Shown: piece by piece, positions 1 through 64,000 of the stretch | Layout: every line of letters starts with the position of its first letter | Numbering within the stretch: position 1 is the first letter of the stretch | DNA from: a virus | Taxonomy: Duplodnaviria; Heunggongvirae; Uroviricota; Caudoviricetes | Strand: one strand, 5' to 3' | Length of the DNA: 64,000 nt | IMG/VR virus record: IMGVR_UViG_3300037088_000797 | Coordinates: 1-64,000 of that record | Notes under the pieces: model-generated | What the model was told of the DNA's origin: nothing | The model's input: the letters and a program-made list of their open reading frames with translations, nothing else | Database searches by the model: none | Translations under genes and position numbers: made by a program

Positions 1-82
1 GAGTTTACCTTCGTTATCCCATATCCTTAATGTTTTCTTGGTGACACCAAGAGTCAGAGATACTTGTTGTATGGATAATAAC

Positions 83-298
83 TTATTCATTTGACTGTTC
101 AAGTATCTTTAGCATCAGTTCTTTTGACGAATCCAGAATCTTCTGAAATTCTTCAACGCTGATATCTTCATCGACATCCAATTCGAAAGGTATTGGATAT
201 ACATCGCCATTATCAAGTTCGAACTCGTGTTTATCAACACGGACAACTTTTAATGTTTGGTTCTTCAAATTTTCCATAATTTTGTCAATCTTTTTCAT
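83..298 (-). CDS. hypothetical protein
   Basis: ORF 71 aa on dominant leftward strand; acidic small protein. Confidence 0.4.
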   Translation of the reverse strand: MKKIDKIMENLKNQTLKVVRVDKHEFELDNGDVYPIPFELDVDEDISVEEFQKILDSSKELMLKILEQSNE

Positions 299-390
299 AT
301 AAATAGTATATTTTTTGTAAAAGTACGAAAAATTTTGTTAATTATTATTAATTTTTGTATAATTTTGTGAAATATTATCGTAGCAGTTGA

Positions 391-696
391 TTAACCCTTT
401 GTCTCTTCAAATTCTTTGCGTGCCAAACCAAAATCAAAATATGGTGTCTTTAAAACAACAGTTCCGTGCCAGTTGACATTATTAGCTGTTGCAACCACAT
501 ACCAATATGTTGAATCCGTTACAATTTCTTTTGTTGCCCTGTCAACATATACGATCTGTGGAGTAGATGCAGGTGTAGTGGCTTCATATGAAGGTACTTT
601 CAGAAAATCATCAACTGGCTTTTCAACCTTCTTTTTATTTTCGCAAGCAACCAATACGATAATAAGTATACTAAAAAAAATTACAAAATTTTTCAT
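391..696 (-). CDS. putative lipoprotein
   Basis: N-terminal hydrophobic signal followed by lipobox-like LVAC (MKNFVIFFSILIIVLVAC). Confidence 0.5.
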   Translation of the reverse strand: MKNFVIFFSILIIVLVACENKKKVEKPVDDFLKVPSYEATTPASTPQIVYVDRATKEIVTDSTYWYVVATANNVNWHGTVVLKTPYFDFGLARKEFEETKG

Positions 697-1058
697 TACG
701 CTCCGTTTATTAATTCAAGTAAATGATCATATTCTTTTTTTGTACCAATAAAATTCATTGCAAGTGAATAAGGCAAATCCTTTTCAGTTTCATCACTAAC
801 GTCCCATTCTTCCCAGCCACTGAATACTATTAGTTGTCTGATTCCCTGTTTGCCACGATTAATTTCTATATATTTTTTCAAGAACTTAATCTGTGCTTCA
901 GAATCTTTAATACACCATTCAAAAGGGTCTTCTCTATCATAAGGAAACGTTTCTTTTATGTTCTCAATTTCCTCTTTATAGAGTTTAAGAAATCCGATAG
1001 AAAGAAAGTCTCTTATTTCTTTCTTATCGAGTCCATTGTGAATTTCACTGCTTTTCAT
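696..1058 (-). CDS. hypothetical protein
   Basis: 120 aa ORF, start overlaps upstream gene stop (coupled). Confidence 0.45.
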   Translation of the reverse strand: MKSSEIHNGLDKKEIRDFLSIGFLKLYKEEIENIKETFPYDREDPFEWCIKDSEAQIKFLKKYIEINRGKQGIRQLIVFSGWEEWDVSDETEKDLPYSLAMNFIGTKKEYDHLLELINGA

Positions 1059-1106
1059 ATTATTTGTAGTGTTTGTGTCAGGTTTAACCTGACGTGATTA
1101 CTATGA

Positions 1107-1577
1107 TTAGTCAAAATAATACATTGCTTCATAACCGTCAGCACTGTATGCCCTGCCTTTTGGCTTAACACCATGCTTCATTAAGAAGTTATTCTTAATC
1201 ATTTGAGTATCATCCCTGCCAGAAGACATCATTGCTTCCATCATACCAAATACACCCATACCCAAATCATATTCACCGTTTTCATCCTTTGGTACAGCAA
1301 CACCTGCAGCCTGATGTGTTTTATTTTTATACTTCCAGTTGTTACTGCAAAGCATATAAAGTTCTTGCAAAAATGTTGTAGCTGAAAGGACTTTAATATC
1401 CTTAACCATTTTTATAAAATTTTTGGCAGCATCAACACCAAATTCTTTCTTAATGCCGTTGTGAATACCTTCAAGCATTTCGCCATTAAGATCACCTATT
1501 TTTGCACCCCTGCCTGAATAAAATTCAGGACTGGTAACCATTTTATTAAGATGTAAAATGTTAAATAATTTATCCAT
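1107..1577 (-). CDS. hypothetical protein
   Basis: 156 aa ORF on dominant strand. Confidence 0.45.
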   Translation of the reverse strand: MDKLFNILHLNKMVTSPEFYSGRGAKIGDLNGEMLEGIHNGIKKEFGVDAAKNFIKMVKDIKVLSATTFLQELYMLCSNNWKYKNKTHQAAGVAVPKDENGEYDLGMGVFGMMEAMMSSGRDDTQMIKNNFLMKHGVKPKGRAYSADGYEAMYYFD

Positions 1578-1586
1578 GACTTTTAA

Positions 1587-1757
1587 TTAAAAAAGGTTAT
1601 CAATTTCTTTGATTTCTTTTTTGAGTTCGGCTTTACGCTTCTTCTTAAATTCTTCAAGCTGTTTCTTGCGAGTTGCTTCATCAGCTTTTACCAGATTATA
1701 ACCGCCACCTTCAATAATTTCGGTAGTCCATTCCCAAGGTTTGTGTATTATTTCCAT
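1587..1757 (-). CDS. small hypothetical protein (56 aa, charged/coiled)
   Basis: ATG at 1757, fills gap between annotated ORFs; below 60 aa track cutoff. Confidence 0.3.
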   Translation of the reverse strand: MEIIHKPWEWTTEIIEGGGYNLVKADEATRKKQLEEFKKKRKAELKKEIKEIDNLF

Positions 1758-1759
1758 AA

Positions 1760-1918
1760 TTAATTTTTATTAATATCAAAACTAATATCAAGTATCAATA
1801 ACAAAAGTATCCAAGCAAGTATGCCAGATACAGTACCATGTGACCATGCAATGACAAGCAGAATAAATGCTGCTATTCTCATTGGAGCAATTTTATAAGA
1901 AGTAAATCTCCAGTTCAT
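1760..1918 (-). CDS. small membrane protein (52 aa)
   Basis: ATG at 1918; hydrophobic core IAAFILLVIAW...ILAWILLLLIL; fills gap. Confidence 0.3.
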   Translation of the reverse strand: MNWRFTSYKIAPMRIAAFILLVIAWSHGTVSGILAWILLLLILDISFDINKN

Positions 1919-1920
1919 AA

Positions 1921-2130
1921 TTATCTTAATTTTAATTCTTCGTCAATAACATTAATATCATTTTGAGCACTTTTGATAACTTTCCAATTAGCTTCTCTGG
2001 CAATCCAACCACCTTGCATGTTTATTTTTGCATTAGCACTTGCAATAGCTTTAACTGCTCTTTGCCTGTAAAATAATAGTTCACTAACACTATATTTTTC
2101 TGCTGGTCTTTTTTTAGTTTGTGTTTCCAT
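1921..2130 (-). CDS. hypothetical protein
   Basis: 69 aa ORF. Confidence 0.35.
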   Translation of the reverse strand: METQTKKRPAEKYSVSELLFYRQRAVKAIASANAKINMQGGWIAREANWKVIKSAQNDINVIDEELKLR

Positions 2131-2134
2131 ATTT

Positions 2135-2368
2135 TTAATTTTCAGGTTGATTAAGCGAAGTCCAGTGAGTTACAGCAAAGCCACCTAAGTAACCTTCAAT
2201 AACCCAATGCTCTGATTGATGATAGTAATGTGCAAAGGCAAATCCACAGAAATTACCGTCTCTGTCAATGATTCTTGCAACAACACGGATAGAAACACCA
2301 TGTTTCAGATCATGAGGGTCTTCTTTATTAACTTCTGGTTTTGTAAGTACCATATTCCATTCGATCAT
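2135..2368 (-). CDS. hypothetical protein
   Basis: 77 aa ORF immediately downstream of promoter-like motif at 2399-2429. Confidence 0.45.
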   Translation of the reverse strand: MIEWNMVLTKPEVNKEDPHDLKHGVSIRVVARIIDRDGNFCGFAFAHYYHQSEHWVIEGYLGGFAVTHWTSLNQPEN

Positions 2369-2398
2369 CTTAGTAGATTTTAATTAATACTATTTGGC

Positions 2399-2429
2399 TT
2401 ATACGTAAACAAAATATAAAAGGTTACAA
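2399..2429 (-). promoter_or_regulatory. recurrent promoter-like motif TTGTAACC-N16-CGTATAA (gene-sense)
   Basis: plus strand shows cttatacg...ggttacaa with 16-nt spacer, upstream of gene 2135-2368. Confidence 0.5.
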
Positions 2430-2431
2430 TT

Positions 2432-2749
2432 TTATTTCTTTTCTTCGTAATTAAACCTAAACCAATCATCAAATGAATTGTTATTGGCACGTGCCTGTTC
2501 AAAAGCAGTTTTCAAATCTTCCTTCGTAAAAGTGTCATTCTTTGGCTTTAAGTGCTTCGCTTTTATGTTAACGTAACGTTTAGTTAATGGACGTAGCATC
2601 TTATCCAGTTTCTCGGCAAGACCCACAAATACAGTAGTACCTTCATTATTTACAGCAGAAATTCCTGTAAAAAATTCATCTGGTTCTAAATTGTCATCAA
2701 GTTCAATTAGAATCGGATTTAATTTCTTGATCTCTTCTTTCATTTTCAA
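2432..2749 (-). CDS. hypothetical protein
   Basis: 105 aa ORF. Confidence 0.4.
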   Translation of the reverse strand: MKMKEEIKKLNPILIELDDNLEPDEFFTGISAVNNEGTTVFVGLAEKLDKMLRPLTKRYVNIKAKHLKPKNDTFTKEDLKTAFEQARANNNSFDDWFRFNYEEKK

Positions 2750-3173
2750 GTATTTGATTAAATAATTCTTCTTCTGTCATTGGTATTTCATTGAGATATT
2801 CTTCTTCGGCACATTCTCTCTCCAAATCTTTCCATGATTCATCTTCTCTGCGCTGTTCAGCATCACGTTCTCTCATATCGTCTTCTTGTCTAAGCTGTTC
2901 AATATAACGTTCTTGTTCTTCTTCACGTTCAGCTTCTTCATGTTGTCTGCGCATATAACGTTCATGATCTTCTCTTTCTTGTCTTTCTTCATCTTCACGT
3001 GCTTCTTCACGTTTCTTTTCTTCTCTTGCTTCTTCTTCACGACCATCCCAATAAGCACGATCTTCACCATCATATGCGTATTTATCATGTTCATAGTCAC
3101 TACGATGATTTTTTTCATCGTTATGACCTTGCTTGTTGGCTTCGTCTTCTTCCCAAGAAAAGTAATGTCCCAT
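2703..3173 (-). CDS. highly charged Glu/Arg-rich protein
   Basis: 156 aa, long EEAREE/ERQERED low-complexity tract. Confidence 0.4.
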   Translation of the reverse strand: MGHYFSWEEDEANKQGHNDEKNHRSDYEHDKYAYDGEDRAYWDGREEEAREEKKREEAREDEERQEREDHERYMRRQHEEAEREEEQERYIEQLRQEDDMRERDAEQRREDESWKDLERECAEEEYLNEIPMTEEELFNQILENERRDQEIKSDSN

Positions 3174-3175
3174 GA

Positions 3176-3466
3176 TTATTCTGCTTTTATATAACGATGA
3201 CCATCAACGTAAACATTATGTTCACAATAAAAACCATCTTTATGCTCTGCACGAGTAAAATATTCACTCCACCAGTTTTCAAAGCGTTCTCTTAATTCAG
3301 TGCCGTCTATATTCAATTCATTAAAAACATCACCCAAATCTGTAAAAGAAAATTCATCTGGATTGTTTGTTTTTTTATTTATTTTATAAACAGCAAGTTT
3401 AAGTGAAGCACAATATGCTTTCCATGCCATTTCTTTAGCTGTTGTAGTTGCTGTAATTTTTACCAT
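3176..3466 (-). CDS. hypothetical protein
   Basis: 96 aa ORF. Confidence 0.4.
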   Translation of the reverse strand: MVKITATTTAKEMAWKAYCASLKLAVYKINKKTNNPDEFSFTDLGDVFNELNIDGTELRERFENWWSEYFTRAEHKDGFYCEHNVYVDGHRYIKAE

Positions 3467-3469
3467 AAT

Positions 3470-3709
3470 TTAAATATAATTTACCCAAAAATACCATAAC
3501 CAATAAATATGATCATGAAACCATCCTTCAATTTTAAGTTTATGATCGTTTTGCCAATTGCCAGTATTACACATGTCACAGTTATTATCGTGAACACCAT
3601 GTCTGCTGCAGATAGAATACCAAGTTTCTTTCTTAAGTCCTTTGCCTCTGACAGTTTCAGTACCTTCAAATTTAACGAACGCCATGCGTTTACTTTGTGC
3701 TCGGTTCAT
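3470..3709 (-). CDS. hypothetical Cys/His-rich protein
   Basis: 79 aa; CSRHGVHDNNCDMCNTGNW cluster suggests metal binding; alternative overlapping frame 3481-3669 is hydrophobic. Confidence 0.35.
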   Translation of the reverse strand: MNRAQSKRMAFVKFEGTETVRGKGLKKETWYSICSRHGVHDNNCDMCNTGNWQNDHKLKIEGWFHDHIYWLWYFWVNYI

Positions 3710-3968
3710 ATGTTTCAGTTATTTTCTTTGTGTTTAAGTCAATAAAGATACAACTATCAAATTCCATATCGCCCCCTCCAAATTCATAGTTTATTCTAAT
3801 ATAATTTTCATCAAACACCTGAAAATTTTTATATCCTCTCCAAGTACCTTCTTGTTTTGGATTATCATCACAATATTTATTAAATGCAGTACGTGCAAAC
3901 GTATCTACATTGTTGTAATGCTCTTTATTCGCAATTACTGCCTTTACCGAATCTTTAATTATTGACAT
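3690..3968 (-). CDS. hypothetical protein
   Basis: ORF 3690-4046 in track; internal ATG at 3968 avoids 62-nt overlap with def gene. Confidence 0.4.
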   Translation of the reverse strand: MSIIKDSVKAVIANKEHYNNVDTFARTAFNKYCDDNPKQEGTWRGYKNFQVFDENYIRINYEFGGGDMEFDSCIFIDLNTKKITETYEPSTK

Positions 3969-3984
3969 GTGCCAAAGATATAAA

Positions 3985-4563
3985 TTATAAATATAATAAA
4001 CAACACTGTTTGTATTTTTTTCCTGAACCACAGGGACATTTATCATTTCTCTGTATGTCTAATGATTTTGGTTGTACAAAATCAATTTCTTCAATACGTT
4101 CTTCAACACCATTAAGATGATTGATTTCATGTTGCCAGACTTGTCCTTCAAAGCCATAATGTAATTCATGGTTAATGCTTTGACCGATTTCATCAAAGTA
4201 ACTAACTCTCACTGCACGACTACGTTCAGCAACAATTCTTCTGCCTCTCCATGTAAGACAACCTTCAACCTTGATTTCTTTCATACCAATGTATTCAATG
4301 ATACGTGGGTCAATGATCAATCGCCAATTTGCCTGTGGATTACCATTATTGTTTATTTCTCTTAAGGCAAATACTCTTGCCATGAATCTTTCACCATCAA
4401 GGTTACACTGATTAGCTGCCAGACCTACTGCATCAAATCTTTCGTATGCATAATTTTTGAACTCTTGAAGTTTCTTTATGTTTTGAATAAAAAACAATTC
4501 AATGTCTTCAATCTCTGGGACTTTTGGTGTCTGTTGGTTTGGTATTACTGCAAATTCGCTCAT
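3985..4563 (-). CDS. def: peptide deformylase with C-terminal SEC-C metal-binding motif
   Basis: All three PDF motifs readable: GLAANQ (motif 1), EGCLTWRG (EGCLS motif 2), QHEINHLNG (HExxH motif 3); C-terminus CPCGSGKKYKQCC matches SecA-type SEC-C zinc motif. Confidence 0.8.
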   Translation of the reverse strand: MSEFAVIPNQQTPKVPEIEDIELFFIQNIKKLQEFKNYAYERFDAVGLAANQCNLDGERFMARVFALREINNNGNPQANWRLIIDPRIIEYIGMKEIKVEGCLTWRGRRIVAERSRAVRVSYFDEIGQSINHELHYGFEGQVWQHEINHLNGVEERIEEIDFVQPKSLDIQRNDKCPCGSGKKYKQCCLLYL

Positions 4564-4955
4564 TTCTTCTCAATTTTTATTAATTTAAGTCCTTCAACAA
4601 GACCCATTTCCAGTGCTTTTTCATGTGAATTAACGTGATAAAATCTTGTATATTCTTCCCATCTGGGAGAATTATTTTCGCCTTTGTAATATACAACAAA
4701 ATGACAATTATACAAATTTTGAATGCAATCATACATCGGTTCAACGTGAATTTTATGAATTTCTCTCAGCCACATTTGCAACAATGCCTGATCTGGTGCT
4801 GAAAACTGATCTTTAGTATTCGTGTGATTATAATTATCTACATGATGTAATCCGATATAATCATCGTATATACCCCAAAGATGTTCAGCACCATTATTAA
4901 ATCCTTTGTCTTTAGCTAAGACTGCTGTTTCTTCTCGAATTGGTTCTTCTCTCAT
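4560..4955 (-). CDS. hypothetical protein
   Basis: 131 aa; 4-nt start/stop overlaps with both neighbours (operon member). Confidence 0.45.
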   Translation of the reverse strand: MREEPIREETAVLAKDKGFNNGAEHLWGIYDDYIGLHHVDNYNHTNTKDQFSAPDQALLQMWLREIHKIHVEPMYDCIQNLYNCHFVVYYKGENNSPRWEEYTRFYHVNSHEKALEMGLVEGLKLIKIEKK

Positions 4956-5776
4956 ACTGTTTGTTTTTTACGTTCAATGTGACTATGTTCGTGGCTTCTT
5001 ATACAAGTTGCACAACTTGAAATAAATACGCCATAAAATATCTTATTAAATTCTTTAAATCTTGCAGGAAAACCACCATCAATATATTCATCAACGTCAG
5101 CATAATTCCATATGCCAAAGCCACATTTGAATATGTCACCAACTTCATCAATAAGAAATGAATACTGGTTCTTTGGATTATGACAATAGCAACCCATCAT
5201 AGAGTATAAACCATATGAATACATTGATCTGCCAATAGGTACTACACTAAAATCACTTTCTTCAAGATCAGAAGTCTTGGTAAGTACTTTATTTTTTTTC
5301 AGTAATTTTGATGCTTTTTCAATATTTTCATTGGTGTGCCACTGATCTTTAGATACCATAACATAGCAATTATCATATTTGCTAACGTGTTTTGCAAATT
5401 CAGGCATATCAACTGCCCAATCACCATTTGTGACCATTCTTGCAATCTTCACTGAAGGCACAAGTATATCAAGTATTTCACGCCAGTCTGGATTGCAATA
5501 CATTTCACCACCCATAAGATTGATCTGGTGAACTTCGTTATTAATTAAAAACTGTGCGATTTTCTTTGCTGTTTCGATAGTCATATGAGTTTCTTTTTTG
5601 GGAGAGCATGAATAACAGCAATGTGAACAGGATTGAGTGCATTTTAATGTGATACGTATGGTTGCATGAAGTTTGCGGGGACACTCTTTCCGTACAGCGC
5701 AAGTTTCGCAATTACAAGTACCTACGCCATTTTTGGCTTTGCATTCTTTCTCCAGACAGATATCACAAGGTTTCAT
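4952..5776 (-). CDS. radical SAM enzyme with extra N- and C-terminal Cys clusters
   Basis: CTQSCSHC = CxxxCxxC radical SAM cluster motif, MGGEM (GGE motif); N-terminal CDICLEKECKAKNGVGTCNCETC and C-terminal CYCH...CGFG...SSCATC cysteine clusters (possible auxiliary Fe-S / SPASM-twitch-like). Confidence 0.7.
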   Translation of the reverse strand: MKPCDICLEKECKAKNGVGTCNCETCAVRKECPRKLHATIRITLKCTQSCSHCCYSCSPKKETHMTIETAKKIAQFLINNEVHQINLMGGEMYCNPDWREILDILVPSVKIARMVTNGDWAVDMPEFAKHVSKYDNCYVMVSKDQWHTNENIEKASKLLKKNKVLTKTSDLEESDFSVVPIGRSMYSYGLYSMMGCYCHNPKNQYSFLIDEVGDIFKCGFGIWNYADVDEYIDGGFPARFKEFNKIFYGVFISSCATCIRSHEHSHIERKKQTV

Positions 5777-5970
5777 TATCGTAATTTCATATGATGAATA
5801 AACTCAAAATTCTTGTCGTTAATACACTCATAACAAATGAGTTTCCATTCAGGATGTTCTTTGAAATGTTCTTCAATGGTGTGTTGATCGAACACTCTTT
5901 TGTGTTCTTCTTCACTCCAAGAGTTACTGAATTTTCCTGTTTCGATATTAAGCCAACAATATTTTTTCAT
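5776..5970 (-). CDS. small CxxC protein, first gene of rSAM-def operon
   Basis: 64 aa, ICYEC motif, ATGA overlap with rSAM gene; preceded by promoter-like motif 5997-6026. Confidence 0.4.
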   Translation of the reverse strand: MKKYCWLNIETGKFSNSWSEEEHKRVFDQHTIEEHFKEHPEWKLICYECINDKNFEFIHHMKLR

Positions 5971-5996
5971 AGAGTAATAATTCTACATTATTATCA

Positions 5997-6026
5997 TTAT
6001 ACGATGTTTTTGTGAAAAGGTTACAC
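5997..6026 (-). promoter_or_regulatory. recurrent promoter-like motif (variant GTGTAACC)
   Basis: ttatacg 5997-6003, ggttacac 6019-6026; upstream of rSAM operon. Confidence 0.45.
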
Positions 6027-6416
6027 TTTTTATAGAAAAAAACTAAGTCACTTAGTAATACGTTTATATAGTCAAAGATAAAGTCCAAGGTAAGGGCAAA
6101 GACCTTTCTCTACACAAAGGCAAAGACAAAAACCAAGTCTTGTTTTTTCCTTCCTCCCGAATAATTATCCCAATCACAATAAGTGAAAGGGTAACTTATT
6201 CTGGCAGTCATGGTCTTTTTTACGAAAAGCCATAAAAAACATTTGGTTTCGTAGAGAAAGCGGTTTTTCCTTTAACGGAGTTATGCGTCCCGGGGGACAC
6301 ATGACTAACTGTCATTTAGATCAATATCTAATTTTATATGTAAGAACGTAGTACTAAGCATAAAAAAGGGTAAACTCGGCTCTTGCTCTATCTACCCTTT
6401 ACCTTAGTTCTTTATT

Positions 6417-7352
6417 TTAGTCCTGAGACTCAGGAAGTTTTTTAATGAATGTGTCAACGACACCTTTGAAACGTGCATCAACCAAGATACGCATTCCTGC
6501 AAGTTCTTTGATTGTTGCCTGACGAGTTTTTTCATACTCATTTTTGATACCCTGAACCTGCTCAGATGCTTTTTTATACTCCATTTCATAAGTAAGGCGA
6601 AGGTCAGAGTTTGTTTTTTCATCCAATGTCTGAGCATCAGCATTGACTTTTGCAATACGTGCGTTCTCTTCTGTGGTCAGGTTTTTCACCTTTGCTTTGA
6701 AGTAATTAACACGCTGTTCGTATCCACGATGAAGTTCAGCAAGTGTTTCATGAAGGGTAAGGAGTTCTTCTGGTGTGTGATGCTTGGTAATTGTAACAGG
6801 TACTTTCTTGTCCTTTTCAATTTCAAACCATTCAACAGCAGGGATTTGTGGCAGTTCGTTTCTCAGACCTGCAAGAATTGAATCCTTGTGAATGAATTCA
6901 CCAATATGTGATGCATATGCTTCGGCTTCGAAATATTCGTTATTTTCAGCAGCAGTAAGTTGTGACCAACCAAACTCTTCCTCAACATTTAATAATACAG
7001 GAGATTTGATATAATCAGGGGTCTTTGGAAATTTAACTGCTGATACGTCAGCAACACCCTTTTTTGTAAGTTGAATTCCGTCAGCTTTTGCCTTGATGTT
7101 CTCCATCAAGAATGCCTGACAAGCATGAAGACTTGCTTTTTCTTTAATCAAGTCAACAACATCGGCAGGTAACTTAACACCTATTTCAACAACAAGAGGT
7201 TCTGTTTCACCAGCAACCTTTACAGTTTTGCTGTAGTTGTTTACTGTTAAAAGTTTTCTTGCAATTTCGAGTGCTCTTTGATGGCAAAGATTAGATACTG
7301 ATTGTGCTTGTGAAAGGCTTAAGCCAGTTGCGGAGAGTGAATTTTTTTTCAT
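6417..7352 (-). CDS. hypothetical protein
   Basis: 311 aa ORF; followed (leftward) by weak hairpin AAGGGTA..TACCCTT + T-run at 6366-6400. Confidence 0.5.
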   Translation of the reverse strand: MKKNSLSATGLSLSQAQSVSNLCHQRALEIARKLLTVNNYSKTVKVAGETEPLVVEIGVKLPADVVDLIKEKASLHACQAFLMENIKAKADGIQLTKKGVADVSAVKFPKTPDYIKSPVLLNVEEEFGWSQLTAAENNEYFEAEAYASHIGEFIHKDSILAGLRNELPQIPAVEWFEIEKDKKVPVTITKHHTPEELLTLHETLAELHRGYEQRVNYFKAKVKNLTTEENARIAKVNADAQTLDEKTNSDLRLTYEMEYKKASEQVQGIKNEYEKTRQATIKELAGMRILVDARFKGVVDTFIKKLPESQD

Positions 7353-7453
7353 GATATTTTCAGTTATTAGGTTTTACAATTATTAATTAGACGACAAAGA
7401 TATATCAGTTTTTTGAATTTCCAAATGTTTTTTAAAAATAATTTAAAATATTT

Positions 7454-7660
7454 TTAATCTTCAATTTCTTCGGGTGCATGAAAATCTCCATCGGCATCAC
7501 AATTTACTGGATACCCATGTTTCATAATGCTAAAATGTCTCAGAGTTCTCTGGTATGTATTATAAAAAAATACATAAGTATACTTGCACACGATTCCCAA
7601 TAAAATTGAAAATCCTAACCAGTGCCAAAAACTACTAAAAATAAATTCGAGTACTTTCAT
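7454..7660 (-). CDS. small membrane protein
   Basis: 68 aa with hydrophobic segment SFWHWLGFSILLGIV. Confidence 0.3.
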   Translation of the reverse strand: MKVLEFIFSSFWHWLGFSILLGIVCKYTYVFFYNTYQRTLRHFSIMKHGYPVNCDADGDFHAPEEIED

Positions 7661-7677
7661 AATGTTTTTAATTAAAA

Positions 7678-8022
7678 TTAACGTTTACCTTTTACTTTAA
7701 ATTCCCAATAGGGTTCGAAGTCTGAATCACCATAACAAGGAGATTCATAATGAACATACCATCCTTCTTTACGATAGAAGTGTTCAAAATCCAGTGCATG
7801 ATCATCGTATAATTTATCACGATTAGCACGATCATTTCTTTCACCAGTTATTTTGAAATATCTGTTTAATAAGTCTTCTTTTCTTACAGTTGCTGAACTA
7901 CCATCCCAATTTTTTGCAATCATTTCATTTACTGCTTGAAACATTGCATCTGGAATTGTTTCAACTTTTAACGTTAAAACTTCATTTGGTTTGATTGGTT
8001 TAATGTTTCCCATTTTTAACAA
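7678..8022 (-). CDS. hypothetical protein
   Basis: 114 aa ORF. Confidence 0.45.
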   Translation of the reverse strand: MLKMGNIKPIKPNEVLTLKVETIPDAMFQAVNEMIAKNWDGSSATVRKEDLLNRYFKITGERNDRANRDKLYDDHALDFEHFYRKEGWYVHYESPCYGDSDFEPYWEFKVKGKR

Positions 8023-8180
8023 TATTTATAATACCATTCTTTTGGATGAAAATTCAATAACTCTGGATGTTCTGTCAAAAATTTATCAATAATTGGTTTT
8101 GCTTCTTCATCATTCATATGAAAAGTTGAACAATTGATTGTTTCCATTAGTTCACAAAATTCTTGATCTTCTGCTTCCAT
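8016..8180 (-). CDS. small hypothetical protein (54 aa)
   Basis: ATG at 8180 overlapping stop of upstream gene (TAATG), fills gap. Confidence 0.3.
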   Translation of the reverse strand: MEAEDQEFCELMETINCSTFHMNDEEAKPIIDKFLTEHPELLNFHPKEWYYKYC

Positions 8181-8617
8181 TATAAAAGTATCTCCATTGC
8201 TTCTTTAATTGCTTCACTCAAATCCCAATAATCATCATATGTCATATCCAATTTACCGTTCATTGATATCCTGATATTCTGGTGACGTTTCATCCATTCA
8301 GTTCTTTCATGAGCATATTTTCCATGCGCACAGACATTATTATAATCACTTGGATATTTGGGATGTTTTGGCTGGTATGCTTTTTTATAAACCACAACAA
8401 GCAACTGTACGCCTTCAAGGGTTTTTCTGATTTCGATACGTTCGTCATCACCTTTAATGTGTTTTGCTTTCCATAACTCCATATCTTTCTTGTCCATATT
8501 CGGGACATAAGTACCTGCAATACCAGAATCACTCTGATAAATTGCATTATGCTTTTCGGCACTACGAAATTTCTTTGGTGTTTCGAAAGATAATACGTTA
8601 CTGTTTGCTGGTTTCAT
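8180..8617 (-). CDS. hypothetical protein
   Basis: 145 aa; promoter-like motif 8646-8675 just upstream. Confidence 0.45.
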   Translation of the reverse strand: MKPANSNVLSFETPKKFRSAEKHNAIYQSDSGIAGTYVPNMDKKDMELWKAKHIKGDDERIEIRKTLEGVQLLVVVYKKAYQPKHPKYPSDYNNVCAHGKYAHERTEWMKRHQNIRISMNGKLDMTYDDYWDLSEAIKEAMEILL

Positions 8618-8645
8618 AGTTGTTCATTAAGTTAAACACATGTAA

Positions 8646-8675
8646 TTATACGGATAATAAATGAATTAGTTACAA
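8646..8675 (-). promoter_or_regulatory. recurrent promoter-like motif (variant TTGTAACT)
   Basis: ttatacg 8646-8652, agttacaa 8668-8675. Confidence 0.45.
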
Positions 8676-8678
8676 ATT

Positions 8679-8867
8679 TTACTCAGTATTTTTATTTTTT
8701 TTATCATTTTTTACGACCAGTGAAACAGTCCAAGTGAATAAGAACCCAAAAATTGCGACACATAAGAACCCCCAATAAGTTTCTTCTGGTTTAACAGATA
8801 TTTTCCACGCAGCATATGCATATACAATAAGATACAGGACATATATGATGGTGTTGACAAACTTCAT
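8679..8867 (-). CDS. small membrane protein
   Basis: 62 aa, two hydrophobic segments. Confidence 0.35.
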   Translation of the reverse strand: MKFVNTIIYVLYLIVYAYAAWKISVKPEETYWGFLCVAIFGFLFTWTVSLVVKNDKKNKNTE

Positions 8868-8938
8868 CCATATTAGGTGTTATATATACAATTATTTTAC
8901 ATTCCTCTGTGTTCTAATTATTAGTAAATACTTCACAA

Positions 8939-9415
8939 TCAATTTTTATTCCATGCAAATAAATGCGAAAACAATCCTTCAAAATTATCACCTTTTTCAC
9001 AAAATCTTTTACCAACGGTTTTGGTTTTATCGTCAACGTAATAAGCTATGAATTCTTCTTCCTCTGGTGAACTGAAAATCATTATTATAATATCGTTTTT
9101 ATCTTCAATATCAGACATGTCAATTTCACCCTTCATGATTTGATTAATAACTTCACTTTTAGGGTCAACCTGTGCACCAAATGCTTCAATAATTACGACT
9201 GATGCAAGAATTAATGGATTTTTACAAACATTTTTTATTGTTGCAGCAAGTGCCTGTTTGTTTTTAGGTTTCAAGAGATCACGTGGGATTGGAGTGATAA
9301 GAATTTTTTCGGTTGAAAATGTAATAAAGACTGGTGATAAATGACCGTCTCTTTTATAATTTAAAAGCATACTGTCATGAGTCATTTTTTTAAACCATTG
9401 AATCTTTTCGTTCAT
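8939..9415 (-). CDS. hypothetical protein
   Basis: 158 aa ORF. Confidence 0.45.
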   Translation of the reverse strand: MNEKIQWFKKMTHDSMLLNYKRDGHLSPVFITFSTEKILITPIPRDLLKPKNKQALAATIKNVCKNPLILASVVIIEAFGAQVDPKSEVINQIMKGEIDMSDIEDKNDIIIMIFSSPEEEEFIAYYVDDKTKTVGKRFCEKGDNFEGLFSHLFAWNKN

Positions 9416-9417
9416 AA

Positions 9418-9738
9418 TTAAAGTAATTCATCAGCAATTTTACCTAATTCTGTGCCAAACATTTCGGTAAGTTTTTTCTTATTTCTATTTTCAGCGAGTC
9501 TGAATAATTCAGAATGTGGAAGCACAAGTTCTTCAAGACTAAATCTTGGCGCATCAAGTTTTTTTTCATCGTACATCAGTTGATTTTCTGAAATTTGCAT
9601 ACATGAAAATGGTTTGCCAAGTTCACCAATTTCCAAGTCCTGATGGTTCAGAATTTTTGCTGAATATTGAAGACGTTCTGCATTCAAACGAATCCAGAGC
9701 AATCTTTCATTTTCATTTTTAAAGAAATTCTGTGCCAT
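9418..9738 (-). CDS. hypothetical protein
   Basis: 106 aa ORF. Confidence 0.45.
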   Translation of the reverse strand: MAQNFFKNENERLLWIRLNAERLQYSAKILNHQDLEIGELGKPFSCMQISENQLMYDEKKLDAPRFSLEELVLPHSELFRLAENRNKKKLTEMFGTELGKIADELL

Positions 9739-9739
9739 A

Positions 9740-9907
9740 TTATTGATCTTTAAGTTGCTTATTAATTTCAGTTTTAGCTTTTTGCCTTGCTGATTTTTTA
9801 CTTTTTATTTTATTAATCTCAGCTTCCCACCAATTAATCCATCCTTTTTGGGGATGGAAATCAGGTAGGTTAATTCGAAGTTTGTCTCTTAAGCCGTAGG
9901 CTTTCAT
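9740..9907 (-). CDS. small basic protein (55 aa)
   Basis: ATG 9905-9907 overlaps TGA of upstream gene (ATGA coupling); Lys-rich C-terminus. Confidence 0.35.
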   Translation of the reverse strand: MKAYGLRDKLRINLPDFHPQKGWINWWEAEINKIKSKKSARQKAKTEINKQLKDQ

Positions 9908-10125
9908 TTTGCAAGTTTTTTCATGCCAGCAAACTGAATAGGTTTCAACCCTTCAAATTTAATGGTGTATTCATACAGTTCTGGATGTTTCTTCTGTGCT
10001 TCTACAAGTTCGCTTGCAGCATAGCGTAGTCCTATCCAAATTGGTGAACCAAGAAGGTTCTTCTGAATTTCGTTATCCAATACTGGTGAATAAACTTTTA
10101 CTGATTCCATTGCTACTTTTTCCAT
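9904..10125 (-). CDS. hypothetical protein
   Basis: 73 aa ORF. Confidence 0.4.
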   Translation of the reverse strand: MEKVAMESVKVYSPVLDNEIQKNLLGSPIWIGLRYAASELVEAQKKHPELYEYTIKFEGLKPIQFAGMKKLAK

Positions 10126-10313
10126 ACTTATAATTTAAATTTAGACAAATATAATATACTTTTCTTTAAATACAAACAGATTATAAAAATTATGCGTACC
10201 ACTGAATATATTCTCCATCAATACCCATAACGATCTCACCACATCGGGTTACCATGCCTATTGCGTTCTCGGCTTCGTAATAAATATATCTTCCTACTCT
10301 GTAATACATAGTC

Positions 10314-10610
10314 TTATTCTTTCATCCAAGCTATAAATCTGTCCCATAGCGCATGTATCTTAGCACCTATAACTTCAGTTGGATTTAATACTTCGCTGGA
10401 TTTTACTTCAACCAATTGTCTTTCTCTTTTAAGATCAGCAGCAGTTATGTCTTTATTACCACTGTATCTTATTAGTAAAGTACCAATCAGTAATATGGCT
10501 GCAAAAATTGCAAGTTCTGTGTGTTTTAAAAATATTAATGAAATGAACATAATAAAACATATTAGGTTATTCATTACATACATTGCTGCGAGTTGTTGTT
10601 TCTTTTTCAT
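10314..10610 (-). CDS. membrane protein
   Basis: 98 aa, two TM-like segments; promoter-like motif 10635-10665 upstream. Confidence 0.45.
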   Translation of the reverse strand: MKKKQQLAAMYVMNNLICFIMFISLIFLKHTELAIFAAILLIGTLLIRYSGNKDITAADLKRERQLVEVKSSEVLNPTEVIGAKIHALWDRFIAWMKE

Positions 10611-10634
10611 AATAAAATTTTTAACTTATGTCTC

Positions 10635-10665
10635 TTATACGATGATGAATTAAAAAAGGTTACAA
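10635..10665 (-). promoter_or_regulatory. recurrent promoter-like motif
   Basis: ttatacg 10635-10641, ggttacaa 10658-10665. Confidence 0.5.
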
Positions 10666-10702
10666 AAAAAGGGAGAATTTCTTCTCCCTTCTCCAATTTT
10701 CA

Positions 10703-10882
10703 TTATCCCACTGGATGTCCTGTGGACATCGCCACAATCTGTGTTACCAAGTCAAAGAAACGACTGGTAATTATTGTCAGCATTCCGATAGTAAACATTC
10801 CCATGATTCCTATCGCTATTAAAGCCTCAATTGGTTCAACCAATTTCAACTTCTCCATGAGGATACTCCAGAGTTCTTTCAT
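10703..10882 (-). CDS. small membrane protein (59 aa), possible NfeD-like partner of SPFH protein
   Basis: MKELWSILMEKLKLVEPIEALIAIGIMGMFTIGMLTIITSRFFDL...; starts 3 nt after SPFH gene stop; just below ORF-track cutoff. Confidence 0.35.
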   Translation of the reverse strand: MKELWSILMEKLKLVEPIEALIAIGIMGMFTIGMLTIITSRFFDLVTQIVAMSTGHPVG

Positions 10883-10884
10883 GA

Positions 10885-12051
10885 CTATTTACCTGCTGCT
10901 AACCTGTCATTGATATCCATCAGGAATTTAATGCTGATAGCATCCATTGGATTTCCACCTTTACTATCACCGTTGATAAGTATCTGAGGATATTTAACAC
11001 CTGCCAATGCCTGTGCAACGCCAACTTTGGTTTTGTATTCCCATTCGATCTTTTCCTGTGGAGTAAGACCTGCAGCAACTTTTAAACGAGCAGCTTCAGC
11101 TTGTCCTTGACCGATAAAGATAGCAGCTTTCCTGTTTTCATCTTCCTGTTTTGCATTAAGGGCAGCAACTTCATACAATTTCTGTGCGGTAGTTACTTCC
11201 TGAACTTTTTCAACTTCCTTCTCATATTTAGCTTTGGCTACGTTTGCAAGTCCCTGCTGTTCTGCAGTTAAAGCATCCTGTTTAGCACGAATAGCTTCCT
11301 GTTTTGAAAGTTCGGTCTTCATTGCTTCGTCTTTACGTTTAGCAATCATTTCTTCTACTTTAGTATCAAACTGTGGCACATCAATAACACACTCAAGTAC
11401 TTCACAACCTAATTGCTGAAGTCTGTTTGGTGTTCTCAATGGCTGACCGTCAGCACCGTACACAAGTACTGTTACACGCTGCTCTTCGATATCACCTGTT
11501 GAAGTAGTTTTACTTACTTTATCTGATTTAGTTACATATATACCATTTCTTAACTGATCTTCAACTGCCTGTTGGAAGAGAGCCAAGGTGGTGTATGCAT
11601 CCTGCGCTGAACGTAAGTTAGCGGAAAGTTTAATGGCGTTATTTACAATAGGTACTATACCAGATGCTATGAAATGGTCGAAACCACCTGCATATTCTCT
11701 TTTAAGACTAATAGCACCTTCTTGTGTAGTCGGTAATTTAACCCTGATAAGACCAGAGATTTTGGCTTTCGAACCATCATTAAAAATAACGTCAACAGCA
11801 TCAATGTCAGCACTACCATCACCTTTATGGCTACCAATGCCACAGGTTGTTACGTTTTTGTACTCAGTAATAGTACCGAACCATTGAAAGTAAGTACCAG
11901 CAGTTTGCCTAACAGACATATTACCAGTTATGGCAGCTTGTTTAACTTGAAACCAGCCAGCATCATTAGTTTCTAAAATTCCTCTCATTGCCACTAAAAG
12001 GGCAATAGCGAGAACCACGAACACAATTGCAAAGATTTTTTTGTTTTTCAT
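10885..12051 (-). CDS. SPFH/band-7 (stomatin/prohibitin/HflKC-like) domain membrane protein
   Basis: N-terminal TM helix, band-7-like core, long Ala/Glu/Lys-rich coiled-coil (AEAARLKVAAG, QEAIRAKQDALTAEQQ) typical of SPFH family. Confidence 0.7.
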   Translation of the reverse strand: MKNKKIFAIVFVVLAIALLVAMRGILETNDAGWFQVKQAAITGNMSVRQTAGTYFQWFGTITEYKNVTTCGIGSHKGDGSADIDAVDVIFNDGSKAKISGLIRVKLPTTQEGAISLKREYAGGFDHFIASGIVPIVNNAIKLSANLRSAQDAYTTLALFQQAVEDQLRNGIYVTKSDKVSKTTSTGDIEEQRVTVLVYGADGQPLRTPNRLQQLGCEVLECVIDVPQFDTKVEEMIAKRKDEAMKTELSKQEAIRAKQDALTAEQQGLANVAKAKYEKEVEKVQEVTTAQKLYEVAALNAKQEDENRKAAIFIGQGQAEAARLKVAAGLTPQEKIEWEYKTKVGVAQALAGVKYPQILINGDSKGGNPMDAISIKFLMDINDRLAAGK

Positions 12052-12107
12052 TTGTTAAAAATTAAAGATTAATAAAAATTAGATAATAAAAATTGATTGT
12101 TAAATAA

Positions 12108-12272
12108 TTATACGGTTACGTCTCTTTTTACCCAATAGTAAAAAGGAATGAGAGCAAGTAGTACACTAATTTCAGCTTTCTTAAAAATCGGAATGCCTAA
12201 TAAATGTAGAACCACAGTTACATAATAAATAAAAATTATTACGATAAAAGATTCAATAAAAAAAGTAATCAT
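12108..12272 (-). CDS. small membrane protein (54 aa)
   Basis: hydrophobic ORF filling gap; low confidence. Confidence 0.25.
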   Translation of the reverse strand: MITFFIESFIVIIFIYYVTVVLHLLGIPIFKKAEISVLLALIPFYYWVKRDVTV

Positions 12273-12302
12273 TTTTTTGGGTTTTAAATTATATAAATTG
12301 AA

Positions 12303-13088
12303 TTATTTGCCGTACTGTAGACTTACCTTGTCCCTGCTACCATGATTGTAGATTTTCTCCATCAACTGAACATACTGAGTAACAGAAGCACATTTAACCA
12401 ATGCATTTGGTTGTTTCTCCAATTTCTGAAGCATTACTTCATGTTTGTAAATAGATTTCTTGAACAATGGAATCAGTGTTCTTACGAATGAGCCACTGTT
12501 ATAAAATTTGAAGTATGGCTGATATTCTTTTATTTTTGCAGCATTTTCGTATGCTAATTTTAAATCAGCAACTTTAAACTGCCCATCCTGAAAGTAATGG
12601 ATTCTTTCGCTGTCATTTTTCGGTCCTTTCTGAAGTCTCTTTCTGTTGTTGACACCTGCAATGTTGTTTGACATAATTGCTTCGGCAACACCTACTGAAA
12701 ATTCAGGATAATTTCTCATGAATTCATAAAGCTGTAGGTATGACTTTACACCTAATTCTTTATATGATTCAAGAAACGCTGATTTTCCCCATATTTTATC
12801 AACGGTATTGTAACGTTGACAATCCTTTAGTCGTAATCCGGGGATGATGGTGTAATTAACCTCAAGTCCCAATCTCTTACAGGCTTCAATCCTGTGCTGT
12901 CCGTCAATAACTTCGAAAAATTCATTCAAAGTTATTAATGTGAATAGATACTGTTTCTTAAAAGACTTCATTAATCTTACAACATGGGGTTCGTTGACAG
13001 GTCTGTTACCTGCAATCCTTTTAAACATGTCATAATTTTTGGTTGTAAAAACCGATGTTTCACTTTTTAATGTACTCATTGTTTTCAA
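12303..13088 (-). CDS. ParB-like nuclease domain protein
   Basis: FEVIDGQHRIEACKRLG matches ParB/Srx DGxHR core. Confidence 0.55.
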   Translation of the reverse strand: MKTMSTLKSETSVFTTKNYDMFKRIAGNRPVNEPHVVRLMKSFKKQYLFTLITLNEFFEVIDGQHRIEACKRLGLEVNYTIIPGLRLKDCQRYNTVDKIWGKSAFLESYKELGVKSYLQLYEFMRNYPEFSVGVAEAIMSNNIAGVNNRKRLQKGPKNDSERIHYFQDGQFKVADLKLAYENAAKIKEYQPYFKFYNSGSFVRTLIPLFKKSIYKHEVMLQKLEKQPNALVKCASVTQYVQLMEKIYNHGSRDKVSLQYGK

Positions 13089-13124
13089 AATTTAAAGTTA
13101 ACGTTTATCTATAGTTCAGTTCGA

Positions 13125-13154
13125 TTATACGAAAGAAAATTAAAAATGTTACAA
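13125..13154 (-). promoter_or_regulatory. recurrent promoter-like motif (variant TTGTAACA)
   Basis: ttatacg 13125-13131, tgttacaa 13147-13154. Confidence 0.45.
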
Positions 13155-13160
13155 AAAACA

Positions 13161-13685
13161 TCAATTATTTTCAAAATATTTTGTTTCAAGGTTATTATTA
13201 AGGTATCCAGTGATGTCAATATCAATGTCACAATCATATCCACCTTCAAGATCATAAGACACGTCATATGTTATTTCAACTATTAAGTAATTAACTTTTG
13301 GAAACACACCTTTAGATAATTCATCTTCAGATTGTGGGACAAAGTTAGATAATATTTTGACAAAATCAAGTTTTTTGAATAAATCTTCTATACCTGCATT
13401 ACTTATTTCTTCTTCTAATTGATTATCAAGGGTGTGCAGGTTAAACATGAGATAAGTTGTATTATCATGTTCTCTGAAATTACCTGCAAATTGAAGAAAA
13501 CAATCAGCATTCATTGGCTGATTATGCTGTCCTTTATTAGTATTGACAGTATAGAAAGGAAGATATGCAAACACGTCTCTACGATGTTGCTGTGCTTCTC
13601 TCAGTTTATTAATGTATTCGTCAGACACATTATATAACTCTACTGCCAAAAGGCATTTTTCTTTACTATGACCTGTTCCTAACAT
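13161..13685 (-). CDS. hypothetical protein
   Basis: 174 aa ORF. Confidence 0.45.
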   Translation of the reverse strand: MLGTGHSKEKCLLAVELYNVSDEYINKLREAQQHRRDVFAYLPFYTVNTNKGQHNQPMNADCFLQFAGNFREHDNTTYLMFNLHTLDNQLEEEISNAGIEDLFKKLDFVKILSNFVPQSEDELSKGVFPKVNYLIVEITYDVSYDLEGGYDCDIDIDITGYLNNNLETKYFENN

Positions 13686-13686
13686 A

Positions 13687-14067
13687 TTATTTATCTCCTA
13701 ATATCATTGCACCTTTTTGAACTGTAACCCATGCTTTGACCCAAAGCAAATTAATACCAAGCATGTGCTCATACACCAGATTATTATTCCACTCTTTAGG
13801 TTTGTGGAAATTTCTGCTACCAACTACCTGATAACGTTTATACCAGAAGCCAAGTTCCCATTCACGCCACTCGTACATAGAATCCCATAAAGTGTCCATC
13901 TGTTCTTCAGTCAAATCTTCTGTAAATTCTCCGTTGTCATCCATTTCAGGCAATTTGACTTCTTTTTTCTTCTCAAACCTATGACGAAGAACAAATGTGA
14001 AGTTATACCCGAATAATTTTATATGTCCTATTTTTGCTGCCATGTTAGTAAAATAATTTATATGCAC
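13687..14067 (-). CDS. hypothetical protein
   Basis: 126 aa ORF. Confidence 0.45.
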   Translation of the reverse strand: MHINYFTNMAAKIGHIKLFGYNFTFVLRHRFEKKKEVKLPEMDDNGEFTEDLTEEQMDTLWDSMYEWREWELGFWYKRYQVVGSRNFHKPKEWNNNLVYEHMLGINLLWVKAWVTVQKGAMILGDK

Positions 14068-14464
14068 CCCACATTAATAACAAATGCATGGTGTTATCTG
14101 TTAATGTATAAACAATTGATGTAAAACCACCTTCAAGTAAATCGTAACGATTGATAGGTATTTTATCTACATAATGAACATCATCTTTCTTCACAAAGTC
14201 TTTCATTCCTTTACCTTTAATATAATGCATATACTTCTCAGCCAATGCAAATTTATCAATTGGAAAATGTGAAAGCCACACTATACATATCCACATCAAA
14301 TCAAATTTCCACATAAATAAACATACAGCAAATGTATAAAGTAGACAATGAATTATCGCTGCAAGCCAACCTGTCCAAGTGTTTTTGGATTTGTTTAAAG
14401 CTAAAAACTCGTTTTGAAGTAAATAATCTCCTGTTAAATGCCCTAATAATAATTCAAACCACAT
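14045..14464 (-). CDS. membrane protein
   Basis: 139 aa, multiple hydrophobic segments. Confidence 0.45.
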   Translation of the reverse strand: MWFELLLGHLTGDYLLQNEFLALNKSKNTWTGWLAAIIHCLLYTFAVCLFMWKFDLMWICIVWLSHFPIDKFALAEKYMHYIKGKGMKDFVKKDDVHYVDKIPINRYDLLEGGFTSIVYTLTDNTMHLLLMWGAYKLFY

Positions 14465-14474
14465 ATTAAATATT

Positions 14475-15206
14475 TTAATTGTTAATATTTTTTTTCCAGT
14501 TAAAATATGACTTTACACCACCGCAATGTAATTTGCTCATACCTTTCATTTTTAAATTATGTTCATCACAAAAATTTGTAAGATTAGTTATATTTTTATA
14601 TAAAATACCATCTGGACTAATAAATGAATATGAATGAGAATAATCTTTCACCCATCCCTTATAGTAATAAATTTTATTATTCAATAATAAACTAATTGAT
14701 ACATTATCTAATTTGTTTTCTCTACAAAATTGTCTAATATTGGTAAAAGTAACATGTTTATTTTCTGGTGTTATTAATTCATATGTTTTATTTGCTTTTT
14801 CTCCCCATGTCTTAGACATTTGTTCTCTAACTGCAAGCGGTATTGTTTTACCTAAATGACTTTTGGACATTTGATTTATTGTTTTGGTAGTAAATTGACG
14901 ACCACTACAATTACCTGCAATCCAACACATATTATAATTTAAATTTGTGGGATAATTAGCTTTTCTATTATCTAAGTATTTTTGTTCTTCAATTAATATT
15001 TGATTATCATCAACATTTTTTAAAATACGAAATTCAAATTCATTTTTTCCATATTTATTATATGCTCTTTGAAGATATAAACTATGATGAATATTAGCTT
15101 TTAAATCCGTTTTATGTCTTATCCAACGAGATTTACCATTACCAACAGCACTCCCAATATATGTTGCATTATTAATTTTATTAACTATTGAATAAATAAC
15201 TCCCAT
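14475..15206 (-). CDS. GIY-YIG homing endonuclease
   Basis: N-terminus GVIYSIVNKINNATYIGSA = GIY...YIG motif. Confidence 0.7.
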   Translation of the reverse strand: MGVIYSIVNKINNATYIGSAVGNGKSRWIRHKTDLKANIHHSLYLQRAYNKYGKNEFEFRILKNVDDNQILIEEQKYLDNRKANYPTNLNYNMCWIAGNCSGRQFTTKTINQMSKSHLGKTIPLAVREQMSKTWGEKANKTYELITPENKHVTFTNIRQFCRENKLDNVSISLLLNNKIYYYKGWVKDYSHSYSFISPDGILYKNITNLTNFCDEHNLKMKGMSKLHCGGVKSYFNWKKNINN

Positions 15207-15241
15207 GCGATATCAATTTGTTATAAATACTCGCCAATACA

Positions 15242-15622
15242 TCATTTGCACATTTCTTTAAGTTCTTCCCATGTAGGCTTCGTGCCTTCTGGTACAAAAA
15301 ATTCAATACCTTCTTGTGGGTCTCTAACACGACCATAGTATAATATATGTTTCTTTTCTTGTTCGTTATAAACTAAGTACGCACTGTCATATGGTGCACC
15401 ATCCATTACAAAATGATCAACGGTAGATGAATGAGTAAAATATTCTTCTTTACCAGATAACTCCGTGATTTGAAATTTACGCAAATCCCACCAGTCCTTT
15501 ACAAAATTTCCAGTGTTGAAGAATTTCTTTTGTTCTGGTTTACCATAATGTATTTCAACAGATTTGTAACCAAGATTTTCCTTGTCACTGCCTTCATCGT
15601 AATTAATGGTTGTAAATGCCAT
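15242..15622 (-). CDS. hypothetical protein
   Basis: 126 aa; promoter-like motif 15640-15670 upstream. Confidence 0.45.
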   Translation of the reverse strand: MAFTTINYDEGSDKENLGYKSVEIHYGKPEQKKFFNTGNFVKDWWDLRKFQITELSGKEEYFTHSSTVDHFVMDGAPYDSAYLVYNEQEKKHILYYGRVRDPQEGIEFFVPEGTKPTWEELKEMCK

Positions 15623-15639
15623 AGGTTTATTTTTGTTCG

Positions 15640-15670
15640 TTATACGATATCCTTAATTAAAAGGTTACAA
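15640..15670 (-). promoter_or_regulatory. recurrent promoter-like motif
   Basis: ttatacg 15640-15646, ggttacaa 15663-15670. Confidence 0.5.
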
Positions 15671-15676
15671 AAATTA

Positions 15677-16204
15677 CTAACTATTTTTATGAAATTCAAT
15701 TGCACCATCAAGATTTGCCATAAGTATATCATGATCAACCCCAGAAAACTGATCAATATGATTCAATTTTATAACCACACCCTTCTTGGTGCTCTTTATA
15801 ATTGATCTTACATTATTGTAGTCATCATAGTCAGTCTGGTATACACCCATTTCAATTGTCATAAGATTTTCAGGCACACCAATTTCAAGAGTATGATTAC
15901 CTTTCTTTTTCTTTCTTGGTACTAAAACAGTGTACTTTGGATTAACAACGTCTTTATCCACGTCATAAGTAAAAGTATGATCAAATACAAAACGCACTTT
16001 ATTTATAGGTATCTCATTACGTGTAAATAAGTCTTTAGCATTTTTGATTTGTTTCTTTTCTACTTCAGTTAATTCTTCACCATTAATAATAACGGTATCG
16101 AAGTTCGGTGGTGTCTGAACTTCAACAATCTTGAAGAATGGAAATTTATGAATTAATTGTAACATATTTCTTAAGTAAGTAGTCCAGCAAACCAATAATA
16201 GCAA
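15677..16204 (-). CDS. hypothetical protein
   Basis: 175 aa ORF. Confidence 0.45.
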   Translation of the reverse strand: MLLLVCWTTYLRNMLQLIHKFPFFKIVEVQTPPNFDTVIINGEELTEVEKKQIKNAKDLFTRNEIPINKVRFVFDHTFTYDVDKDVVNPKYTVLVPRKKKKGNHTLEIGVPENLMTIEMGVYQTDYDDYNNVRSIIKSTKKGVVIKLNHIDQFSGVDHDILMANLDGAIEFHKNS

Positions 16205-16719
16205 TCCTGACTTTTATCACCAGTGTTGTTATCACAAAAATAAAATGCCATATATAAATTCAGCACTTCTGCAAAGATCAATGCATCAATCAGTTTCTCA
16301 GCACGTCTTTTAGCTGCACCCCAATCACCATCCCTGTCACCTTTTGACCAAGCATTATATGCGTCATCATGATGTTCAATGATTTCTAACACGTCTTTAT
16401 CTGTGATAAAATCTTCCGCAAATCTGCGTGCAATTGTGCCATGATGATTTTCGCCATGCTTTGGCTTTGTTCTGTCAACCTTATGTTTAAAGGTATCATG
16501 CAGTATTGCAATTTGACGTAGTTTTTCTCTTTCTTCGTCAGTTTCTGCATGTTTATCAACGTTCGCCAATACTTCTTTAATGTGATAAATAACCTGACCT
16601 TCGGGATGCCCCCTACGAGCTTTGCCGTAAAGAGCACCCTCTTCGAAGTCAGGACATCCAGCGATATTTCTCTCAACCTGATTTTCAGGTTTGATTATAT
16701 CTTCTATTAGTTTATTCAT
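16171..16719 (-). CDS. HD-domain phosphohydrolase (candidate RNA 3'-end healing phosphoesterase)
   Basis: RGHPEG...ILHDTFKH...HHD metal-binding His/Asp pattern of HD superfamily; 4-nt overlap with upstream Pnk-like kinase gene. Confidence 0.6.
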   Translation of the reverse strand: MNKLIEDIIKPENQVERNIAGCPDFEEGALYGKARRGHPEGQVIYHIKEVLANVDKHAETDEEREKLRQIAILHDTFKHKVDRTKPKHGENHHGTIARRFAEDFITDKDVLEIIEHHDDAYNAWSKGDRDGDWGAAKRRAEKLIDALIFAEVLNLYMAFYFCDNNTGDKSQDCYYWFAGLLT

Positions 16720-17105
16720 AATTGTATATTAAATTTTTTTCTCATGTTTTCTATTGTTTCGTCAGTAACGCCATGAGAGTTAACGCCACCGTGACGGTTT
16801 TCAACGATTACACTGAAAACTTTATATCCGTATACTTCAGCCAATTCATAGTAACGCTTCATGTCTCGTGTGTGCACAGATGTGTTTGCCACCACGATTT
16901 TATCAGCACCAACTTTCATATATCTCTCACACTTACGCTCACACCAGTTATGTGCTGCATAAAGTTTCCATGCTGCCCAATCATATACTCCGTCAACCAT
17001 CATATAATCATCAGCACAGCATATAGCTTTAGTGTTAAGCAGTTCTGCAAATGAGTTTTTACCTGCTCCCGGTAACCCCCTAACTATTATAAGCACATTT
17101 TTCAT
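16716..17105 (-). CDS. polynucleotide kinase-like P-loop kinase
   Basis: Walker A GLPGAGKN; CCADDY and IVVANT..RDMKRYYELAEVYGYKV resemble T4 Pnk kinase-domain motifs (RDDY, ISDTNL, FAKEYGWKV). Confidence 0.6.
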   Translation of the reverse strand: MKNVLIIVRGLPGAGKNSFAELLNTKAICCADDYMMVDGVYDWAAWKLYAAHNWCERKCERYMKVGADKIVVANTSVHTRDMKRYYELAEVYGYKVFSVIVENRHGGVNSHGVTDETIENMRKKFNIQL

Positions 17106-17112
17106 AATACAA

Positions 17113-17142
17113 TTATACGAATATTTTTCGAATTGGTTACAA
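17113..17142 (-). promoter_or_regulatory. recurrent promoter-like motif
   Basis: ttatacg 17113-17119, ggttacaa 17135-17142; upstream of Pnk-like kinase/HD pair. Confidence 0.5.
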
Positions 17143-17144
17143 AA

Positions 17145-17981
17145 TTAATTTAATTTTACAATATTTTTTGCAATTAATTCATTTAATTGATATTGTGGAA
17201 CAATTCCAAAATCTAACACTTTAAATTTAAGTTCATTTTCTTTACAATATTCAATAACGGATGCAAATTTCAATAAATTTAGTGGCGTATTATGTAATTT
17301 TTTTGGTTTGACTTCTATCAAGTATTTGTTATCAACAATAAAATCTGGTGAATAAGTTCTTTCATTACCAGTATAACTTAAATATTTAATTCTTATTTTT
17401 TCTGCCGATATAATTTTTAATTTAAAACGTTCACAGATCAATATAAATTTTAATTCGTGTAGGCTTCTGAAAAAGAAACTATTATACCATCCGCTAATAC
17501 CATTACCCGATTTTTGGGGTGGTTCTTTTCCATACATGGGATTATTTTTACCTTTACTTTTTGATGACCATTTTTTTCTACGATTACTATCTCGTTTATT
17601 TGCCTCTTCAATTCCATATTTTTCAACCCAAATATCAAACACTGTTTTTCCGTACATTGAATTATTTTCACCTGATGAAATTATTCTCATTTTATCTCTG
17701 AATTCAGGTGTTTTGTATGAATCAGAATTATTTAAATGTGATTGAGATATCAAATTTTTACTTTCTATGCTATGTACATGATTTTGAAATCCATTCTTTC
17801 TTTCACCAGATTTTACTTCCGCATTTATAATGTCAATAGTACTACCATAGTTTTTATATCTTATTTTACTGGAACATGACCTGCATGGTCTTTTATTATG
17901 ATCACATTGATTTCTACTATATTTTGTTTTATGTGTTATTATTTCATTACATTCAGGACATTTTCTTGTGTATTCTTCCAT
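17145..17981 (-). CDS. zinc-finger protein, possible endonuclease
   Basis: CPECNE...CRSC zinc ribbon at N-terminus; C-terminal ERTYSPDFIVDNKYLIEVKPKK resembles PD-(D/E)xK-type motif. Confidence 0.35.
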   Translation of the reverse strand: MEEYTRKCPECNEIITHKTKYSRNQCDHNKRPCRSCSSKIRYKNYGSTIDIINAEVKSGERKNGFQNHVHSIESKNLISQSHLNNSDSYKTPEFRDKMRIISSGENNSMYGKTVFDIWVEKYGIEEANKRDSNRRKKWSSKSKGKNNPMYGKEPPQKSGNGISGWYNSFFFRSLHELKFILICERFKLKIISAEKIRIKYLSYTGNERTYSPDFIVDNKYLIEVKPKKLHNTPLNLLKFASVIEYCKENELKFKVLDFGIVPQYQLNELIAKNIVKLN

Positions 17982-18035
17982 AGCATTACTTTTTAATAAA
18001 TACTATGGAAGAACCAAGAAGACCTCTGACAATAA

Positions 18036-18218
18036 TTAATTATTGTTTGATCTTTTACTTTCAGTAACTTCAACTTCTTTTCCGAGTTTAATATCGGTTG
18101 TTTCAATTACATTTGATGTAACTTTAATGTCAACCGTTTCGTTGGCATCATTTCGTTGCTCTGATTTTTGAATGGCAACTTCTTCTTTTTGATCATTTAA
18201 TTTTAATGAATCTGACAT
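18036..18218 (-). CDS. hypothetical protein
   Basis: 60 aa ORF. Confidence 0.3.
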   Translation of the reverse strand: MSDSLKLNDQKEEVAIQKSEQRNDANETVDIKVTSNVIETTDIKLGKEVEVTESKRSNNN

Positions 18219-18222
18219 GGTT

Positions 18223-18717
18223 TTAATTTAAAAATATAATTATTATTATTAAAATTGCTTTCAATGTGAGAAATGATTTGAAAGCACATTTCAATGAGTT
18301 TAAATCACTGTTTCTTTTGTTATTAATATTATGATTGTTAGTGATACATTTTTCAAGTCCATCTAATTCTGCATTCATTAATCCTTCTAACGTATCTTTC
18401 GAATTACAGTATCCTCTATAGGCTTTAATATCCACAATGATTTTATAACTACCATCATAAATATAAACTTTAAAGAATAAATATGTGATATAAATAATCC
18501 CAAGAAACTCATATATAAAAAAAAGAAGATAAGATGGTAACGTTATATATTTGTAGTAAACATCAATTGATTTACAAAATAATAAAATCATACCTGTAAC
18601 AAGAGCAATCCACATATATGAAAAATTATGAAGTTTAGATTCTAATTGAATAACTTCTTTTTCTTGTTCGCTTATCATGTTTCTGGCAATTTCTACAGTA
18701 TGTTTCAATTTTTCCAT
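18223..18717 (-). CDS. membrane protein
   Basis: 164 aa, several TM-like segments; promoter-like motif 18759-18788 upstream. Confidence 0.45.
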   Translation of the reverse strand: MEKLKHTVEIARNMISEQEKEVIQLESKLHNFSYMWIALVTGMILLFCKSIDVYYKYITLPSYLLFFIYEFLGIIYITYLFFKVYIYDGSYKIIVDIKAYRGYCNSKDTLEGLMNAELDGLEKCITNNHNINNKRNSDLNSLKCAFKSFLTLKAILIIIIIFLN

Positions 18718-18758
18718 TTTAAAATATTTTTATGATTAATACTTTCTTCATCATGCAA

Positions 18759-18788
18759 TTATACGAAATTAAATTGGATTAGTTACAA
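18759..18788 (-). promoter_or_regulatory. recurrent promoter-like motif (variant)
   Basis: ttatacg 18759-18765, agttacaa 18781-18788. Confidence 0.45.
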
Positions 18789-19005
18789 TTTCAACTAAAT
18801 AAAATTTGTCTGTCAATATTTTTTCTAAGGAAAAAATTATGCCAGTTGTACTTTCCCACCATATTACCGTGTCCAGTAATTCTTTAGTGGCTTCATTACC
18901 TTCCTTATCTCTTATGTCGAAATTTGCTTTCAACGGTTCGAGCAGAGTTGGATAATCTTTTAAATCCAATTCCTGTTTGATAATAAAATCAATTACTCTC
19001 TTCAT
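18769..19005 (-). CDS. hypothetical protein
   Basis: 78 aa ORF. Confidence 0.4.
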   Translation of the reverse strand: MKRVIDFIIKQELDLKDYPTLLEPLKANFDIRDKEGNEATKELLDTVIWWESTTGIIFSLEKILTDKFYLVEIVTNPI

Positions 19006-19528
19006 CTGTTTTATTTTTTAAATTTTCACGTACTTCCATTAATGCTTTACCTAAAAGGTTCATACCTCTCCAGTTCTTTTCATTAAGAACCCTGTCATCG
19101 TCATGGTATAAGCCAATACCCCAGATTTCATCATAAGGACTGGCTTCAACAATGATCTTATCTTCGGTAGAAAGCAAAACATCTTTAAGTATTCGCTTCT
19201 GACCAAACTTAGCCATATTAACATCAACCATAACTTTATAACCAACCTGTAACCACTGATCAACATCGAAATTTTTAACCAGTCGTCCTAATTTTTTACA
19301 TTGATTCGGAGCAGGAGTTTTCATTATTTTTTCTGCAATATCCATGTCGCCAAAGAAGATTGCTTTTTCCCACATGAATGCCTGTTCAGAATTAAAAAAC
19401 GTAAGGTTCTTATACCTGAATTTACATTCATACCAATTGGAGAATTCACTTCCCCAAAAAAATACATATTTATCTGTTATTCTTTCCATTTTCTTCTTTT
19501 TTATGTATATATCTTGAATGTGCTTCAC
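18989..19528 (-). CDS. NADAR (YbiA-like, DUF1768) domain protein
   Basis: YVFFWGSEFSNW...FNSEQAFMWEKAIFFGD...KKLGRLVKNFDVDQW...EASPYDEIWGIGL matches NADAR family pattern (FY..FSNF, SEQ..M.KA..F.D, LGR.V..FD...W, EASP.D..WGIG); alternative start ATG 19489. Confidence 0.8.
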   Translation of the reverse strand: MKHIQDIYIKKKKMERITDKYVFFWGSEFSNWYECKFRYKNLTFFNSEQAFMWEKAIFFGDMDIAEKIMKTPAPNQCKKLGRLVKNFDVDQWLQVGYKVMVDVNMAKFGQKRILKDVLLSTEDKIIVEASPYDEIWGIGLYHDDDRVLNEKNWRGMNLLGKALMEVRENLKNKTDEESN

Positions 19529-19691
19529 CTAATAGCATTAAGCCAAACACAATCATAATCACAAATATTGCCCACAAATGATGTGGAAATTTACTATTTC
19601 CAATTGTATATGAAACAATTAAAAATAGAAAACACCATGCTTCTGCTTTTGCAAAAAATTTCCAATTAACTGTTTTTAAAAACTCTTTCAT
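19470..19691 (-). CDS. small membrane protein
   Basis: 73 aa, two hydrophobic helices. Confidence 0.35.
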   Translation of the reverse strand: MKEFLKTVNWKFFAKAEAWCFLFLIVSYTIGNSKFPHHLWAIFVIMIVFGLMLLGEAHSRYIHKKEENGKNNR

Positions 19692-19701
19692 ATGTTTTTA
19701 T

Positions 19702-19974
19702 TTAAAATCCTACAATTTTTTTATAATATGTCCAATAATAAAGAAGATTAATGACTCGCATTTTTTCAGGAGTCATAGTATTAATATCTCTTAAAAGTGC
19801 TTCGAAATATTCTTTTGGAGTACTTACAGTCTTATCATTATAATATGCAAGAATCCAGTTCAGAGTTTCTATTTCAACTGTTTTGGTAGCCAGATAACCT
19901 TCTGGAAATAAATAAGTGTTTGAATTTATATTATTTAAATATTTTTCAATTTTTTGTTTTTCAAATCTTTTCAT
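19702..19974 (-). CDS. hypothetical protein
   Basis: 90 aa ORF. Confidence 0.4.
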   Translation of the reverse strand: MKRFEKQKIEKYLNNINSNTYLFPEGYLATKTVEIETLNWILAYYNDKTVSTPKEYFEALLRDINTMTPEKMRVINLLYYWTYYKKIVGF

Positions 19975-20104
19975 AATTTTTTGTTTTTAATTTAATAATT
20001 ACACCACACATTGGGATAAGAAATAAATAAATCCAACGTTTCTTTTTATCATAAAATACACCAATCCAAAAATCAAACCACGCAAAAATAAACTGTATCT
20101 TCAT
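19961..20104 (-). CDS. small membrane protein (47 aa)
   Basis: ATG at 20104 directly downstream of promoter-like motif 20109-20138; hydrophobic. Confidence 0.3.
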   Translation of the reverse strand: MKIQFIFAWFDFWIGVFYDKKKRWIYLFLIPMCGVIIKLKTKNYEKI

Positions 20105-20108
20105 ATTA

Positions 20109-20138
20109 TTATACGAACATTTCTTAAATAAGTTACAA
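20109..20138 (-). promoter_or_regulatory. recurrent promoter-like motif (variant)
   Basis: ttatacg 20109-20115, agttacaa 20131-20138. Confidence 0.45.
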
Positions 20139-20378
20139 ATATATGAAAGTTTATTTAAAATAGCTTACTTTTTAAGAAATATTTAGTATTTATGTACATA
20201 ATATGTATACGATATGAAAAAAAAGAAAATTTACTACACATTCAGAATTCATTCTGAACAATTGGAATATCTTAGAAATAAAGCTAAAACTGAATTCACT
20301 ACTGTTACACAATGTTTACTCGATTTAGTGTGCAAAGATATGAAAGAAAATAATCAAAAACAAAGCAAATAATATTTT

Positions 20379-21089
20379 ATGAATAAAATTTGTGGAATAT
20401 ATAAAATAACATCACCAACTAATAAAATTTATATCGGACAGTCTAATAATATTAATAAAAGACTTGAAACATATAGAAATATTCGATGCATTACTCAAAT
20501 TCGATTGTATCGTTCGATTATTAAACATGGTTGGGATAAACATACTTTTGAAATAATTCATGAATGTGACGAGTCTGAATTAAATGATTTAGAAAAACAT
20601 TATATAAAACATTACAATTGTTTCGATACTCCTAATGGTTTAAATCTAACAAGTGGTGGAGATTCACCAATTGTTTCTGAAGAAACAAAATTAAAAATTG
20701 GTTTAGCAAGTAGAGGAAGAATACCATATAATAAAAATAAATCATTGTCTGAAAAAACTAAAGAAAAATTAAGTTTATCACATATGGGATTGATACCACA
20801 TAATAAAGGTAAGAAAACTTCTGTTGAAATAAAGCAAACACAAAGTAAAGCTCATGTTGGAAATAAAAGTAAAACGGGAAGTTATGAAATATATAATCAG
20901 GACAATAAATTAGTTTATAAGTTTACTGGTAAATTCATGGATAAAGTAAAAGAATATGGATTGCCTACTTATTCGTTCTTAAGATCATATCAAAAAAATA
21001 TAAAAATAAATAGAATTAATTTTAAAGATTGGTATGCAATAAAATTATTAAAAGTCGATCTTACTTGTGAGAACAGTTGCGGTCATTGA
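20379..21089 (+). CDS. GIY-YIG homing endonuclease with NUMOD-like repeats
   Basis: GIYKITSPTNKIYIGQS GIY-YIG motif; repeated TKLKIGLASRG / TKEKLSLSHMG motifs; opposite strand to flanking genes, 3' end overlaps 3' end of helicase gene by 42 nt. Confidence 0.8.
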   Translation: MNKICGIYKITSPTNKIYIGQSNNINKRLETYRNIRCITQIRLYRSIIKHGWDKHTFEIIHECDESELNDLEKHYIKHYNCFDTPNGLNLTSGGDSPIVSEETKLKIGLASRGRIPYNKNKSLSEKTKEKLSLSHMGLIPHNKGKKTSVEIKQTQSKAHVGNKSKTGSYEIYNQDNKLVYKFTGKFMDKVKEYGLPTYSFLRSYQKNIKINRINFKDWYAIKLLKVDLTCENSCGH

Positions 21090-22472
21090 GGGTCTTGTTA
21101 AAGCCACATACTTGATCTGGTTACGTTCTTTTAATATCCAGTTATCATTAATGTCAGTTTCAATAACAAATACATGTGTATATGTTGAACCCTGTGATTT
21201 GTGCCCTGTGATTGCATAACCATAGTCAAAATCTTTAGAAATAATATCTGGTCTTGCTCTGTATAAGCCATTTCTATATTTCTCAATACTTACCATAATC
21301 ATGGTGTTACGTCTGAAGTCATAATATTTTCCCCAGAGTTTCTTATTTGTTTTTGCCATGTCACGATACATGTCATGCATTTCTGCAAAATTATGTAAAT
21401 TCTCATGATCTCTATGATCAAGAATAAAAATATCCTGAAGTTTATGTTTACCGTGTGCAAGGTCTTCTTTTATTTGAATCATATAACCTTTCATGTGATA
21501 TGCGTTCTCAGTCAGATCAGATTTGTTCATTACAAGGTAGTCTGCAGAATTTTCAATAATATTGTAGTTCTGTTTTTCATTCATAATACTACGATATCCC
21601 ATGAGTAAATCACCAATCTCAATTATATTTACATTTTTACCGAATAATGATTCTCTGATAACCATATTTGATGCCATGACAGTATCATTACGCCAGCAAA
21701 TAACTTTTGCAAAGTCAGTATCATTACGAAATTCATCTGATCTAAATTTATCAAGTAACGCTGTACGAAATTCACGCTTATTAATAGTGAAAACAACACC
21801 TTCACCCAGAGAATTCATATCAGTCTTTCTAAGAAAACCACCATCAAGCCTATTTAGATTATTTCTAAGAGCATCATATATGAAAGCAAGAGGATTGGTA
21901 TCATTCTGTCTTTCCATCTTTGTAAGCTGATGAAATTGCTCTCCAGCATGTGTAAACACTGCACTTTCTTTCTCACCAACAGGCGGTATTTGTGCAGGGT
22001 CACCCATATATAATACTTTGGTTTTACTATCTGTAGTTTTCTCATTGATCATATTGAAAAGTTCAAGATTGATCATGGATGCTTCATCAACAATAACAAA
22101 ATTATAGTCATTAATTCTCGGTATGGCTATTGGATTAAACTTCGGGTCGTTTGGATTGAATTCATCAAGATTGATGTCGGGTCTGAGTCCAAGTAATCCA
22201 TGTAAAGTTTGACCATCTTTACCAGTCATATTCATTACTACTTTTTTTGCTTTATGAGTAGGTGCACTTACTACAACGCCACGATGATAATGATCAAGTA
22301 TCTTTTTAATCATTGTTGACTTGCCAGTACCTGCGTATCCTGCAAGAGTAAAGAAGGTCTGACCATTCTTAAGCCAATCCTTAATTTTTACTAATCCGTT
22401 AAACTGTTCACCGTTGAACGTGATTATCTTGCCGTTAGACAATTGTAGTTTGTTTTCGTCAATCATTACCAA
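21048..22472 (-). CDS. Dda/RecD-like SF1B DNA helicase
   Basis: Walker A GYAGTGKST, Walker B FVIVDEASMI, motif V-like ITGHKSQGSTYTHVFV. Confidence 0.75.
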   Translation of the reverse strand: MVMIDENKLQLSNGKIITFNGEQFNGLVKIKDWLKNGQTFFTLAGYAGTGKSTMIKKILDHYHRGVVVSAPTHKAKKVVMNMTGKDGQTLHGLLGLRPDINLDEFNPNDPKFNPIAIPRINDYNFVIVDEASMINLELFNMINEKTTDSKTKVLYMGDPAQIPPVGEKESAVFTHAGEQFHQLTKMERQNDTNPLAFIYDALRNNLNRLDGGFLRKTDMNSLGEGVVFTINKREFRTALLDKFRSDEFRNDTDFAKVICWRNDTVMASNMVIRESLFGKNVNIIEIGDLLMGYRSIMNEKQNYNIIENSADYLVMNKSDLTENAYHMKGYMIQIKEDLAHGKHKLQDIFILDHRDHENLHNFAEMHDMYRDMAKTNKKLWGKYYDFRRNTMIMVSIEKYRNGLYRARPDIISKDFDYGYAITGHKSQGSTYTHVFVIETDINDNWILKERNQIKYVALTRPSMTATVLTSKIDF

Positions 22473-22654
22473 ATTCTTTCTATATAAACATTATATCCAA
22501 TAAAATATGTATTAACCATATGCTTTTCTTCCATTTCTTTTAATGCTTCATGGTAGTTTTCAATATGTTCGAGATCATAATATCGAATAGTATCTTTATT
22601 TTTATCTTTAAAGACTTTTTTTATTTTTTTTATTTCTTCTTTATAAGATGTCAT
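22466..22654 (-). CDS. hypothetical protein
   Basis: 62 aa ORF. Confidence 0.35.
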   Translation of the reverse strand: MTSYKEEIKKIKKVFKDKNKDTIRYYDLEHIENYHEALKEMEEKHMVNTYFIGYNVYIERIW

Positions 22655-22911
22655 TATTTTCTAAGTGATTTCAATATTTTTATAAAATCATATAGCTTAT
22701 TAATGTCTCTGAATTTACCAAGTTCAGTATAGTCATATAATTCTACATACCATTTATTTTTTACACAGTCATCATTAGTATTACTAATAAGACATAAATC
22801 TTTTATGTCATAAGTATAATAATAAAATGGTGCATTATCACCACTATCTTCTTGGGATACCTCTTGTCTTTTAAAGCCAAGAAATATCAATTTTTTTTCT
22901 GTTATATTCAT
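22654..22911 (-). CDS. hypothetical protein
   Basis: 85 aa ORF. Confidence 0.4.
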   Translation of the reverse strand: MNITEKKLIFLGFKRQEVSQEDSGDNAPFYYYTYDIKDLCLISNTNDDCVKNKWYVELYDYTELGKFRDINKLYDFIKILKSLRK

Positions 22912-23507
22912 TTTATAATTCTACTAAAATTTTTATTAAAAAATTTAATTGCGTCCTTTATTGTATCATCATGATGAAATGCCCAACTATATTCATTACA
23001 AGTAGAATAAAAGTCGATCATTTTCATCCATTTTACCAGTGCAGTTTCTTTACTTGTAAAGCCTTCCGCATGTAGTGGAAACTTACTCATTTTGTCAAGA
23101 AAATCATATGTTGAAAGATATATTAATGAAACATTTTGACGCTTACTGTTTGGGTCGTCAGTAATCTGAATTGGCTGTTTATTATTATCGAACATAAGCT
23201 GTTTTTCAATGTCTGGAAGATAAACAGAAGTTTCTTCATATACTTCTCTTACCATTGCTTCGTGAGTGGTTTCATCCCAATCAAGATAACCACAAGGTAC
23301 ACCCCATTTACCACCTTCATCAAGCATTCTTTGTGATCTTTTGGCAATAAGAACCTTCAGTCCGTCAACAGTATCAGCCAATACAATACCAACAACAGCA
23401 ACTGATCTACTAATCCAGAAGTCCTGATCGATCTTAATTCCACGACCATCATTGTAGTTGTATCTCAGATGATAGTTAGGTCTGTTTTTAAATTGTGGTA
23501 CGTTCAT
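22908..23507 (-). CDS. Nudix hydrolase
   Basis: Nudix box GKWGVPCGYLDWDETTHEAMVREVYEETS (Gx5Ex7REVxEExG). Confidence 0.75.
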   Translation of the reverse strand: MNVPQFKNRPNYHLRYNYNDGRGIKIDQDFWISRSVAVVGIVLADTVDGLKVLIAKRSQRMLDEGGKWGVPCGYLDWDETTHEAMVREVYEETSVYLPDIEKQLMFDNNKQPIQITDDPNSKRQNVSLIYLSTYDFLDKMSKFPLHAEGFTSKETALVKWMKMIDFYSTCNEYSWAFHHDDTIKDAIKFFNKNFSRIIK

Positions 23508-24027
23508 TTTGTAATTTTATTAATTTCTCTTTTAAATTCCATATTCTCATTGTGCCAAGTCTTGCAACACTTAATTGTTCTGCAAGAGTTAATTTTCGTG
23601 CTCCTTTGACTCTTACTGCCTGACGTTTAGTACATACACTTACAATTTCTCTGCCATCATCATGTAACCATTTTTCACACACTAAAATTCCAGCGTTTTT
23701 CGGTATTATATCTTTACAAGACTCATATAAATTTTTCGGTATTGCAAAGTATAATTCCTTTATTCTGTTCTTTTTGTCCTTATGATCATGTCCCTTCTTA
23801 AAGTCAGCCAATAAATCCGATTTGCTTCTTTTTATTTCAACTTCAAATGCATATCCATTTCTTTGTATTAAAAATAAATCACATTCATGTATCCAGTCAA
23901 AACCATATGACAATTTTGGTACAATAATGTGTAATCTAATCTTGAAATACTTGGCTATTGCCAACTCCATTTCACTTGTTGTCAGAGGTTTTAGTTTCTT
24001 CGGTGTTCTCGTTTTTGATAAGGGCAT
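23488..24027 (-). CDS. hypothetical protein, possible PD-(D/E)xK nuclease fold
   Basis: HECDL...YAFEVEIKRSK resembles D..ExK signature; weak. Confidence 0.35.
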   Translation of the reverse strand: MPLSKTRTPKKLKPLTTSEMELAIAKYFKIRLHIIVPKLSYGFDWIHECDLFLIQRNGYAFEVEIKRSKSDLLADFKKGHDHKDKKNRIKELYFAIPKNLYESCKDIIPKNAGILVCEKWLHDDGREIVSVCTKRQAVRVKGARKLTLAEQLSVARLGTMRIWNLKEKLIKLQNERTTI

Positions 24028-24268
24028 TTTTCATCTGCATTGACATTAAAGTTATTTTTACTTCGTCCTTGATTCTTTTGAGTTTTTTCTTTCTCTCAAA
24101 ATCCATAGTGTAACGAAATTGTGTTTCATTACCATAGTCTTCGATTTCGTTCTTTAAGTCAATCTCGACTAAAAAACCTTTCTTTTTTAATTGTTTTTCA
24201 AGCCACAACACCATCGTTGATTTACCGACTGCTGTTGCTCCAGTGACAATAATTTTTATTTCTTTCAT
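23972..24268 (-). CDS. small P-loop NTPase/kinase
   Basis: Walker A GATAVGKST. Confidence 0.45.
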   Translation of the reverse strand: MKEIKIIVTGATAVGKSTMVLWLEKQLKKKGFLVEIDLKNEIEDYGNETQFRYTMDFERKKKLKRIKDEVKITLMSMQMKNALIKNENTEETKTSDNK

Positions 24269-24332
24269 GGTACAAAGATATGAATTAATATGTAAATAAC
24301 TATAAGTAAAAATAATATAGTGAAAAATTTTT

Positions 24333-25013
24333 TCAAAGTAGTTTCAATAACGTTTTAGGCACATTAGGGTCGTCCCAAATAGACTTAAAATATTTGTTCA
24401 GCGTATCGAAATTCAGTACCTCAATATCATCATCCATAAGACCATATCGATTTTCTTCAGCATACTTAAGAATAGTTTCGACATAACATCCTTCAAAAAC
24501 TTTAATATAGCTAACTGCCCATTTGTATTCTACAGGGTCTTTTATAACACGTGCAACATATTTTACACCGTCTCTTGGGGGTTGATTTGAACTTAAAAAG
24601 TCTTTATTGTATTTTTTCCATTCATTTCCACATGAATTACAATGATTCACTCCAAAGGTATCAATTTTCATTGAACCATGTACGCTGCCTGAACCATAAA
24701 ATAAACCACTACTAAAACTACCATCGACACTACCACCACCTTGAACTTGTCTGATTTTATTAACAATTTCACCTTTTTTCGCACTACAATTAGGACAGGT
24801 ATTGTTGTGTCTTTCTTCCCATTCATTTTCTCTTTTATAATGAGCATCTGCAATTTCTTTTGCACGTTGTATAACAAGTGCTTCATCTGCAGCAAGTAGT
24901 GTTATCTGTTCTGGAGAAAGTTTCTTAGGAAGTACACTTTTTCCGATTGAACCAAAAAAGCTGAGAATGTCACTAAGAAACTCAAAAAAACTATTTTCTT
25001 CTTCTTTTTTCAT
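24333..25013 (-). CDS. zinc-ribbon protein
   Basis: CPNCSAKKG...CNSCGNEW four-Cys ribbon flanking Gly/Ser-rich linker. Confidence 0.45.
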   Translation of the reverse strand: MKKEEENSFFEFLSDILSFFGSIGKSVLPKKLSPEQITLLAADEALVIQRAKEIADAHYKRENEWEERHNNTCPNCSAKKGEIVNKIRQVQGGGSVDGSFSSGLFYGSGSVHGSMKIDTFGVNHCNSCGNEWKKYNKDFLSSNQPPRDGVKYVARVIKDPVEYKWAVSYIKVFEGCYVETILKYAEENRYGLMDDDIEVLNFDTLNKYFKSIWDDPNVPKTLLKLL

Positions 25014-25564
25014 CTTGCTAATCTTTTATCTTTTAATAAATCACGTAAAAATACGTTCTTAACTCCACCAATAAGTCTTACCCATTCTTTATAATAATCA
25101 GAATAAATTTCCATTAATTCTTCTTGTGGTTTTATTTTGATTTGAACATAATTTGACCCTTCAGAACCCTGCTTTTTAATCACATAATCCGCAAAATCTG
25201 GATAATCTTCTTTATTGAAAACTCTTTCGTCAGCAATAAAGCAAAGTGCAGTAAGTGCATCATTCAGATCAATTTCTTCAAAATATGAAAACGGTATATC
25301 ATTTTCAAGTAGTGCATCACCAATCTGATTAAGTGTACCAATAGCAACACCGTTAAAATCACGTCTGCTGTTGGTTGTACCACCATCAAGAATAATGGTA
25401 GTTTCATGGTTATCCACGAATTCCCATGTTTCTGGACGTTCTGCAAAATATTTTCTGGCATATCTCCAGCCAGCATGTCCTGCCTGAATACCCATCTGCA
25501 TTTGACTGATATTATAAGGCACAAAATAATATGCTCTGAGTGCTAAAACTTTTTCTTCTTCCAT
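25010..25564 (-). CDS. peptidyl-tRNA hydrolase, PTH2 family (putative)
   Basis: NISQMQMGIQAGHAG (cf. PTH2 GKxAAQxxHA) and DGGTTNSRRDFNGVAIG (cf. PTH2 DAGHTQ..PGTLTAVAIG). Confidence 0.55.
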   Translation of the reverse strand: MEEEKVLALRAYYFVPYNISQMQMGIQAGHAGWRYARKYFAERPETWEFVDNHETTIILDGGTTNSRRDFNGVAIGTLNQIGDALLENDIPFSYFEEIDLNDALTALCFIADERVFNKEDYPDFADYVIKKQGSEGSNYVQIKIKPQEELMEIYSDYYKEWVRLIGGVKNVFLRDLLKDKRLAR

Positions 25565-25569
25565 TATTA

Positions 25570-25758
25570 TTAAATTAAATTTCTATCAAATACTAAGTCA
25601 TTATGCATCCATTCAAGGCTACAATATGGTTTTTTTACAAGATCATTGCGCCATAAAACAAGATGTATTACACCAAAAAGCCACGTTTTTTTTGTCTTAA
25701 GAATTATGCCCTTAAAGGCACATCCGGGACAGAATTCATACCAAATTTTCTTTTTCAT
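25570..25758 (-). CDS. hypothetical protein
   Basis: 62 aa ORF. Confidence 0.3.
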   Translation of the reverse strand: MKKKIWYEFCPGCAFKGIILKTKKTWLFGVIHLVLWRNDLVKKPYCSLEWMHNDLVFDRNLI

Positions 25759-25794
25759 ATCTATTTTTAATTAAAAGGTGAATCAAATGGACTT

Positions 25795-26043
25795 TCAAAC
25801 GCTCCTTTGTGTGGGGGTTTTGGCGGATGTGGTGGGTGTGGAGGATGTTCTGGATGTGACATCATACAGAGACTGATCTGGTTGTCCAGTGCTATCCTTA
25901 TTATCACTGGCTTCACGTATTTCTTTTTTTGCCATTTCTCGTTTATGTTCTTTTTCATGTTTCAATATAAAAACTACAAATCCTATACAACCAAATATAA
26001 TTGTTATGAGAAGTACTAATAATAAATCATTAAGAGTGTCCAC
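25795..26043 (-). CDS. small membrane protein
   Basis: N-terminal TM helix; overlaps alternative-frame ORF 25767-25958 encoding His-Pro repeats; which frame is real is unresolved. Confidence 0.35.
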   Translation of the reverse strand: MDTLNDLLLVLLITIIFGCIGFVVFILKHEKEHKREMAKKEIREASDNKDSTGQPDQSLYDVTSRTSSTPTTSAKTPTQRSV

Positions 26044-26047
26044 ATTA

Positions 26048-26281
26048 TCATACTTTTTTTCTTATTCTTGGATATATGCATAATTCGTTTTGCACTTCTT
26101 CTTCACTAACAGGTTTAAAATACCAATCAATATTGGCAATACCCCACTGAAGATCATCTTTATGAAATTCAATTGCTTCAATAGTAACACTATTTTTATA
26201 TTTACCATATATAGTCGATATATCTTCTTTTGGTAAATCATCAATTGTTTTAACTTCAATTTTTTCAAATAATGGATTCAT
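26048..26281 (-). CDS. hypothetical protein
   Basis: 77 aa; promoter-like motif 26287-26317 abuts start codon. Confidence 0.4.
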   Translation of the reverse strand: MNPLFEKIEVKTIDDLPKEDISTIYGKYKNSVTIEAIEFHKDDLQWGIANIDWYFKPVSEEEVQNELCIYPRIRKKV

Positions 26282-26286
26282 ATCGA

Positions 26287-26317
26287 TTATACGTATTAAA
26301 GTAAATAAAAGTTACAA
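26287..26317 (-). promoter_or_regulatory. recurrent promoter-like motif (variant)
   Basis: ttatacg 26287-26293, agttacaa 26310-26317; only 5 nt from ATG of gene 26048-26281. Confidence 0.45.
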
Positions 26318-28258
26318 TTATTGACTTAAAAATTTTATTATCTTATCTTCATATGAATATGATAATTTATCGTTAATCTCGGTTTGTTTTAAATTCAAAC
26401 CATTTGTATTGCAAATTTCAAGAAAATGTTGAATTGTAATTCCATTGTTATCAACAGCATATTTAGTCAATGCTTTATATGTACCCATGTTTTTATTTAA
26501 AAGGTCTTTGGCTCTGGTTTTTTCTTCTTTTAATATTCCTTCAATAATTTCATCGGTTTTCTCTGTGCTATAATTAAGTTCTTGTGCCTGTGGTGCTTCT
26601 TTCTTAATTACTCTTGAAACAATGCCATCCATGCCATAATTTCTAACATATCTACCTGCAGCATCTGTCGCATTTGATATATCGGCATGTGCACCAACTG
26701 ATTTATAATCTTCACTAAAAACAAGTTCTTCTGCAACTAAACCACCTAAATAAATTGCGATACGATTTCTAAGAAACATTTTGTTTTCAATTGAACTATG
26801 ATTAATAACAAAACCTTCAGATAAACCAGAACTGTTTAAATTAATCTGTCTTGGCGGAGTTTTATATAAAATAGCATATAATAATGCATGACCCAATTCA
26901 TGAACAGTTACCAGTATTTTCTCGTCTTTTGTTTTTCCGCTACGGATATTATCTATGTCAAGCACAACATCTTTTTCGTATCTTTTTCCGTCAATATATG
27001 TGACTAATTGATTATCAATAATATCAAGAGACATTTTATCTAAGTCATTTACTAAACATAAATATAAAAAGAATGGTAAATTGCTGCCAAGCAGATTATA
27101 AACCGTTGAAATTGCTGGTCTTACGCCCTGTGTTGGAAACACACCGTTCCTATAAATTGCATCATAGATATTATCAAATAAAGTGATCTTAATATTATGT
27201 TCACTTTCAACCCTGTTAAGAATTAAAGCACAGTTTCTTTTAATAATTTCGTAATAACTTTTCTTATCCAAACAGGGATAAATAACATGGTTATTTCCAA
27301 ATCTTGCTATTTGTTCTGGCTTGAATTGTTTAGCCAAAGCATTTTTAATATGAATAATGTTGATTCTTTTGCTGAGTTCATGATATATATCGGCATCCCT
27401 TTCACTGTCTTCAACTTCATCAGCCATTGTAAATGCTTCATCAAGGTTGCCTGATATGAAGATAAGAAGTTTTTCATATGACTTGCCTTCATTGACATTG
27501 CCCAGCTTAAGACTGCTCTCCATGATCTCCATACGCTGTTCAAGACTCATTTTCATAATTTCTTCACCAGAAATATCCAAATTAAGCATTTTTTTGAATC
27601 TATTTGCAGTCCAATAAGATGTTTTATATTTATAATGTTTAATTTTCTTTTCTTCGTTAGTTATTTGTACCTTTTTACCTTTTTTTACTATTTTTGGTGG
27701 TTTATCTTCAATTTCATCATCAGGGTCATTTTCTCTTCTATCTGAATAATACATTTCTTCAAACAATAAGTCCAATATTTCTGTCCTACGTTGGGAATTA
27801 TTTTGAAATCTACCATCAGAAAGAAGCATCCAAATATCATTAAAATATTTATTTTCAACCATTGCACCGTTTTCATCTATGGTGCGATAACGTTGAATTT
27901 CGTCCAGAAGAAGTATGGCGGGTTCTTTCGAATCAATGCCAGAACTTTCCAGAAAATTTTCAATGTTTTTAGAATAATCGTTCTTCATGTCCATCTGGAT
28001 TTCAATGAACTTATCGGTAAACTTCAGCAGTTTAACCAAATTACGAACAAGATCGGTTTTACCAACACCTGTGATGCCCCAGAGAGAAACAATAAGAGGT
28101 CTAAACTGAAGTTCTGGAGTAAGATACCACAACGAAATGCTGTCAATTATTTTGTCAATTACTTCATCAATTCCAATAAATTTTTCTTTCAATGCTATTT
28201 TAACTTCTTCAAGTACTTCTCTTTTTGACTTAATGCGTTCAAGAAATTCGTTATTCAT
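26318..28258 (-). CDS. soluble FtsH-like AAA+ ATPase / M41 zinc metalloprotease
   Basis: Walker A GITGVGKTD, Walker B AILLLDEIQ; C-terminal TVHELGHALL (HExxH) plus IAIYLGGLVAEELVF and SVGAHADISNATDAAGRYVRNYGM closely parallel FtsH HEAGHA / LYGGRLAEE / STGASNDIKVAT blocks; no TM segments. Confidence 0.75.
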   Translation of the reverse strand: MNNEFLERIKSKREVLEEVKIALKEKFIGIDEVIDKIIDSISLWYLTPELQFRPLIVSLWGITGVGKTDLVRNLVKLLKFTDKFIEIQMDMKNDYSKNIENFLESSGIDSKEPAILLLDEIQRYRTIDENGAMVENKYFNDIWMLLSDGRFQNNSQRRTEILDLLFEEMYYSDRRENDPDDEIEDKPPKIVKKGKKVQITNEEKKIKHYKYKTSYWTANRFKKMLNLDISGEEIMKMSLEQRMEIMESSLKLGNVNEGKSYEKLLIFISGNLDEAFTMADEVEDSERDADIYHELSKRINIIHIKNALAKQFKPEQIARFGNNHVIYPCLDKKSYYEIIKRNCALILNRVESEHNIKITLFDNIYDAIYRNGVFPTQGVRPAISTVYNLLGSNLPFFLYLCLVNDLDKMSLDIIDNQLVTYIDGKRYEKDVVLDIDNIRSGKTKDEKILVTVHELGHALLYAILYKTPPRQINLNSSGLSEGFVINHSSIENKMFLRNRIAIYLGGLVAEELVFSEDYKSVGAHADISNATDAAGRYVRNYGMDGIVSRVIKKEAPQAQELNYSTEKTDEIIEGILKEEKTRAKDLLNKNMGTYKALTKYAVDNNGITIQHFLEICNTNGLNLKQTEINDKLSYSYEDKIIKFLSQ

Positions 28259-28289
28259 AATTTATCGTGTTTCATTTGTTTAGACAAAG

Positions 28290-29051
28290 TTACTTATATT
28301 TTTCAATTAAACAATTATATTTATTATATTTTCTATTTAAATAGATTGTAGATTTATTATACAAATATTTTAAACATTTAAATGCTGATTTACCATAATA
28401 AAATATTGCACAAATATTTTGATTATATGTTATATCTGGCATGTCTTTACTTCTTAATTTTATTTTAACTGTTTCAAAAAAATATTTTCGTATAAATTCA
28501 ACAGTCTTTTCAGTGCCTAAGAAACTAATAGTATCTGTTGTTGTATATGTAATACATCCATCGCCATCAAAATAACCACGAATGAAATCTTTAAGATATT
28601 TTTTTGGTATTTTATTACTAATTCCACAAGTTAATGATTTTTTGTTATATATTTTAAAGTTATTTTGCAAGTCTTTAATTATTTGTGGTGAAGATATAGT
28701 AATACTATAATATTCTTCTCTTTCAAATACAGTACCTTCATATTCAATTGTTTTTTTAAACTTATTTAAATGATCAACATCTTGTTTTTGTAATTTAATT
28801 TCCAATGCAAATCTTTTATTTGTTCTAATATATCCATCAGCTAATATAAAACCTGCCCAATAACAATTTTCTTTATTAAATTTTGAAAAATAAAAATTAT
28901 TTACTTTTATTCTTGATGTCCTTTTCCTAAGTTCAACATTTTCGCTTTTTAAATATTTTTGAATTGTTGTTCTATGTAAATTATATTTACGTGCCAACTC
29001 TTGTGTACCCAAATAATTGTTAACATAATCATTAATTATTAAATTTTTCAT
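28290..29051 (-). CDS. LAGLIDADG homing endonuclease
   Basis: Two LAGLIDADG-type motifs WAGFILADGYI and IRGYFDGDGCI; N-terminal HTH-like segment. Confidence 0.8.
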   Translation of the reverse strand: MKNLIINDYVNNYLGTQELARKYNLHRTTIQKYLKSENVELRKRTSRIKVNNFYFSKFNKENCYWAGFILADGYIRTNKRFALEIKLQKQDVDHLNKFKKTIEYEGTVFEREEYYSITISSPQIIKDLQNNFKIYNKKSLTCGISNKIPKKYLKDFIRGYFDGDGCITYTTTDTISFLGTEKTVEFIRKYFFETVKIKLRSKDMPDITYNQNICAIFYYGKSAFKCLKYLYNKSTIYLNRKYNKYNCLIEKYK

Positions 29052-29119
29052 AAAAAATGCTTTTTAAATAAATACTAAAAATTTTTTAAAAAGCATCTTG
29101 TTGTCCATAATATTAATAA

Positions 29120-29950
29120 TTAAGGCATATCTGGAATTAAATTATAAAGAAATTCCATGTCTTGTGTAAAAATTGGACATTCAACACTTTTCCAAACCGT
29201 TCTAAAATAATTTGTTGGTTCTTTAACATACGATTTAAAAACATCTGTCTTCATTTCAACAGTTTCTTTTATGATAAGTCTTCCTCTTTTTTGTTTTGCG
29301 GGATAGTCGTTCCAATTAATACCCCTTTGAAATATCATTTCTTGTTTTTGATCACTATTTTTGCCATCTACTTCTTTTTGACTGTAAAGATTACGTGCAA
29401 CACTTGAAATAGAATTTCTTGTAGCATCTTTTTGTCTCCAAACTATCATATTTCCAACTTCTGTTTTAGATGGTATTGTGAATACACGAGCATCAAAAGT
29501 TGCAAGTTTCATATTAAGAATGTCTTTCTCATATGGTTTAATTGAAATAAAACCATCTGAATCAATGCTGGTGGAATTTTTTATAATTCTTAATAATCTC
29601 AATCTGTTGAATTCGGCAGTAGCCAAACCAGCAGCAACACTAACGATCTTCTGGATATTACCATCAAACCATGCATCAGTACCAATTGCATCAAAATCAG
29701 TCATAAGAATAGAAATTTCATCAGACTGCACAAATGCAAATTTAGTACCTTGTATGTTCTTACAAAGATAAGAAGCAGTTGCATCCATATCATCAATAAG
29801 ACCCTGATCAAAAGGTTGTATTAAACCTCTGGTATAAGTGTGAAATGCCTTACCATCAACACGGATTATTGTATATGTCCTACGTGGAAGCAGAAACCTT
29901 GTTCTATCCTCATAATAGGATTTCATGCGATCTCCAAGTTCATCTTTCAT
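29120..29950 (-). CDS. Thg1-like protein (tRNA-His guanylyltransferase family, 3'-5' nucleotidyltransferase)
   Basis: MKSYYEDRTRFLLPRRTYTIIRVDGKAFHTYTR and FAFVQSDEISILM match Thg1 N-terminal catalytic blocks (RxDGxxFH, QSDE). Confidence 0.8.
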   Translation of the reverse strand: MKDELGDRMKSYYEDRTRFLLPRRTYTIIRVDGKAFHTYTRGLIQPFDQGLIDDMDATASYLCKNIQGTKFAFVQSDEISILMTDFDAIGTDAWFDGNIQKIVSVAAGLATAEFNRLRLLRIIKNSTSIDSDGFISIKPYEKDILNMKLATFDARVFTIPSKTEVGNMIVWRQKDATRNSISSVARNLYSQKEVDGKNSDQKQEMIFQRGINWNDYPAKQKRGRLIIKETVEMKTDVFKSYVKEPTNYFRTVWKSVECPIFTQDMEFLYNLIPDMP

Positions 29951-29951
29951 A

Positions 29952-30320
29952 TTATTCTCCTTTAAATTTATTTGTTGTTATTAATTTTAAAATTCTATCT
30001 TTTTCATCCCATGATTCAATTTCAAGTGTATCAAACATTTCAAATATCGGATAATTTAAAATTTCTTGTTGTTTGTACCTGTCTTTGATAGTTTTACCAT
30101 CGACATAAACAACATTAGCTTGAAATATTCTTTTACGAAGCGAATCATCTGCAACTGGTGTAGTAATGCGTTCGGACACTTCAACCAAACTAAAGTCGAA
30201 TTTTTCTGGTGAGTTAAGTAAATATGTTACGGCTGACCGTGCCATATCTTGACTCTCAGCTTTAATTACTACTTTTATAATCGTTTTACCGTCATTAAAT
30301 TCAAATTTGTACTCTTTCAT
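29952..30320 (-). CDS. hypothetical protein
   Basis: 122 aa ORF. Confidence 0.45.
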   Translation of the reverse strand: MKEYKFEFNDGKTIIKVVIKAESQDMARSAVTYLLNSPEKFDFSLVEVSERITTPVADDSLRKRIFQANVVYVDGKTIKDRYKQQEILNYPIFEMFDTLEIESWDEKDRILKLITTNKFKGE

Positions 30321-30321
30321 T

Positions 30322-30612
30322 TTACAAAAATTTAGTGTAATCCTCTAATCCTAACTCTGCTCCATCACCAAAAATGTAGCCAACCACAAAAAATATTACT
30401 TTACCGTCTTTACCACGAGTTAATGACATCAAACAGTCAGGTGAATCAGAGTAATCTCTTGGCGCATAAAACACACCCATATGATTTGGTATGTTTTCAT
30501 ATGCCTTTATCCAAGGAATTGCTAACAGTTCTTCTTTCGTGTTAACTTCGTGCTCAGTCATTTGATCTTCATAACCTGAGAAGAAATTTGGAAATCTTCT
30601 TTTTACTTTCAT
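30322..30612 (-). CDS. hypothetical protein
   Basis: 96 aa ORF. Confidence 0.45.
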   Translation of the reverse strand: MKVKRRFPNFFSGYEDQMTEHEVNTKEELLAIPWIKAYENIPNHMGVFYAPRDYSDSPDCLMSLTRGKDGKVIFFVVGYIFGDGAELGLEDYTKFL

Positions 30613-30751
30613 TTCTTTTTCTGTTTACCAATTATTCTATCACCTTTTAAATAACGTTTATATGCTTCAGGCACTTTTTTTGGTGACTGATAACTCTTTG
30701 CAAAGTTAGCAAACTCAATCATATCTTTACGTGAATATCGTCCCATATTTA

Positions 30752-30949
30752 TTATATTTTACATGGACACCAATCAGGTATTGCTACCTTATCAAAAGTT
30801 TCAACATATCCAGCAATCTTTTTACCATGTGCTTTGTTGCAAAACCAATTAAATGCCATTTCAAAACTATCTGCAGTATACATTCGTTCCTCTCTGAAAA
30901 AAGGACACTCACTACAATTTTTAATGCTGATTTTAATTTCCGTTGCCAT
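30752..30949 (-). CDS. small Cys-rich protein
   Basis: 65 aa; CSECPF...WFCNKAH...WCPC. Confidence 0.4.
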   Translation of the reverse strand: MATEIKISIKNCSECPFFREERMYTADSFEMAFNWFCNKAHGKKIAGYVETFDKVAIPDWCPCKI

Positions 30950-31096
30950 TTTCTTCCAGTTTTATATCCAAATATTTCTTTTCCATGTCTCTCATAAGAC
31001 TGGCATCTTGAAATTCACCGATATTAACTAAGGTGTACTTTAATTCTATCACCAATTTCAAGATTTTATCTTTATCTTCTGCTGTTATTATTCTCA

Positions 31097-31960
31097 TTAT
31101 TTCAACGTACTGTTAAGTTTCTGTTTGAATAATTGAACTGTTTTATTACCAATAGCTTTACTTGCTTCACGTGATTCAATTATCTCACCTTTACCTTCCC
31201 TGTATACATCTTCAATCATTGCTTTAATGATTGTAGGTACACCTTCCATGCTGATATCAACAGGTAGTTTCTGAAGTACGTGTTCCAGACGAAGATTGGT
31301 AACCCATTCTTCAGCAATTGCTTTAGCTTCTTCAAGAACTTTAACCTGCTCTGGAGTTACCTCACGTTTAGATTTAGTTTCCATTTGTTCATCTGGTTTA
31401 TACTTACATATAACTCTCTCACCATTATTAGTTTTCATTTCAATCAATGGGCGGAGAACAATACCTTCACGTTTTTGTGGCTCTACAATACCATTACGAA
31501 CAGCTTGAACTGAATTACTGTCTCTTTCTGCAGTAAGCGTTTCCAAGTCTGTGGTAATCTTATTGTAAGATACAAACTCCAGACTAAATTGTTTGCAAAC
31601 ATCTTCTGCATTTGGTACATTAAGCCAAACATCACCAACGTAAACGTCAAAGCCAATAAATTTAAGAACTTTGCCATATCTAAATGATTGACCCTGTTGT
31701 TTACCACCATATGCTTCGCCATAAATGGTTACATCAACATCTGGAAAAATTTCAGCAAATTTGGCTTTAAGAAAGTCTTTGTTGAATAATGCAGCAAATG
31801 CTACATTACTTTCGCCACCACTACTGTAACGAACGTCTTTGCTTTCAAATTTCCAACCAATATGTGTTGATGTGCCATGAATTTTTTCCATAGCATAACA
31901 TTCTTTAAATAAAAGAATTGTCTGTGACTTATATAGGTTCTCTATATGTAGGTATCCCAT
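31097..31960 (-). CDS. RNA ligase, Rnl2 family
   Basis: Motif I EKIHGTS (T4 Rnl2 EKIHGTN, lysine nucleophile), YGEAYGGKQQG (cf. FGEFAGPGIQKN), EGIVLRP (cf. EGYVLKP), ICKYK (motif V). Confidence 0.8.
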   Translation of the reverse strand: MGYLHIENLYKSQTILLFKECYAMEKIHGTSTHIGWKFESKDVRYSSGGESNVAFAALFNKDFLKAKFAEIFPDVDVTIYGEAYGGKQQGQSFRYGKVLKFIGFDVYVGDVWLNVPNAEDVCKQFSLEFVSYNKITTDLETLTAERDSNSVQAVRNGIVEPQKREGIVLRPLIEMKTNNGERVICKYKPDEQMETKSKREVTPEQVKVLEEAKAIAEEWVTNLRLEHVLQKLPVDISMEGVPTIIKAMIEDVYREGKGEIIESREASKAIGNKTVQLFKQKLNSTLK

Positions 31961-31973
31961 TGTAAATAATTTA

Positions 31974-32486
31974 TTAGTAAGTATTTATATAATTTTTAAT
32001 ATCATCGATGTTAAGTTTATTTTTTTCAATGAATCCAATAAGTATGTTGCAACTTGAACATAATAATGCTCTGTTTTTATTTGTTTCATGTGAATGATCA
32101 ACTGCCAACATTTTTTTATTTTCTTCTTCAGTTCTATGACAAATAGCACAACCATTACCTTGATTATTTAATATTACGTTATATTCTTCAAGCGTAATAC
32201 CGTATTTCCTTTTTAATGTGCTGTTTCTATATTTTAATTTATCTCTCATATATTGATCTTTTTTCGCATTTTTTCCTTTTTCAGTATCATAATATATTTC
32301 CAACATTTCACGATTACATTCTTTACAATGAGAACCTATTTTGCCTCTTGTTTTCATTGTAGAAAATTCATCAAGGTCTTTTACTTTTTTACATCGTGGA
32401 CAATATTTTTTATGTTGCTTTAATAATTCTTTTGCTTTAAGTGATGATATTTTTAATTTCATTGTAATTTTAACATTAATAAACAA
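31974..32486 (-). CDS. endonuclease VII-like HNH endonuclease with N-terminal zinc finger
   Basis: CAICHRTEEENKKMLAVDHSHETNKNRALLCSSCN matches T4 endoVII / HNH motif; CPRCKK...HCKECN zinc finger. Confidence 0.7.
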   Translation of the reverse strand: MFINVKITMKLKISSLKAKELLKQHKKYCPRCKKVKDLDEFSTMKTRGKIGSHCKECNREMLEIYYDTEKGKNAKKDQYMRDKLKYRNSTLKRKYGITLEEYNVILNNQGNGCAICHRTEEENKKMLAVDHSHETNKNRALLCSSCNILIGFIEKNKLNIDDIKNYINTY

Positions 32487-32663
32487 TCTGATCTGTGAAT
32501 ACCATCATAACAACCACAGTATTCGCATTTTTTTCCTAATGCTTCTTTCGCATTTGCAATTGCTACCCCTAATGCAACAAATGCATCTTCGCTGATAGTA
32601 ACTGTTTTCTTTTTTTTCTTCTCCATAACTTTTAATTAAAAACGTTTTTAATGTACTGATAGA

Positions 32664-32687
32664 AGGTCCGCACATGAGTGCGGACCT
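32664..32687. terminator. GC-rich hairpin AGGTCCGCAC-ATGA-GTGCGGACCT (no adjacent U-tract)
   Basis: Perfect 10-bp stem, 4-nt loop; core GGTCCGCAC shared with hairpin at 56858-56882. Confidence 0.5.
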
Positions 32688-32812
32688 CAACCAGACAGGT
32701 TTAGTTGCCAACTTTCCTTTGTGACGGAGCTTCCTTTATCTCGATGAACGGGGGTTCATCAGGTAGGCATGTTATCCGTCCTTTCAACACGCAGCCATCG
32801 TGTTAGTAATCG

Positions 32813-32917
32813 AGCGCAGTTCGGGATTCGAACCCAAAAGATGTTGTAATTACTGGTGCACCTTCTACATCTACCGTACCTTCCGATACGTGCCTTAACC
32901 AATTAGACTACCCACGC
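32813..32917 (-). tRNA. tRNA-like gene (about 105 nt, atypical; isotype undetermined)
   Basis: On minus strand: acceptor GCGTGGG/ACTGCGC (2 GU + 1 mismatch), U8-A9, D-arm GTCT-AATTGGTTA-AGGC, canonical T-arm TTGGG-TTCGAAT-CCCGA, discriminator T; anticodon region irregular (CGTA stem with 8-nt loop UCGGAAGG) and a 36-nt extra region with AGATGT/ACATCT stem. Confidence 0.4.
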
Positions 32918-33204
32918 ATAAAAGAAATCTTTCTGTCCGTCCCAAGCAACGAAATGGCTTTTCAGTCCGCTATGGGTCTGTGTGGCTGTCATAATGCGCA
33001 TCGTTGAGAGGCGTGCCAACCTACTGCTATCCTTCGATAAACTACACTCTACTTGAAATTGAGTGAACTTTCGTTATAAGTGAATCGTCTGTTTGCATAG
33101 ACTGGACTTTTTAGAGACTTCCAGAATTATTAACGCAGAACCTTATAGTTTACCTACAGGCAGAAAGACTATGTTTTCAAAGAACTATTTGCAAAGTTAC
33201 TATT

Positions 33205-33618
33205 TTAAAGTAGATTCGCAATGTATTTTATACTTTTTTCTGCATTCTCCATTTCTTTTTTTATAAATGGTAAAATTTTTGCTTTACTATTTTCATCAAA
33301 TACTCTGTCACCAGTCTCTGTGAAATATATCTTTAAGAGCGATACAAGATTAAGCGGTGGAGTAAGTTTATTACGAATATCTGCACCAACTGTATTTGTT
33401 TCATACAATTCAAACTCAATTAGTTCAAGATCGTCCAGAGTAATTTGATCTGGAAGCGGAGTGCAACCTTTATAATATTCTTTCAAACCTTCCATCGTTG
33501 CTGTCAATGGCTGTGGTTTAGGAAGTTCACCAGTATACATTATCATTACTTTATCAAGAGTATCAATAGTAACGAATTCTTTTGGTTCTACCTTTTTTCT
33601 AAGTGCTTTAAATTTCAT
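33205..33618 (-). CDS. hypothetical protein
   Basis: 137 aa ORF. Confidence 0.45.
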   Translation of the reverse strand: MKFKALRKKVEPKEFVTIDTLDKVMIMYTGELPKPQPLTATMEGLKEYYKGCTPLPDQITLDDLELIEFELYETNTVGADIRNKLTPPLNLVSLLKIYFTETGDRVFDENSKAKILPFIKKEMENAEKSIKYIANLL

Positions 33619-33624
33619 GATTAT

Positions 33625-33819
33625 TTATTTATATAGTTCAACATATTCTTTTATTTCATTCAGTCCCTCATAAGGATATGCGCTATCAGGGACTATTAAT
33701 GTTGGTACATTAACATCGTTACAAGCCAGTATTGTAACAAAATCAATTTTGGCTTCTTTTAGAAGTTTTTCGGCTTTATCGCCATCTTCATGGTGTGACT
33801 TAAAAAAAATGATTTTCAT
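33625..33819 (-). CDS. hypothetical protein
   Basis: 64 aa ORF. Confidence 0.35.
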   Translation of the reverse strand: MKIIFFKSHHEDGDKAEKLLKEAKIDFVTILACNDVNVPTLIVPDSAYPYEGLNEIKEYVELYK

Positions 33820-34133
33820 AATAATTCTTTTGTTACAATTTCAACAAGTTTTTTCATAAATATTCTATCGAATATCATACCTGACTGATAGTCGCCATAA
33901 TTATCTTCGGTGATAACCAAATCAGGAGTGCTTTTAGGTATTGCAACTTCTCTGGTCATTGGCTCACTACCATCTTTCACAGTATCCATGTCAAAGCCAC
34001 CAAAACCATCACATTCTGCATAACGAACTTTGTGTTTGAATGTTACTTTTTTCACGATATGATCTTTTAATAAAACTTTGTTTACCAGATCAACATCAAT
34101 GAATGTTTCTAATTTCATGTATTGTTGTTTCAT
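33816..34133 (-). CDS. hypothetical protein
   Basis: 105 aa ORF. Confidence 0.45.
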   Translation of the reverse strand: MKQQYMKLETFIDVDLVNKVLLKDHIVKKVTFKHKVRYAECDGFGGFDMDTVKDGSEPMTREVAIPKSTPDLVITEDNYGDYQSGMIFDRIFMKKLVEIVTKELL

Positions 34134-34336
34134 ATTGCTATTTGTTTTTTCATTGGTAATGTGTTCTTGTACGAGTAAACATCATGCATTGTTCTTTGCA
34201 GATTAGATAGTGCTTCTTCTTTTGTTTCTCCCTCTGAAATTACATTGGGAAACTCCTTAAAAAATATGGTGAAGCCACCTTTGGGGTCTTCTACATATAT
34301 TGGAGTTACTGGTATTGTAAGCATGCATACACTCAT
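34130..34336 (-). CDS. HicB-like (UPF0150) small protein
   Basis: EGETKEEALSNLQ resembles HicB antitoxin-family G.T.EEAL.N motif. Confidence 0.4.
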   Translation of the reverse strand: MSVCMLTIPVTPIYVEDPKGGFTIFFKEFPNVISEGETKEEALSNLQRTMHDVYSYKNTLPMKKQIAI

Positions 34337-34638
34337 TTTATTTCCTCCTTTTTAACTCTAAATGAATGTTCTTCATTGTGAGCATTTGTTTTAATTTCGT
34401 CCCTTAATTTTTTACCTATGCGTTCTGCAGCAATTCTTGCATTTACACACCAACGCAGGTCTTCTTTGGTATAAGGATGACCATCAAGTGTTGCAATACC
34501 CTCCCAAACATTTCTGCCTTTTGGTGGTATGCCTTCAACTTGCTTTAATTCAATCAGCAAGCTCAAATCTTTCGGCTCTCTATCGAGAGTATAAGATAAT
34601 TTATAACTGCCTTTAAGTTCCATGTTTTTTAAAATCAA
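34333..34638 (-). CDS. hypothetical protein
   Basis: 101 aa ORF. Confidence 0.45.
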   Translation of the reverse strand: MILKNMELKGSYKLSYTLDREPKDLSLLIELKQVEGIPPKGRNVWEGIATLDGHPYTKEDLRWCVNARIAAERIGKKLRDEIKTNAHNEEHSFRVKKEEIK

Positions 34639-34798
34639 GTGTTATTGTAATAAATTCATTACCGTCATCAAATTTACCTGCTTTGCTGACAAACATCATA
34701 GTACCATCTGCTTTAATCAGATCAATGATTTGTTGCTTATTTGTTGCAACAGTACCTTTTTTATAGGTTTCCTGATAAACAATTTTTTTCTTTTCCAT
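34613..34798 (-). CDS. hypothetical protein
   Basis: 61 aa ORF. Confidence 0.35.
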   Translation of the reverse strand: MEKKKIVYQETYKKGTVATNKQQIIDLIKADGTMMFVSKAGKFDDGNEFITITLDFKKHGT

Positions 34799-34809
34799 AA
34801 GTATTAATT

Positions 34810-36015
34810 TTATAAGTCTACTCTGAAACGTAATGCCACAGGAAAACGTGGTTTCTTGTTCTTTTTCGTATAACCCTGATATTGAACAGTGACGATCTTT
34901 CCAACAACTTTTGATTTATCATCAGCATATAATTTAAGATCGTCCATTTTACCTTTGAGTTTTACATCAAATGTCACACCTTCAGGTAATTGTTGATCTT
35001 CTTTGGTTCTTTCACAAACAAATATTGCTTTACCTGCCATAATTCCTTTATTTCCAACTTTTATATCAACAATACGAAATTCATCATCGTCAAACACTTT
35101 CACTTTTTGTAAATCGTATGAACGTTTATTTACGTATTTTCCATCGAAATTTCTGACAATAGCACCTTCATATCCCATTTCCATAAAGTCTTCATACGCT
35201 TGCATCAGTTCTTCTTTGTTGTTAACAATTCTTGATTCAACTATATGAACTGGAGTACCTTCAAATTCTAATCTCAGGCTTTCCAGTATTTCATAACGTT
35301 CAAAATTAGTTAAGTTATTGTCTGGAATATCATATACGTGATATTGAATATTCTCATATCCTTCTTTGGGTTCGTCTTGTGTTATTAATGAAGTCAAGTC
35401 TTCGAAGTTTTCCTTGTAGGCATGATTATAAAGTTCACCATCCAATCTTTCCAGATGACATCTATTAAGTGTAGTTGATATATGTGGTGCACTATTAATT
35501 CTCTTTCTGGTTCGTGACCACAATGATACGTTATATATTATTTTGGATAACGGCATTGGTATACCTTCCTCACTGTATTTGCCAACAACTTCAAGATTAT
35601 CTTTTTGTGATGTACATCTGTGACCATCCAGTTTAGGTTGTGCTATTGCAGGAAATTTAATTTTATGTCCCTGTTCCCAATATTTATGTGCAAGTATTGG
35701 AAATACACCGCCTTCAATAACATCATCAGTTATACCTGCTTGTGCATCTTCAATGGTTTGTGCATAACCCTTTTTAAGCTGTTTTTCCCATCTGCTTTTG
35801 GCTTGTGCTTCTGCTTGTTCAAGCGCAGTTGTGGCATTTGTTTTACCTGTGTTTTTACCTTCAGGTACTTGTTCTCGGCTTTCTTGAATTTTGCCGTCAA
35901 CCTGTCCATAGTAGTTTATAATGGTCGCAACACCATTGAGTTCTTCTACACTGACTTGCCATTCTTGAATAGCACCAGTACTGGTTTTCTTGTAAAGTTT
36001 TTGAAATTCTTTCAT
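34810..36015 (-). CDS. ATP-dependent DNA ligase
   Basis: Motif I PKLDGHR (KxDG), motif IV EGAIVR, motif V DLQKVK. Confidence 0.8.
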   Translation of the reverse strand: MKEFQKLYKKTSTGAIQEWQVSVEELNGVATIINYYGQVDGKIQESREQVPEGKNTGKTNATTALEQAEAQAKSRWEKQLKKGYAQTIEDAQAGITDDVIEGGVFPILAHKYWEQGHKIKFPAIAQPKLDGHRCTSQKDNLEVVGKYSEEGIPMPLSKIIYNVSLWSRTRKRINSAPHISTTLNRCHLERLDGELYNHAYKENFEDLTSLITQDEPKEGYENIQYHVYDIPDNNLTNFERYEILESLRLEFEGTPVHIVESRIVNNKEELMQAYEDFMEMGYEGAIVRNFDGKYVNKRSYDLQKVKVFDDDEFRIVDIKVGNKGIMAGKAIFVCERTKEDQQLPEGVTFDVKLKGKMDDLKLYADDKSKVVGKIVTVQYQGYTKKNKKPRFPVALRFRVDL

Positions 36016-36016
36016 A

Positions 36017-36247
36017 TTACCATTTATTTCTTTTTTTACCTGTCATCAATTCTGTGATTACATCTGAAAGATATTCAGAAGCTGTCATAAAAAGTACCCA
36101 AAGACAAACAAGTGGAAAAATAACTATTGCTACCCCTCTCCATTCATCAGTATCAGTAAGATCGTTGTCATCAAAAAGAATTATTACTGTTCTACCTATT
36201 ATAAAGTAAACAATAACGCCCAAGATAATTAAAATTGCTAATGTCAT
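36017..36247 (-). CDS. small membrane protein
   Basis: 76 aa, two TM-like segments. Confidence 0.4.
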   Translation of the reverse strand: MTLAILIILGVIVYFIIGRTVIILFDDNDLTDTDEWRGVAIVIFPLVCLWVLFMTASEYLSDVITELMTGKKRNKW

Positions 36248-36258
36248 ATTATTTTTAT

Positions 36259-37053
36259 TTAAGGTTTATAATTTTTTACCATTTCTCTTTGCAAATATTG
36301 ATAAAACCATTTGCTTAACATGTTCGGAAGTTTTGCATAGTCAGCAAAACCATATAATCCACAACTGAAAAAGTCATGTACTTCAACAACGAATGTATGA
36401 TAATCGTTCACTCCAACGTCCAGAGTATATGCTACTGGTGCAGTACCTGATTTTTCATAAGCACTTACCATATTGCTGATTGATTGAATCTGGGGAAATT
36501 TAATAAATTCACCACTATAATGCTTTAATCCAACTATTTTACCTTCAAAAACAAAGGTGCGCCATTCACTATCAATGGTGATGTATTCAGAAATTTGATA
36601 ATGTCCTGCAGGTATATTCCACACGTGATTTTCATCCAGTCTAAGAACTTCAGCAAAACCTTTAATTTTCTCATTACTTTTCACAAACCATTTGCCTCTA
36701 CGATCTTCCAAGTCCATATGATTACCGTTTATTATTGGTCTTTGAGAATATCGCACGTCAAATAAGCATTCAGGTACATTTATTGGCTTTGGTGTTAAAC
36801 CGTAAAAGTGACTCAAAAATTCTGTTACAAATTCAACACTACCAACTGGCACATAGTTTTTGTGACATGGCTTAAATTGTATGGGATAAATATCATTAGG
36901 TTCAGTTACTTCAATATAATCAAGAAACTTTACTTTGATTTTATCTTTATCATCGTTACATGCCAGCCAGTTCTTAAATCTTACTGACTCAAGCAAGGCG
37001 AAAGTGAAATCATGCCTGATTTCTCCGTTGATTTTTTGAATAAGAAATTTCAT
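36259..37053 (-). CDS. hypothetical protein
   Basis: 264 aa ORF. Confidence 0.45.
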   Translation of the reverse strand: MKFLIQKINGEIRHDFTFALLESVRFKNWLACNDDKDKIKVKFLDYIEVTEPNDIYPIQFKPCHKNYVPVGSVEFVTEFLSHFYGLTPKPINVPECLFDVRYSQRPIINGNHMDLEDRRGKWFVKSNEKIKGFAEVLRLDENHVWNIPAGHYQISEYITIDSEWRTFVFEGKIVGLKHYSGEFIKFPQIQSISNMVSAYEKSGTAPVAYTLDVGVNDYHTFVVEVHDFFSCGLYGFADYAKLPNMLSKWFYQYLQREMVKNYKP

Positions 37054-37247
37054 TAGTAGCGATTATTTACCTGTTTTAAAATATCTCCTTCATAAATTTC
37101 CCAGAGTTCAATATTACCTTTAATGTAATTCTTAACATCTGGATTCTCAGTTTCTGCTAAATCAGCATACAATGATTTAAGCACATCACTGCAGCTTATG
37201 AAAACCTGTCCGTTGTTTACTTTTGAAGCAATTCTCATTCGTGCCAT
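37053..37247 (-). CDS. hypothetical protein
   Basis: 64 aa ORF. Confidence 0.35.
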   Translation of the reverse strand: MARMRIASKVNNGQVFISCSDVLKSLYADLAETENPDVKNYIKGNIELWEIYEGDILKQVNNRY

Positions 37248-37249
37248 AA

Positions 37250-37840
37250 TTAAAAAGTTTTATGTGTAAAAAAAATTTTTATATTCTCTACTATTGTGGG
37301 TGTTAAGCCACAGTACTTGTCACATTGAAAGAAATTGAATTGTTGTTTTAATAACATATCCGAATCATCGTCTATTATTGCATATTGATGAAAATCAAAA
37401 TAATGCACACCAAACCACTTCATACAATTATCTTTAAGCCATTTACTTATTTCAGTACCTCTTTCATATCCTGTATATGGTGTTTTATCGATAATTGTAA
37501 AGGTTGCACCGCAATAATTAAATATCTTTTGCAAGTCTTCTACCGACCAACTACTTCTCAATGAAGCACTAATAACGATTGCTGAATTGGTTTCCTTGCA
37601 AAGCCAATTCAATAAACCGATACGCATTTCGCAGGTTTCGCTTTTATAATACTCCAGATCGGTGAGTTGCTTTTGTTTGAGTTGCTTACGAAGATACTTT
37701 TTAACTATCTTATATAAAGGTATACCATCATAACGTTCAAGTACTGCAAACTTCTCGGTATAGAAAAGCTGGCAATTCAGAACGCCATCATGATCAAGAA
37801 AAATAACATGATCGAATTTATTTACTTCTGGTTCAACCAT
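37250..37840 (-). CDS. HAD-like hydrolase (putative phosphatase)
   Basis: HVIFLDHDGVLNC resembles HAD motif I (hhhhDxDx[TV]); similar to gene 40241-40726. Confidence 0.4.
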   Translation of the reverse strand: MVEPEVNKFDHVIFLDHDGVLNCQLFYTEKFAVLERYDGIPLYKIVKKYLRKQLKQKQLTDLEYYKSETCEMRIGLLNWLCKETNSAIVISASLRSSWSVEDLQKIFNYCGATFTIIDKTPYTGYERGTEISKWLKDNCMKWFGVHYFDFHQYAIIDDDSDMLLKQQFNFFQCDKYCGLTPTIVENIKIFFTHKTF

Positions 37841-38079
37841 TCTTTTGCTAATCTGTTATCACGTTCTTCAAATGTTTCGACAGTTACTTCACCACCTGTA
37901 TGACTTTGAATGAGTATATCTAAATCATTTCTAAAAGATTCAAGTTCATCGGTATTATTAAAATAAAATGTACCTTCAAGATTGTAGGTCACTGGACTTT
38001 CGCCCTCTACAATTATGTGAAAACCATTAATTTTCATGATTTTTAAAAGATTGGTTAATAATTTTTTTGTAATTTTCAT
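37822..38079 (-). CDS. hypothetical protein
   Basis: 85 aa; promoter-like motif 38085-38115 immediately upstream. Confidence 0.4.
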   Translation of the reverse strand: MKITKKLLTNLLKIMKINGFHIIVEGESPVTYNLEGTFYFNNTDELESFRNDLDILIQSHTGGEVTVETFEERDNRLAKEWLNQK

Positions 38080-38084
38080 GTCCT

Positions 38085-38115
38085 TTATACGTATGAGTTT
38101 TAAAAAAGGTTACAA
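38085..38115 (-). promoter_or_regulatory. recurrent promoter-like motif
   Basis: ttatacg 38085-38091, ggttacaa 38108-38115; 6 nt from ATG of gene 37822-38079. Confidence 0.5.
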
Positions 38116-38162
38116 ATATTCTTGCAAATATAACTATTTTATTTTAATTACAACTTTTTTTT

Positions 38163-38200
38163 AAAAAAATTTGTTGTTTTAATAAATTGTATTACTTTTG
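38163..38200 (+). promoter_or_regulatory. Bacteroidota-type promoter candidate (-33 TTTG / -7 TAnnTTTG)
   Basis: tttg (about 38170) then about 19-nt spacer then tacttttg at 38193-38200, 18 nt upstream of ATG 38219. Confidence 0.4.
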
Positions 38201-38218
38201 TTGTTTAAAACAAACGCA

Positions 38219-38434
38219 ATGGAAGAAATCAGAAATCATATTGAAGAGAATTTGGTTCATGCCCAAAGAGAATACGATGACATGTTCTATCATTGGGATA
38301 AAGCACAGCAAGCATTTAAAAGTATTGAAGCAGAACTTAAATCATTAACGGTGTCTTTAGAAAAAGCACGTATAAATATGGAATATTATCAAAAATTGTT
38401 AAAAGAATTAAACGAACACGAAAAAATCCAATGA
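38219..38434 (+). CDS. hypothetical coiled-coil protein
   Basis: Track ORF 38198-38434 begins at TTG; first ATG at 38219 (MEEIRNH...). Confidence 0.4.
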   Translation: MEEIRNHIEENLVHAQREYDDMFYHWDKAQQAFKSIEAELKSLTVSLEKARINMEYYQKLLKELNEHEKIQ

Positions 38435-39006
38435 GAGGCGATTTTACAAAAATTAGAGAGTATGCTGAAAAGTGTCACGATGACGCTAACTGCAAATACG
38501 CTGGTGGAAGCTATATGATTCACGTTGATAAAGTCGTATATGTTATTGAAACATATCAGGATATATTTCTTCGTCCAATTGATGCAGAAATTACCAAAGC
38601 TGCTGCATATGGTCATGATCTAATTGAAGATGCAAAACAAACAGTTAGTGAGATAAAAGAAATAATGGGTATTGATGCAGCCAGAGTTGTTCTTAGAGTA
38701 ACCGATGTACCTGCAGAAAATCGGCTAATGAAGCATTTGCTTACAATGGGTAAAACTGTTGAAGACTATCGTGCTATCATTCTTAAAATGGCTGATATTT
38801 GGTCAAATGCAACTTTCAGCAAAATTTCTCGTAGCTCAATGTATGATAAATATGTTGAAGAATATAAGTATCGTAAACCAATATTTCAATTGGGATTAAA
38901 ATGGTATATTGAGTTTCTTGATCAGGAAATACTTAAACAATTATGGGCAGAACTTGATTATGCTCATGGTGTAAAAGGAACTTATTTGAATTTAAAATTA
39001 GAATAA
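38431..39006 (+). CDS. SpoT/RelA-type HD domain protein (small alarmone hydrolase candidate)
   Basis: AAAYGHDLIEDAKQT matches RelA/SpoT hydrolase AALLHDVIEDT block; LRVTDV and RAIILKMADIWSNA resemble downstream KLADRLHN region. Confidence 0.65.
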   Translation: MRGDFTKIREYAEKCHDDANCKYAGGSYMIHVDKVVYVIETYQDIFLRPIDAEITKAAAYGHDLIEDAKQTVSEIKEIMGIDAARVVLRVTDVPAENRLMKHLLTMGKTVEDYRAIILKMADIWSNATFSKISRSSMYDKYVEEYKYRKPIFQLGLKWYIEFLDQEILKQLWAELDYAHGVKGTYLNLKLE

Positions 39007-39272
39007 TGAAAAAAGTTTACAAAGAAAACGCAGAGGCATTAACCTTATGTGACGAAGTGCAACGTTTAACCCGTAGAAGGGATAAACTCAGTGCTGAAAT
39101 TCACAACAAAAGAGAAAAAATGAAATTAGTCTGTACGCATGCTGAAACAAAAGTTGAAAACACTTATGTTGAAGGTGGTTATTTGGATAAAAGCCAATAC
39201 ATAAAAACTACAATTTGTGTTGTGTGTGGAAAAGAACTCGATAAAAAAATAACTTACGGTGGATTTAATTAA
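39006..39272 (+). CDS. small zinc-ribbon protein
   Basis: CDE...CTHAE...CVVCGKE. Confidence 0.4.
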   Translation: MKKVYKENAEALTLCDEVQRLTRRRDKLSAEIHNKREKMKLVCTHAETKVENTYVEGGYLDKSQYIKTTICVVCGKELDKKITYGGFN

Positions 39273-39290
39273 AAACTAAATTTAAATAAA

Positions 39291-39842
39291 ATGAGTGTAA
39301 ATAAATTAAGTCATCTTATGATTGACCTTGAAACAATGGGTAAAGGAAGCAATTCTGCAATTGTATCAATTGGTGCGGTTGAATTTGAATTACAGTCAGG
39401 CGAAACTGGCGAAGAATTCTATACAAGAGTGGATTTACAATCTTGTCTTGACCTTGGACTTAAAGTTAATGCCAGTACAATTTTCTGGTGGTTAATGCAA
39501 AGTGAAAAAGCACGAAAAGAAATTTGTAAAGAAGGTAAACCTTTAAGAGAAGCATTGTTTGATTTAAGTGTTTTTATTAAATTACTTAAAACAGATGTCC
39601 AGACTTGGGGAAATGGTGCAAGATTTGATCTTGGCATTCTTGAAGACGCTTACGATGCTTGTGGTAGTCATATTACTCCTTGGGGTTTCAGGTTTGAAAG
39701 AGACGTAAGAACGCTTGTTTCTTTTGCTCCTGCGATTAAAGATCATTATCCCTTTACAGGGGTAGAACATAATCCAATTGATGATTGCAAATACCAAATC
39801 GGTTATTGTAGCGCAATTTGGAATAAATTAAACACAAAATAA
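39291..39842 (+). CDS. DEDDh 3'-5' exonuclease (DnaQ-like fold)
   Basis: Exo I MIDLETMG, Exo II WGNGARFDLGIL, Exo III HNPIDDCKYQ. Confidence 0.7.
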   Translation: MSVNKLSHLMIDLETMGKGSNSAIVSIGAVEFELQSGETGEEFYTRVDLQSCLDLGLKVNASTIFWWLMQSEKARKEICKEGKPLREALFDLSVFIKLLKTDVQTWGNGARFDLGILEDAYDACGSHITPWGFRFERDVRTLVSFAPAIKDHYPFTGVEHNPIDDCKYQIGYCSAIWNKLNTK

Positions 39843-39845
39843 ACT

Positions 39846-40193
39846 ATGGAAAATTTAACTTCACACACCTTTAAAGAAAAGGTATATGACTTCAACGGTA
39901 CTAATAGAAAACTTCTTGGCACTAAGCCAATTGTAATTGATTTTTATGCTGATTGGTGCAATCCTTGTAAAATGGTTGCCCCTATTCTCGAAGAAATTAG
40001 CACAGAATATCCTAATGTTGAATTTTATAAAATTGACACAGATGCAGAAAGTGAATTAGCTGCAGTGTTTGGAATCAGAAGCATACCTTCTATATTATTC
40101 ATACCAATTGAAGGCATACCCCAAATGATGATGGGAGCACAGCCAAAATCCAGATTTACAAGTATATTGAAAAATGTTTTTGGAATTGAATAA
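39846..40193 (+). CDS. thioredoxin
   Basis: FYADWCNPCKM active-site (WCxPC) in thioredoxin-like arrangement. Confidence 0.75.
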   Translation: MENLTSHTFKEKVYDFNGTNRKLLGTKPIVIDFYADWCNPCKMVAPILEEISTEYPNVEFYKIDTDAESELAAVFGIRSIPSILFIPIEGIPQMMMGAQPKSRFTSILKNVFGIE

Positions 40194-40197
40194 GATT

Positions 40198-40228
40198 TTG
40201 TAACCTTTTAAATAAGGATTACGTATAA
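40198..40228 (+). promoter_or_regulatory. recurrent promoter-like motif (plus orientation)
   Basis: ttgtaacc 40198-40205, cgtataa 40222-40228 (cgtataata); 13 nt before ATG 40241. Confidence 0.5.
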
Positions 40229-40240
40229 TACGCATTTATA

Positions 40241-40726
40241 ATGAAAAATGAAAAACGATATATTTTTTTAGACCTTGATAGCGTTATGATAACAGAAAGG
40301 GAACATCATTCAGAAAATTTACACCCAAAATACATGGTTGACCCGTTTGACCCTATGTGTGTCGAAGTGTTAAACGAGATTACTGAAATTATGCACCCTC
40401 TTATTATACTCACCAGTGATAGAAGATTACGATTTAAACTCAGTGAAATAAATGAAGTTTTTAAATATAATGGTGTTATTTCACCAGTTAAAGATTATAC
40501 TCCTGATTTTTGGGGTACACAATTTACAAAACTTCAAGATGCTGATATGTGTCGTGGATTCGAAATTCTTAGGTATGTTCACCAATATCAAATTGAAAAT
40601 TATGCCGTAGTTGATGATATGAATCTCATGGGTTGGGTTTCAGATCATTTTGTTTGGTGTACAAATTCAACTGACGGACTTAACCAAACTGGACTTAAAG
40701 AAAAAATATTGAAAATTTTAATGTAA
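40241..40726 (+). CDS. HAD-like hydrolase (putative)
   Basis: YIFLDLDSVMIT N-terminal DxDx[TV]-like motif; promoter-like motif 40198-40228 upstream. Confidence 0.4.
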   Translation: MKNEKRYIFLDLDSVMITEREHHSENLHPKYMVDPFDPMCVEVLNEITEIMHPLIILTSDRRLRFKLSEINEVFKYNGVISPVKDYTPDFWGTQFTKLQDADMCRGFEILRYVHQYQIENYAVVDDMNLMGWVSDHFVWCTNSTDGLNQTGLKEKILKILM

Positions 40727-40730
40727 AACA

Positions 40731-42170
40731 ATGTATAATATTATTTTTATGAAAAACGAAAAATTGGAATTATTACTGAACAAGGTTGTTGAGTACAATA
40801 ACCCTGCAGCTTATGATGGCAAAGGCTGTAACTTTAAAGGTTTCCTTTATAAAAACAGTCAGGGATACTACATTAAGGTAGTTGAACATATTAGCGGTAC
40901 TGATATTGCCGTTAATGACAAAATTTACCTTAAAACTGGTGATGATGCATTCATCATCCACGCTGAAAAACCCAAACTCATGAGGGTTGATAAAAATTCA
41001 TGGCATTATAATTTGGTGAAATATGTGCTCGGTGAAAAAGCACCAACACCACAGAATATGCAAAACGGTTGTCCATATTTCTGGTTACTGATTTTTTCAT
41101 TGTTTGCATGTTCATTTCTTGCAATCTGGCAATTTTTGAAATATGTAGTCTTACTGTTTCCAAAGGCATTTATTTGGTGTCTTGAAAAATCAGTTGACAA
41201 TTGGCTTGCAACTATTGATGACATAACAGCATATGAAATGTCAGAAAATCAATATAGTGGTAAGAAAAATGTACAAAAACTTCCACTTACTGCAAAAGTA
41301 TTTTTTGATGCAACAGATGAAAGTTTTTTCAATTATTTTCTTGTTAAGAAATATGGTGAAAGTGCAAGATTTGATAAAGTAAAAAAAGACGAAATTTACA
41401 ACAATTGGGCAAAGTGGCGTAAAGAAGTAAATGAAGCACGTGCAAAACGTGATTCAGAAAGATATGCAAAAGAAGCAGAAGAAAACAAACGTGAATTGAT
41501 TCGTGCTGAAAAAAGAGCAGCTAAAAAAGCTATCTGGGATGCACGTATGCAACCTTTCTATGATTCAAGTAATAAATTCTTTGCAGCACTTCGTGAAGCG
41601 TTCACATTCAGGGGTGACACTAAATCACTTATCAAGAGAACCAAACAAATCGTAGGTGCTCTCATTACCCTTGTATTGCTTGTAGCAGCATTTTTCTTTG
41701 TAGAATGTTTTGCATGGGCATTAATGATCGCAATAGATGCATGTATTAAGTTCTGGTATGTATTTGTAATTATCATTGGTATATGTGCAGTAGCAGGTCT
41801 TTTATACTTCATAGGTGTATTCATTGGTGGTTGGCTTCAAACTCTTGTCAATAAATATAAGGGTGGTAAAAAAGTATGGTATGTTGAACCATTCATTTAT
41901 CTACTTTGGTATCCTGTAAAATATGTAGGACTTGCCATTGGTTATGCTGTATTTTATGTAATTGGCTATCCTCTTAAATTCGTCTTCTATGACTTTCTCT
42001 GGAAAATAGTTCTTGTAAATGTCGGTACATGGATATGGAATGGTTTGTGCTCAATTGGTCGTGGATTGGCTACAAGTACAGGTGTGTTCGGTGAATACGT
42101 TAGTGCTGACTACACAGGTTTGTGCCCCGGTATCGAATGGACTGGCTTTGACGAAGAAGAAACGAAGTAA
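40731..42170 (+). CDS. large membrane protein
   Basis: 479 aa with multiple TM helices and charged coiled-coil segment. Confidence 0.5.
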   Translation: MYNIIFMKNEKLELLLNKVVEYNNPAAYDGKGCNFKGFLYKNSQGYYIKVVEHISGTDIAVNDKIYLKTGDDAFIIHAEKPKLMRVDKNSWHYNLVKYVLGEKAPTPQNMQNGCPYFWLLIFSLFACSFLAIWQFLKYVVLLFPKAFIWCLEKSVDNWLATIDDITAYEMSENQYSGKKNVQKLPLTAKVFFDATDESFFNYFLVKKYGESARFDKVKKDEIYNNWAKWRKEVNEARAKRDSERYAKEAEENKRELIRAEKRAAKKAIWDARMQPFYDSSNKFFAALREAFTFRGDTKSLIKRTKQIVGALITLVLLVAAFFFVECFAWALMIAIDACIKFWYVFVIIIGICAVAGLLYFIGVFIGGWLQTLVNKYKGGKKVWYVEPFIYLLWYPVKYVGLAIGYAVFYVIGYPLKFVFYDFLWKIVLVNVGTWIWNGLCSIGRGLATSTGVFGEYVSADYTGLCPGIEWTGFDEEETK

Positions 42171-42203
42171 TTTGTATTGTTTAACCTTTAAAAACTCAAA
42201 ATT

Positions 42204-42818
42204 ATGTTAACATTTATTTTATCATTTATTGCAACAGTAATAATTTCACTGTGTTTTTTCAAGAGTAAATTCTGGGAAAATAGATACCTTGTTTTATTAA
42301 TCGGTACAGGTGTGGCACTCATTGCCACCCTTGTACTGAATTATTCTGTTCGTGGTAAACTTGCCACAAAAACTGAGATTGCATGGAAAACGCCAGTTAA
42401 ATTCTTTTATGTCAATGATTCGGTGCTTAATGTATCGGATAGTATTGCAATCTTTAAAAACGGTAAATATGATTTCAATAAGGCATCTGGCAGTGAATTC
42501 ATTAAACGTGACACCACAAAAAGTCAGAGAAAACTCAGCATTGTCTTTTTTGGCAGAAATCCAAAAACTCCATTAGTTGGTTATATCAATTTAAAGGGTA
42601 ACACTAATTATAACGCTTTAGAAGACATTTATATTGCACCAAGCGAATCTGACACAGTAGCTTATATGGCAAGAAAAAAACTTCTTTATGACGTTAAACC
42701 AAGCAATTGGATAACTGGCTTTACTTTTCCAAGAAAAATGGCATACACTTGTATGTACATTTCGCCAAAAGAATATGCTAAATTACCCAAAGTATTAATC
42801 AAAAAACTCCCATTCTAA
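42204..42818 (+). CDS. membrane protein
   Basis: 204 aa, two N-terminal TM helices. Confidence 0.45.
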   Translation: MLTFILSFIATVIISLCFFKSKFWENRYLVLLIGTGVALIATLVLNYSVRGKLATKTEIAWKTPVKFFYVNDSVLNVSDSIAIFKNGKYDFNKASGSEFIKRDTTKSQRKLSIVFFGRNPKTPLVGYINLKGNTNYNALEDIYIAPSESDTVAYMARKKLLYDVKPSNWITGFTFPRKMAYTCMYISPKEYAKLPKVLIKKLPF

Positions 42819-43063
42819 TGAAAACCACATTATTACAAATCTTTTTAAAGAAAGAAAAAATTCACTGGAAACGTATCGGGCAGATGTTCGGTAAATACAG
42901 TAATTGGATTGGTAAACTAACCTTTGGTGTTATTGTCGCAGCTTTATTAATCGTAGTGCATTACGCAATGACATTCATGCACTTGTTTTATGAATTCGGA
43001 CTATTTATTTTCGCTCGTGACATGTTCAGAGCAAACTTACAGAAACTTGCATTAAAAGTATAA
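42818..43063 (+). CDS. small membrane protein
   Basis: 81 aa, TM helices. Confidence 0.4.
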   Translation: MKTTLLQIFLKKEKIHWKRIGQMFGKYSNWIGKLTFGVIVAALLIVVHYAMTFMHLFYEFGLFIFARDMFRANLQKLALKV

Positions 43064-43066
43064 ATT

Positions 43067-43195
43067 ATGACACTAAAAGAATTTCTTGATTATGTAGGAC
43101 AGGATAGTAACCATTTTTGGGGTTTCATACTTGTGTTATTAATCGTTGGCGGTACTCTTAGAGAAACCGCAAAATATATATTCAGAAGAAAATGA
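43067..43195 (+). CDS. small membrane protein (42 aa)
   Basis: ATG 43067, TGA overlaps ATG of next gene; hydrophobic FWGFILVLLIVGG. Confidence 0.3.
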   Translation: MTLKEFLDYVGQDSNHFWGFILVLLIVGGTLRETAKYIFRRK

Positions 43196-43710
43196 GTTTA
43201 TTTGTAACAGACGTAGAGTCAGACGGACAAATTATTGGCAGACACAGTATGGTATGTTTTGGTGTGGTTAAACTCACACCAGAACTTGACACCACTTTTT
43301 ATGGTAAAATTAAACCAATATCTGATATTTATGACCCAGATGCACTTGCTGTAAGTGGGTTCAGTAGGGAAGAACACCTTAAATTTGATCATCCAGAAGA
43401 TGTTATGTTAGCTTTTGCTGTTTGGTTAAAAGAAAATTCAGTCGGCAGACCCATATTAATTTCTGATAATAATGGCTATGATGCCAGTTGGATTAATTAT
43501 TATTTTCGTGTATATCATGGTGAAAATCCTTTTGGTTGGTCTTCAAGACGAATTGGTGACCTGTATTGTGGGATGATGAAAGATACGTGGGCAGGTTGGA
43601 AAAAACTTAGGGTAACACGTCATACTCACAATCCTGTCGATGACGCTATGGGTAATGCAGAAGCACTACTTAAAATGAAAGCTATGGGACTTAAAATTGA
43701 TACTAAATAA
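43192..43710 (+). CDS. DEDDh 3'-5' exonuclease (second copy, distinct sequence)
   Basis: Exo I FVTDVESDG, Exo II ISDNNGYDASWI, Exo III HNPVDDAMGNAEAL. Confidence 0.7.
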   Translation: MSLFVTDVESDGQIIGRHSMVCFGVVKLTPELDTTFYGKIKPISDIYDPDALAVSGFSREEHLKFDHPEDVMLAFAVWLKENSVGRPILISDNNGYDASWINYYFRVYHGENPFGWSSRRIGDLYCGMMKDTWAGWKKLRVTRHTHNPVDDAMGNAEALLKMKAMGLKIDTK

Positions 43711-43712
43711 TT

Positions 43713-43934
43713 ATGGCAAGATACGTAAAAGACACACCCAGACTAACCGTTAAATTTATTAACGCAGATACTGAAGCAACAATACTTGAATTAAAAGACA
43801 GAACATGGATGAATATTGGAGAATTACTTAATGATCATTCAGTTGATGCTGTTGTTAAAAGCGAAATAAAAGATAAAGAACTACCTGAAAACATAATGGT
43901 GCTCGTGGTAGCTGAATACACATTGCAGAAATAA
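43713..43934 (+). CDS. hypothetical protein
   Basis: 73 aa ORF. Confidence 0.4.
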   Translation: MARYVKDTPRLTVKFINADTEATILELKDRTWMNIGELLNDHSVDAVVKSEIKDKELPENIMVLVVAEYTLQK

Positions 43935-43944
43935 GTTTGTTTTT

Positions 43945-43975
43945 TTGTAACCTTTTTAATGTTACTTTCGTATAA
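43945..43975 (+). promoter_or_regulatory. recurrent promoter-like motif (plus orientation)
   Basis: ttgtaacc 43945-43952, cgtataa 43969-43975; upstream of gene 44002. Confidence 0.5.
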
Positions 43976-44001
43976 TAGACAGTAACAATAAATTTACTAT
44001 T

Positions 44002-44700
44002 ATGAAAAAATCAATTTTTATTATCGCAATTTTGCTTGTCGCAAACACAGCATTTGCGCAGTTAAGCGGTCTTCTTGACTACATTCAAAAAAGACCCGCA
44101 TATGAATTTAATGAACTTCCCTTTGCAGGTAAATTCGGTACAGATAAACTTCATAGTTATATTTATACCTTAACTCCAGAGAAGTTTCAGCAAATGATCG
44201 ATGAAACAACTTGGATGAAAGATTATTTAAGTACGAAAACATACTCATTTTTCAAAGAGGGTAAATTCTACATGCTTTCATATGATACTTGCAGTACTTG
44301 TGGTAAAAATCCAAGAGTTGATAAGCCAATTAAAAGAGACTTATATTTATTCTGTTTGGACAATGGTAAATGGACTAAAGTTTCGGATGCATTACAAACC
44401 GATTATTTCAGCATGGATTTAGATGCTTGGAAGCCAAATACAATTGAACATGTGATTTGGTCGTCTTATTGCTATTTTCCTTGGAGAACAGCAGGTGACT
44501 TACCTGCAGATAAGGGACAATTCGGTTATGGTGTGACAGATGGTAGCGTAACTGTATCAGCTAATGGGGACGTTACAATTGTACTTGTAAATTATAAAAC
44601 GTATGATGATGATTACAGCAAATTTGGTATTAAACGATCATTTGAAAATAAAACAGTTGATCTTAAATTTAATGGTGAGTTTTATACACTTAAAAAATAA
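44002..44700 (+). CDS. secreted protein
   Basis: Signal peptide MKKSIFIIAILLVANTAFAQ (Bacteroidota-like). Confidence 0.5.
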   Translation: MKKSIFIIAILLVANTAFAQLSGLLDYIQKRPAYEFNELPFAGKFGTDKLHSYIYTLTPEKFQQMIDETTWMKDYLSTKTYSFFKEGKFYMLSYDTCSTCGKNPRVDKPIKRDLYLFCLDNGKWTKVSDALQTDYFSMDLDAWKPNTIEHVIWSSYCYFPWRTAGDLPADKGQFGYGVTDGSVTVSANGDVTIVLVNYKTYDDDYSKFGIKRSFENKTVDLKFNGEFYTLKK

Positions 44701-45128
44701 TGCAAAAAGTAGCGACATACATACAGACAATAGGATGTGAAATGTTCAAAAAGTTCATTTCACTTCCTTTTTCAATTAACTTACTTTATTCGTTAACCAA
44801 TGAAGAAGGTATTAATGTAATCTTTGACGGTTGGCATGGTAAGGATATGGGTACTTGGTGTAAATTTTATAATGAAGAAAAATTTATTCTTGAATTTTAT
44901 GCAGAATATTATTTCATCAAATATGGAAATAGAGAAAACCAAAAACTGCCACTACCAAAAACCATTAATAATTTTATTAATGATATGGATAGATTTGAAG
45001 TGCCTCTTTACTGGAATCAATGGATGGAAGATAATTTCGAACCAAAAGATTATTTGCACGTTGATGATATTCCAAAGTACTTCACTAACCTTCTGATTAA
45101 AATGAAGAAGGAAGAGGATTTGAACTAA
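44700..45128 (+). CDS. hypothetical protein
   Basis: 142 aa ORF, ATGA coupled. Confidence 0.45.
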   Translation: MQKVATYIQTIGCEMFKKFISLPFSINLLYSLTNEEGINVIFDGWHGKDMGTWCKFYNEEKFILEFYAEYYFIKYGNRENQKLPLPKTINNFINDMDRFEVPLYWNQWMEDNFEPKDYLHVDDIPKYFTNLLIKMKKEEDLN

Positions 45129-45160
45129 ACGCTTGCTTTTTAAAAAAAAATCACTTACAT

Positions 45161-45928
45161 TTGACGTTTCTACCTATGCTTATAGATAAAAAATATTGGG
45201 GTATTTGGGATAACACGACATTTAAAACGGTATGTTATCATAAGAACTTTGACTTGATTAATGATGACGAAAGCCTCATTACCGAGTACAGAGGTACAAT
45301 ATCTCTTATAAGATTGGCAGAATATAAACCACCTGTTCTTATGGGTGAGTTTGAACTTTCTGAATGGAATGTAGGATTAGGTATTAAGTTTGAAGCAGAT
45401 TTGGTTAAACTCATAAAAAAGCATAAAGCAGAAATTATTTACAGTGAATTACTGAGTGTAATAAAAAATAACGAAATTGACATTACCAAGTATAAGAAGA
45501 TCGTGTTTGTCGCAAATCTTATTGTGCGTCCAGACTTTAGAAAATTTGGATTAACTGAAGAGTTCATTGAATTGCTTTTTAGAGAACATTATAATGAAGG
45601 CGATGCAATTATTGCATTAGTAAAACCATTACAGGAGAATCCAATTGATAAAGATCATTACTTTAATCAGGAAATTGTTGAAGTAAAACTTTCGCTTCAA
45701 AATAATAATGAAATTGAATTTATACCTGCAGTTGACTATTACAAGTTGAATGAGTTGCTTGAAAAGAAAGACACTGAAACAAACGAATATAAACTTTTTT
45801 CAGTTGCAGCCAGATGTGGTTTCAATAGAATAGGTGAATCTTATTTATTCAATTTCTCACCTGAAAGAACAATGCAAAGAATGATCGAAAAAAGAGAATA
45901 CGTTAAAAAAGTAAATAATCTTATTTAA
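45161..45928 (+). CDS. hypothetical protein
   Basis: 255 aa; track start is TTG; first ATG at 45176. Confidence 0.45.
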   Translation: MTFLPMLIDKKYWGIWDNTTFKTVCYHKNFDLINDDESLITEYRGTISLIRLAEYKPPVLMGEFELSEWNVGLGIKFEADLVKLIKKHKAEIIYSELLSVIKNNEIDITKYKKIVFVANLIVRPDFRKFGLTEEFIELLFREHYNEGDAIIALVKPLQENPIDKDHYFNQEIVEVKLSLQNNNEIEFIPAVDYYKLNELLEKKDTETNEYKLFSVAARCGFNRIGESYLFNFSPERTMQRMIEKREYVKKVNNLI

Positions 45929-45939
45929 AACCATCAATT

Positions 45940-46188
45940 ATGTCAAAGAAAAAAAAGAAAAAATTCGGAAAACTGGATGAAGGCTACTATACTGAAGCTA
46001 TTGACAGAGCATACATTGTAGCCAATATGATGGAAGATGTTTTAATTGATCATCCTGTTTTTAAAAAGCATAAAGATTTACGCAAAAGGGTTAAAAAGGC
46101 ACAAGAACTTGTTTTGGAAGCATATCAAATCATTGGTGGACTAACAGTCGAACTGTTTCCAGCGAGCAATCTGCCTGAAAATAAGTAA
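45940..46188 (+). CDS. hypothetical protein
   Basis: 82 aa ORF. Confidence 0.4.
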   Translation: MSKKKKKKFGKLDEGYYTEAIDRAYIVANMMEDVLIDHPVFKKHKDLRKRVKKAQELVLEAYQIIGGLTVELFPASNLPENK

Positions 46189-46330
46189 CTTGTAGTTTAT
46201 GAGTTATTGAAGTATTTATACTGAATAAAGAATGAATAATAATATAGAAATATCAACTTGTATTTTACGAAAAATCCCTTCTTGGAAGGTTGATATTGTT
46301 CAAAATTTGGTTGTACTAACTCACATACTA

Positions 46331-46365
46331 CCCAGAAAAACACAAATTTCTGGGCATTTTCATTT
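46331..46365 (+). terminator. putative intrinsic terminator
   Basis: CCCAGAAA-aacacaa-TTTCTGGG stem-loop followed by CATTTTCATTT. Confidence 0.45.
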
Positions 46366-46443
46366 AAAAACCTTAATAATTACAGAAAATCAGGCTTCTA
46401 ACACACTGATTCTCTGATTAATAACTTTACTAAAATTAAATTT

Positions 46444-47088
46444 ATGAAAAAAATTATGTTATTGTTGATAATTCTTGTTTCTACATTTTTCATTAATGGA
46501 AGCTATACTTCTGCAGATAATGCAGGAATGAATAATCCTCTTATTGAAAAATTTAAGAGACAATATTATCTTGAAAACATGGTTAAGGAAATTGAGGCTG
46601 AATCTGAACTAAAAATTCCTAACTATGTTGATATGAAATACATTGAGTATATGTATGATTTGGGTAAAAAACTTGAAATACCCACAAGATTAACATTTAG
46701 ACTTGTATTTAAAGAATCAAGTTTCATTGATACTGTTAAATCTTGTGAAGGTGCTGAAGGTTTTATGCAATTAATGCCAGAGACAGAAGAATTATATGCA
46801 AATGCACTTCGAGTAGATACACTTCACCTTGATGTTAATCAAGAAAATATCTATATTGGTCTTAATATGTTAAAAGACCTGTATAATTATTGGAATAATG
46901 ATAAGGGTAAACCAGAATCTTATGCTTGGAAACTCAGCCTTGCCAGTTATAATGCAGGTATTGGTAAAGTACTTAAATATAATGGCATTCCACCATATAA
47001 AGAAACTCTGAAATATATTGAATTTATATTGAGAGAACATTCACTTAATACAATTAATAACGACATAAATTACTTAGCAATAAAATAG
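46444..47088 (+). CDS. lytic transglycosylase (SLT domain) with signal peptide
   Basis: ESSFIDTVKSCEGAEGFMQLMPET matches SLT catalytic E-S...G.MQ block; N-terminal signal. Confidence 0.7.
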   Translation: MKKIMLLLIILVSTFFINGSYTSADNAGMNNPLIEKFKRQYYLENMVKEIEAESELKIPNYVDMKYIEYMYDLGKKLEIPTRLTFRLVFKESSFIDTVKSCEGAEGFMQLMPETEELYANALRVDTLHLDVNQENIYIGLNMLKDLYNYWNNDKGKPESYAWKLSLASYNAGIGKVLKYNGIPPYKETLKYIEFILREHSLNTINNDINYLAIK

Positions 47089-47089
47089 T

Positions 47090-47395
47090 ATGAAAACACA
47101 AATACAGTCAATTCATGAAGAAACTTATTCTGATGGTAGCAAAACATTAGGTGTTCTTTTAAATTATAATGAAGATCAGACATTCAAAGAAAGTTTCACA
47201 TTTATTTTTAACACCGAAAAGAAAATGTATATCTTCTTTAGCACTATCATAGACATGATCGATTATCTCATGTATGGTGAAATGCAAGGCAAAACCAAGG
47301 TGAAAAGAGCATATATGGAAGAAGCTGAATTTGATCAATATTATGATGCTGATAACATCAATGCTAAGTTCACAGAAATATTAAAATGGGTCTAA
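47090..47395 (+). CDS. hypothetical protein
   Basis: 101 aa ORF. Confidence 0.4.
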   Translation: MKTQIQSIHEETYSDGSKTLGVLLNYNEDQTFKESFTFIFNTEKKMYIFFSTIIDMIDYLMYGEMQGKTKVKRAYMEEAEFDQYYDADNINAKFTEILKWV

Positions 47396-47628
47396 TTTCA
47401 CGCATTTCGGTATTTATAGGTATGAATACCGAAATGCATTTTAGAACAAAACTTTACTGGAATAACTTATCTAAGGATGATAGACTGGAATTATTGCAAA
47501 AATACAACTTTTGGGGTGGTTTTAGCGATTATCTGTATGATTATATACCAGAAGACCTTAAAGAAGTAATATCGCTTAAAATCGATTTAAAGGATGAAAT
47601 TGACGAGAAATCTACAATGATCTCTTAA
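47386..47628 (+). CDS. hypothetical protein
   Basis: 80 aa ORF; 3' end overlaps convergent patatin gene. Confidence 0.35.
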   Translation: MGLISRISVFIGMNTEMHFRTKLYWNNLSKDDRLELLQKYNFWGGFSDYLYDYIPEDLKEVISLKIDLKDEIDEKSTMIS

Positions 47629-48553
47629 TTGGTAAAAAAACCTCTACTCTGTTTTTGTCAAAGGCAGTATTATAACCTTCTTCCCACCATGCAAGCATTT
47701 CTTCTTGATTAAATACCATTGAACTTCTGCTTAACCTTCTTGGTAACCAATATATGGTAACTTTTGCACCTTGTTTGTTAAGTCTTTTTATTCTTTCATA
47801 AAAATATTCATGTTCAATATCGTAACGTGTTGCCGAAATATTCGTAATAACATTTTCAATAATATTATTGATTTTATTTCCTTCAGATTTTTCATCTATA
47901 CGTGCTCGATGCAACACTATATCGATCTCTTTGAAACCTTTCATCATTAATTGATCTATGCCAATTAAATCTGATATTCCACCATTACTCCATTGACCAA
48001 CATGAAAACTACCAGTGTTATTATTCCAACCCATATTCACTAAAGAAGTAAAAAATGGAAAATTGGCACTACACCACATCCAGTCTTTAAACTCTTCAAG
48101 TTCAATATCTGCAGAACTAAAATAATGAATTCTTGAAGGTACTTGTGAGTAATTCTGTGCACCCACGAGAATTTCTTTATTTAAAATTCTTAATTCATCA
48201 AAAATTTCTTGGGGAAAAAATTTATCGATTGTATTTCTTAAGACATTAGATGTACGTACAGATTTTTGATTTAATAATAAACTTGTTATTACGGCAAATT
48301 TATTTATTTTACCTTTTTTATTTAAAGGCATTGGCTTGTACCAACATTTGTCAAACACATCCTCATTCTTTATTGAGGTATATCTTGTTTTAAGTATTTC
48401 CCATTCTTTTACTGCCGTAAACGGTCCTAAAAGATTTCCTGTTGATACTCCAACAATAGTATCATAATCCTCATTAATTCTTGCAAGTGTACCACCACCA
48501 AACGCTCCCCAGCTACCACCCCCTGAAATTAATAATGCACGTTTAGAACTCAT
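47612..48553 (-). CDS. patatin-like phospholipase
   Basis: Glycine-rich oxyanion motif ISGGGSWGAFGGG and nucleophile elbow GVSTG (GxSxG). Confidence 0.7.
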   Translation of the reverse strand: MSSKRALLISGGGSWGAFGGGTLARINEDYDTIVGVSTGNLLGPFTAVKEWEILKTRYTSIKNEDVFDKCWYKPMPLNKKGKINKFAVITSLLLNQKSVRTSNVLRNTIDKFFPQEIFDELRILNKEILVGAQNYSQVPSRIHYFSSADIELEEFKDWMWCSANFPFFTSLVNMGWNNNTGSFHVGQWSNGGISDLIGIDQLMMKGFKEIDIVLHRARIDEKSEGNKINNIIENVITNISATRYDIEHEYFYERIKRLNKQGAKVTIYWLPRRLSRSSMVFNQEEMLAWWEEGYNTAFDKNRVEVFLPIKRSL

Positions 48554-48575
48554 ATTATGTCGTTTTAAATAAATA

Positions 48576-48611
48576 CAAAAAAAAATAAAGTAAGCTACTA
48601 TGACTTACTTT
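48576..48611 (-). terminator. putative intrinsic terminator (minus strand)
   Basis: AAAGTAAG-9nt-CTTACTTT stem; A-run upstream on plus strand gives U-tract on minus transcript. Confidence 0.45.
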
Positions 48612-48639
48612 ATTTCAGATAATAATATGAAAACAAAAA

Positions 48640-49491
48640 TTACACTTGTCTCATTTCATTCATGAGTTGAATTACAAGATTTGTTTGAGTTGCTGACTGC
48701 AATGACACAAAATCCAATGCCTTTTTGGGGTCAGTTTCTACTGTTGCCCAATATTCTTTAGATAGATCAGCATGTGTTTCAAGACTAACACTCTTTTTAA
48801 GTCCAAGAAAATCTGCAATTAACATTAATGGACTGTATTCAAAACCATTGAATTTCCATACATTAACGGTGTCAATTATACCAGACTCCCAAGGTTTAAT
48901 GTTCAATGCTCTTTTTAAAAGATAAGGAAGAGATTTAATCGTTTGATATTTGCCCCTGTTTACAATGAACCTTTTAATTAAAAGAGGTATGTCATAAGAA
49001 ATAATATTATGACCGCACAATATTGAAAACACTTGTGGAGTTGATTGTGAATCATCACTTGAAATTTCAGTAAGTAATGCCATGAATTGTTCGATCACCA
49101 TAGCTTCATCATCGCTTACTATTTTTTTTAAATGTCTCTTCACTTCTCCATTCTCAGTGTATAGAGTTGCATATGATATTGCAACGATTCTGACAAACTC
49201 AGGATGCATAACTGCATTTTCTTCATAAATTTTCTGTCCATATACTGCAGTTTCATCAGTCATAGTCCCTGCAACAGCATGTATAACATCCAAGTCAAAA
49301 GCATGTTTGACTTTAGAAAGATATTTCCAACGTTCATACATTTGTGGATTGTTAACTTTAAGAAGATCGAGAGTAGGATAGATTAAAACTGCCTTAATAT
49401 TAAAAAACAGCATCCCGAATACTCTTTGTTTATGAAATACGTCATCAAATAGTGCCATAAATAAATTTTTTAATTGATTAATTGTACGCAA
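48640..49491 (-). CDS. hypothetical protein, possible DEDD-type exonuclease
   Basis: GHNIISYDIPLL (Exo II-like) and HADLSKEYWATVETD (Exo III-like); Exo I not convincingly identified. Confidence 0.35.
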   Translation of the reverse strand: MRTINQLKNLFMALFDDVFHKQRVFGMLFFNIKAVLIYPTLDLLKVNNPQMYERWKYLSKVKHAFDLDVIHAVAGTMTDETAVYGQKIYEENAVMHPEFVRIVAISYATLYTENGEVKRHLKKIVSDDEAMVIEQFMALLTEISSDDSQSTPQVFSILCGHNIISYDIPLLIKRFIVNRGKYQTIKSLPYLLKRALNIKPWESGIIDTVNVWKFNGFEYSPLMLIADFLGLKKSVSLETHADLSKEYWATVETDPKKALDFVSLQSATQTNLVIQLMNEMRQV

Positions 49492-49522
49492 ATATATAGT
49501 AAAAAAACCTAACTTACAAGGA

Positions 49523-49873
49523 TTATAAATTAAATATAAAATGAAAAATTTTACTAATAAAGGATTGTTTTTCTATTTTAAGTTCATTGTAGATGTCCTG
49601 TACGTCATTATAAGTATAACCAATTAATTCTTCTTTGGTATACTTCTCGTCACAATGTCTTAATATATAGGGAATTAATTTTTGGCTTTTAAGTGCCTGA
49701 TTTCTTTTTTTTCTTTCGATTTCTTTGACGAGATTATCGGCAACTTCCTGAATTTCACGAGCAGTTAAATTCTTTTTTCTTCTGGTGTCATCTTCCAAAT
49801 ATTCAGAAAATGCTTTATAGTCTTTGTCATCATCATCCGAATCGATTGATAATATACTCTTATCGATTGCCAT
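49523..49873 (-). CDS. hypothetical protein
   Basis: 116 aa ORF. Confidence 0.4.
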   Translation of the reverse strand: MAIDKSILSIDSDDDDKDYKAFSEYLEDDTRRKKNLTAREIQEVADNLVKEIERKKRNQALKSQKLIPYILRHCDEKYTKEELIGYTYNDVQDIYNELKIEKQSFISKIFHFIFNL

Positions 49874-49878
49874 AAATA

Positions 49879-50415
49879 TTAATTGAGTTCAGTTGGGGGA
49901 ATTGAAGTTGTTTCAGTTGTACCGCTTGTGGTGACAGTTGTTGCAGCTTTTTCAGCTTCCATTTCAGCTTTGGTTCTTCTATGTCTTTTCTTTTCTTCAC
50001 TTTCAGGACGTAAGTTTTTTTCAAAATCTGCATTACGATCATTAAAAGAATCTGCTCTCATTTTGTCAAGTTCTACGTAGTATGCTTTAACCTCTTTTTC
50101 AAGATTTTCTTTCATTGCAGACATCTTGTCGGTGAATTCTTTTTCTTTTTCTGCAATTTTCTTATTGGTTTCCATTATAATGCCAACAAATGAAATAAGA
50201 TCATCAATAACAATATCTGGATTCTTGGGACTGATTTTGATTATTTTTCCGCCCTCTACTTCATTGAGTACTTCACATTTTATTTCTTTATTTTCGTTGA
50301 AAACCCATCCTTTTGGTATACCAATTTGCATTTCATACCATCCTTCCATAGCGTTACGTGTAATGGAGATTAAATATCCAGTAATAGGTTCTAAGAGTGC
50401 TTCAATTGTCTTCAT
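49879..50415 (-). CDS. hypothetical protein
   Basis: 178 aa ORF. Confidence 0.45.
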   Translation of the reverse strand: MKTIEALLEPITGYLISITRNAMEGWYEMQIGIPKGWVFNENKEIKCEVLNEVEGGKIIKISPKNPDIVIDDLISFVGIIMETNKKIAEKEKEFTDKMSAMKENLEKEVKAYYVELDKMRADSFNDRNADFEKNLRPESEEKKRHRRTKAEMEAEKAATTVTTSGTTETTSIPPTELN

Positions 50416-50419
50416 TATT

Positions 50420-50620
50420 TTAATTAATTATATATGATAAAAAAGTTGCTAATGATAACCAAAGCATGATTTTTTCTGCTATTGATAATTCAAAAGTAAC
50501 TGTAGTTTGTTTCAAAGCAAATCTTCCATACATTTTTATAAATAAACCACCAAAGATATATATTATAAAGATGATGGAAGAAATGAATAACCACTGATAT
50601 ATTTCAGCTATTATTGTCAT
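50420..50620 (-). CDS. small membrane protein (holin-like)
   Basis: 66 aa, two TM helices. Confidence 0.35.
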   Translation of the reverse strand: MTIIAEIYQWLFISSIIFIIYIFGGLFIKMYGRFALKQTTVTFELSIAEKIMLWLSLATFLSYIIN

Positions 50621-50623
50621 TTG

Positions 50624-50905
50624 TTATTCGCCAAAGGTTTGTCCCGGATGTACAACTGCTGGTTGTGCTGCTGCTGCAGGTGCTACTGCTGGTGCTGCAA
50701 CTACTGCAGGTGCATCAGGAAAATATTGATTAGCTAACCCAAGCTGTCCGTTCAAAACTGCAATTCTTTCAAGTTTGAATGCCATATTGATGATTTTTTC
50801 TTCATAATTCATGTTTGGGTCTGCTGCAAGACGACCTAACTCAAGTTCTGCATAATATTTTTCAGTGCCTAACTTATTCATAAGGTCTTGTTTAACGTTT
50901 GCCAT
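50624..50905 (-). CDS. hypothetical protein with Ala/Pro-rich C-terminus
   Basis: Track ORF 50624-50974; likely ATG at 50905 (MANVKQ...). Confidence 0.4.
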   Translation of the reverse strand: MANVKQDLMNKLGTEKYYAELELGRLAADPNMNYEEKIINMAFKLERIAVLNGQLGLANQYFPDAPAVVAAPAVAPAAAAQPAVVHPGQTFGE

Positions 50906-50980
50906 AATTTTTTTTAATTTAAATAATATTATTTTTGTGCTCGTAAAAATAGCGAATATAAATACAACATGCAAGAGTTT

Positions 50981-51418
50981 TTAAACAATCTCTAATATAT
51001 TTTTTTCCAGATTGATAGACTTATCGAACACATTATAAATTTCAACAAGAAGATTTAGTACATTTTTGTTTTTCTGTTTATCAATTTCGAAAATACCTTT
51101 CCAGAATCTTTCATAGTATTCAATTGAAGTATTTTGATTCATGTTATTTTTGTCGATCTTGTAGAACTGGTGGTAATAGTAATCGTAAAAATATTTTCTT
51201 AAATCATTGTTTTTTCTAAAGTCAAGTCCTTCTAATAAAAATTCATCACATACCTTATAAAAACACCATGTGTAATGATTATATATGTCTTCATCCTTAC
51301 TCAAAGTTTCTTTATCAAGATAATAATTATAGATATAATATAAGAGATTCAATGCGAAATCTCTATATATTTCCACCCTATTGTTAATTATCTGAAATCT
51401 TTGAGTAACATTAGCCAT
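50981..51418 (-). CDS. hypothetical protein
   Basis: 145 aa ORF. Confidence 0.4.
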   Translation of the reverse strand: MANVTQRFQIINNRVEIYRDFALNLLYYIYNYYLDKETLSKDEDIYNHYTWCFYKVCDEFLLEGLDFRKNNDLRKYFYDYYYHQFYKIDKNNMNQNTSIEYYERFWKGIFEIDKQKNKNVLNLLVEIYNVFDKSINLEKNILEIV

Positions 51419-52105
51419 TTAAAATGAGTTATAAAAATCTTTCTTCATTATGTTTAAATCAATATCTCCTGTATAGCCACCTGTTTGTCCTTTTTCGGTA
51501 AATTGCCAAATTTTCCAGTCACTCCATCCACTTGGTATTAGCGGTAAACTAACTTCAGGATTATTGAGATATGCTGCCATCCATAAAGGATATGTACCAA
51601 ATGCTGGTGTTATATTTGTATCGACAAAACTTTTATATGAATAAAATATTGCTTTAATATTCTTTGCTTTTAACCCATTAAAAAAAGCAGTTACAAATCT
51701 TGTCATATGATCTACTTTTTCAGCATCTTTCCATATAAGTTCTGTTGAATATGATTCTATGTCAAGAACAAGCGGTAAATTAGCTGTGGGTAGAAAACCA
51801 ATATGACTTAAAACATTTCCAAGTTCTTCATTAGCATCTGCTTCAGGGTCATCTACGTTACCGGGGCGTGCAAAGTGATAATAACCTACTTTCACAGCAT
51901 TTTTCTGTGCTGATAATACTCTTGCTTTTAAATTATAGAGATTATCTTCATGTCCTGTTGTGCCTTCCGTTATTTTTACGAAAGCAAAATCAATTCCTGC
52001 TGCTTTTGCAGCACTCCAATTGATGTCTACCTGATATTTTGAACAGTCAAGACCTAAAACGCAATTTAAGGCTTGTAATCTTTGTTTTGAAATATTTGTT
52101 ACCAT
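51419..52105 (-). CDS. GH25 muramidase (endolysin candidate)
   Basis: GLDCSKYQ..INWSAAKAAGIDFAFVKITEG and GDIDLNIM match glycoside hydrolase family 25 blocks. Confidence 0.75.
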   Translation of the reverse strand: MVTNISKQRLQALNCVLGLDCSKYQVDINWSAAKAAGIDFAFVKITEGTTGHEDNLYNLKARVLSAQKNAVKVGYYHFARPGNVDDPEADANEELGNVLSHIGFLPTANLPLVLDIESYSTELIWKDAEKVDHMTRFVTAFFNGLKAKNIKAIFYSYKSFVDTNITPAFGTYPLWMAAYLNNPEVSLPLIPSGWSDWKIWQFTEKGQTGGYTGDIDLNIMKKDFYNSF

Positions 52106-52198
52106 AGCATTCTCTTTTACCCATAAATACTTACAAATAATTATGGGGTACTAATTAAATTAATACCCCACAAATGTAATAAATTTTTTTTAAATTAG

Positions 52199-52567
52199 CT
52201 AATAATATTTTGCTTCTAAAGCATCATATTCATTACTATTTACACCAAGTTCTTTTCTAATCTTTCGAATTCTCAAATTATTAAAAATTACTGCGCTGAA
52301 AAGATACAATACAAGTGCAGCTAATATAATTGAATATGGTATTATAAATATTCCCACAATGTGTATCGATAAATTTAATATTGTTGCAATCATCCCAAGT
52401 AAAAACAATCCACCAAGAATACCAACAACTGTGTTTTTAACGCCAAAGTCTTTTCTTTCTGTTGATTTTGAAAAATACTTATATGCAAATTTAATCCAAT
52501 TACTTGGCATGTGATTATCATATGCTATATCAAACTGTTCTTTGGTTATTGTTTTCCAATCACTCAT
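52199..52567 (-). CDS. membrane protein (holin candidate)
   Basis: 122 aa with two TM helices, immediately upstream of GH25 lysozyme gene. Confidence 0.4.
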   Translation of the reverse strand: MSDWKTITKEQFDIAYDNHMPSNWIKFAYKYFSKSTERKDFGVKNTVVGILGGLFLLGMIATILNLSIHIVGIFIIPYSIILAALVLYLFSAVIFNNLRIRKIRKELGVNSNEYDALEAKYY

Positions 52568-55500
52568 TATAGTTTTATACCTTTAGTGTCAATATAATTT
52601 TTTGTGTTATAGCCAGTTAAATGTTTCATTTTTTCAAACTGTTCATTTATTGGACTCTTTTTGCCTTTCTGTTCATTTTCATTCAATTTCTGAACAGGAT
52701 TCTTCAGTGCAAATACTTTCTTGCCGTCAGTAAAGAATTTATTTTCATTCATTGCTTTAACTGCGCTTTCATTAACACTAACCCTTTGTGTATATGTATT
52801 TCCAAGACCTTCAAGGCTTACTTCATATAATGCTGGTGTTGCTTCTTTTATTTCAACAACTTCATTTAAATTGAAATCGATGATAGCTCTTTTACCAAGA
52901 GCATTGAAGAATTTACCAGTTATCATACCTTCTTTAAGACCTTCTCTTTCGTTCCAACCAGATTTTTCTTTATCAAATTCTGCTCTTACGGCTTTTGTGT
53001 CTTGAATAGGTGCAGCAACTTTATTATACATAGGTGCTTTACCTTTGAAAGCAAGTTGTTTCTGTCTCATTTCATAAATGTCGTCACCCATATCGGCTTT
53101 CATGCGTTTTTCGAATGCTTCATTTGGTTTATTATCATAATCCAAGCTATGCTGACCATTACGATACATATTAACCTCTTCTTGTTCTGCAGTGGTTAAA
53201 TTACGTTTTGGTATTTCGTCACCTTTAAAGTTAGCTGAATCACCAACATTTTTAAGTGCTTCACCGCTTTTTGCATCAGTTGCCTTAATTTCTTCATTTT
53301 CAAGGTCTGCACCTAATTTCTGTGGGTCTTCAGGAACATCAGTTTGCTGATCTTTCCACTCTAATTCTTTTTCAACATTAATAATTTCTTTTGTATCGCT
53401 GTTACTGAAGTCTTTCTTAAAATTAGCTTTGTTTTCATCACCAAGACGATCTTTCAAGATCAATGATGATGGTTTTTTATCTTCACTCATTTTCATTAAT
53501 TTTTTATGGTGAACTGCATATGCATTCAGTTCGTTATCTAATTCTTCTAATAATTTAATGTCTGATTCATTCATTGGACTACCACCACCAGTACTCTGCA
53601 TACCTGTTGGTACATTTCCATTAGGACTAATTGGAGTAGTAGGTGTCATTTTGTTTGACATTGATGTTGGACTATCCGCAATTATTGTGCTGTCAGTTTC
53701 ATCAACCTTTTCAGGTAATCCTTTATGTTTCGTAGATGCAAAATCTTCAACATCTTTAGGTTTCATCGTTTTTGCAATATCTTTTGAAGCACCCTTAAGT
53801 TTGCTCATTGGTATTTCTCCTTTTTGAGCAGCATGTGCTATACCCATCGCTTGCTGTTGTGCAATTGATGTTGATTTTTCTTGTATTTGTTTACTTTCTT
53901 CCATAGTTTGTAAATTTGCTTTATCTGGGTCGCCAGTTTGTAATGTATTCATTTCTACTTCTGCATCTGCATCGTCCCAATTTTTTATTGTATCACTTGT
54001 AAATGCACTGGTTTTATTAACCATATCATCATTGGCAGCTTTTCTACCTGTCATATCAATTTTATCCCATGTGCCAACTGGAGTTTTTGGTAGTTTTGAT
54101 GCGATACCATCAGCTTGCATTTCAGGTATTTTATTATCCTGATGTGGGATAAGTGTATGTGGTTCTGTCATATCCTGATGAAAAATTTCAACATCAGCAT
54201 CTGGACTGTGTTGAAGGTCTTGACCAAGAAATAACATTGTGTTATCTTCAATTTCTTTTATTTTATTTGTACGTTCTGAACTTTGTGGCATTTCACTAAC
54301 ACCTAATCCTTTATTACTTTCTGAATGTGTTTGTTTATAATTTTGTCCAAGTTGACGATTAAAATTTTCAGCATCTTCATTCAACATATCAACATATTTT
54401 TCAAAACCATCTGGTTCAATAAGATAATTACTTTCTTGAATAATTGTACCACCCTTTATTTGTGGTTTTGTTTTTACTGGTGCTTTGCCTTTAGCATTCA
54501 TAAGGTCACCTGAACCCCATGCTGAAGGTGTATAGTAAGGACCTGAACCGCTTTCGCCATTGCCTGATGCACCTGCACCACCAACAGTACCGCTACCGCC
54601 ACCAGTGCCAGTCATTTCATTTAACATATTACCATTATCATCAATTAAATTCATATTACCATGATCTGAAACGAACCAAGTATTAGGAAACCAATTATTT
54701 GCTTGTTTCCATGCTTTTACTGCAGCGAGTGCATCGTCCATTTCTTGAAATTCTTTTACAAATTTACCATTACAACTTACAGAATATTTAAAACCGTTTG
54801 ATTCAATATAACAATCGTCATCTTGAGGTTCGTCTGCAGCTTCTGCATCAACATTTGCTTCAGGCTTGCCTTTCATCATTGTAAATTCGGCAATAGGTTT
54901 TCTTTGAACTGCACCAAGTGCTGGAGCAAATGCGCCTGAACTTGCTGAACCAGTTTCTTCATTAACACCGTTAATCACTTCAAGATTATAACCAAGACTC
55001 TCAAGTTCTGCTTTTAATGGAGCATATTCTTCTGGAGTAGCAGGTCTGCTTTCTTTAGCATATGCTGGATGGGCAGATGAATGCTGTCCTACATGAGAAT
55101 AAGCTGTCCTGAAATCTCCATGATGTACTTCATCTGGAAAATAAGCAAATAAATCAGGATTTTCAGGGTCTTTTTCATTAACTAAAAACTCTACTCTTGT
55201 AATTGGTTCTTCGTTCTCTGCAACCACTGGTTTTAAGCCAGATGGGGCGAGTGTCTGTGGTTTAATATCGGTTTTATGCTGCATGGTTTCTTCTCCCGCT
55301 TTTTTTAATTGATTAATACCGCTTGCGTCCCTACGTTTCTTTTCTTTGGGAATTGCTTGCTTGTATTTCTGTAAATACTTCGGACTATTAAGAACGTAGT
55401 CATTAAATAACATATTTTGAATAGTTTCATTATAATGATAACCATATTTTTCTTCACCGTTCTCAGCCATTTCATCATATTTTGCAGACAATTTAGGGTC

Positions 55501-55737
55501 TGAAAATACAAGTGCTTCCATCTTAGCCAAGCTAAAAATCTTTTTCTTTAATGACTGTTCTGCTTCGCTCAATAAACCATCAGTTTCGTTTAATTTAATA
55601 CCCATTTGATTATTAATTTTCTTGGTATTCCTTTGAAAATTAGCACCAAACTCAGTAGGTTTACTTAATGTCGGTTTAAAATTAGTTTCTTCGTTCATTA
55701 TTTTATATCGCTTTTCCAGAAATCTTTCTTCTGCCAT
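52567..55737 (-). CDS. large acidic low-complexity protein
   Basis: 1056 aa, Gly/Ser-rich tract TGTGGGSGTVGGAGASGNGESGSG, no recognisable catalytic motif. Confidence 0.5.
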   Translation of the reverse strand: MAEERFLEKRYKIMNEETNFKPTLSKPTEFGANFQRNTKKINNQMGIKLNETDGLLSEAEQSLKKKIFSLAKMEALVFSDPKLSAKYDEMAENGEEKYGYHYNETIQNMLFNDYVLNSPKYLQKYKQAIPKEKKRRDASGINQLKKAGEETMQHKTDIKPQTLAPSGLKPVVAENEEPITRVEFLVNEKDPENPDLFAYFPDEVHHGDFRTAYSHVGQHSSAHPAYAKESRPATPEEYAPLKAELESLGYNLEVINGVNEETGSASSGAFAPALGAVQRKPIAEFTMMKGKPEANVDAEAADEPQDDDCYIESNGFKYSVSCNGKFVKEFQEMDDALAAVKAWKQANNWFPNTWFVSDHGNMNLIDDNGNMLNEMTGTGGGSGTVGGAGASGNGESGSGPYYTPSAWGSGDLMNAKGKAPVKTKPQIKGGTIIQESNYLIEPDGFEKYVDMLNEDAENFNRQLGQNYKQTHSESNKGLGVSEMPQSSERTNKIKEIEDNTMLFLGQDLQHSPDADVEIFHQDMTEPHTLIPHQDNKIPEMQADGIASKLPKTPVGTWDKIDMTGRKAANDDMVNKTSAFTSDTIKNWDDADAEVEMNTLQTGDPDKANLQTMEESKQIQEKSTSIAQQQAMGIAHAAQKGEIPMSKLKGASKDIAKTMKPKDVEDFASTKHKGLPEKVDETDSTIIADSPTSMSNKMTPTTPISPNGNVPTGMQSTGGGSPMNESDIKLLEELDNELNAYAVHHKKLMKMSEDKKPSSLILKDRLGDENKANFKKDFSNSDTKEIINVEKELEWKDQQTDVPEDPQKLGADLENEEIKATDAKSGEALKNVGDSANFKGDEIPKRNLTTAEQEEVNMYRNGQHSLDYDNKPNEAFEKRMKADMGDDIYEMRQKQLAFKGKAPMYNKVAAPIQDTKAVRAEFDKEKSGWNEREGLKEGMITGKFFNALGKRAIIDFNLNEVVEIKEATPALYEVSLEGLGNTYTQRVSVNESAVKAMNENKFFTDGKKVFALKNPVQKLNENEQKGKKSPINEQFEKMKHLTGYNTKNYIDTKGIKL

Positions 55738-55904
55738 AACACTCTGACAACTGCCTCCATTGCATTTTTAATAGTACCGATCATTTCGTCTCTGGTTTTA
55801 CTATTATTGCTATGAAGTATTCTTTTAATTTCTTTATCAAGATTGTCATTAACGAATTTCCTTATTTCATCATTAACAACCTTTTCTACATCAGTTTTCT
55901 CCAT
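55698..55904 (-). CDS. hypothetical protein
   Basis: 68 aa ORF. Confidence 0.35.
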   Translation of the reverse strand: MEKTDVEKVVNDEIRKFVNDNLDKEIKRILHSNNSKTRDEMIGTIKNAMEAVVRVLWQKKDFWKSDIK

Positions 55905-55940
55905 GTTATTTTATCTGTTGTTTATAAATACTTAGCTGGC

Positions 55941-55980
55941 GCAAAAAGAAAGAACGCATACCATATTTAATATGCGTTCT
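55941..55980 (-). terminator. intrinsic terminator (minus strand)
   Basis: Perfect 10-bp stem AGAACGCATA/TATGCGTTCT with 10-nt loop; GCAAAAAGAA on plus gives U-rich tract on minus transcript. Confidence 0.6.
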
Positions 55981-56015
55981 CGTTGATATAAACTGTCCCC
56001 CTCTTACGGAGTATA

Positions 56016-56819
56016 TTATTTCGCCAGATAATGATAAAGAACAGCACCGCCTACGCCACCAGCACCAAACCAAACTAACTTACCACCACTTTTAGTGAAA
56101 AAATTTCCAACTTTCTGCCAGAATGTTGGCTTAACTGTTGGTAATGTTATCTCAGGTATGATATAGCTATCAATATTAATAGTTTTAAAGTAATCATTGC
56201 TGTTTGTTACACTAAATGCAACAGGATAACCAGCTTTTTTATCGTTTTTCCAATGAAATTCAATAAATTGTGTGTTTGGTAATCCTAAACTTTTAATCAT
56301 TAATGTAGGTTTAATATTAAGTATTGCTGGAACTGCACCAAATACCTTAAAATCATACGTCAGAATAATATCCTTTTTAGCGTTTCTTAATGAATCGCTG
56401 AATGATAATGTTTTATTTAGAGTATCAACACCTGTATGACCATGATGCAGAAGCGAATCAATTGTTATTTGAGATTGAATTAATGCTGCAGCAATTGTAG
56501 TGTTCTTGTTACTAAGACCCTCAATCCTTGACAATAATTCTTTTTGTGAAGCAGTTAACTGACCATTCAACTTATCAAGATTTTTTAAAGTTTCTTGTAA
56601 CGTAAGTTTTTCTGTAACCCATTCACCTTTTTTATTTTGATAAACGGTTGCAGAATCCAATAGGGCATTTTGTAATTTTTTTGCTATTTCAAGTTCATTT
56701 TTAAGATTATTAACCTTGTTTTGATAAAGATAGAATCCTCCAGCAACTCCAAATAATAACAATATAATAACCACTATTGTTGTTATATTAAACTTTATCT
56801 GTAATGTAGTTCCACTCAT
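56016..56819 (-). CDS. membrane-anchored coiled-coil protein
   Basis: 267 aa; N-terminal TM helix. Confidence 0.45.
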   Translation of the reverse strand: MSGTTLQIKFNITTIVVIILLLFGVAGGFYLYQNKVNNLKNELEIAKKLQNALLDSATVYQNKKGEWVTEKLTLQETLKNLDKLNGQLTASQKELLSRIEGLSNKNTTIAAALIQSQITIDSLLHHGHTGVDTLNKTLSFSDSLRNAKKDIILTYDFKVFGAVPAILNIKPTLMIKSLGLPNTQFIEFHWKNDKKAGYPVAFSVTNSNDYFKTINIDSYIIPEITLPTVKPTFWQKVGNFFTKSGGKLVWFGAGGVGGAVLYHYLAK

Positions 56820-56857
56820 AATTATAAATATTTATAATAAATACTCAGGAAATGAAA

Positions 56858-56882
56858 AGGTCCGCACGTGTGGGCGGACCTT
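56858..56882 (-). terminator. intrinsic terminator with GGTCCGCAC core
   Basis: AAGGTCCGC-ACGTGTGG-GCGGACCTT; minus-strand transcript continues with UUUUCAUUUCC. Confidence 0.55.
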
Positions 56883-56906
56883 AACCATAGGCTTACCATC
56901 CATTAT

Positions 56907-57449
56907 TTATTGTCCTGCATGTTTTTGTATTACACTATCAATCCAATACTCATAAAAACTATCGTAATATGATTCAACTCTTTTAATTATTTCATCGTTT
57001 TTTGGGTCATCTTCATTATAACCTTCAAGGTAATTAAATTCAACACCACTGGTGTTTTCGTCAGGAGTCACCTTATATACAAATTGTATTAAACCGTTGA
57101 TTGTACCGCCCCAGAACACATATTTATCAGTTACTTCGAGTTCAATAAAATCTACGTTAATATCATAACCAGTAGGAAATGAATCTTTAAATTTCTGTTC
57201 TTCGCTTGCTTGATCTTGTGCAGTTTTTTTATTCACAGGTTTTTCCTGATCAACTTCTGGCTCTTCAACTTCTGGCTGAACATCTTCGTTTAATTTACGT
57301 GTAATTTTTAACATTTCACGCACTGATAATTCTTTTTTTGGTGTGGGTTTAACGTTAACGTTTTCATTCACAGCATATACTTCACCACGCATTCTGCGAA
57401 GTAAAGTCCTCATTTGGTTCGGACTGGTTTTATTATTCATATTTTCCAT
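56907..57449 (-). CDS. hypothetical protein
   Basis: 180 aa ORF. Confidence 0.45.
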   Translation of the reverse strand: MENMNNKTSPNQMRTLLRRMRGEVYAVNENVNVKPTPKKELSVREMLKITRKLNEDVQPEVEEPEVDQEKPVNKKTAQDQASEEQKFKDSFPTGYDINVDFIELEVTDKYVFWGGTINGLIQFVYKVTPDENTSGVEFNYLEGYNEDDPKNDEIIKRVESYYDSFYEYWIDSVIQKHAGQ

Positions 57450-57465
57450 TTTCTATAAATACTAT

Positions 57466-58128
57466 TTATTCTGCAGAATCTTTAGGTTCACTTGGTTCAC
57501 TGCGTTTATCATCATCAAGCATTTCATGCCTGTCATTAACCAATTTCAATAATAGGTCTTGAAGCCATTGCCATGCTTTTCTCTTATCTTCGTCAGTTAT
57601 TTTTGCTTTCTTTTCCTCTTCTTTTGACATATCGTGATCTTGATATGCAAACCAATCATATTTACCATGACTATCGCCTTCAATTTGTTTTGTTAATTTA
57701 TTACCAGCTTCGACAGGTGGAATTAACACATAACATTTTGATAATCCGCCATATTCATCTTCTAAGTCCCAAACAAACTCAGGATTTTTCTGGTATTTAA
57801 CATCCAATAAACCATATTGAGTGGTAAATTCTATTCTGAAATATAGTACGGGATATTCCCAATCACCACCAGCTTCCATTAATTCAACATTAAATTCGTT
57901 TTTAATTGGTTGATTTTTACGAAGATTCTTTTTTACATAAAAGGTTTTCTTTTGATCTGTACTATCATCATTTTCAAGATCAAAATTAATTCTTTGAAAT
58001 TCTTGTGCTTGTTTGTTTTTCTTATCCCAAGCAGTATTAGCCAATGAATGATAATCAAAAATTTCCTGCTTTTTATCCTTACGGATTGCAGAGATTTCTT
58101 CATTAATTATTTGAATTAATTTATTCAT
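57466..58128 (-). CDS. hypothetical protein
   Basis: 220 aa ORF. Confidence 0.45.
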   Translation of the reverse strand: MNKLIQIINEEISAIRKDKKQEIFDYHSLANTAWDKKNKQAQEFQRINFDLENDDSTDQKKTFYVKKNLRKNQPIKNEFNVELMEAGGDWEYPVLYFRIEFTTQYGLLDVKYQKNPEFVWDLEDEYGGLSKCYVLIPPVEAGNKLTKQIEGDSHGKYDWFAYQDHDMSKEEEKKAKITDEDKRKAWQWLQDLLLKLVNDRHEMLDDDKRSEPSEPKDSAE

Positions 58129-58142
58129 TATAGATAAATACT

Positions 58143-58772
58143 CTATGTTAATTCATTATGTAATGCTTCATTAAATTTTGGTATGTCGAATAAAGGATTG
58201 ATATCAATTGTGTCTTCAATATAATTACTTCTAAATGCAATACCTTTATATCTGACAACAGTTGCATTAAAGTTACGAAAATCAATACATGAAGTTGGAA
58301 TGCCATGTTCTTCACATAACTTTAAACAAAGAGAATAAACACTTTCTATTTGTACGTCTGGGAAATTTTCCCAATACAAGTAATTAAGCCAGATTTTTTC
58401 AATAACATCTTTTTCTTCACAAACTTCGTTTAGCCAATTAATAAACTTACCATCAGGTGTTTTAAATAAAGCACCCATGTTTTCAATTACAATTGAAATT
58501 AGTTTTTTATCCGCCTCTTTAATTTCAAGAAAATCACTATGAAATTTACTGTCAAAATGTTGAAATATCATGCCGTCTCTGGCTACAGTAAAGGTATTCC
58601 ACCTTTTTGTTTTGCCATAGTCCTTATGTTGCAATCTGGTGATGTGATAACCATCTTTTCTTAGTGATGTTGCCAGTAGAATTTGTGTTTTTACACTTTG
58701 AGATTTATGATGGTTAATATCTTTGACTTTATATGTTTCATTGTCTATCTTTAGCATTTCTATGAGCTTCAA
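58143..58772 (-). CDS. N-acetylmuramoyl-L-alanine amidase (Amidase_2/PGRP-like) endolysin candidate
   Basis: GYHITR..ARDGMIFQ (cf. T7 lysozyme GYHFIIKRDGTV), SIVIENMG, CIDF. Confidence 0.55.
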   Translation of the reverse strand: MKLIEMLKIDNETYKVKDINHHKSQSVKTQILLATSLRKDGYHITRLQHKDYGKTKRWNTFTVARDGMIFQHFDSKFHSDFLEIKEADKKLISIVIENMGALFKTPDGKFINWLNEVCEEKDVIEKIWLNYLYWENFPDVQIESVYSLCLKLCEEHGIPTSCIDFRNFNATVVRYKGIAFRSNYIEDTIDINPLFDIPKFNEALHNELT

Positions 58773-59220
58773 AATTCATATATATTATTTCTACACCGCC
58801 TTCAGTTAGTTTCTCCAATGCCAAACGAAATCCAGCACCAAATTGAACGTTATTAAAGTCAGGTTCTTTATCACAAAATATTCTTTTAATTCCTGCATTT
58901 ACTATCATGCCAGCACATTTCGCACATGGAAACCAATTCACATACATGTCTGCACCATCTGTTGCATGACCGTATTTAGCTGCCTTTATAATAGCATTTT
59001 CTTCTGCGTGTAATACCCAATCATATTTCAAGGGTCTTTCATGTCTTTCTTCTTTTTCGTCATCACATCCACAAGGGAAACCATTAACGCCTGTAGAAAT
59101 AGGGTCTTTACCTCTTACAATAACTGCGCCTACAACAGTGCTTCTATCTTTACTCCAACCCGCTACGTGATCAGCAAGTTCCATCATTTTTAAATGCCAC
59201 TTGTTTATTTTAGTTTCCAT
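58738..59220 (-). CDS. dCMP deaminase
   Basis: Zinc-binding motifs HAEENAI and PCAKCA. Confidence 0.85.
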   Translation of the reverse strand: METKINKWHLKMMELADHVAGWSKDRSTVVGAVIVRGKDPISTGVNGFPCGCDDEKEERHERPLKYDWVLHAEENAIIKAAKYGHATDGADMYVNWFPCAKCAGMIVNAGIKRIFCDKEPDFNNVQFGAGFRLALEKLTEGGVEIIYMNFEAHRNAKDRQ

Positions 59221-59417
59221 AATCTGTGTTTACTTAATTTTATTGCTTCATTAATTAATTTTTCTAAATCTTCCCTGTCGTCATCGTTTGCGAATATTTC
59301 ATCAGCATCCATTTTACTTAACTTATCTACAATTGTAAGAGATTTTTTAAGTATTTCTGCCGTTTCTCTCTCGTCACCAATCTGTTTATTCATTTTACTA
59401 ATATCTGTTTGTGCCAT
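59205..59417 (-). CDS. hypothetical protein
   Basis: 70 aa ORF. Confidence 0.35.
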   Translation of the reverse strand: MAQTDISKMNKQIGDERETAEILKKSLTIVDKLSKMDADEIFANDDDREDLEKLINEAIKLSKHRLWKLK

Positions 59418-59419
59418 AA

Positions 59420-60571
59420 TTATTTCATATTTTCTAATATGCGTAATGTATCATCAAATTTCTCTATAATCGCTAATGCATCCTGATATGTGGCTGCAAT
59501 AAATCTTCGTTTACCAACTGTATTAAATATACCAACTTTATCCATATCTTTTAAAAATTCATCAACAAATTTATTTGAATTTTGTAGTGTTGCTTTTTCA
59601 GATACAAGTTGCTTTAACTCCATGCCACTAATTACTTTATCACCAACATTTATTTTACCTTCATTATAAATAAACATAATGAGTGCACGATATCTATCTT
59701 TTCTTTCATAAATCTTATTGAATTTCTGATGATTAATTAGAAATAAATTGTATTCATACCATTCTCTAAAATAAACACCACTAATAATTATAAGTTCTGA
59801 AAATATTGCAATAATAATAAATAAAACAATATTTTTACTATCTTCAGTTGCATTATTTGTGATTGTTGAATTAAGATTGGACTTCAATTCTGTAACTCTT
59901 TGTTTTAATTGATCATCAATTTTATTTATTTCACTTTGATTGCTATTAATTATACTGGTGTTTTTATCGATACTTGACTGATAGTCCCTACGTATTGACA
60001 TCCAACCAATAGGTGTTTGTGACAAAGTATTACGTAGTTCATTACTTGCATTTCTTAATGACTGATTATCCTGTTCATATGTGACTTTCTTTCTTTCATA
60101 TTGAACAGCCAGACTGTCTTTTTGTGTATCTACTTGCGTCACAGCAATTGTATTCTGAGTAACACTTGTAGTGGCAAGGTTTTTTGACCCAACCAGTGAG
60201 AGATAGAAACTTAATAACACTATGGCTACTGAGACTGTAAACCAGCCAGCGATTGCACCGTTTACCTTTTTATTATTTTTAACATAATCGCTGGAAAAAT
60301 TTCTGAATAAATATCTCTTAATAATTTCAAAAATTGTTAAAAATACAAGAGTAAAAATGAATGCAAGTGCTGTACCCCAAAAGCCAGTAACTAAATTAAT
60401 AGTAATTGCTTTTAAAAGTGCTGGGTAAAGTAAAAAGTATGAAAAAAATATAGAGCCGATGTTTCCCACGAATGAGAATCCAAATAACCATTTATCCAAG
60501 GCTTTGTTGCTTCCTTCAAAGTCTTTGACATTAATCTTTTTTCGTAATTTATCGTAATCTTTTAATTCCAT
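59420..60571 (-). CDS. membrane protein
   Basis: 383 aa, several TM helices flanking Ser/Thr/Asn/Gln-rich coiled region. Confidence 0.5.
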   Translation of the reverse strand: MELKDYDKLRKKINVKDFEGSNKALDKWLFGFSFVGNIGSIFFSYFLLYPALLKAITINLVTGFWGTALAFIFTLVFLTIFEIIKRYLFRNFSSDYVKNNKKVNGAIAGWFTVSVAIVLLSFYLSLVGSKNLATTSVTQNTIAVTQVDTQKDSLAVQYERKKVTYEQDNQSLRNASNELRNTLSQTPIGWMSIRRDYQSSIDKNTSIINSNQSEINKIDDQLKQRVTELKSNLNSTITNNATEDSKNIVLFIIIAIFSELIIISGVYFREWYEYNLFLINHQKFNKIYERKDRYRALIMFIYNEGKINVGDKVISGMELKQLVSEKATLQNSNKFVDEFLKDMDKVGIFNTVGKRRFIAATYQDALAIIEKFDDTLRILENMK

Positions 60572-60598
60572 ATTATCGTTTACCCATAAATAGTTTAA

Positions 60599-63500
60599 TT
60601 ATTCAATTGTTAATGATGATATACCGTTTTCATCCAACTGCACATTAATGAGATAATCAGGGTTAATTTCTTCTTTAGGTTCGATTACCAAAACCTTTCT
60701 CATACCTGCCTTTATCATTTGAAGTATTTCAATAAATTCTTCAACGCTATCATTAAGCAACTTACCCATTATTTCATCAAGCAAGAATATTGATGGTTTT
60801 GCTTTAACGTTAATTTGATTTAATGCATATTTCATAACAATACTGGAGAATGTTCTTTCTTTACCGCTTGCACTAATACAATCAATGATTGCTGTTGGTC
60901 TATTATTATAAGCCAGTTTAGGACGTAAATCTTCCTGATCAAGCCATACTTTAAATGAAGCAACTGATAATATATCCTGAAGGGTTGTGTTGATCTTAGG
61001 TAAAATATAGTTTGCAAGCATTTGTCTTGGTATGCCATCCCTGTGAACACATTTTTTGTAAAGTTCTCTTATTTTGTCTTGATATTCCTGCGTTTTGAAT
61101 TCAACAATTAGTATTTGATTACCTTTGATCTTTATTTGTTTTTCACCAACACTTGACTTTTTAATTAAAAGTGTTTCTTTTTCATCTGATTCTTCGTCTT
61201 CAAGTTCAGTTAATTTTAATTTAGCTGCAGCAATACCTTTCTCGATCTTCTGGTTCTCTATGATTTGTTTCAGACTATTCTCATGGTTATCAATCTTTTG
61301 TTGAAGTAGTGTTATGTGAAGTTCTTCGTTCTGAATTTTTGTTGGTATCTGATCTAATTCTGTCTGAAGTTCTTTGCGTTTTTCAACATCATTTTTTTCA
61401 TTGGTAAGCGTACCAATTTCTTTTAAAACACTTTCCATTTCAAGAGAAGCAACTCTAATTTCTTCATTAATTTTTGCAATTGCTTTATCTTCATCAATAA
61501 TGTTAAGTTCATGTACCACTTTATCTAAATGTTCTTTTGCATTAATTTTATCAGCAATTGGAAACATTTGATCTTCTTTCAATTTAACTGTTTTGAGAAT
61601 ATGATCTATGTGTTCTTGTTTATTAATTGCCTGTCCGCATTGACTACAAATCTTGCTGTTCTTTAGATCAACGATTTCTTTTTTTAATTTAGCACCCTCT
61701 TCTTTGAGTCTGAAAATATCACCATTAATTATTTCAATTGCATGATCTTCATTTGTTTTTGTTTGCTCATGTGTTTTGATAAGCATTTTTTGTTGATATT
61801 CATTTGTTTTATGAATATCTTTCTTTTCAATAAGCGTTTTTAGTTTCTCAGCGTCATATGTTTCCTTTAATGGGACAATACTTTGCTCTATAACCGCTTT
61901 TCGTGCGTTGTGCTTGTCGATCTCCTTATTATGTGCAGCAATAGTCTCTTTAGTGGTATCTACGTCCAGATTGTAAATCTCAGGGTCTATCGTGTATAAT
62001 TTCTTATTTAAATCTTCTACGTATTTTCTTCCTTTGGTTATTTTCTCACGAATCTCTGGAAGTCTAATGTTTTCAATTGTTGAAACAATTGATTCAAGAA
62101 TTATAATTTCTTCACCTAACGTCACATTCTGTAACGTAGTTGTTTCAACATTACAATTTACTCTTGGTTTTTCATTAACTTTCTTTTCGTATGTTTTATA
62201 TCCAGTCAGTTTCTTATCAAAAATGTCCAGTCCGCTATCAAACAAAAGTGAATCAATGAATATAGCCATATCGTTAGATAATATTCTGTTAAGCGTATCA
62301 GATGTCGTCATAACGATACGCATAAAATTATCATAACTACCTATGATGCTTTCTATCTTTTTCTGTGTAAGTTTTCTGCGATCTTCATCAAGTTTTTCTA
62401 ATGAAGTATTTTCATTCATTTCTTCATCAGGGTTTGTAAGAGTATAATAACTCAATGTAGTTGGAGCACCATTAATTTCTCCGCCTTTGGTTTTTGTAAT
62501 TTCTGTTCTCTTTTTGATGCCGAAAAATTCACCGTTGGCTTCGATCACAAGATATCCTTCACAGAAAATTGCTCTGTTTCTGTTATTTACAAAACGTTGA
62601 TCGCCATATTTCATACGTGTCTCAGTCTCTAAAGTTTTGCCAAAAAGAATATAGGAAATAAGTTTCATAATGGTTGTTTTTCCAGCAGTATTTTCTCCTG
62701 TGATTTGAAATAAACCATCCATGTTACGCCAATCAATTTCTAATTCTTCATATGACATAAAATTCTTACCACCAAACTTAACTACATTCCATTCAATACT
62801 TTGATCTTCACTTGTATCAATTAATGCAAGTATTTCTTCGTCTAATGCAATAATATCTTCAATAAGTTGTGAGTCAGTACCTATTTTTGATAAATATTCT
62901 CTGAATATTTCATGTTGAACGTTCTGATCTGTTATATTTTGTAATGTAATGTTTTCATTAATGTCAATTTTTTCGCTTTCAATGAATTCGTTTTTGTGAG
63001 AAACAATTACACCAATAAATTTACTTTTAACATATTCAGCCAATTTTCTTTCGGCTTCTTTAACTCTTGTTTGTGGCAATGTACCCCAGATGAATCTAAC
63101 TTTCATGTTCTTAGTTGGATTCGGGATTTCAAAGTCAAGATCATTAAAATCAGTATATTGATTTATACGAACATTTTTAAATGAAAATTCGCTTTCAATA
63201 GGTATCTCTTGAACTGATTTATTTGGAATATCCCAAAGTAAATAGCCGTGGAAATTATCATCGCCTTCAGTTACGTCCTGTGCAATAAGTGAGCCACAAT
63301 ATGCTTTAGTATGAGCTTTATCAAGATATTGAAATTTATGTATATCACCAAAGAACGAATACTGACCTTTAAAATCAGTTAATTTATAATATGATTTACT
63401 TTTCATTTCAAAATTCGTAGTTGACTTGCAACCATTCACAGGGTCATGAAAAAGATCAATGAATGTGAACTCAGGTGAACCAGCAGGGTCAAGTTTTTTA

Positions 63501-63925
63501 CCGTCCTTCGTTTTCCAAGGATTGTTTTTGGGGTCGCCATGATGCCAGACCACCCACATTATGTTTTCATCAGCAAAAAAGCCAGTCTTATCGTAATATA
63601 TTACTTTTGGATTGTCGAGAGTCTTTACAATTGCCTTTACAGAGTCAACTCTCTTAAGACTTTTCTTTCTACAATCATGGTTACCTCTGGTAATGCGAAC
63701 TGGCGCAATTTTACTCAGATCATTGAGTAATTCATGAGCCATAATCAATTGCTCGCCTTGCAGATCGAGATAATCATGAACTAAGTCACCGACAATTACA
63801 ATTCTATCGGGTTTTATTTGCTGTAATGATTTAATTAAATTATTGAATACAAATTGATATTCTTCATTGCGGGTAGGTGTCTTACGGATGTGAATATCTG
63901 CGACATGTGCTATTGTTTTAATCAT
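60599..63925 (-). CDS. fused SbcD-SbcC (Mre11-Rad50-like) nuclease-ATPase
   Basis: N-terminal calcineurin-like phosphoesterase motifs VADIHI, GDLVHD, GNHD; central Walker A GENTAGKTT; zinc-hook CSQCGQ in long coiled-coil; C-terminal Walker B/D-loop IFLLDE. Confidence 0.75.
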   Translation of the reverse strand: MIKTIAHVADIHIRKTPTRNEEYQFVFNNLIKSLQQIKPDRIVIVGDLVHDYLDLQGEQLIMAHELLNDLSKIAPVRITRGNHDCRKKSLKRVDSVKAIVKTLDNPKVIYYDKTGFFADENIMWVVWHHGDPKNNPWKTKDGKKLDPAGSPEFTFIDLFHDPVNGCKSTTNFEMKSKSYYKLTDFKGQYSFFGDIHKFQYLDKAHTKAYCGSLIAQDVTEGDDNFHGYLLWDIPNKSVQEIPIESEFSFKNVRINQYTDFNDLDFEIPNPTKNMKVRFIWGTLPQTRVKEAERKLAEYVKSKFIGVIVSHKNEFIESEKIDINENITLQNITDQNVQHEIFREYLSKIGTDSQLIEDIIALDEEILALIDTSEDQSIEWNVVKFGGKNFMSYEELEIDWRNMDGLFQITGENTAGKTTIMKLISYILFGKTLETETRMKYGDQRFVNNRNRAIFCEGYLVIEANGEFFGIKKRTEITKTKGGEINGAPTTLSYYTLTNPDEEMNENTSLEKLDEDRRKLTQKKIESIIGSYDNFMRIVMTTSDTLNRILSNDMAIFIDSLLFDSGLDIFDKKLTGYKTYEKKVNEKPRVNCNVETTTLQNVTLGEEIIILESIVSTIENIRLPEIREKITKGRKYVEDLNKKLYTIDPEIYNLDVDTTKETIAAHNKEIDKHNARKAVIEQSIVPLKETYDAEKLKTLIEKKDIHKTNEYQQKMLIKTHEQTKTNEDHAIEIINGDIFRLKEEGAKLKKEIVDLKNSKICSQCGQAINKQEHIDHILKTVKLKEDQMFPIADKINAKEHLDKVVHELNIIDEDKAIAKINEEIRVASLEMESVLKEIGTLTNEKNDVEKRKELQTELDQIPTKIQNEELHITLLQQKIDNHENSLKQIIENQKIEKGIAAAKLKLTELEDEESDEKETLLIKKSSVGEKQIKIKGNQILIVEFKTQEYQDKIRELYKKCVHRDGIPRQMLANYILPKINTTLQDILSVASFKVWLDQEDLRPKLAYNNRPTAIIDCISASGKERTFSSIVMKYALNQINVKAKPSIFLLDEIMGKLLNDSVEEFIEILQMIKAGMRKVLVIEPKEEINPDYLINVQLDENGISSLTIE

Positions 63926-64000
63926 TAATAAAAATTTTTACAAATATATCCAAATACACCCTGAAATGCAAGTGTTTTTAAAAATTGTCAGAATGTCAGT

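Follow-up and report, generated by a model that had tools for sequence, protein, structure and literature searches.

A repeated AAC/CGTA motif in an uncultured jumbo phage resembles ECF-type promoters and is probably read by a phage-encoded sigma factor

What reads a two-part intergenic motif that recurs ahead of genes throughout much of a phage genome fragment? The question arises from a 64,000-nucleotide stretch of DNA, hereafter the window, in which TTGTAAC and CGTATAA boxes were originally predicted to form a repeated promoter-like unit with near-fixed spacing. The reader was suggested to be a phage-encoded sigma factor or activator; a distinct promoter class, a regulator operator or an RNA processing signal were offered as other options. 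We favor, with a probability of about 0.7, the reading that these sites are ECF-type promoters of an uncultured jumbo phage, recognized by the phage's own 227-aa sigma factor. The host of this phage is probably a member of Bacteroidota, and the motif set probably constitutes an ordinary transcription switch in an uncultured lineage of giant phages.

The repetition itself is unambiguous. Exact matches to TTGTAAC-N16/17-CGTATAA number 12 in the window against 0.00 expected from dinucleotide shuffles, and a thirteenth copy differs in its first base only (GTGTAAC); the 12 exact matches occur where the original prediction had placed them (Table 1). The spacer measures 17 nt at 7 of the 13 sites and 16 nt at the other 6, which equals the 15-16 nt first claimed, that figure having been counted from an 8-mer rather than a 7-mer. 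The eighth base, directly after TTGTAAC, is C at eight sites, T at four and A at one, and the reading AACCTTTT is found at 8/13. Relaxing the window search to two mismatches or fewer yielded three additional matches, compared with 1-10 in shuffles, and thus only noise. Across 227 sites from all loci, themselves retrieved with a 16-17 nt pattern, the spacer is 16 nt in 142 and 17 nt in 85. The four positions after AACn, which formed no part of the search pattern, are T in 61-76% of cases, relative to the ~34% expected (the window is ~32% GC). Among over-represented intergenic words this is the only bipartite motif; the others are the host -7 box TAnnTTTG and AGTATTTAT, a single element without a -35 partner.

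Table 1. Motif copies in the window, and the end of the adjoining sigma gene; "exact" denotes TTGTAAC-N16/17-CGTATAA
Position	Strand	Feature	Context
2399-2429	-	Putative ECF-type promoter, exact (TTGTAACC-N16-CGTATAA)	30 nt 5' of 77-aa gene 2135-2368; also in L001
5997-6026	-	Putative ECF-type promoter, variant (GTGTAACC...CGTATAAT)	26 nt 5' of gene 5776-5970; kept in L001
8646-8675	-	Putative ECF-type promoter, exact	5' of 145-aa gene 8180-8617
10635-10665	-	Putative ECF-type promoter, exact	Hairpin and T-run (gggagaagaaattctccc-ttttt) immediately before; 5' of gene 10314-10610
13125-13154	-	Putative ECF-type promoter, exact	5' of ParB-like gene 12303-13088
15640-15670	-	Putative ECF-type promoter, exact	5' of 126-aa gene 15242-15622
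17113-17142	-	Putative ECF-type promoter, exact	7 nt to ATG of gene 16716-17105 (AAA_33 kinase-like), then HD-domain gene
18759-18788	-	Putative ECF-type promoter, exact	4 nt to ATGATG of 11-codon mini-ORF; 41 nt to gene 18223-18717
20109-20138	-	Putative ECF-type promoter, exact	4 nt to ATG of gene 19961-20104 (predicted leaderless), then NADAR operon
26287-26317	-	Putative ECF-type promoter, exact	5 nt to ATG of gene 26048-26281 (predicted leaderless)
38085-38115	-	Putative ECF-type promoter, exact	5 nt to ATG of gene 37822-38079 (predicted leaderless)
38067-38096	+	Weak divergent copy, two mismatches (TTGTAAT-N16-CGTATGA)	Overlaps 38085-38115 on the opposite strand
40198-40228	+	Putative ECF-type promoter, exact	12 nt to ATG of HAD_SAK_2 gene 40241-40726; immediately after thioredoxin gene
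43945-43975	+	Putative ECF-type promoter, exact	26 nt 5' of 232-aa gene 44002-44700
63996-64000	-	Last 5 nt (..AC TGA) of phage ECF-type sigma gene	Remainder just past the window

Placement relative to genes is equally strict. The density of the motif inside coding regions had been named as the comparison to make, and it falls clearly on one side: each of the 13 sites falls in a non-coding gap, such gaps amounting to 5.9% of the window, and none lies within its credible genes. Every one of them has the orientation of the gene downstream. When the window is pooled with its relatives (109 distinct sites), 89% have a real ORF start within 80 nt in the sense direction, compared with 14% in the antisense direction. 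Between CGTATAA and the ATG lie 4 to 41 nt in the window, a variability that argues against a translation signal; the very short gap claimed for 38085 and 26287 is indeed 5 nt at both. For part of the sites the ATG distances concentrate at 5 and 7 nt, an indirect hint of transcription starting a few nucleotides past the -10 element. The motif had been assigned to all three transcription blocks. It does occur in three strand blocks (1-20 kb, minus; 21-38 kb, minus; 38-47.6 kb, plus), but a fourth, minus-strand block at 47.6-64 kb lacks it. Within the blocks that carry them, the motif promoters lie scattered among host-type ones of like orientation.

What class of promoter might this be? ECF promoters have AAC in the -35 element, CGT in the -10 element and a spacer of 14-17 nt, as in the sigmaW promoter tGAAACnTTTt ... 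CGTA (PMC5758882). At the phage sites the AAC core is present throughout (TTGTAAC at 12 of 13, GTGTAAC at one), and GTAAC is kept in relatives chosen independently of the motif; CGTATAA is found at 13/13 and CGTAT persists in distant relatives. Spacers of 16 or 17 nt fall within the narrow ECF range, and a T-tract adjoins the -35 box (AACnTTTT), a trait of several ECF groups although not a universal one. Judged by its letters, then, the motif looks like canonical ECF (group 4) sigma promoter architecture, AAC / N16-17 / CGTA plus T-tract, so the suggestion of a distinct promoter class falls away (PMC5758882). The claim that it fits neither sigma-70 nor Bacteroidota promoters was borne out. For a sigma-70 (group 1) promoter, TTGTAA and TATAAT would lie 19-20 nt apart, and sigma-70-type matches in the window stand at shuffle level (98 versus 99.2 expected). 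The published Bacteroidota sigmaA promoter has TTTG at -33 and, in place of TATAAT, a -7 box of TAnnTTTG spanning -12 to -5; neither TAnnTTTG nor even TTTG follows CGTATAA at any site. True TAnnTTTG boxes sit in other gaps, with 21 in non-coding DNA versus 5.5 expected.

A candidate reader is encoded immediately beside the window. Contig L008 is 99.57% identical to window positions 49418-64000 over 14.6 kb, the alignment ending exactly at 64000, and the final bases of the window are the ...GAC TGA of a gene read in L008 at 5893-6576. The body of this gene lies outside the window, and its link to the window rests on the 99.6%-identical contig. Its 227-aa product scores above the curated thresholds for TIGR02937 (72.2 bits; cut-off 42.9), Sigma70_r2 PF04542 (42.2; 24), Sigma70_ECF PF07638 (33.4; 21.1) and Sigma70_r4 PF04545 (24.7; 24.1), and thus for both regions 2 and 4. 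Sigma70_r3 gave no match, and with region 2 beginning at about residue 20 the protein is without region 1.1 as well as region 3. By sequence, the closest solved structures are R. sphaeroides RpoE (ECF SigE, 2q1z) and B. subtilis SigW, at a distant ~27-30 bits, and the protein is far below the SigW/SigX/SigZ equivalog cut-offs. The structure model comprises a confident sigma2 domain, a linker at residues 95-160 (~65 aa) that is predicted to be disordered (pLDDT 31-38) and is rich in N, S, T and G, and a helical sigma4 domain modeled at low confidence (pLDDT 45-55). The top Foldseek matches of this predicted fold are ECF sigmas (TM 0.66-0.82 on sigma2), among them sigmaE, SigW and SigC. The protein encoded beside the window is, by its profile matches and predicted fold, an ECF-type sigma.

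The setting of the sigma gene differs from that of many cellular ECF sigmas. It shares an operon with a primase-like gene and also neighbors a Mre11/Rad50-like fusion, and HSP20 is the neighbor in distant relatives; no anti-sigma domain was found among the neighboring genes, a co-encoded anti-sigma being common but not universal. In L007 and L008 the ~6 kb before the sigma gene contain no copy of the motif, and none was found in L013-L017, L150 or L152. In its place a host-type Bacteroidota -7 box (TATATTTG) is conserved upstream of the operon. Autoregulation, typical of many ECF groups although not defining, therefore appears to be missing.

The wider family ties this sigma to the motif. Members are found on at least 66 viral contigs, which reach 371 kb; no cultured or cellular relative emerged, and tblastn of the sigma against 50,697 phage records gave no match. 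Across the family, region 4.2 is nearly invariant, a parallel to the -35 box with its lack of variation, whereas length and composition of the linker are hypervariable. At least 8 of the 66 sigma-bearing contigs are also among the at least ~108 contigs with exact motif matches listed, where a rough chance estimate (108 x 66 / 2.9 million contigs) gives ~0.003, although this co-occurrence is confounded by shared ancestry. It extends over sigmas 42-78% identical. Genomes whose sigma is only 42-45% identical (L080, L107, L124 and L145) carry an identical motif, and since its sequence is constant from clade to clade, covariation of sigma and promoter offers no further evidence. An ECF-type sigma gene that abuts the window, from a family co-occurring with the motif on viral contigs, tips the balance toward the phage-encoded sigma among the readers first suggested.

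We infer the pairing of sigma with promoter, its timing and its start sites along the following lines. Host sigmaA holoenzyme would express the sigma operon and other genes behind TAnnTTTG boxes; the phage sigma would then join host core RNA polymerase and turn on the ~13 promoters of the window together with others genome-wide. TGTAAC would serve as the -35 element, bound by sigma region 4.2 with assistance from the adjacent T-tract, and CGTA(TAA) as the -10 element, bound by region 2, across the 16-17 nt spacer usual for ECF promoters. Targets would be small genes without assigned function, along with RNA-repair and nucleotide-metabolism genes. With CGT at -12 to -10, transcription from sites whose gap is 5 nt would begin on the first base of the ATG, and several motif promoters should thus give leaderless mRNAs. 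Such mRNAs are rare in Bacteroidota.

An ECF promoter need not have a phage reader. The sites might serve a host ECF sigma, for instance an envelope-stress sigma induced by infection, with the phage sigma reading something else. Flavobacterial ECF promoters likewise have a CGT -10 box (PMC9723704), the ECF sigmas of Bacteroidota are numerous and overlap in specificity (PMC9723704, PMC5758882), and the absence of the motif upstream of the phage sigma operon would suit such an arrangement. We nonetheless consider it unlikely, given that the phage has a two-domain sigma of its own with a nearly invariant region 4.2, that the motif is the sole conserved bipartite one, and that sigma and motif share contigs over so broad a range of sigma identity; the same motif across phages of presumably different hosts fits a phage-borne reader better. 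A phage machine encoded outside the window, such as a further sigma or an RNA polymerase of the phage's own, has only a very slim chance of being the reader. Roughly one fifth of the genome is in view, and a jumbo phage may encode more than one sigma or an RNA polymerase of its own (PMC7824862). The motif, however, agrees with the ECF consensus point by point, the phage has an ECF sigma, and RNA polymerase subunit genes were not seen in the window or its flanks.

Remodeling of host sigmaA holoenzyme by a phage activator or appropriator, in the manner of T4 MotA/AsiA with its -30 box and -10-like TATAAT, is a highly unlikely explanation. The -10 half does contain TATAA(T), the sites interleave with host-type promoters as T4 middle promoters do with early ones, and the phage has T4-like genes: T4_Y16D on flanking contig L001, endonuclease VII, RNA ligase and the Metallophos/AAA_23 (Mre11/Rad50-like) fusion. 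Against this, Bacteroidota sigmaA does not use TATAAT, sigma-70-type matches are not enriched, and both the AAC box and the CG that invariably precedes TATAA are characteristic of ECF promoters (PMC5758882). Pfam and PHROGs scans of most window proteins, which covered the four largest C-terminal chunks (52.6-64 kb) in part, detected no transcription factor, MotA and AsiA included. Hardly tenable is the idea that the motif is no promoter at all and acts instead as a repressor or activator operator, a structural or processing signal in RNA, or a small mobile repeat. In favor of it, the repeat is intergenic and conserved, and small inverted repeats (CCTTTT..AAGG) occur in the spacers at 15640 and 40198. 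Yet neither half repeats the other, in direct or inverted form, and the motif has no dyad symmetry, which together with its strict direction relative to genes, in the window and across relatives, disfavors the operator; the RNA processing option fares no better, as RNA structure is absent from the sites (mean z -0.01 against shuffles). Spacer sequence, moreover, varies freely.

Reading by the phage's own sigma also finds precedents, none of them identical. The early-to-middle switch of T4 uses MotA/AsiA, the SPO1 cascade uses gp28 and gp33/34, and in phiEco32 and 7-11 a phage sigma drives middle and late transcription, that of phiEco32, gp36, being classed as ECF. T4 is alike in having a second promoter class among host-type ones, before small and nucleic-acid-metabolism genes, much as its middle promoters lie among early ones; the difference is that the present phage would replace the host sigma with an ECF-type one rather than appropriate the host primary sigma. 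In phages phiEco32 and 7-11, a phage sigma redirects host core RNA polymerase after host-sigma-dependent early expression, at promoters with a single element, tAATGTAtA or TGATGT(TATA) (PMC4331800). Phage-specific promoters and a phage-encoded sigma are the proposed common ground, but those promoters are without the canonical AAC -35 or CGT -10, both of which the present motif has, and they also lie upstream of their own sigma genes, as is not so here. A sigma promoter of the phiEco32/7-11 type was set aside on this different consensus (PMC4331800), and on the tblastn result above. The sigmaW, sigmaX and sigmaV promoters of B. subtilis (ECF01/ECF30) share the AAC core, the T-tract, CGTA and a spacer within 14-17 nt (PMC5758882), and among solved structures SigW ranks with those that match the phage sigma best. 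The phage motif departs from these promoters in its -35 box (TTGTAAC, where they have TGAAAC) and in a longer -10 box, CGTATAA(T). The phage sigma differs in being phage-borne and distantly related, in its ~65-aa disordered linker, and in lacking an adjacent anti-sigma gene and an autoregulatory promoter. The promoters of Flavobacterium psychrophilum SM6 are host ECF-type with a CGT -10 box; they serve host T9SS and envelope genes, and a cognate anti-sigma system is present.

A broader reading is speculative and rather unlikely as a whole. It holds that an entire uncultured jumbo-phage lineage (sigma contigs to ~370 kb) on Bacteroidota-type hosts has a private ECF-type sigma and dozens of AAC/CGTA promoters per genome, many starting at the ATG, with a specificity that maybe overlaps a host regulon. 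Were this so, the sigma of the lineage would have a disordered, hypervariable linker and would lack both an anti-sigma partner and autoregulation, and its specificity may deliberately overlap the host envelope-stress ECF regulon, such that infection stress pre-activates phage genes.

Several individual sites merit comment. The 26287 site begins immediately past the stop codon of the FtsH-like gene and has orthologous sites in L018, L019, L025, L027 and L028. Relatives with an FtsH-like protein of 64-88% identity retain the two boxes at their spacing, whereas the sequence between the boxes has diverged; the 5 nt that separate the motif from the ATG of the MKITKK... gene are retained too. At 38085, the 5-nt gap is likewise retained in L018, L025 and L027. 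This site stands at the head of an RNA-repair / ATP-grasp / DNA-ligase block, with a host-type TATATTTG box just upstream at 38125-38132; a function for the plus-strand copy that overlaps it is doubtful. The operon behind the 5997 site runs on to a radical-SAM-like gene and a peptide deformylase gene.

The two-part motif TTGTAAC-N16/17-CGTATAA is a real feature of the window and a predicted functional element. Twelve exact matches occur at the positions originally assigned to them, against none in dinucleotide-preserving shuffles, and a 13th copy, at 5997-6026 on the minus strand, carries one difference, at the first base. Each half is also over-represented alone: CGTATAA is found 19 times (6.4 expected) and TTGTAAC 25 times (15.3 expected). 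A greedy gene call covers ~94% of the window, and all 13 sites fall within the remaining 5.9% of non-coding sequence, co-oriented with the next gene and distributed over three strand blocks, just as the original prediction had it. The ATG follows at 4-41 nt, and the spacer measures 17 nt at seven sites and 16 nt at six. No copy lies in 47.6-64 kb, and allowing two mismatches added window matches at noise level only. Most genes behind the sites are small and of unknown function; others encode peptide deformylase, a ParB-like protein, an HD/kinase pair, NADAR, HAD "Swiss-army-knife" RNA-repair modules, an ATP-grasp protein and DNA ligase. At 38067-38115, the divergent junction of the two main gene blocks, an exact minus-strand copy overlaps a plus-strand copy with two mismatches (TTGTAAT-N16-CGTATGA), with host-type -7 boxes on either side.

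The motif shares the architecture of sigmaW-type ECF promoters. It agrees in every point with the published description of ECF-sigma promoters, which combine an AAC core at -35 and a CGT core at -10 (CGTA for sigmaW) with a 14-17 nt spacer and a T-tract beside the -35 element, "tGAAACnTTTt" (PMC5758882). Eight of the 13 window sites carry AACCTTTT, and across 227 distinct sites from the window and its relatives the four positions after AACn—which belonged to no search pattern—are 61-76% T. The motif had been said to fit neither sigma-70 nor Bacteroidota sigmaA promoters, and both misfits hold: TTGTAA and TATAAT stand 19-20 nt apart, and no TAnnTTTG, the Bacteroidota -7 box, follows the motif. 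A sigma-70 reading was also rejected on counts, as 1-20 kb contains no more sigma-70-type matches than its shuffles do (98 versus 99.2). A literature search for the motif words found nothing relevant.

A sigma gene sits just beyond the window edge. No sigma was found inside the window by Pfam, run on concatenated proteins from 1-52.6 kb, or by PHROGs, run on most of the 100-700-aa proteins lacking an annotation, all of them from outside 56.0-60.6 kb. The 1108-aa protein at the edge, Mre11/Rad50-like and encoded at 60599-63925, had no exact match on record; an exact match to the neighbouring 383-aa protein led to contigs showing the sequence past the edge. In contigs encoding the same proteins, the gene directly upstream of the Mre11/Rad50-like gene specifies a protein with Sigma70_r2, Sigma70_ECF and Sigma70_r4 matches. 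The contig in which this gene was read (L008) aligns with window positions 49418-64000 at 99.57% identity, reaching position 64000, and the final five bases of the window, ...AC TGA, are the end of the sigma gene.

The 227-aa sigma scores 72.2 bits against the ECF superfamily model TIGR02937 (cut-off 42.9), with PF04542, PF07638 and PF04545 each above threshold. Among proteins of solved structure, those closest to it in sequence are R. sphaeroides RpoE (ECF SigE) and B. subtilis SigW. An AlphaFold model from an alignment of 47 sequences shows a four-helix sigma2, predicted with confidence, then a disordered linker of ~65 aa with no region 3, and a helical sigma4, predicted with low confidence. 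A Foldseek search of the PDB returned ECF sigmas almost exclusively (TM-scores 0.66-0.82 over ~90 residues), among them sigmaE region 2 on -10 DNA, SigC and SigW. The linker (residues ~95-160; L008:5893-6576) is rich in N, S, T and G and predicted to be disordered; read from the alignment, its length in family members ranges from some 25 to some 75 aa. Linkers of cellular ECF sigmas are usually short.

Pairing this sigma with the motif rests on correlations. An exact-motif scan of IMG/VR returned at least 120 stretches, with as many as 10 copies clustered within 13.8 kb among the matches listed, and a profile-guided scan for the sigma returned 66 viral contigs of up to 371 kb. At least eight motif-bearing contigs lie among these 66, against ~0.003 by chance on a rough estimate, and contigs with both include 322- and 340-kb genomes in which the sigma is 42-44% identical. 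Conservation across the sigma family is uneven: the recognition helix of region 4.2 (LTSSTVSNRINYIKTKLKK) hardly varies, region 2 is kept to a moderate degree and the linker is hypervariable. Judged by sequence, the near-invariant region 4.2 matches the invariant -35 box. Footprinting points the same way. We aligned the gap after an FtsH-like gene in nine relatives, of which four or five were directly comparable, gene insertions having partly scrambled the alignment. Where the FtsH-like protein is 64-88% identical, GTAAC and CGTA recur at orthologous gaps with the same spacing and a diverged spacer sequence, and in four lineages the ATG of the MKITKK... gene stays at its distance of 5 nt. Sigma-promoter covariation offered nothing usable, as the motif core is identical in all clades. 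Apart from the motif, over-representation between genes was confined to two words, the host -7 box and AGTATTTAT, and the latter is a poor candidate target for a sigma with conserved sigma4, because it has no -35 partner.

Other readers of the motif can be envisaged. A host ECF sigma might serve, given that flavobacterial host ECF promoters have a CGT -10 box too (PMC9723704), although the phage carries a conserved sigma of its own that co-occurs with the motif, making a host factor the less likely reader. It is very improbable that the phage instead appropriates sigmaA in the manner of MotA/AsiA: no such factor was detected by Pfam or PHROGs among most window proteins (52.6-64 kb partly scanned), and TATAAT is not used by Bacteroidota sigmaA. 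The original prediction also entertained roles outside promoter recognition. An RNA-processing or structural signal was rejected, the sites being unstructured (mean z -0.01), and an operator is unlikely for a motif that lacks repeat symmetry and is strictly directional (13/13 in the window; 89% versus 14% across relatives). From sequence, then, motif and sigma are a phage-encoded ECF sigma and its putative cognate promoters in an uncultured jumbo-phage lineage.

How the sigma itself comes to be expressed is suggested by its surroundings. The motif was not found around the sigma gene in any lineage examined; in three divergent lineages the primase-like gene heading the sigma operon has kept a TATATTTG box, 4-6 nt ahead of its ATG, and the Mre11/Rad50 gene is preceded by TTG-N20-TATATTTG. 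Host sigmaA therefore probably expresses the sigma, which would in turn activate the ECF-type promoters. Sites of the two types are interleaved within the same blocks, resembling the early and middle promoters of T4. The proposed role matches that in known phage sigma cascades; phiEco32 and 7-11, with their phage-encoded sigma, offer the closest precedent. Promoters of those phages consist of a single element (tAATGTAtA) that is present upstream of the sigma gene too (PMC4331800), unlike the two-part motif, which is absent there.

Host-type boxes, TAnnTTTG, number 21 in non-coding DNA against 5.5 expected; they are mostly TATCTTTG or TATATTTG and often lie only 4-6 nt from the ATG, so their transcripts may be near-leaderless too. 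The third word, AGTATTTAT, occurs 11 times in the window (2.3 expected) and 9 times in non-coding DNA (0.6 expected), co-oriented with genes, 6-25 nt before the ATG and concentrated in 52-58 kb. It has no conserved -35 partner, and three lineages keep it ahead of an orthologous gene; by analogy with T4 TATAAATA, it may mark a class of promoters, perhaps late ones, with a -10 element alone.

Coordinates of promoter-like words and selected genes (window positions; L-numbers are retrieved contigs)
Feature	Positions	Strand
AGTATTTAT sites	15223, 17996, 29068, 52123, 55924, 56837, 57455, 58134	-
AGTATTTAT sites	20185, 46211	+
AGTATTTAT in relatives	L008 736-817, L150 5639-5718, L152 5535-5624	
Host-type -7 box gaps	3973, 6073, 7395, 10146, 20333, 24273, 28285, 33192, 38125, 38193, 45156, 49489, 52171, 63941	
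Homing-endonuclease-type genes	14475-15206, 17145-17981, 28290-29051, 31974-32486	
Homing-endonuclease-type gene, sole + strand gene within a - strand block	20379-21089	+
RNA-repair/tRNA toolkit genes	29120-29950, 31097-31960, 37250-37840, 40241-40726, 39291-39842	

At several sites the motif lies very close to the start codon. It had been noticed just before the ATG at 26287 and 38085, where, as at 20109, the gap is indeed 4-5 nt; at 17113 it is 7 nt. Among 97 sites with a downstream ORF, the gap is at most 8 nt at 19, and lengths of 5 nt and 7 nt form sub-peaks. Were CGT to occupy -12 to -10, +1 would fall on the A of any ATG that begins after a 5-nt gap from CGTATAA. Leaderless transcripts make up only ~5.5% of mRNAs in F. 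psychrophilum (PMC9723704), and such a concentration of predicted leaderless mRNAs would be notable if true, for a host phylum that rarely uses them. At two promoters a mini-ORF ATG lies 4 nt downstream, ahead of the real gene (18759-18750, 11 codons; 8646-8630, 4 codons); these may be leaderless upstream ORFs or chance ATGs.

The lineage is known from metagenomes. Metagenomic protein collections hold 181 homologues of the sigma, on contigs of up to 363 kb; tblastn found none in 50,697 deposited phage records, and a blastn search for cultured relatives of 38.0-45.9 kb gave a sole match, of 524 bp at 71% identity, to a 735-kb uncultured phage. Among GTDB genomes, searched for cellular relatives, the only match lies on one scaffold labelled as a Candidatus Paceibacterota MAG (JBAZIW010000001.1, with the sigma at 78% identity). 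At 362,763 bp it matches an IMG/VR jumbo-phage contig (IMGVR_UViG_3300029288_000055) exactly in length, and so probably represents a phage genome wrongly binned with CPR bacteria. The genes around the sigma—T5orf172, two unknown genes, the primase-like gene, sigma, Mre11/Rad50, dCMP deaminase and, at a greater distance, DUF3008—keep their order in ~320-340-kb genomes whose sigma is only ~45% identical. The T4-like gene content (endonuclease VII, RNA ligase, dCMP deaminase, T4_Y16D and the Mre11/Rad50 fusion) makes this phage resemble the sigma-bearing "group 2" jumbo phages (PMC7824862). We infer a host in Bacteroidota, since Shine-Dalgarno sequences are absent (8/123 genes, the background level), TAnnTTTG is enriched in gaps and a relative encodes a protein with a CHU_C (T9SS) domain.

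In kind this is familiar: sigma cascades of phages are well known, and so is the architecture of ECF promoters. What emerges here is a testable transcription map for a giant-phage lineage that has never been cultured, with three candidate promoter classes legible from sequence (host -7 box, ECF-type motif and single-element AGTATTTAT), the first two making temporal gene classes predictable. Standard genetic parts fail in Bacteroidota, and the sigma-promoter pair, compact and highly conserved, could be an orthogonal expression switch for that phylum.

The window is also dense in homing-endonuclease-type genes: GIY-YIG with NUMOD3 (twice), TnsA-like with NUMOD3, LAGLIDADG and endonuclease VII/HNH-like. 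Two long non-coding stretches, 5971-6416 (446 nt) and 32712-33204 (~490 nt), hold tiny ORFs only; tRNA and Rfam scans of the long non-coding gaps found nothing, and the stretches may represent RNAs that lack annotation, remnants of introns or genes that have decayed. An RNA-repair and tRNA toolkit is present—a Thg1-like tRNA-His guanylyltransferase, RNA ligase, two HAD_SAK_2 domains and an Rv2179c-like 3'-5' exoribonuclease—and the window further encodes NADAR, NUDIX and peptide deformylase.

Follow-up and report, generated by a model that had tools for sequence, protein, structure and literature searches.

The window analysed here, a 64-kb stretch of Caudoviricetes phage DNA, encodes a peptide deformylase (PDF) that ends in a SecA-type SEC-C motif, and judging from its sequence and those of its homologs this fusion (PDF-SEC-C) is genuine and conserved. 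The gene closes a chain of four that also codes for a small protein (g1), a radical SAM enzyme (rSAM) and a third protein (g3). The domain content of these genes, their conservation and the lack of conserved linkage among them are direct observations. We consider it fairly probable that they are explained jointly by an accessory block in which the genes are independent cargo, with PDF-SEC-C docked on the ribosome and the rSAM acting as a stand-alone enzyme, and not by a biosynthetic operon.

The first-pass annotation had placed four open reading frames at positions 3985-5970, and all are present, every one on the minus strand (Table 1). It had also described them as chained by ATGA overlaps, which is correct for the junctions at 4952-4955 and 4560-4563 but not for that between g1 and rSAM, a 1-nt TAATG overlap at 5776. 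The tight chaining of the four genes is not distinctive, as overlaps are the norm in the window: 34 of its 111 same-strand junctions overlap (11 as ATGA, 10 by one nucleotide) and a further 33 are spaced 0-10 nt. Downstream, the co-directional block continues beyond the PDF-SEC-C gene. A scan of positions 3400-7500, in which terminators were scanned too, gave no sigma-70 promoters above chance. The Bacteroidota-type promoter motif (TTTG..TAnnTTTG) was marginally enriched, with 15 matches against 7.4 expected, and its sole minus-strand match in the scanned region is at 7395-7425, upstream of g0; these matches are not decisive for transcription units.

Table 1. Features of the PDF-SEC-C locus, in positions of the window; residue numbers are those of the protein concerned
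Feature	Position	Strand	Description
g0	6417..7352	minus	311 aa, conserved anchor upstream of RNA and slot
Structured RNA candidate	6029..6408	minus	in the g0-g1 interval, directly preceding the gene chain
g1	5776-5970	minus	64 aa
rSAM (radical SAM enzyme)	4952-5776	minus	274 aa
rSAM modules	4952..5776	minus	N-terminal 6-7-Cys module, CX3CX2C core, C-terminal twitch-like 4-Cys module
Radical SAM cluster motif C46-x3-C50-x2-C53	5618..5641	minus	CTQSCSHC, then invariant C54
g3	4560-4955	minus	131 aa
PDF-SEC-C (peptide deformylase and SEC-C)	3985-4563	minus	192 aa
PDF catalytic domain	4105..4479	minus	residues 29-153
PDF motifs			I GLAANQ 47-52; II EGCLT 100-104; III HEINH 145-149
SEC-C / SecA-like metal-binding motif	3997..4050	minus	residues 172-189, RNDKCPCGSGKKYKQCC

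The description of the deformylase as bona fide, with all three motifs, was borne out. Pfam finds Pep_deformylase (PF01327) at 67.7 bits (cutoff 22.8; 1.1e-18), a phmmer search against solved PDFs reached 4e-12, and motifs I to III are present and invariant in homologs. Across 30-35 aligned homologs the invariant columns are G47, A49, N51, Q52, E100, C102, L103, Q144, H145, E146 and H149, and the metal-ligand residues (Cys and two His) are likewise invariant in 30-35 homologs. The protein falls below the NCBIfam equivalog cutoffs (TIGR00079, 59.4 against 103.95 bits; NF001159, 58.8 against 125) and on these scores appears to be a divergent peptide deformylase, not a housekeeping-type ortholog.

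The same annotation had put a SecA-type SEC-C motif at the deformylase C-terminus, and this too holds: PF02810 matches at 39.1 bits (cutoff 20.4; 6.8e-10). The tail, CPCGSGKKYKQCC, is invariant in homologs and aligns to the SecA peptides 1SX0, 1TM6 and 1OZB with 16/18 identity, 1SX0 being the peptide of the E. coli SecA metal-binding domain (MBD; VGRNDPCPCGSGKKYKQC). Residues C176, C178, C187, C188, K183, Y184 and K185 are invariant in aligned homologs (CPC...KYKxCC). Among 814 homologs, PF01327 and PF02810 occur together in 119 of the top 120, many of which lie on 100-370 kb contigs. A genome scan with patterns specific to this PDF-SEC-C family found the CxC...C[CH] tail kept in 33 of 40 family loci; related PDFs without the tail occur at L070-L073. 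One locus (L057) has an HNH insertion inside the SEC-C motif, for which a group I intron as the cause found no Rfam support. PADLOC reported SEC-C tails on E2-like proteins.

PDF genes rank with the most abundant of the auxiliary genes that viruses carry. Like E. coli Def, a type 1B PDF, PDF-SEC-C has the PDF fold and the three catalytic motifs (GxGxAAxQ, EGCLS-like, HExxH), but it is divergent, is predicted to lack the alpha-3 helix and carries a SecA-type zinc knuckle instead. The AF2 model (pLDDT 93.9; about 89-94 in the tail) has no helix from the catalytic helix (137-151) to residue 188, so that the C-terminal ribosome-binding alpha-3 helix is missing in the model. This helix mediates ribosome binding in E. 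coli PDF and is not found in viral PDFs (PMC5591237); in type 1B PDFs it binds uL22/uL32 (PMC5591237, PMC12690207). The Vp16 PDF of a Vibrio phage (5MTC) and the PDF of cyanophage S-SSM7 (3UWA) resemble PDF-SEC-C in being phage-encoded, in keeping the motifs and in having no ribosome-binding C-domain; both stop a few residues past motif III, whereas PDF-SEC-C adds a linker of about 20 residues and the SEC-C motif. A BFVD search returned no close structural relative, the best matches being distant PDFs with 17-25% identity and a TM of about 0.5-0.6.

SecA MBD, SEC-C-bearing methionine aminopeptidases (MetAP; NF008970), YchJ and YecA share with PDF-SEC-C a near-identical RND.CPCGSGKKYKxC[CH], conserved Ser and Tyr included, and the NCBIfam MetAP model NF008970 matches the SEC-C motif of PDF-SEC-C with its N-terminus. 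MetAP is also alike in bearing the motif on a co-translational N-terminal processing enzyme. Unlike in these proteins, the motif here sits on a deformylase C-terminus and in a phage, and our literature search found no publication describing such an arrangement. The SecA MBD binds SecB and ribosomes, and the MBD is also present on many bacterial MetAPs (10.1101/613315). By analogy with what has been proposed for SecA MBD and the MBD-carrying MetAPs, the SecA-type knuckle, which stands in place of the alpha-3 helix and presumably binds Zn or Fe, may dock PDF-SEC-C on the ribosome near the exit tunnel. The enzyme, which appears catalytically intact, would then strip the N-formyl group from nascent proteins, and docking would maintain efficient deformylation while phage proteins are made in a burst.

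That the tail is not a ribosome anchor but instead binds a SecB-like chaperone or SecA partners, senses redox state or metal, or locks a truncated fold seems to us somewhat unlikely. The SecA MBD does use the same KKYK residues to bind SecB, and in vivo it binds iron (10.1101/613315), YchJ, which carries SEC-C motifs, is reported to be a ROS-sensing factor (PMC13377102), and in Vp16 PDF the C-terminal residue (Ile) makes up for the absent C-domain (PMC5591237). The high confidence with which the tail is modelled suggests packing on the core, and it could be an intramolecular structural element; the related PDFs that occur without it also fit a role other than anchoring. However, its presence on MetAP, another ribosome-working enzyme of nascent chains, is a precedent for docking, and the SEC-C motif occupies exactly the position of the ribosome-binding helix in type 1B PDFs. 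SecB is known mainly from Proteobacteria, whereas the phages considered here apparently infect Bacteroidota. The ribosome-docked reading bears on how nascent chains are reached by viral PDFs, which lack the C-terminal region that tethers bacterial PDF to the ribosome (PMC5591237). A large PDF family of huge phages in which this region is swapped for a near-perfect copy of SecA MBD would be a concrete, testable answer, and PDF-SEC-C offers a natural experiment on the role of SEC-C outside SecA, parallel to the SEC-C-bearing MetAPs.

The rSAM matches Radical_SAM (PF04055) at 35.9 bits (cutoff 29.5), and its cluster motif is invariant in 33 sequences. It had been described as SPASM/twitch-like with extra Cys clusters, of which both clusters are real and conserved (N-terminal C4, C7, C21, C23, C26 and C32; C-terminal C198, C218, C255 and C258), while a full SPASM domain is lacking: no SPASM model matched at E<0.1 and the seven-Cys motif is not present. 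In the C-terminal module only the spacings C198-x14-G-x4-C218 and C255-xx-C258 are kept, and residues past C258 vary. The enzyme is not a glycyl-radical activase (PflA, NrdG) or QueE; homology to these would have counted against the earlier description. Its nearest relatives are YydG/EpeE, SuiB and PqqE, it appears to be of the twitch/SPASM class, and it belongs to no curated family. The peptide epimerase YydG/EpeE (twitch/T-SPASM) is its best sequence relative (1.4e-19) and shares the CxxxCxHCC(F/Y)xxSP signature, a single C-terminal auxiliary-cluster-type Cys set, small size and the lack of an RRE. However, only the N-terminal half of rSAM aligns, the YydG model TIGR04078 scoring 58.8 bits against a 300-bit cutoff over residues 40-149 only, and rSAM has the extra N-terminal 6-7-Cys module. 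Also unlike YydG/EpeE, it stands alone in huge phages, with no adjacent YydF-like precursor, protease or ABC transporter. Compared with the small-molecule twitch enzymes BtrN, SpeY, BlsE and MoaA, it shows no sequence-level membership and has no biosynthetic neighbours pointing to a small-molecule pathway.

The family numbers 265 hits, with 63 cluster representatives at E<1e-30. Remote relatives from a profile search are likewise unannotated, BFVD returned generic phage rSAMs only, and PADLOC gave only a weak similarity of the core to pVip (24 bits). The family is an orphan one, rich in Cys, apparently of twitch type and characteristic of jumbo phages. As a stand-alone, probably twitch-type enzyme, the rSAM of the window most likely abstracts hydrogen via a 5'-deoxyadenosyl radical and would bind one auxiliary [4Fe-4S] cluster at the C-terminus, with an extra N-terminal Cys module. 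Its substrate, of whatever class, is probably not encoded beside it.

Whether the four genes belong together was addressed by tblastn over 32 rSAM and 29 PDF-SEC-C loci. As the locus scans relied on patterns, divergent members of a family may have escaped them, and the counts of absence are therefore upper-bound estimates: neither PDF, g1 nor g3 was found within 6 kb of rSAM in 30 of 32 rSAM loci, and no rSAM was found near PDF-SEC-C in 28 of 29. The two scans had a single IMG/VR contig in common. In INPHARED, LR756500.1 has an rSAM match and no PDF match, and LR745206.1 a PDF-SEC-C match and no rSAM match. Clustering of all ORFs at 33 rSAM loci yielded no conserved partner, the small ORFs that looked conserved being antisense frames of the rSAM gene itself. 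The clade to which the window belongs (60% or more identity in rSAM) has a shuffled gene order: extra genes are inserted in L121, in L122 rSAM and PDF are 2.7 kb apart, in L123 PDF is upstream of and directly adjacent to rSAM, the two are also directly adjacent in L149, and L042 and L043 are PDF-SEC-C loci without rSAM. Since no more than about 4 kb separates rSAM from PDF-SEC-C in several of these rearranged versions, they may have a clade-specific functional link.

The chain had been suggested to be a RiPP-like or protein-modifying cassette, in which g1 would be a precursor crosslinked or epimerised by rSAM, with g3 and PDF-SEC-C processing the product, for example by N-terminal deformylation. 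We regard this proposal as most unlikely. Although g1 had been called a small CxxC protein, its homologs do not keep the cysteines: each of C5, C46 and C49 is variable and replaced among them, the invariant residues being GKFS.SW, P40, KLI.Y, D52, F55, F57 and M61. Restricted to a close clade, g1 has only 11 homologs, compared with at least 265 of rSAM, and the two are not co-conserved. An 83-aa gene separates g1 from rSAM in L121/L010, in L042 g3 paralogs come straight after g1 and rSAM is missing, and in L128 neither rSAM nor PDF lies within 5 kb of g1; where rSAM lies inside a tRNA array, no ORF adjoins it. The four-gene locus showed no domain of RRE, SPASM, protease or transporter type, the YydG score is far under its cutoff, and the overlaps are of the routine kind. 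An annotation that makes rSAM a RiPP maturase and g1 its precursor should be avoided. As for g3, it belongs to phrog_12005 (PHROG match 9.9e-20), has tandem paralogs in L042, L043 and L064, and has homologs in Cellulophaga and Flavobacterium phage records that contain no rSAM or PDF match.

The structured RNA of about 380 nt has an MFE z-score of -6.1 and follows g0 homologs in at least 11 loci. RNAalifold gives 60 pairs, 38 of them with changes on both sides and with 96.3% of cells paired, and a covariation score of 0.552 against 0.08-0.13 for slid controls. Rfam had no match for this RNA and none in a scan of the window; we propose it as a previously undescribed RNA and a candidate new class of phage ncRNA. 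Its partner gene g0 has no Pfam or PHROG match and lies upstream of PDF-SEC-C in L044, L047, L050-L057, L075 and L121-L123. In this phage group the conserved layout runs from g0 through the RNA to a variable slot, which contains 1-10 small genes and usually has PDF-SEC-C as its last. In the window the slot holds g1, the orphan rSAM and g3, probably as independent cargo genes. It is conceivable, though very doubtful, that the RNA and g0 together form a new phage ribonucleoprotein.

A shared theme of translation is conceivable, the target of rSAM being a nucleoside of tRNA, nascent chains, or else a translation factor or ribosomal protein, alongside PDF-SEC-C and the RNA ligase genes that the slot contains in L121 and L122. 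The genes for rSAM are often near tRNA genes (within 6 kb in 14 of 32 loci and within 300 nt in 9; after clustering at 65%, in 8 and 4 of 19 clusters, respectively), whereas in the PDF-SEC-C control loci the corresponding counts are 3 and 0 of 29. In L016, L017, L019, L021, L022 and L041 rSAM is the only ORF inside an array of 16-27 tRNAs, on the same strand, and a tRNA-Met lies 24 nt from it in L034 and 164 nt in L032. Nevertheless, we think such a role unlikely. The known rSAM enzymes of tRNA and rRNA have distant folds (RlmN 7.5, Cfr 7.5, RimO 7.2, QueE 7.2), tRNA arrays are often found in accessory-gene regions, so that nearness to them may be a matter of genome architecture, over half of the rSAM clusters have no tRNA nearby, and a tRNA scan found none in the 64-kb window. 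The repeated occurrence of rSAM in phage tRNA arrays and its position next to PDF in several clade members lead to a broader and very doubtful reading, in which the slot past the RNA is a translation-takeover module, PDF-SEC-C docking on host ribosomes and rSAM modifying tRNA, nascent or ribosomal proteins. If true, it would be co-translational radical chemistry of a kind not known in any virus.

In the account that we favour, of independent cargo, the phage would be a huge or jumbo one, and the region would fall within a long run of small accessory genes that all point the same way. The window also encodes a Dda-like helicase, a DNA ligase, an SbcCD-like protein and an FtsH-like protease, and a megablast of the region against INPHARED phages gave no match. 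The host is probably a member of the Bacteroidota, as hinted by the phages of Flavobacterium and Cellulophaga that carry g3 homologs and by Bacteroidota/Sphingobacterium MAG bins.

The C-terminal SecA-type metal-binding motif (SEC-C) that the first-pass annotation read on a peptide deformylase (PDF) is borne out. The protein, PDF-SEC-C, matches both Pfam families (Pep_deformylase, 67.7 bits; SEC-C, 39.1 bits), and both domains are present in 119 of the 120 best of its 814 homologs, which are mostly 183-199 aa long, many of them on contigs of 100-370 kb. An identical protein is recorded from a 178.5-kb contig. PDF-SEC-C is a divergent PDF, as it falls below the curated NCBIfam PDF equivalog cutoff (59.4 vs 103.95 bits). 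Two alignments, with 30 and 35 members, show no variation in the catalytic motifs GLAANQ, EGCL and QHE.NH or in the tail, RN..CPC....KYK.CC. The tail matches the metal-binding domain (MBD) peptide of Escherichia coli SecA (1SX0, VGRNDPCPCGSGKKYKQC) at 16 of 18 positions, and its CC ending is shared with Bacillus subtilis SecA. It is kept in 33 of 40 family loci; related PDFs lacking it are seen in L070-L073. As a variant of a known enzyme, the fusion is real and conserved, and it is apparently undescribed: PDFs of huge phages were reported earlier with the SEC-C tail unmentioned (PMC7162821), a 2025 survey of accessory PDFs mentions neither SEC-C nor SecA, and full-text literature searches turned up no publication in which deformylase, SEC-C and phage are connected.

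E. coli PDF needs its alpha-3 helix to bind ribosomes in vivo, a region missing from viral PDFs (PMC5591237; PMC12690207). In the AlphaFold model of PDF-SEC-C (pLDDT 93.9) nothing corresponds to the alpha-3 helix seen in type 1B PDFs; a short strand and then coil connect the catalytic helix (residues 137-151) to the knuckle. The SecA MBD binds SecB and ribosomes, and a SecA-like MBD is found in many bacterial methionine aminopeptidases (10.1101/613315). The SEC-C motif of PDF-SEC-C is matched by the N-terminus of the NCBIfam methionine aminopeptidase model NF008970. We propose that the tail may act as an alternative ribosome anchor, a clear and testable mechanism for this enzyme.

The sole INPHARED relative of PDF-SEC-C (48% identity) is in the uncultured huge phage LR745206.1 (634,780 bp); for the genomes above 634 kb that it describes, PMC7162821 gives Bacteroidetes as the predicted hosts. 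Family-specific patterns, run over 185,579 species-representative genomes, matched only four MAG contigs (35-375 kb), whose bins are Bacteroidota, Sphingobacterium, Cellvibrionaceae and Paceibacterota. One of the four, the 362,763-bp contig (L124/L010/L044), is viral in IMG/VR (UViG_3300029288_000055) and was deposited in GenBank within a MAG named 'Candidatus Paceibacterota' (JBAZIW010000001.1); it looks like a mis-binned huge phage. In L057 (5980-7167) and L062 (5998-7167) an HNH_3 endonuclease domain of ~210 aa, conserved between the two at the protein level, lies in frame within the SEC-C motif, between CPCG(S) and KKYKxCC; neither intein termini nor a group I intron was detected there. 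In L069 (5746-6585) the open frame of the PDF-SEC-C domain also encodes, upstream of it, a ~55-aa N-terminal EF-Tu GTP-binding fragment (PF00009, 1.5e-10). In L125 (3633-8129; 375-kb contig, Bacteroidota MAG) a PDF domain of this family is embedded (residues 474-600) in a polyvalent protein of 1499 aa, which has ART-PolyVal and GNAT domains as well and no SEC-C tail.

Features of the window and their coordinates
Feature	Position	Strand	Length	Remark
PDF-SEC-C	3985-4563	minus	192 aa	
g3	4560-4955	minus	131 aa	
rSAM	4952-5776	minus	274 aa	
g1	5776-5970	minus	64 aa	
Structured RNA candidate	6029-6408	minus	~380 nt	between g0 and g1 (446-nt gap)
g0	6417-7352		311 aa	no family match
FtsH-like AAA+/M41 protease	26318-28258	minus		
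Patatin-like phospholipase	47612-48553	minus		
Metallophosphoesterase-SbcC fusion (SbcCD-like)	60599-63925	minus	1108 aa	

The radical SAM enzyme (rSAM) does carry the extra N- and C-terminal Cys clusters first noticed in it. Across 33 homologs (48-91% identity) the conserved positions are an N-terminal module (C4, C7, (C12), C21, C23, C26, C32), the cluster cysteines C46, C50 and C53 followed by C54, then C94, and a C-terminal set ((C196), C198-x14-G-x4-C218, C255-xx-C258). Judged from sequence, this pattern appears to fit a single-cluster twitch domain and not the seven-Cys SPASM motif, and no SPASM model in Pfam or NCBIfam matches the protein. A housekeeping activase or QueE was considered and rejected because the fold-comparison values for PflA activase (7.4) and QueE (7.2) are far below those for SuiB (15.8), PqqE (14.4), ChlB (14.2), SkfB (14.1), BlsE (13.6), EpeE (13.5), BtrN (12.9), viperin (12.6) and anSME (12.3). 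The enzyme scores far below all curated NCBIfam cutoffs. An exhaustive profile search gave 63 cluster representatives at E<1e-30, along with a shell of equally unannotated ~250-aa relatives that have no N-terminal Cys module. The enzyme is probably a new twitch-class member. In EpeE an extended twitch domain houses a single auxiliary cluster, and a Cys serves as H-atom donor (PMC13012085); by analogy a similar radical mechanism is plausible for rSAM. Some automatic or public gene calls, for the window, for L002 (4980-5612) and for several homologs called at 202-211 aa with no Pfam match, start rSAM at the internal Met65, losing CX3CX2C and the N-terminal module; the first 64 residues are conserved, which shows that the true product is the one of 274 aa. 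On the 442-kb phage contig of L035, a further and distant rSAM-like stretch (10655-10975; 32% identical to residues 40-147) is found 3.8 kb downstream of the family member.

Transfer RNA genes lie within 6 kb in 14 of 32 rSAM loci and within 300 nt in nine. In six loci on contigs of ~95-185 kb (L016, L017, L019, L021, L022, L041; rSAM at ~6001-6820), rSAM is the sole ORF amid 16-27 tRNA genes on the same strand. It is also in or beside tRNA arrays in L031, L032, L034, L013 and L015, with tRNA-Met or tRNA-Ile 24-275 nt away (tRNA-Met at 24 nt in L034 and 164 nt in L032). After clustering at 65% identity, the fractions are 4/19 clusters within 300 nt and 8/19 within 6 kb, as against 0/29 and 3/29 for PDF-SEC-C control loci. 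A tRNA scan found no tRNA gene in the window. This proximity suggests, and does not prove, that rSAM is co-expressed with, or acts on, the translation apparatus.

It had been suggested that four genes chained by ATGA overlaps, encoding the 64-aa Cys-containing peptide g1, rSAM, the 131-aa protein g3 and PDF-SEC-C, form a translationally coupled, RiPP-like or protein-modifying cassette. All four genes exist and overlap; read from the DNA, the rSAM/g3 and g3/PDF-SEC-C junctions are ATGA, while g1/rSAM is TAATG with a 1-nt overlap. By a crude gene call the window holds 122 genes at ~95% coding density, with overlaps at 34 of 111 same-strand junctions (11 ATGA, 10 of one nucleotide) and spacings of 0-10 nt at another 33, and the packed block runs on past the PDF gene. 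Genuine as it is, the chaining is thus the general style of the genome rather than the mark of a special operon.

Gene content across loci likewise leaves the cassette reading unsupported, though the underlying observation was largely right. Among 32 IMG/VR rSAM loci (contigs of 23-501 kb), tblastn found g1, g3 and PDF absent within 6 kb in 30, and the full set in one, the 77%-identical relative L010, where extra genes separate every pair. Conversely, 28 of 29 PDF-SEC-C loci are without rSAM, the exception being on the same contig as L010. That is the one contig common to both scans, among about ten contigs >200-300 kb per side; in INPHARED, LR756500.1 (462 kb) matches rSAM without PDF-SEC-C and LR745206.1 the reverse. 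Homologs of g1 number only 11, and none of its three cysteines is conserved. Homologs of g1 occur without nearby rSAM or PDF (L128) or beside g3 paralogs without rSAM (L042), and phages of Cellulophaga and Flavobacterium encode homologs of g3 (phrog_12005). Within the window's own clade the order is reshuffled: L121 has g0, RNA ligase, g1, an 83-aa gene, rSAM, a 138-aa gene, a g3-like gene and PDF; L122 has 2.7 kb with an RNA ligase between rSAM and PDF; PDF is directly upstream of rSAM in L123 and immediately follows it in L149; and in L150 no PDF lies downstream of rSAM. Cargo genes in a hypervariable slot behave in this way. A functional link between rSAM and PDF within this clade is a minority possibility, their repeated proximity being the sole remaining hint.

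The conserved frame of the slot includes g0, which precedes PDF-SEC-C in L044, L047, L050-L057 and L075, with PDFs 51-74% identical to that of the window. Rather than being a spacer, the g0-g1 gap shares 88.6% identity with L121 and, over ~380 nt, ~68-70% with at least ten further loci, always straight after g0. The RNA folds much better than shuffled sequence (MFE z = -6.1), and RNAalifold on 11 sequences gives 60 consensus pairs, of which 38 vary on both sides, with 96.3% of cells paired. The covariation score, 0.552, is reached by none of 500 shuffles (slid controls, 0.08-0.13). The structure is closed by a 16-bp stem and contains an internal long-range helix of 10 bp as well as a 5' hairpin that resembles a terminator and has a conserved loop (GAGCACAAGCCGAG); no match was found in Rfam. 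A three-block motif of this RNA occurs on 16 IMG/VR contigs, 11 of them also with PDF-SEC-C. In the loci compared, at least one gene always lies between RNA and PDF, its identity varying by locus; g1, rSAM and g3 are this phage's own filling of the slot. The RNA deserves separate follow-up.

Elsewhere the window (GC ~31%) is phage-like in content, its products including a Dda-like helicase, an ATP-dependent DNA ligase and an SPFH protein. Downstream of PDF, a 118-aa ORF (3690-4046, minus strand) overlaps it by 62 nt as called; starting at Met27 (3968) would abolish the overlap, and the L121 homolog aligns to residues 27-113 only. Its CP12 match (Pfam, 20.9 bits against a 22.7 cutoff) is probably spurious. 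An RNA ligase gene (PF09414) is in the slot of L121 (2460-3515), L010 (~4460-5515) and L122 (5221-6261) and is cleanly absent from the window; it is inserted directly 3' of the structured RNA in L121 and L010, and the L010 product also has an HNH-like N-terminal motif.

Follow-up and report, generated by a model that had tools for sequence, protein, structure and literature searches.

A conserved structured-RNA array precedes the Rnl2-type ligase gene in a predicted RNA-repair locus of a jumbo-type phage

Analysis of a 64,000-nucleotide stretch of viral DNA, hereafter the window, found an array of conserved structured RNAs ahead of a gene for an Rnl2-family RNA ligase. On balance, we favor the view that the source is a large, jumbo-type phage that encodes a toolkit for repairing breaks in RNA, probably tRNA. 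The concept of such an enzyme toolkit is already known; the array before the ligase gene is the undescribed part. The core unit, on the minus strand, would be co-transcribed in the order RNA array, small ORF, homing endonuclease, Rnl2-type ligase, small ORFs, and Thg1-like protein (TLP).

The original prediction for this DNA had named a TLP, an Rnl2-family ligase, a T4-Pnk-like kinase coupled to an HD phosphohydrolase, and a tRNA-like gene. All five features are present where it placed them, with ORFs exactly as given, and profile searches uphold all four protein family assignments: the kinase does resemble Pnk, the HD protein was not found to be a dNTPase, and the TLP retains its catalytic carboxylates. 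Homology and comparative context back a repair reading for the TLP, the ligase, and the kinase, while the role of the HD protein is unproven. The suggestion that the toolkit represents a novel solution fails, since linkage of Thg1, Pnk, and ligase genes was published in 2010 (PMC2904730) and jumbo-phage repair sets in 2021 (PMC7824862).

The RNA array

In order of transcription, the array consists of an RNA of about 245 to 250 nt, a tRNA-like RNA, and an RNA of about 150 nt that ends in a terminator. More than 50 distinct copies were collected from metagenomic sequence, and an Rfam search found no family matching the array RNAs. The ~150-nt RNA (32655..32812, minus strand) begins directly after the 3' end of the tRNA-like RNA, finishes in a hairpin/terminator, and is a candidate leader of the ligase operon. 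The alignment of 60 copies contains 51 distinct rows; 98.1% of its cells are paired, versus 25-38% when the partners are slid; double changes occur at every pair of the long-range helix and the terminator stem, and none of 500 shuffles scored as high. Of 34 metagenomic copies, 28 (82%) have an Rnl2-like ligase gene downstream, as do 12 of 13 IMG/VR contigs (92%); L148 is a copy with no recognizable ligase downstream. The median distance from terminator to next ATG is 22 nt, too short to accommodate a promoter. In the window itself, the terminal hairpin has no U-run.

The tRNA-like RNA (type 1; 32813..32917, minus strand) lies 853 nt from the ligase start. Its minimum-free-energy fold is a cloverleaf with a 7-bp acceptor stem, a D arm, a canonical T arm (GGGUUCGAAUCCC), and a long arm bearing a GUGCAC palindrome, but a closed hairpin replaces the anticodon arm, and CCA is not encoded. 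The match to the Rfam tRNA model RF00005 is 23.3 bits, under the 29-bit threshold. ARAGORN with default settings reports no tRNA in the window, and calls this element only at an 80% threshold, alongside 18 other spurious calls. Model R1 recovers the element in about 15 relatives. Pairing is kept in 93.7% of cells, with compensatory changes at 14 of 22 pairs (0/500 shuffles as high). These changes preserve all four cloverleaf helices, among them the acceptor, D, and T arms and the anticodon-replacing hairpin, and the basal stem of the long arm covaries as well. The hairpin loop is variable, at 4-8 nt (GGAA, GGGA, CAAA, UGAGAA, and others), and a 7-nt anticodon loop with U33 is absent. The predicted tRNA-like gene is real but is not a decoding tRNA, and it forms one module of a larger non-coding array that the original prediction did not see.

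Could the tRNA-like element, together with the blocks on either side of it, be what is left of an ancestral cluster of phage tRNA genes, now decaying and without function? In distant relatives (L111, L112, L121, and L128), genuine tRNA genes do occupy the equivalent site, just 5' of the ligase gene, and the sub-threshold score and missing anticodon loop would fit such a history. Decay, however, would not preserve covariation together with near-invariant segments, and here compensatory changes maintain even the hairpin that stands in for the anticodon arm, while the adjoining ~150-nt RNA combines covarying helices with near-invariant single-stranded parts over its 51 distinct copies. We regard decay as very improbable.

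The upstream non-coding block of ~245 nt (32926..33170, minus strand) is conserved in L101, L093, L127, and L018. It is probably closed by pairing of the invariant AGUCUUUCUG with CAGAAAGAYU; because both end segments are invariant, this closing helix is beyond the reach of covariation. A TAACTTTG box lies nearby (33192-33199, minus strand). A Bacteroidota host, as the original prediction presumed, is conjectural, and the motif TAnnTTTG shows no enrichment within the window. Between the array and the ligase gene is a small ORF of 55 amino acids (32459..32626, minus strand), conserved in relatives; in L227, L246, and L170 its N-terminal motif, MEKKKKKTVTIS, likewise follows directly on the terminator.

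The ligase and the Thg1-like protein

The ligase (31097..31960, minus strand) is a divergent member of the ATP-dependent Rnl2 family, as predicted. It matches Pfam RNA_ligase (PF09414, E=1.6e-12) and phrog_548 ("RNA ligase"), and a profile of its family has T4 Rnl2 (2HVQ, E=1.4e-9) as its sole match. Profile residues 20-278 align to 2HVQ 30-322, spanning both the nucleotidyltransferase and C-terminal domains. For the Rnl2-specific C-terminal domain the signals differ: the profile alignment runs through 2HVQ 232-322, but Pfam T4_Rnl2_C is undetected in the window protein, and TIGR02307 gives 38 bits, far below its 197-bit cutoff. Nucleotidyltransferase motifs I (with the KxxG lysine), III, IV, and V are all present, and K26 (in EKIHGT), E82, E165-G166, and K186/K188, aligned to T4 Rnl2, are invariant in 24 homologs.

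The TLP (29120..29950, minus strand), a predicted templated 3'-5' nucleotidyltransferase, scores 87.8 bits to Pfam Thg1 (PF04446, E=7e-25; gathering threshold 29.2) and matches phrog_4717 at E=1e-77. Comparison with the Bacillus thuringiensis TLP (BtTLP, 4KGK) gives E=2.5e-54, whereas yeast and human Thg1 match far more weakly (E=4e-5 to 8e-11); by sequence comparison, the protein lies nearer the bacterial TLPs than the eukaryotic tRNA-His guanylyltransferases. Across 21 phage TLPs, D32 and S76-D77-E78 do not vary, and D32, D77, and E78 align with the RIDG/QSDEIS residues of BtTLP, equivalents of hThg1 D29, D76, and E77. The family is as originally proposed, and the catalytic carboxylates are present. 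While BtTLP has the same catalytic residues, the window protein differs from bacterial TLPs in being phage-encoded, in a 29-residue insertion (about 118-146), and in its location downstream of a structured RNA array.

About 15 related phages keep the ligase and TLP genes in this order, with a distance of 1-2 kb; this adjacency is largely shared synteny inside one clade. Elsewhere, the TLP gene directly abuts genes for an RNA_ligase plus T4_Rnl2_C protein (L047), an OB-fold plus RNA_ligase protein (L034), or 340-residue PF09414 proteins (L014, L016, and L023). In L052-L086 the TLP gene abuts one for a T4-type Pnkp (AAA_33 plus HAD_PNKP), with direct adjacency in L082-L086. True tRNA clusters adjoin distant ligase and TLP loci. 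Such recurrent linkage of TLPs in phages to genes for healing and sealing RNA gives independent, comparative backing to the repair reading. Anantharaman, Iyer and Aravind (2010; PMC2904730) described linkage of Thg1, Pnk-family kinases, and RNA ligases in bacteria, as seen here, and a phage Thg1 (201phi2-1).

The TLP might instead serve routine tRNA maturation, for example by supplying G-1 of tRNA-His or by editing phage tRNAs at their 5' ends, with its proximity to the ligase a matter of history. The best-known activity of the Thg1 family is to add G-1 (PMC2904730), and the phage tRNA clusters adjoining some TLP loci (L043 and L046) include tRNA-His. The tRNA-His genes beside TLPs, however, already encode G-1 opposite C73, and the window contains no tRNA gene according to ARAGORN. 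The protein, moreover, is of the bacterial type, nearest to the 5'-end-repairing BtTLP, and is recurrently linked to different ligases and to Pnkp. A maturation role thus seems improbable.

The kinase, the HD protein, and other candidate healing enzymes

The kinase (16716..17105, minus strand) is a candidate 5'-OH polynucleotide kinase of 129 residues. It is a stand-alone kinase domain lacking the fused C-terminal HAD 3'-phosphatase; other TLP phages have the fused Pnkp. Its P-loop fold is closest to T4 and Clostridium Pnk, in agreement with the original prediction, and its nearest relatives are RNA or tRNA kinases. Invariant D31-D32 align with T4 D34-D35, D35 being the general-base aspartate that follows the P-loop. 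Of the T4 acceptor/donor arginines R38, R122, and R126, R122 aligns with R103, whereas R38 and R126 lack conserved counterparts; the family has an invariant ENRH...H motif instead.

The HD protein (16171..16719, minus strand; Pfam HD, E=2e-7) conserves its metal-ligand residues and would appear to be an active metal-dependent phosphohydrolase, although with only a candidate role. In line with the predicted coupling to the kinase, kinase stop and HD start overlap as ATGA at 16716-16719. The further idea of a split HD-Pnk was not supported. The gene order, kinase then HD, reverses that of HD-Pnk, and no fused HD-kinase homologs occur among the best 120 matches of either family. The HD gene belongs to a block, MmcB-NUDIX-PIF1-(NADAR)-HD-o175, found in 32 loci; the kinase, where present, is always immediately upstream of HD, but it occurs in only 14 and is absent from 18. 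Cellular HD homologs in Ktedonobacteria and Planctomycetota neighbor FemAB, cyclase, histidine-kinase, RIO kinase, or calcineurin-like genes, and no repair genes were seen beside them in those loci. Runella slithyformis HD-Pnk (Munir and Shuman 2017, as described in PMC6097658) likewise combines an HD phosphoesterase with a Pnk-type kinase, but in one polypeptide with N-terminal HD and C-terminal Pnk, and with an adjacent ligase. In the phages, two genes are involved with the kinase first, HD often occurs without the kinase, and HD loci have no adjacent ligase, that of the window being 14 kb away.

These observations allow another reading, in which Rnl2, TLP, and the RNA array alone make up a repair module, and kinase and HD belong to a separate DNA- or nucleotide-metabolism block acting on DNA ends or nucleotides. 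The toolkit would then be partly a coincidence of annotation. Possible activities include phosphorylation of DNA 5'-OH ends and hydrolysis of nucleotides or second messengers. T4-type Pnk enzymes act on DNA too. The pair lies 12 kb from the core unit amid PIF1, NUDIX, MmcB, and NADAR genes, the conserved HD context recurs without the kinase in other jumbo phages, the cellular HD homologs keep the company noted above, and stand-alone kinases have both DNA and RNA activity (PMC11571804). Against this stand the RNA- and tRNA-acting relatives of the kinase, its invariable position 5' of HD with the overlap seen in the window, and the best structural neighbors of HD, which are tRNA-binding or RNA-end-binding domains (PMC3925840 and PMC8464048). 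In jumbo phages, too, Pnk presence tracks RNA ligases (PMC7824862). We consider a separate block possible but the less likely arrangement.

Two HAD_SAK_2 ("Swiss Army Knife") proteins, at 37250..37840 (minus strand; PF18143, E=1.6e-16) and 40241..40726 (plus strand; E=5e-19), are candidate 3'-phosphatases. The family's role in RNA repair is described in PMC7824862, and the two are more orthodox candidates for 3'-healing than HD. An Rv2179c-like 3'-5' exoribonuclease (39291..39842, plus strand; PF16473, E=4.8e-54) may trim RNA ends.

Proposed pathway and role of the array

From the family identities, conserved catalytic residues, and gene linkages observed, we propose the following substrates and order of reactions, with counter-defense as the likely purpose. 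After damage by a host nuclease, the stand-alone kinase would phosphorylate 5'-OH ends, and 2',3'-cyclic or 3'-phosphates would be removed by a phosphoesterase, for which the two HAD-SAK proteins, the HD protein beside the kinase, or both are candidates. The TLP would then refill missing nucleotides on the 5' side in the 3'-5' direction, with the paired strand as template, and Rnl2 would seal the resulting nick in duplex RNA.

T4 Pnkp and Rnl1 (and T4 Rnl2) repair tRNA breaks against the PrrC anticodon nuclease. The activities predicted here likewise comprise a phage-encoded 5'-kinase, 3'-end healing, and an ATP-dependent RNA ligase, the kinase having the T4 Pnk fold and the ligase belonging to the Rnl2 family. 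Unlike in T4 Pnkp, kinase and candidate phosphatases (HD and the two HAD_SAK proteins) are separate; a TLP is added, no Rnl1 was seen, and the Rnl2-family ligase is short and divergent. Jumbo-phage repair sets (Iyer et al. 2021; PMC7824862) follow the same inventory logic, with Rnl2, Pnk, SAK-HAD phosphatases, occasional HD-like phosphatases, and sporadic Thg1; a conserved non-coding array upstream of Rnl2 is not described in the passages of that survey consulted here.

Most likely, the array acts in cis as a leader, gives rise to processed small RNAs, or does both, and would tie expression or activity of ligase and TLP to a tRNA-like structure. More specifically, and tentatively, the tRNA-like RNA that lacks an anticodon may, together with the ~150-nt RNA joined to its 3' end, be a dedicated RNA component of the phage Rnl2-TLP system. 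It could be an attenuator that mimics the substrate and senses damage, turning on ligase and TLP expression in the presence of repair intermediates or of nucleases directed at tRNA, or a processed scaffold or guide RNA that recruits repair enzymes, by analogy with Y RNAs. The conserved GUGCAC palindrome hints at loop-loop dimerization.

Bacterial Y RNAs (YrlA and YrlB, in rsr-yrlBA-rtcBA operons) are also tRNA-like, non-decoding RNAs, encoded next to the operon of an RNA ligase. Some of them possess an acceptor stem of 7 bp, are processed by RNase P, and receive CCA, and one precursor yields several RNAs (PMC4201824). The window RNA ends at its acceptor stem whereas a Y RNA ends at a Ro-binding helix, and the ligase is Rnl2 rather than RtcB. 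No Ro60/TROVE domain was found in the scanned window ORFs, and the window RNAs have no Rfam match to Y RNA. T-box and other terminator-based leaders share with the array a conserved structured leader, an intrinsic terminator immediately before the gene, and a tRNA theme, but the array has no T-box sequence or Rfam match and places the tRNA-like structure inside the leader transcript; neither a ligand nor an antiterminator was found for it.

Host defenses that cut tRNA, including anticodon nucleases, PARIS, some retrons, and the collateral RNases of Cas13 and type III systems, are a major and growing theme of phage-bacteria conflict. To our knowledge, T4 Pnkp/Rnl1 is the only counter-measure understood biochemically. 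The locus described here offers a compact, testable alternative, in which a kinase, a phosphoesterase, a 3'-5' polymerase, and a nick-sealing ligase could together repair gaps as well as clean breaks. The array is widespread, absent from Rfam, and coupled to the ligase gene physically and, we infer, transcriptionally. As an attenuator or scaffold, it would represent a new class of regulatory or cofactor RNA in phages, and if it senses or scaffolds RNA damage, the repair pathway would be under the control of an RNA mimic of its own substrate.

The Thg1-like protein, the ligase, and their linkage

The genes for the Thg1-like protein (TLP, 29120-29950(-)), the Rnl2-family ligase (31097-31960(-)), the Pnk-like kinase (16716-17105(-)), and the HD phosphohydrolase (16171-16719(-)) lie exactly where the original prediction placed them, and the families it assigned agree with Pfam, which finds Thg1, RNA_ligase, AAA_33 P-loop kinase, and HD, respectively. 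PHROGs and NCBIfam are concordant, with 'tRNA-His guanylyltransferase', 'RNA ligase', a weak 'polynucleotide kinase', and a weak Rnl2 match. None of three adverse features, a kinase unlike Pnk, an HD protein that is a dNTPase, or a TLP devoid of catalytic carboxylates, was found. A megablast search of INPHARED phages with 8 kb of the window returned no match.

Among solved structures, the TLP is closest to that of B. thuringiensis (4KGK, E=2.5e-54), with eukaryotic Thg1 far behind, and all of 21 phage homologs keep the carboxylates D32 and D77/E78. Single-sequence PDB searches with the ligase, kinase, and HD protein gave noise only, and family profiles were therefore needed for these three. 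The ligase profile, built from 24 homologs, has T4 Rnl2 (2HVQ, E=1.4e-9) as its sole PDB match, in an alignment that spans the nucleotidyltransferase and C-terminal domains; the profile shows no variation at K26 (the motif I lysine), E82, E165, and K186/K188. Model TIGR02307 scores the ligase at 38 bits against a cutoff of 197 bits. Judged by its sequence, the protein is a short, divergent Rnl2.

The order of gene o137, non-coding gap, ligase, TLP, and FtsH-like protein is kept in about 15 related viral contigs, with 1-2 kb between ligase and TLP; taken alone, this order is shared ancestry. The FtsH-like protein (AAA plus peptidase M41, 26318-28258(-)), directly downstream of the TLP in relatives, reaches 87% identity (locus L009). 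In other phages, profile HMMs show the TLP directly abutting different PF09414 ligases: RNA_ligase with T4_Rnl2_C in locus L047, 340-aa forms in L014, L016, and L023, and PHA02142 OB-fold with RNA_ligase in L034, where the ligase stops 5 nt ahead of the TLP. A distinct large group, L052-L086, has a T4-type Pnkp (AAA_33 plus HAD_PNKP) beside the TLP, with direct adjacency in L082-L086. Because these linkages are both recurrent and non-orthologous, they support a joint function of TLPs, ligases, and Pnkp in healing, filling, and sealing, and they agree with the association of bacterial Thg1 genes with Pnk-family kinases and RNA ligases (PMC2904730). Genuine tRNA clusters adjoin distant ligase and TLP loci. 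The tRNA-His genes next to TLPs already encode G-1, which argues against a simple G-1-addition role, and we rejected that role for the TLP.

Five homing-endonuclease-type genes within 18 kb are interleaved with the repair genes (14475-15206(-), 17145-17981(-), 20379-21089(+), 28290-29051(-), and 31974-32486(-)); they comprise two GIY-YIG, a NUMOD3/TnsA-like, a LAGLIDADG, and an Endonuclease VII type. Some are absent from relatives, hence the variable spacing of syntenic genes. Jumbo-phage contigs of 316-363 kb carrying the repair genes (L174, which is JBAZIW010000001.1 at 362,763 bp, and L006-L008) are deposited as bacterial MAGs under labels such as 'Candidatus Paceibacterota' and 'Dehalococcoidia', which are probably binning artefacts.

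The RNA array upstream of the ligase

Upstream of the ligase lie a conserved block of about 245 nt (33170-32926(-)), a tRNA-like RNA designated type 1 (32813-32917(-)), and, immediately 3' of the latter, an RNA of about 150 nt (32812-32655(-)). The tRNA-like gene predicted some 850 bp from the ligase was borne out in its position, 853 nt upstream of the ligase start, but not at ARAGORN or Rfam thresholds: ARAGORN found no tRNA in the window, and a local Rfam scan scored tRNA at 23.3 bits against a threshold of 29. Rfam reported nothing in the whole window at gathering thresholds or E<=1, and on the locus at E<=10 only the tRNA below threshold and a 19-nt stretch resembling part of abiF. This stretch, CGCCUCUCAACGAUGCGCA (32995-33013(-)), is conserved in loci L093 and L101 and scores 22.4 bits against a gathering threshold of 37; it is probably a chance resemblance. 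An intron-containing tRNA-Leu(TAG), called by ARAGORN with introns and relaxed thresholds, was rejected, since the same level yields 18 spurious calls.

The 105-nt tRNA-like RNA folds as a cloverleaf in which a 6-bp stem with a GGAA cap replaces the anticodon arm and is followed by a long extra arm. Homologs occupy the same gap in related phages, and a covariance model recovers the RNA from nine additional loci with 46-118 bits, plus six with weak scores. Among nine sequences, in a model-fitted alignment that somewhat favours the structure, 93.7% of cells are paired and 14 of 22 pairs show double changes; none of 500 shuffles reaches these values, and slid partners pair in 38-54%. The hairpin in place of the anticodon arm has double changes in five of its six pairs, with a loop of 4 to 8 nt that lacks U33, and the basal stem of the long arm also covaries. 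The distal long arm (32840-32870(-)) keeps a palindromic GUGCAC core (GGUGCACC, AGUGCACU or GGUGCACA) in all nine family members, a self-complementary loop sequence that could serve RNA dimerisation or be a protein site. CCA is not encoded; the discriminator is U, followed by an invariant CGA. A longer, type-2 tRNA-like element occurs at L101:1399-1547, L015:8164-8293, L018:8165-8292, and L148:2125-2298, with a 7-bp acceptor stem (GAUUGGA/UCCAAUC), D and T arms, and an internal insert of about 75 nt; many relatives carry it in place of type 1, directly upstream of the ~150-nt RNA.

We collected 14 distinct copies of the ~150-nt RNA from fetched loci, 12 IMG/VR contigs with an exact 20-mer, and 56 filtered metagenomic copies (49 distinct), the latter being those of 120 that passed an additional-motif filter on a raw pattern scan full of chance matches. 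Over 60 copies (51 distinct rows), 98.1% of cells are paired, against 25-38% with slid partners, and the long-range helix and terminator stem show double changes at every pair (e.g. UA 23, CG 14, AU 10). The first hairpin (AACACG/CGUGUU, loop RUGGCUR), GGAUAACGUGCC, AGGAAAG, and AAACCUAA are invariant. A T-loop motif lies within 60 nt upstream in 43 of 54 copies, which places the ~150-nt RNA after the 3' end of a tRNA-like element. Of 34 metagenomic copies that extend far enough, 28 have an Rnl2-like ligase downstream, as do 12 of 13 IMG/VR contigs; a TLP follows in 13. Where a stem and U-run terminator are clear, the next start codon falls a median of 22 nt past the terminator (<=45 nt in 26 of 31), and opens either the ligase or a small ORF such as that at 32626-32459 in the window. 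Since this gap is too short for a promoter, read-through from the array is predicted to drive ligase expression. In the window itself, the terminal hairpin (32690-32663) is rich in GC and has no U-run. In L148, a 303-aa ORF downstream of the array has no Pfam match. At L333:603-790 and L316:1434-1581 the RNA precedes a 328-331-aa ORF (MK[SK]FT[DE]IGQFR...) rather than the usual 287-aa ligase; this longer ORF could be a different ligase type.

The ends of the ~245-nt block, AGUCUUUCUG and CAGAAAGAYU, are invariant and mutually complementary; the closing helix is putative, as invariance of both ends permits no covariation signal. The block is preceded by TAACTTTG at 33192-33199. TAnnTTTG was rejected as a genome-wide promoter or host signal because it is not enriched in the window (94 observed against 111 expected), and both the promoter of the array and a Bacteroidota host thus remain conjecture.

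Candidate end-healing enzymes

The kinase family is large and fixed in size at about 129 aa. Its profile first matches 9DRZ/9D8A (E ~3e-7), the stand-alone RNA 5'-OH kinases of Mucorales tRNA splicing (PMC11571804). PSTK, T4 Pnk, C. thermocellum Pnkp, and Pnkp1 follow in that order. An hhalign comparison with an approximate T4 Pnk kinase-domain sequence gave 95% probability with the P-loop aligned; it pairs the invariant D31-D32 with T4 D34-D35 (general base) and R103 with T4 R122, and provides no counterpart of T4 R38 and R126. An ENRH...H motif is family-specific. Near-invariant C28, C54, and C58, together with H51, which never varies (motif CC-ADD...AHxWCxRKC), may mark a metal (Zn) site foreign to T4 Pnk. 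The 5'-healing activity is likely this Pnk-like kinase.

The HD family is tightly conserved at about 182 aa, with H45, H73-D74, N90-H91-H92, H116-D117, and D162 invariant. Neither the single sequence nor the family profile has a PDB relative at the sequence level, and the fold was therefore compared instead. It matches an enzyme with helical body and tail domains binding the tRNA acceptor and T arms (PMC3925840), followed by YhaM and the HD domain of GlyRS-beta, a domain that comes close to the acceptor arm (PMC8464048).

The stop codon of the kinase gene overlaps the start codon of the HD gene in an ATGA. The suggested likeness to a split HD-Pnk was not supported. The HD protein falls outside the Runella HD-Pnk family, and, compared with that enzyme as defined in PMC6097658, there are two separate genes in reverse order with no adjoining ligase. 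Across 32 viral loci the HD protein is constant in a block of MmcB, NUDIX, PIF1, (NADAR), HD, and gene o175, and only 14 of these loci also have the kinase, a short way upstream of HD in every case and directly next to it in eight. The block (NADAR 18989-19528(-), PIF1-like helicase 21048-22472(-), NUDIX 22908-23507(-), and MmcB-like nuclease 23488-24027(-) in the window) is kept in many jumbo-phage contigs. Cellular HD homologs with 42-52% identity, on true chromosomes of Ktedonobacteria, Planctomycetota, and Actinomycetota, have no kinase, ligase, or TLP beside them; their neighbours (FemAB, nucleotide cyclase, RIO kinase, calcineurin-like phosphoesterase) are heterogeneous, and the attempt to draw a repair context from them failed. 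In at least two Ktedonobacteria (loci L196 and L214) the HD gene is directly downstream of a FemAB-family (Pfam), aminoacyl-tRNA-dependent transferase gene; an ORF of similar size precedes it in L216.

Two stand-alone HAD_SAK_2 phosphatases, of the 'Swiss Army Knife' RNA-repair type, lie beyond the originally predicted genes, at 37250-37840(-) and 40241-40726(+). PMC7824862 describes the SAK-HADs of jumbo phages as stand-alone 3'-phosphatases that usually accompany Pnk and ATP-dependent ligases, and it notes HD-like phosphatases in only a few jumbo phages. For healing 3' ends in this phage, the two HAD_SAK_2 genes are the more orthodox candidates. Given the loose kinase link, the non-repair cellular neighbours, and these SAK-HADs, the HD protein is a possible but unproven 3'-healing partner. 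Between the two genes, an Rv2179c-like 3'-5' exoribonuclease (39291-39842(+), E=5e-54) and a second HD protein (HD_4, RelA/SpoT-type, 38431-39006(+)) make up a second small RNA- or nucleotide-related cluster. Just past the RNA array lie an ATP-dependent DNA ligase (34810-36015(-)) and an R2K-clade ATP-grasp protein (36259-37053(-)); elsewhere are a peptide deformylase with SEC-C motif (3985-4563(-)), a radical-SAM protein (4952-5776(-)), and a patatin-like phospholipase (47612-48553(-)). PHROGs found nothing RNA-related in ten neighbours of no assigned family.

A proposed repair unit

We lean towards reading these genes as a phage RNA or tRNA repair toolkit whose core is a co-transcribed unit of RNA array, Rnl2, and TLP. 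The Pnk-like kinase would heal 5' ends, with the HAD-SAK proteins, the HD protein, or both as candidates for 3' ends; templated by the opposite strand, the TLP would then lengthen the 5' fragment by 3'-5' addition, leaving a nick for Rnl2 to seal. That a TLP occurs together with a nick-sealing ligase points to the repair of gaps within paired RNA. The protein toolkit is of a kind already predicted (PMC2904730 and PMC7824862). For the RNA array, possible roles are a substrate-mimicking leader or attenuator, or a source of processed small RNAs. Its closest precedents are Y RNAs, tRNA-like and encoded beside rtcB (PMC4201824), and terminator-based leaders. It fails the tests that define tRNA, Y RNA, and T-box. 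Nothing like it was found in Rfam 15 or in targeted literature searches; the array appears to be undescribed, and it is the reason that this locus merits follow-up.
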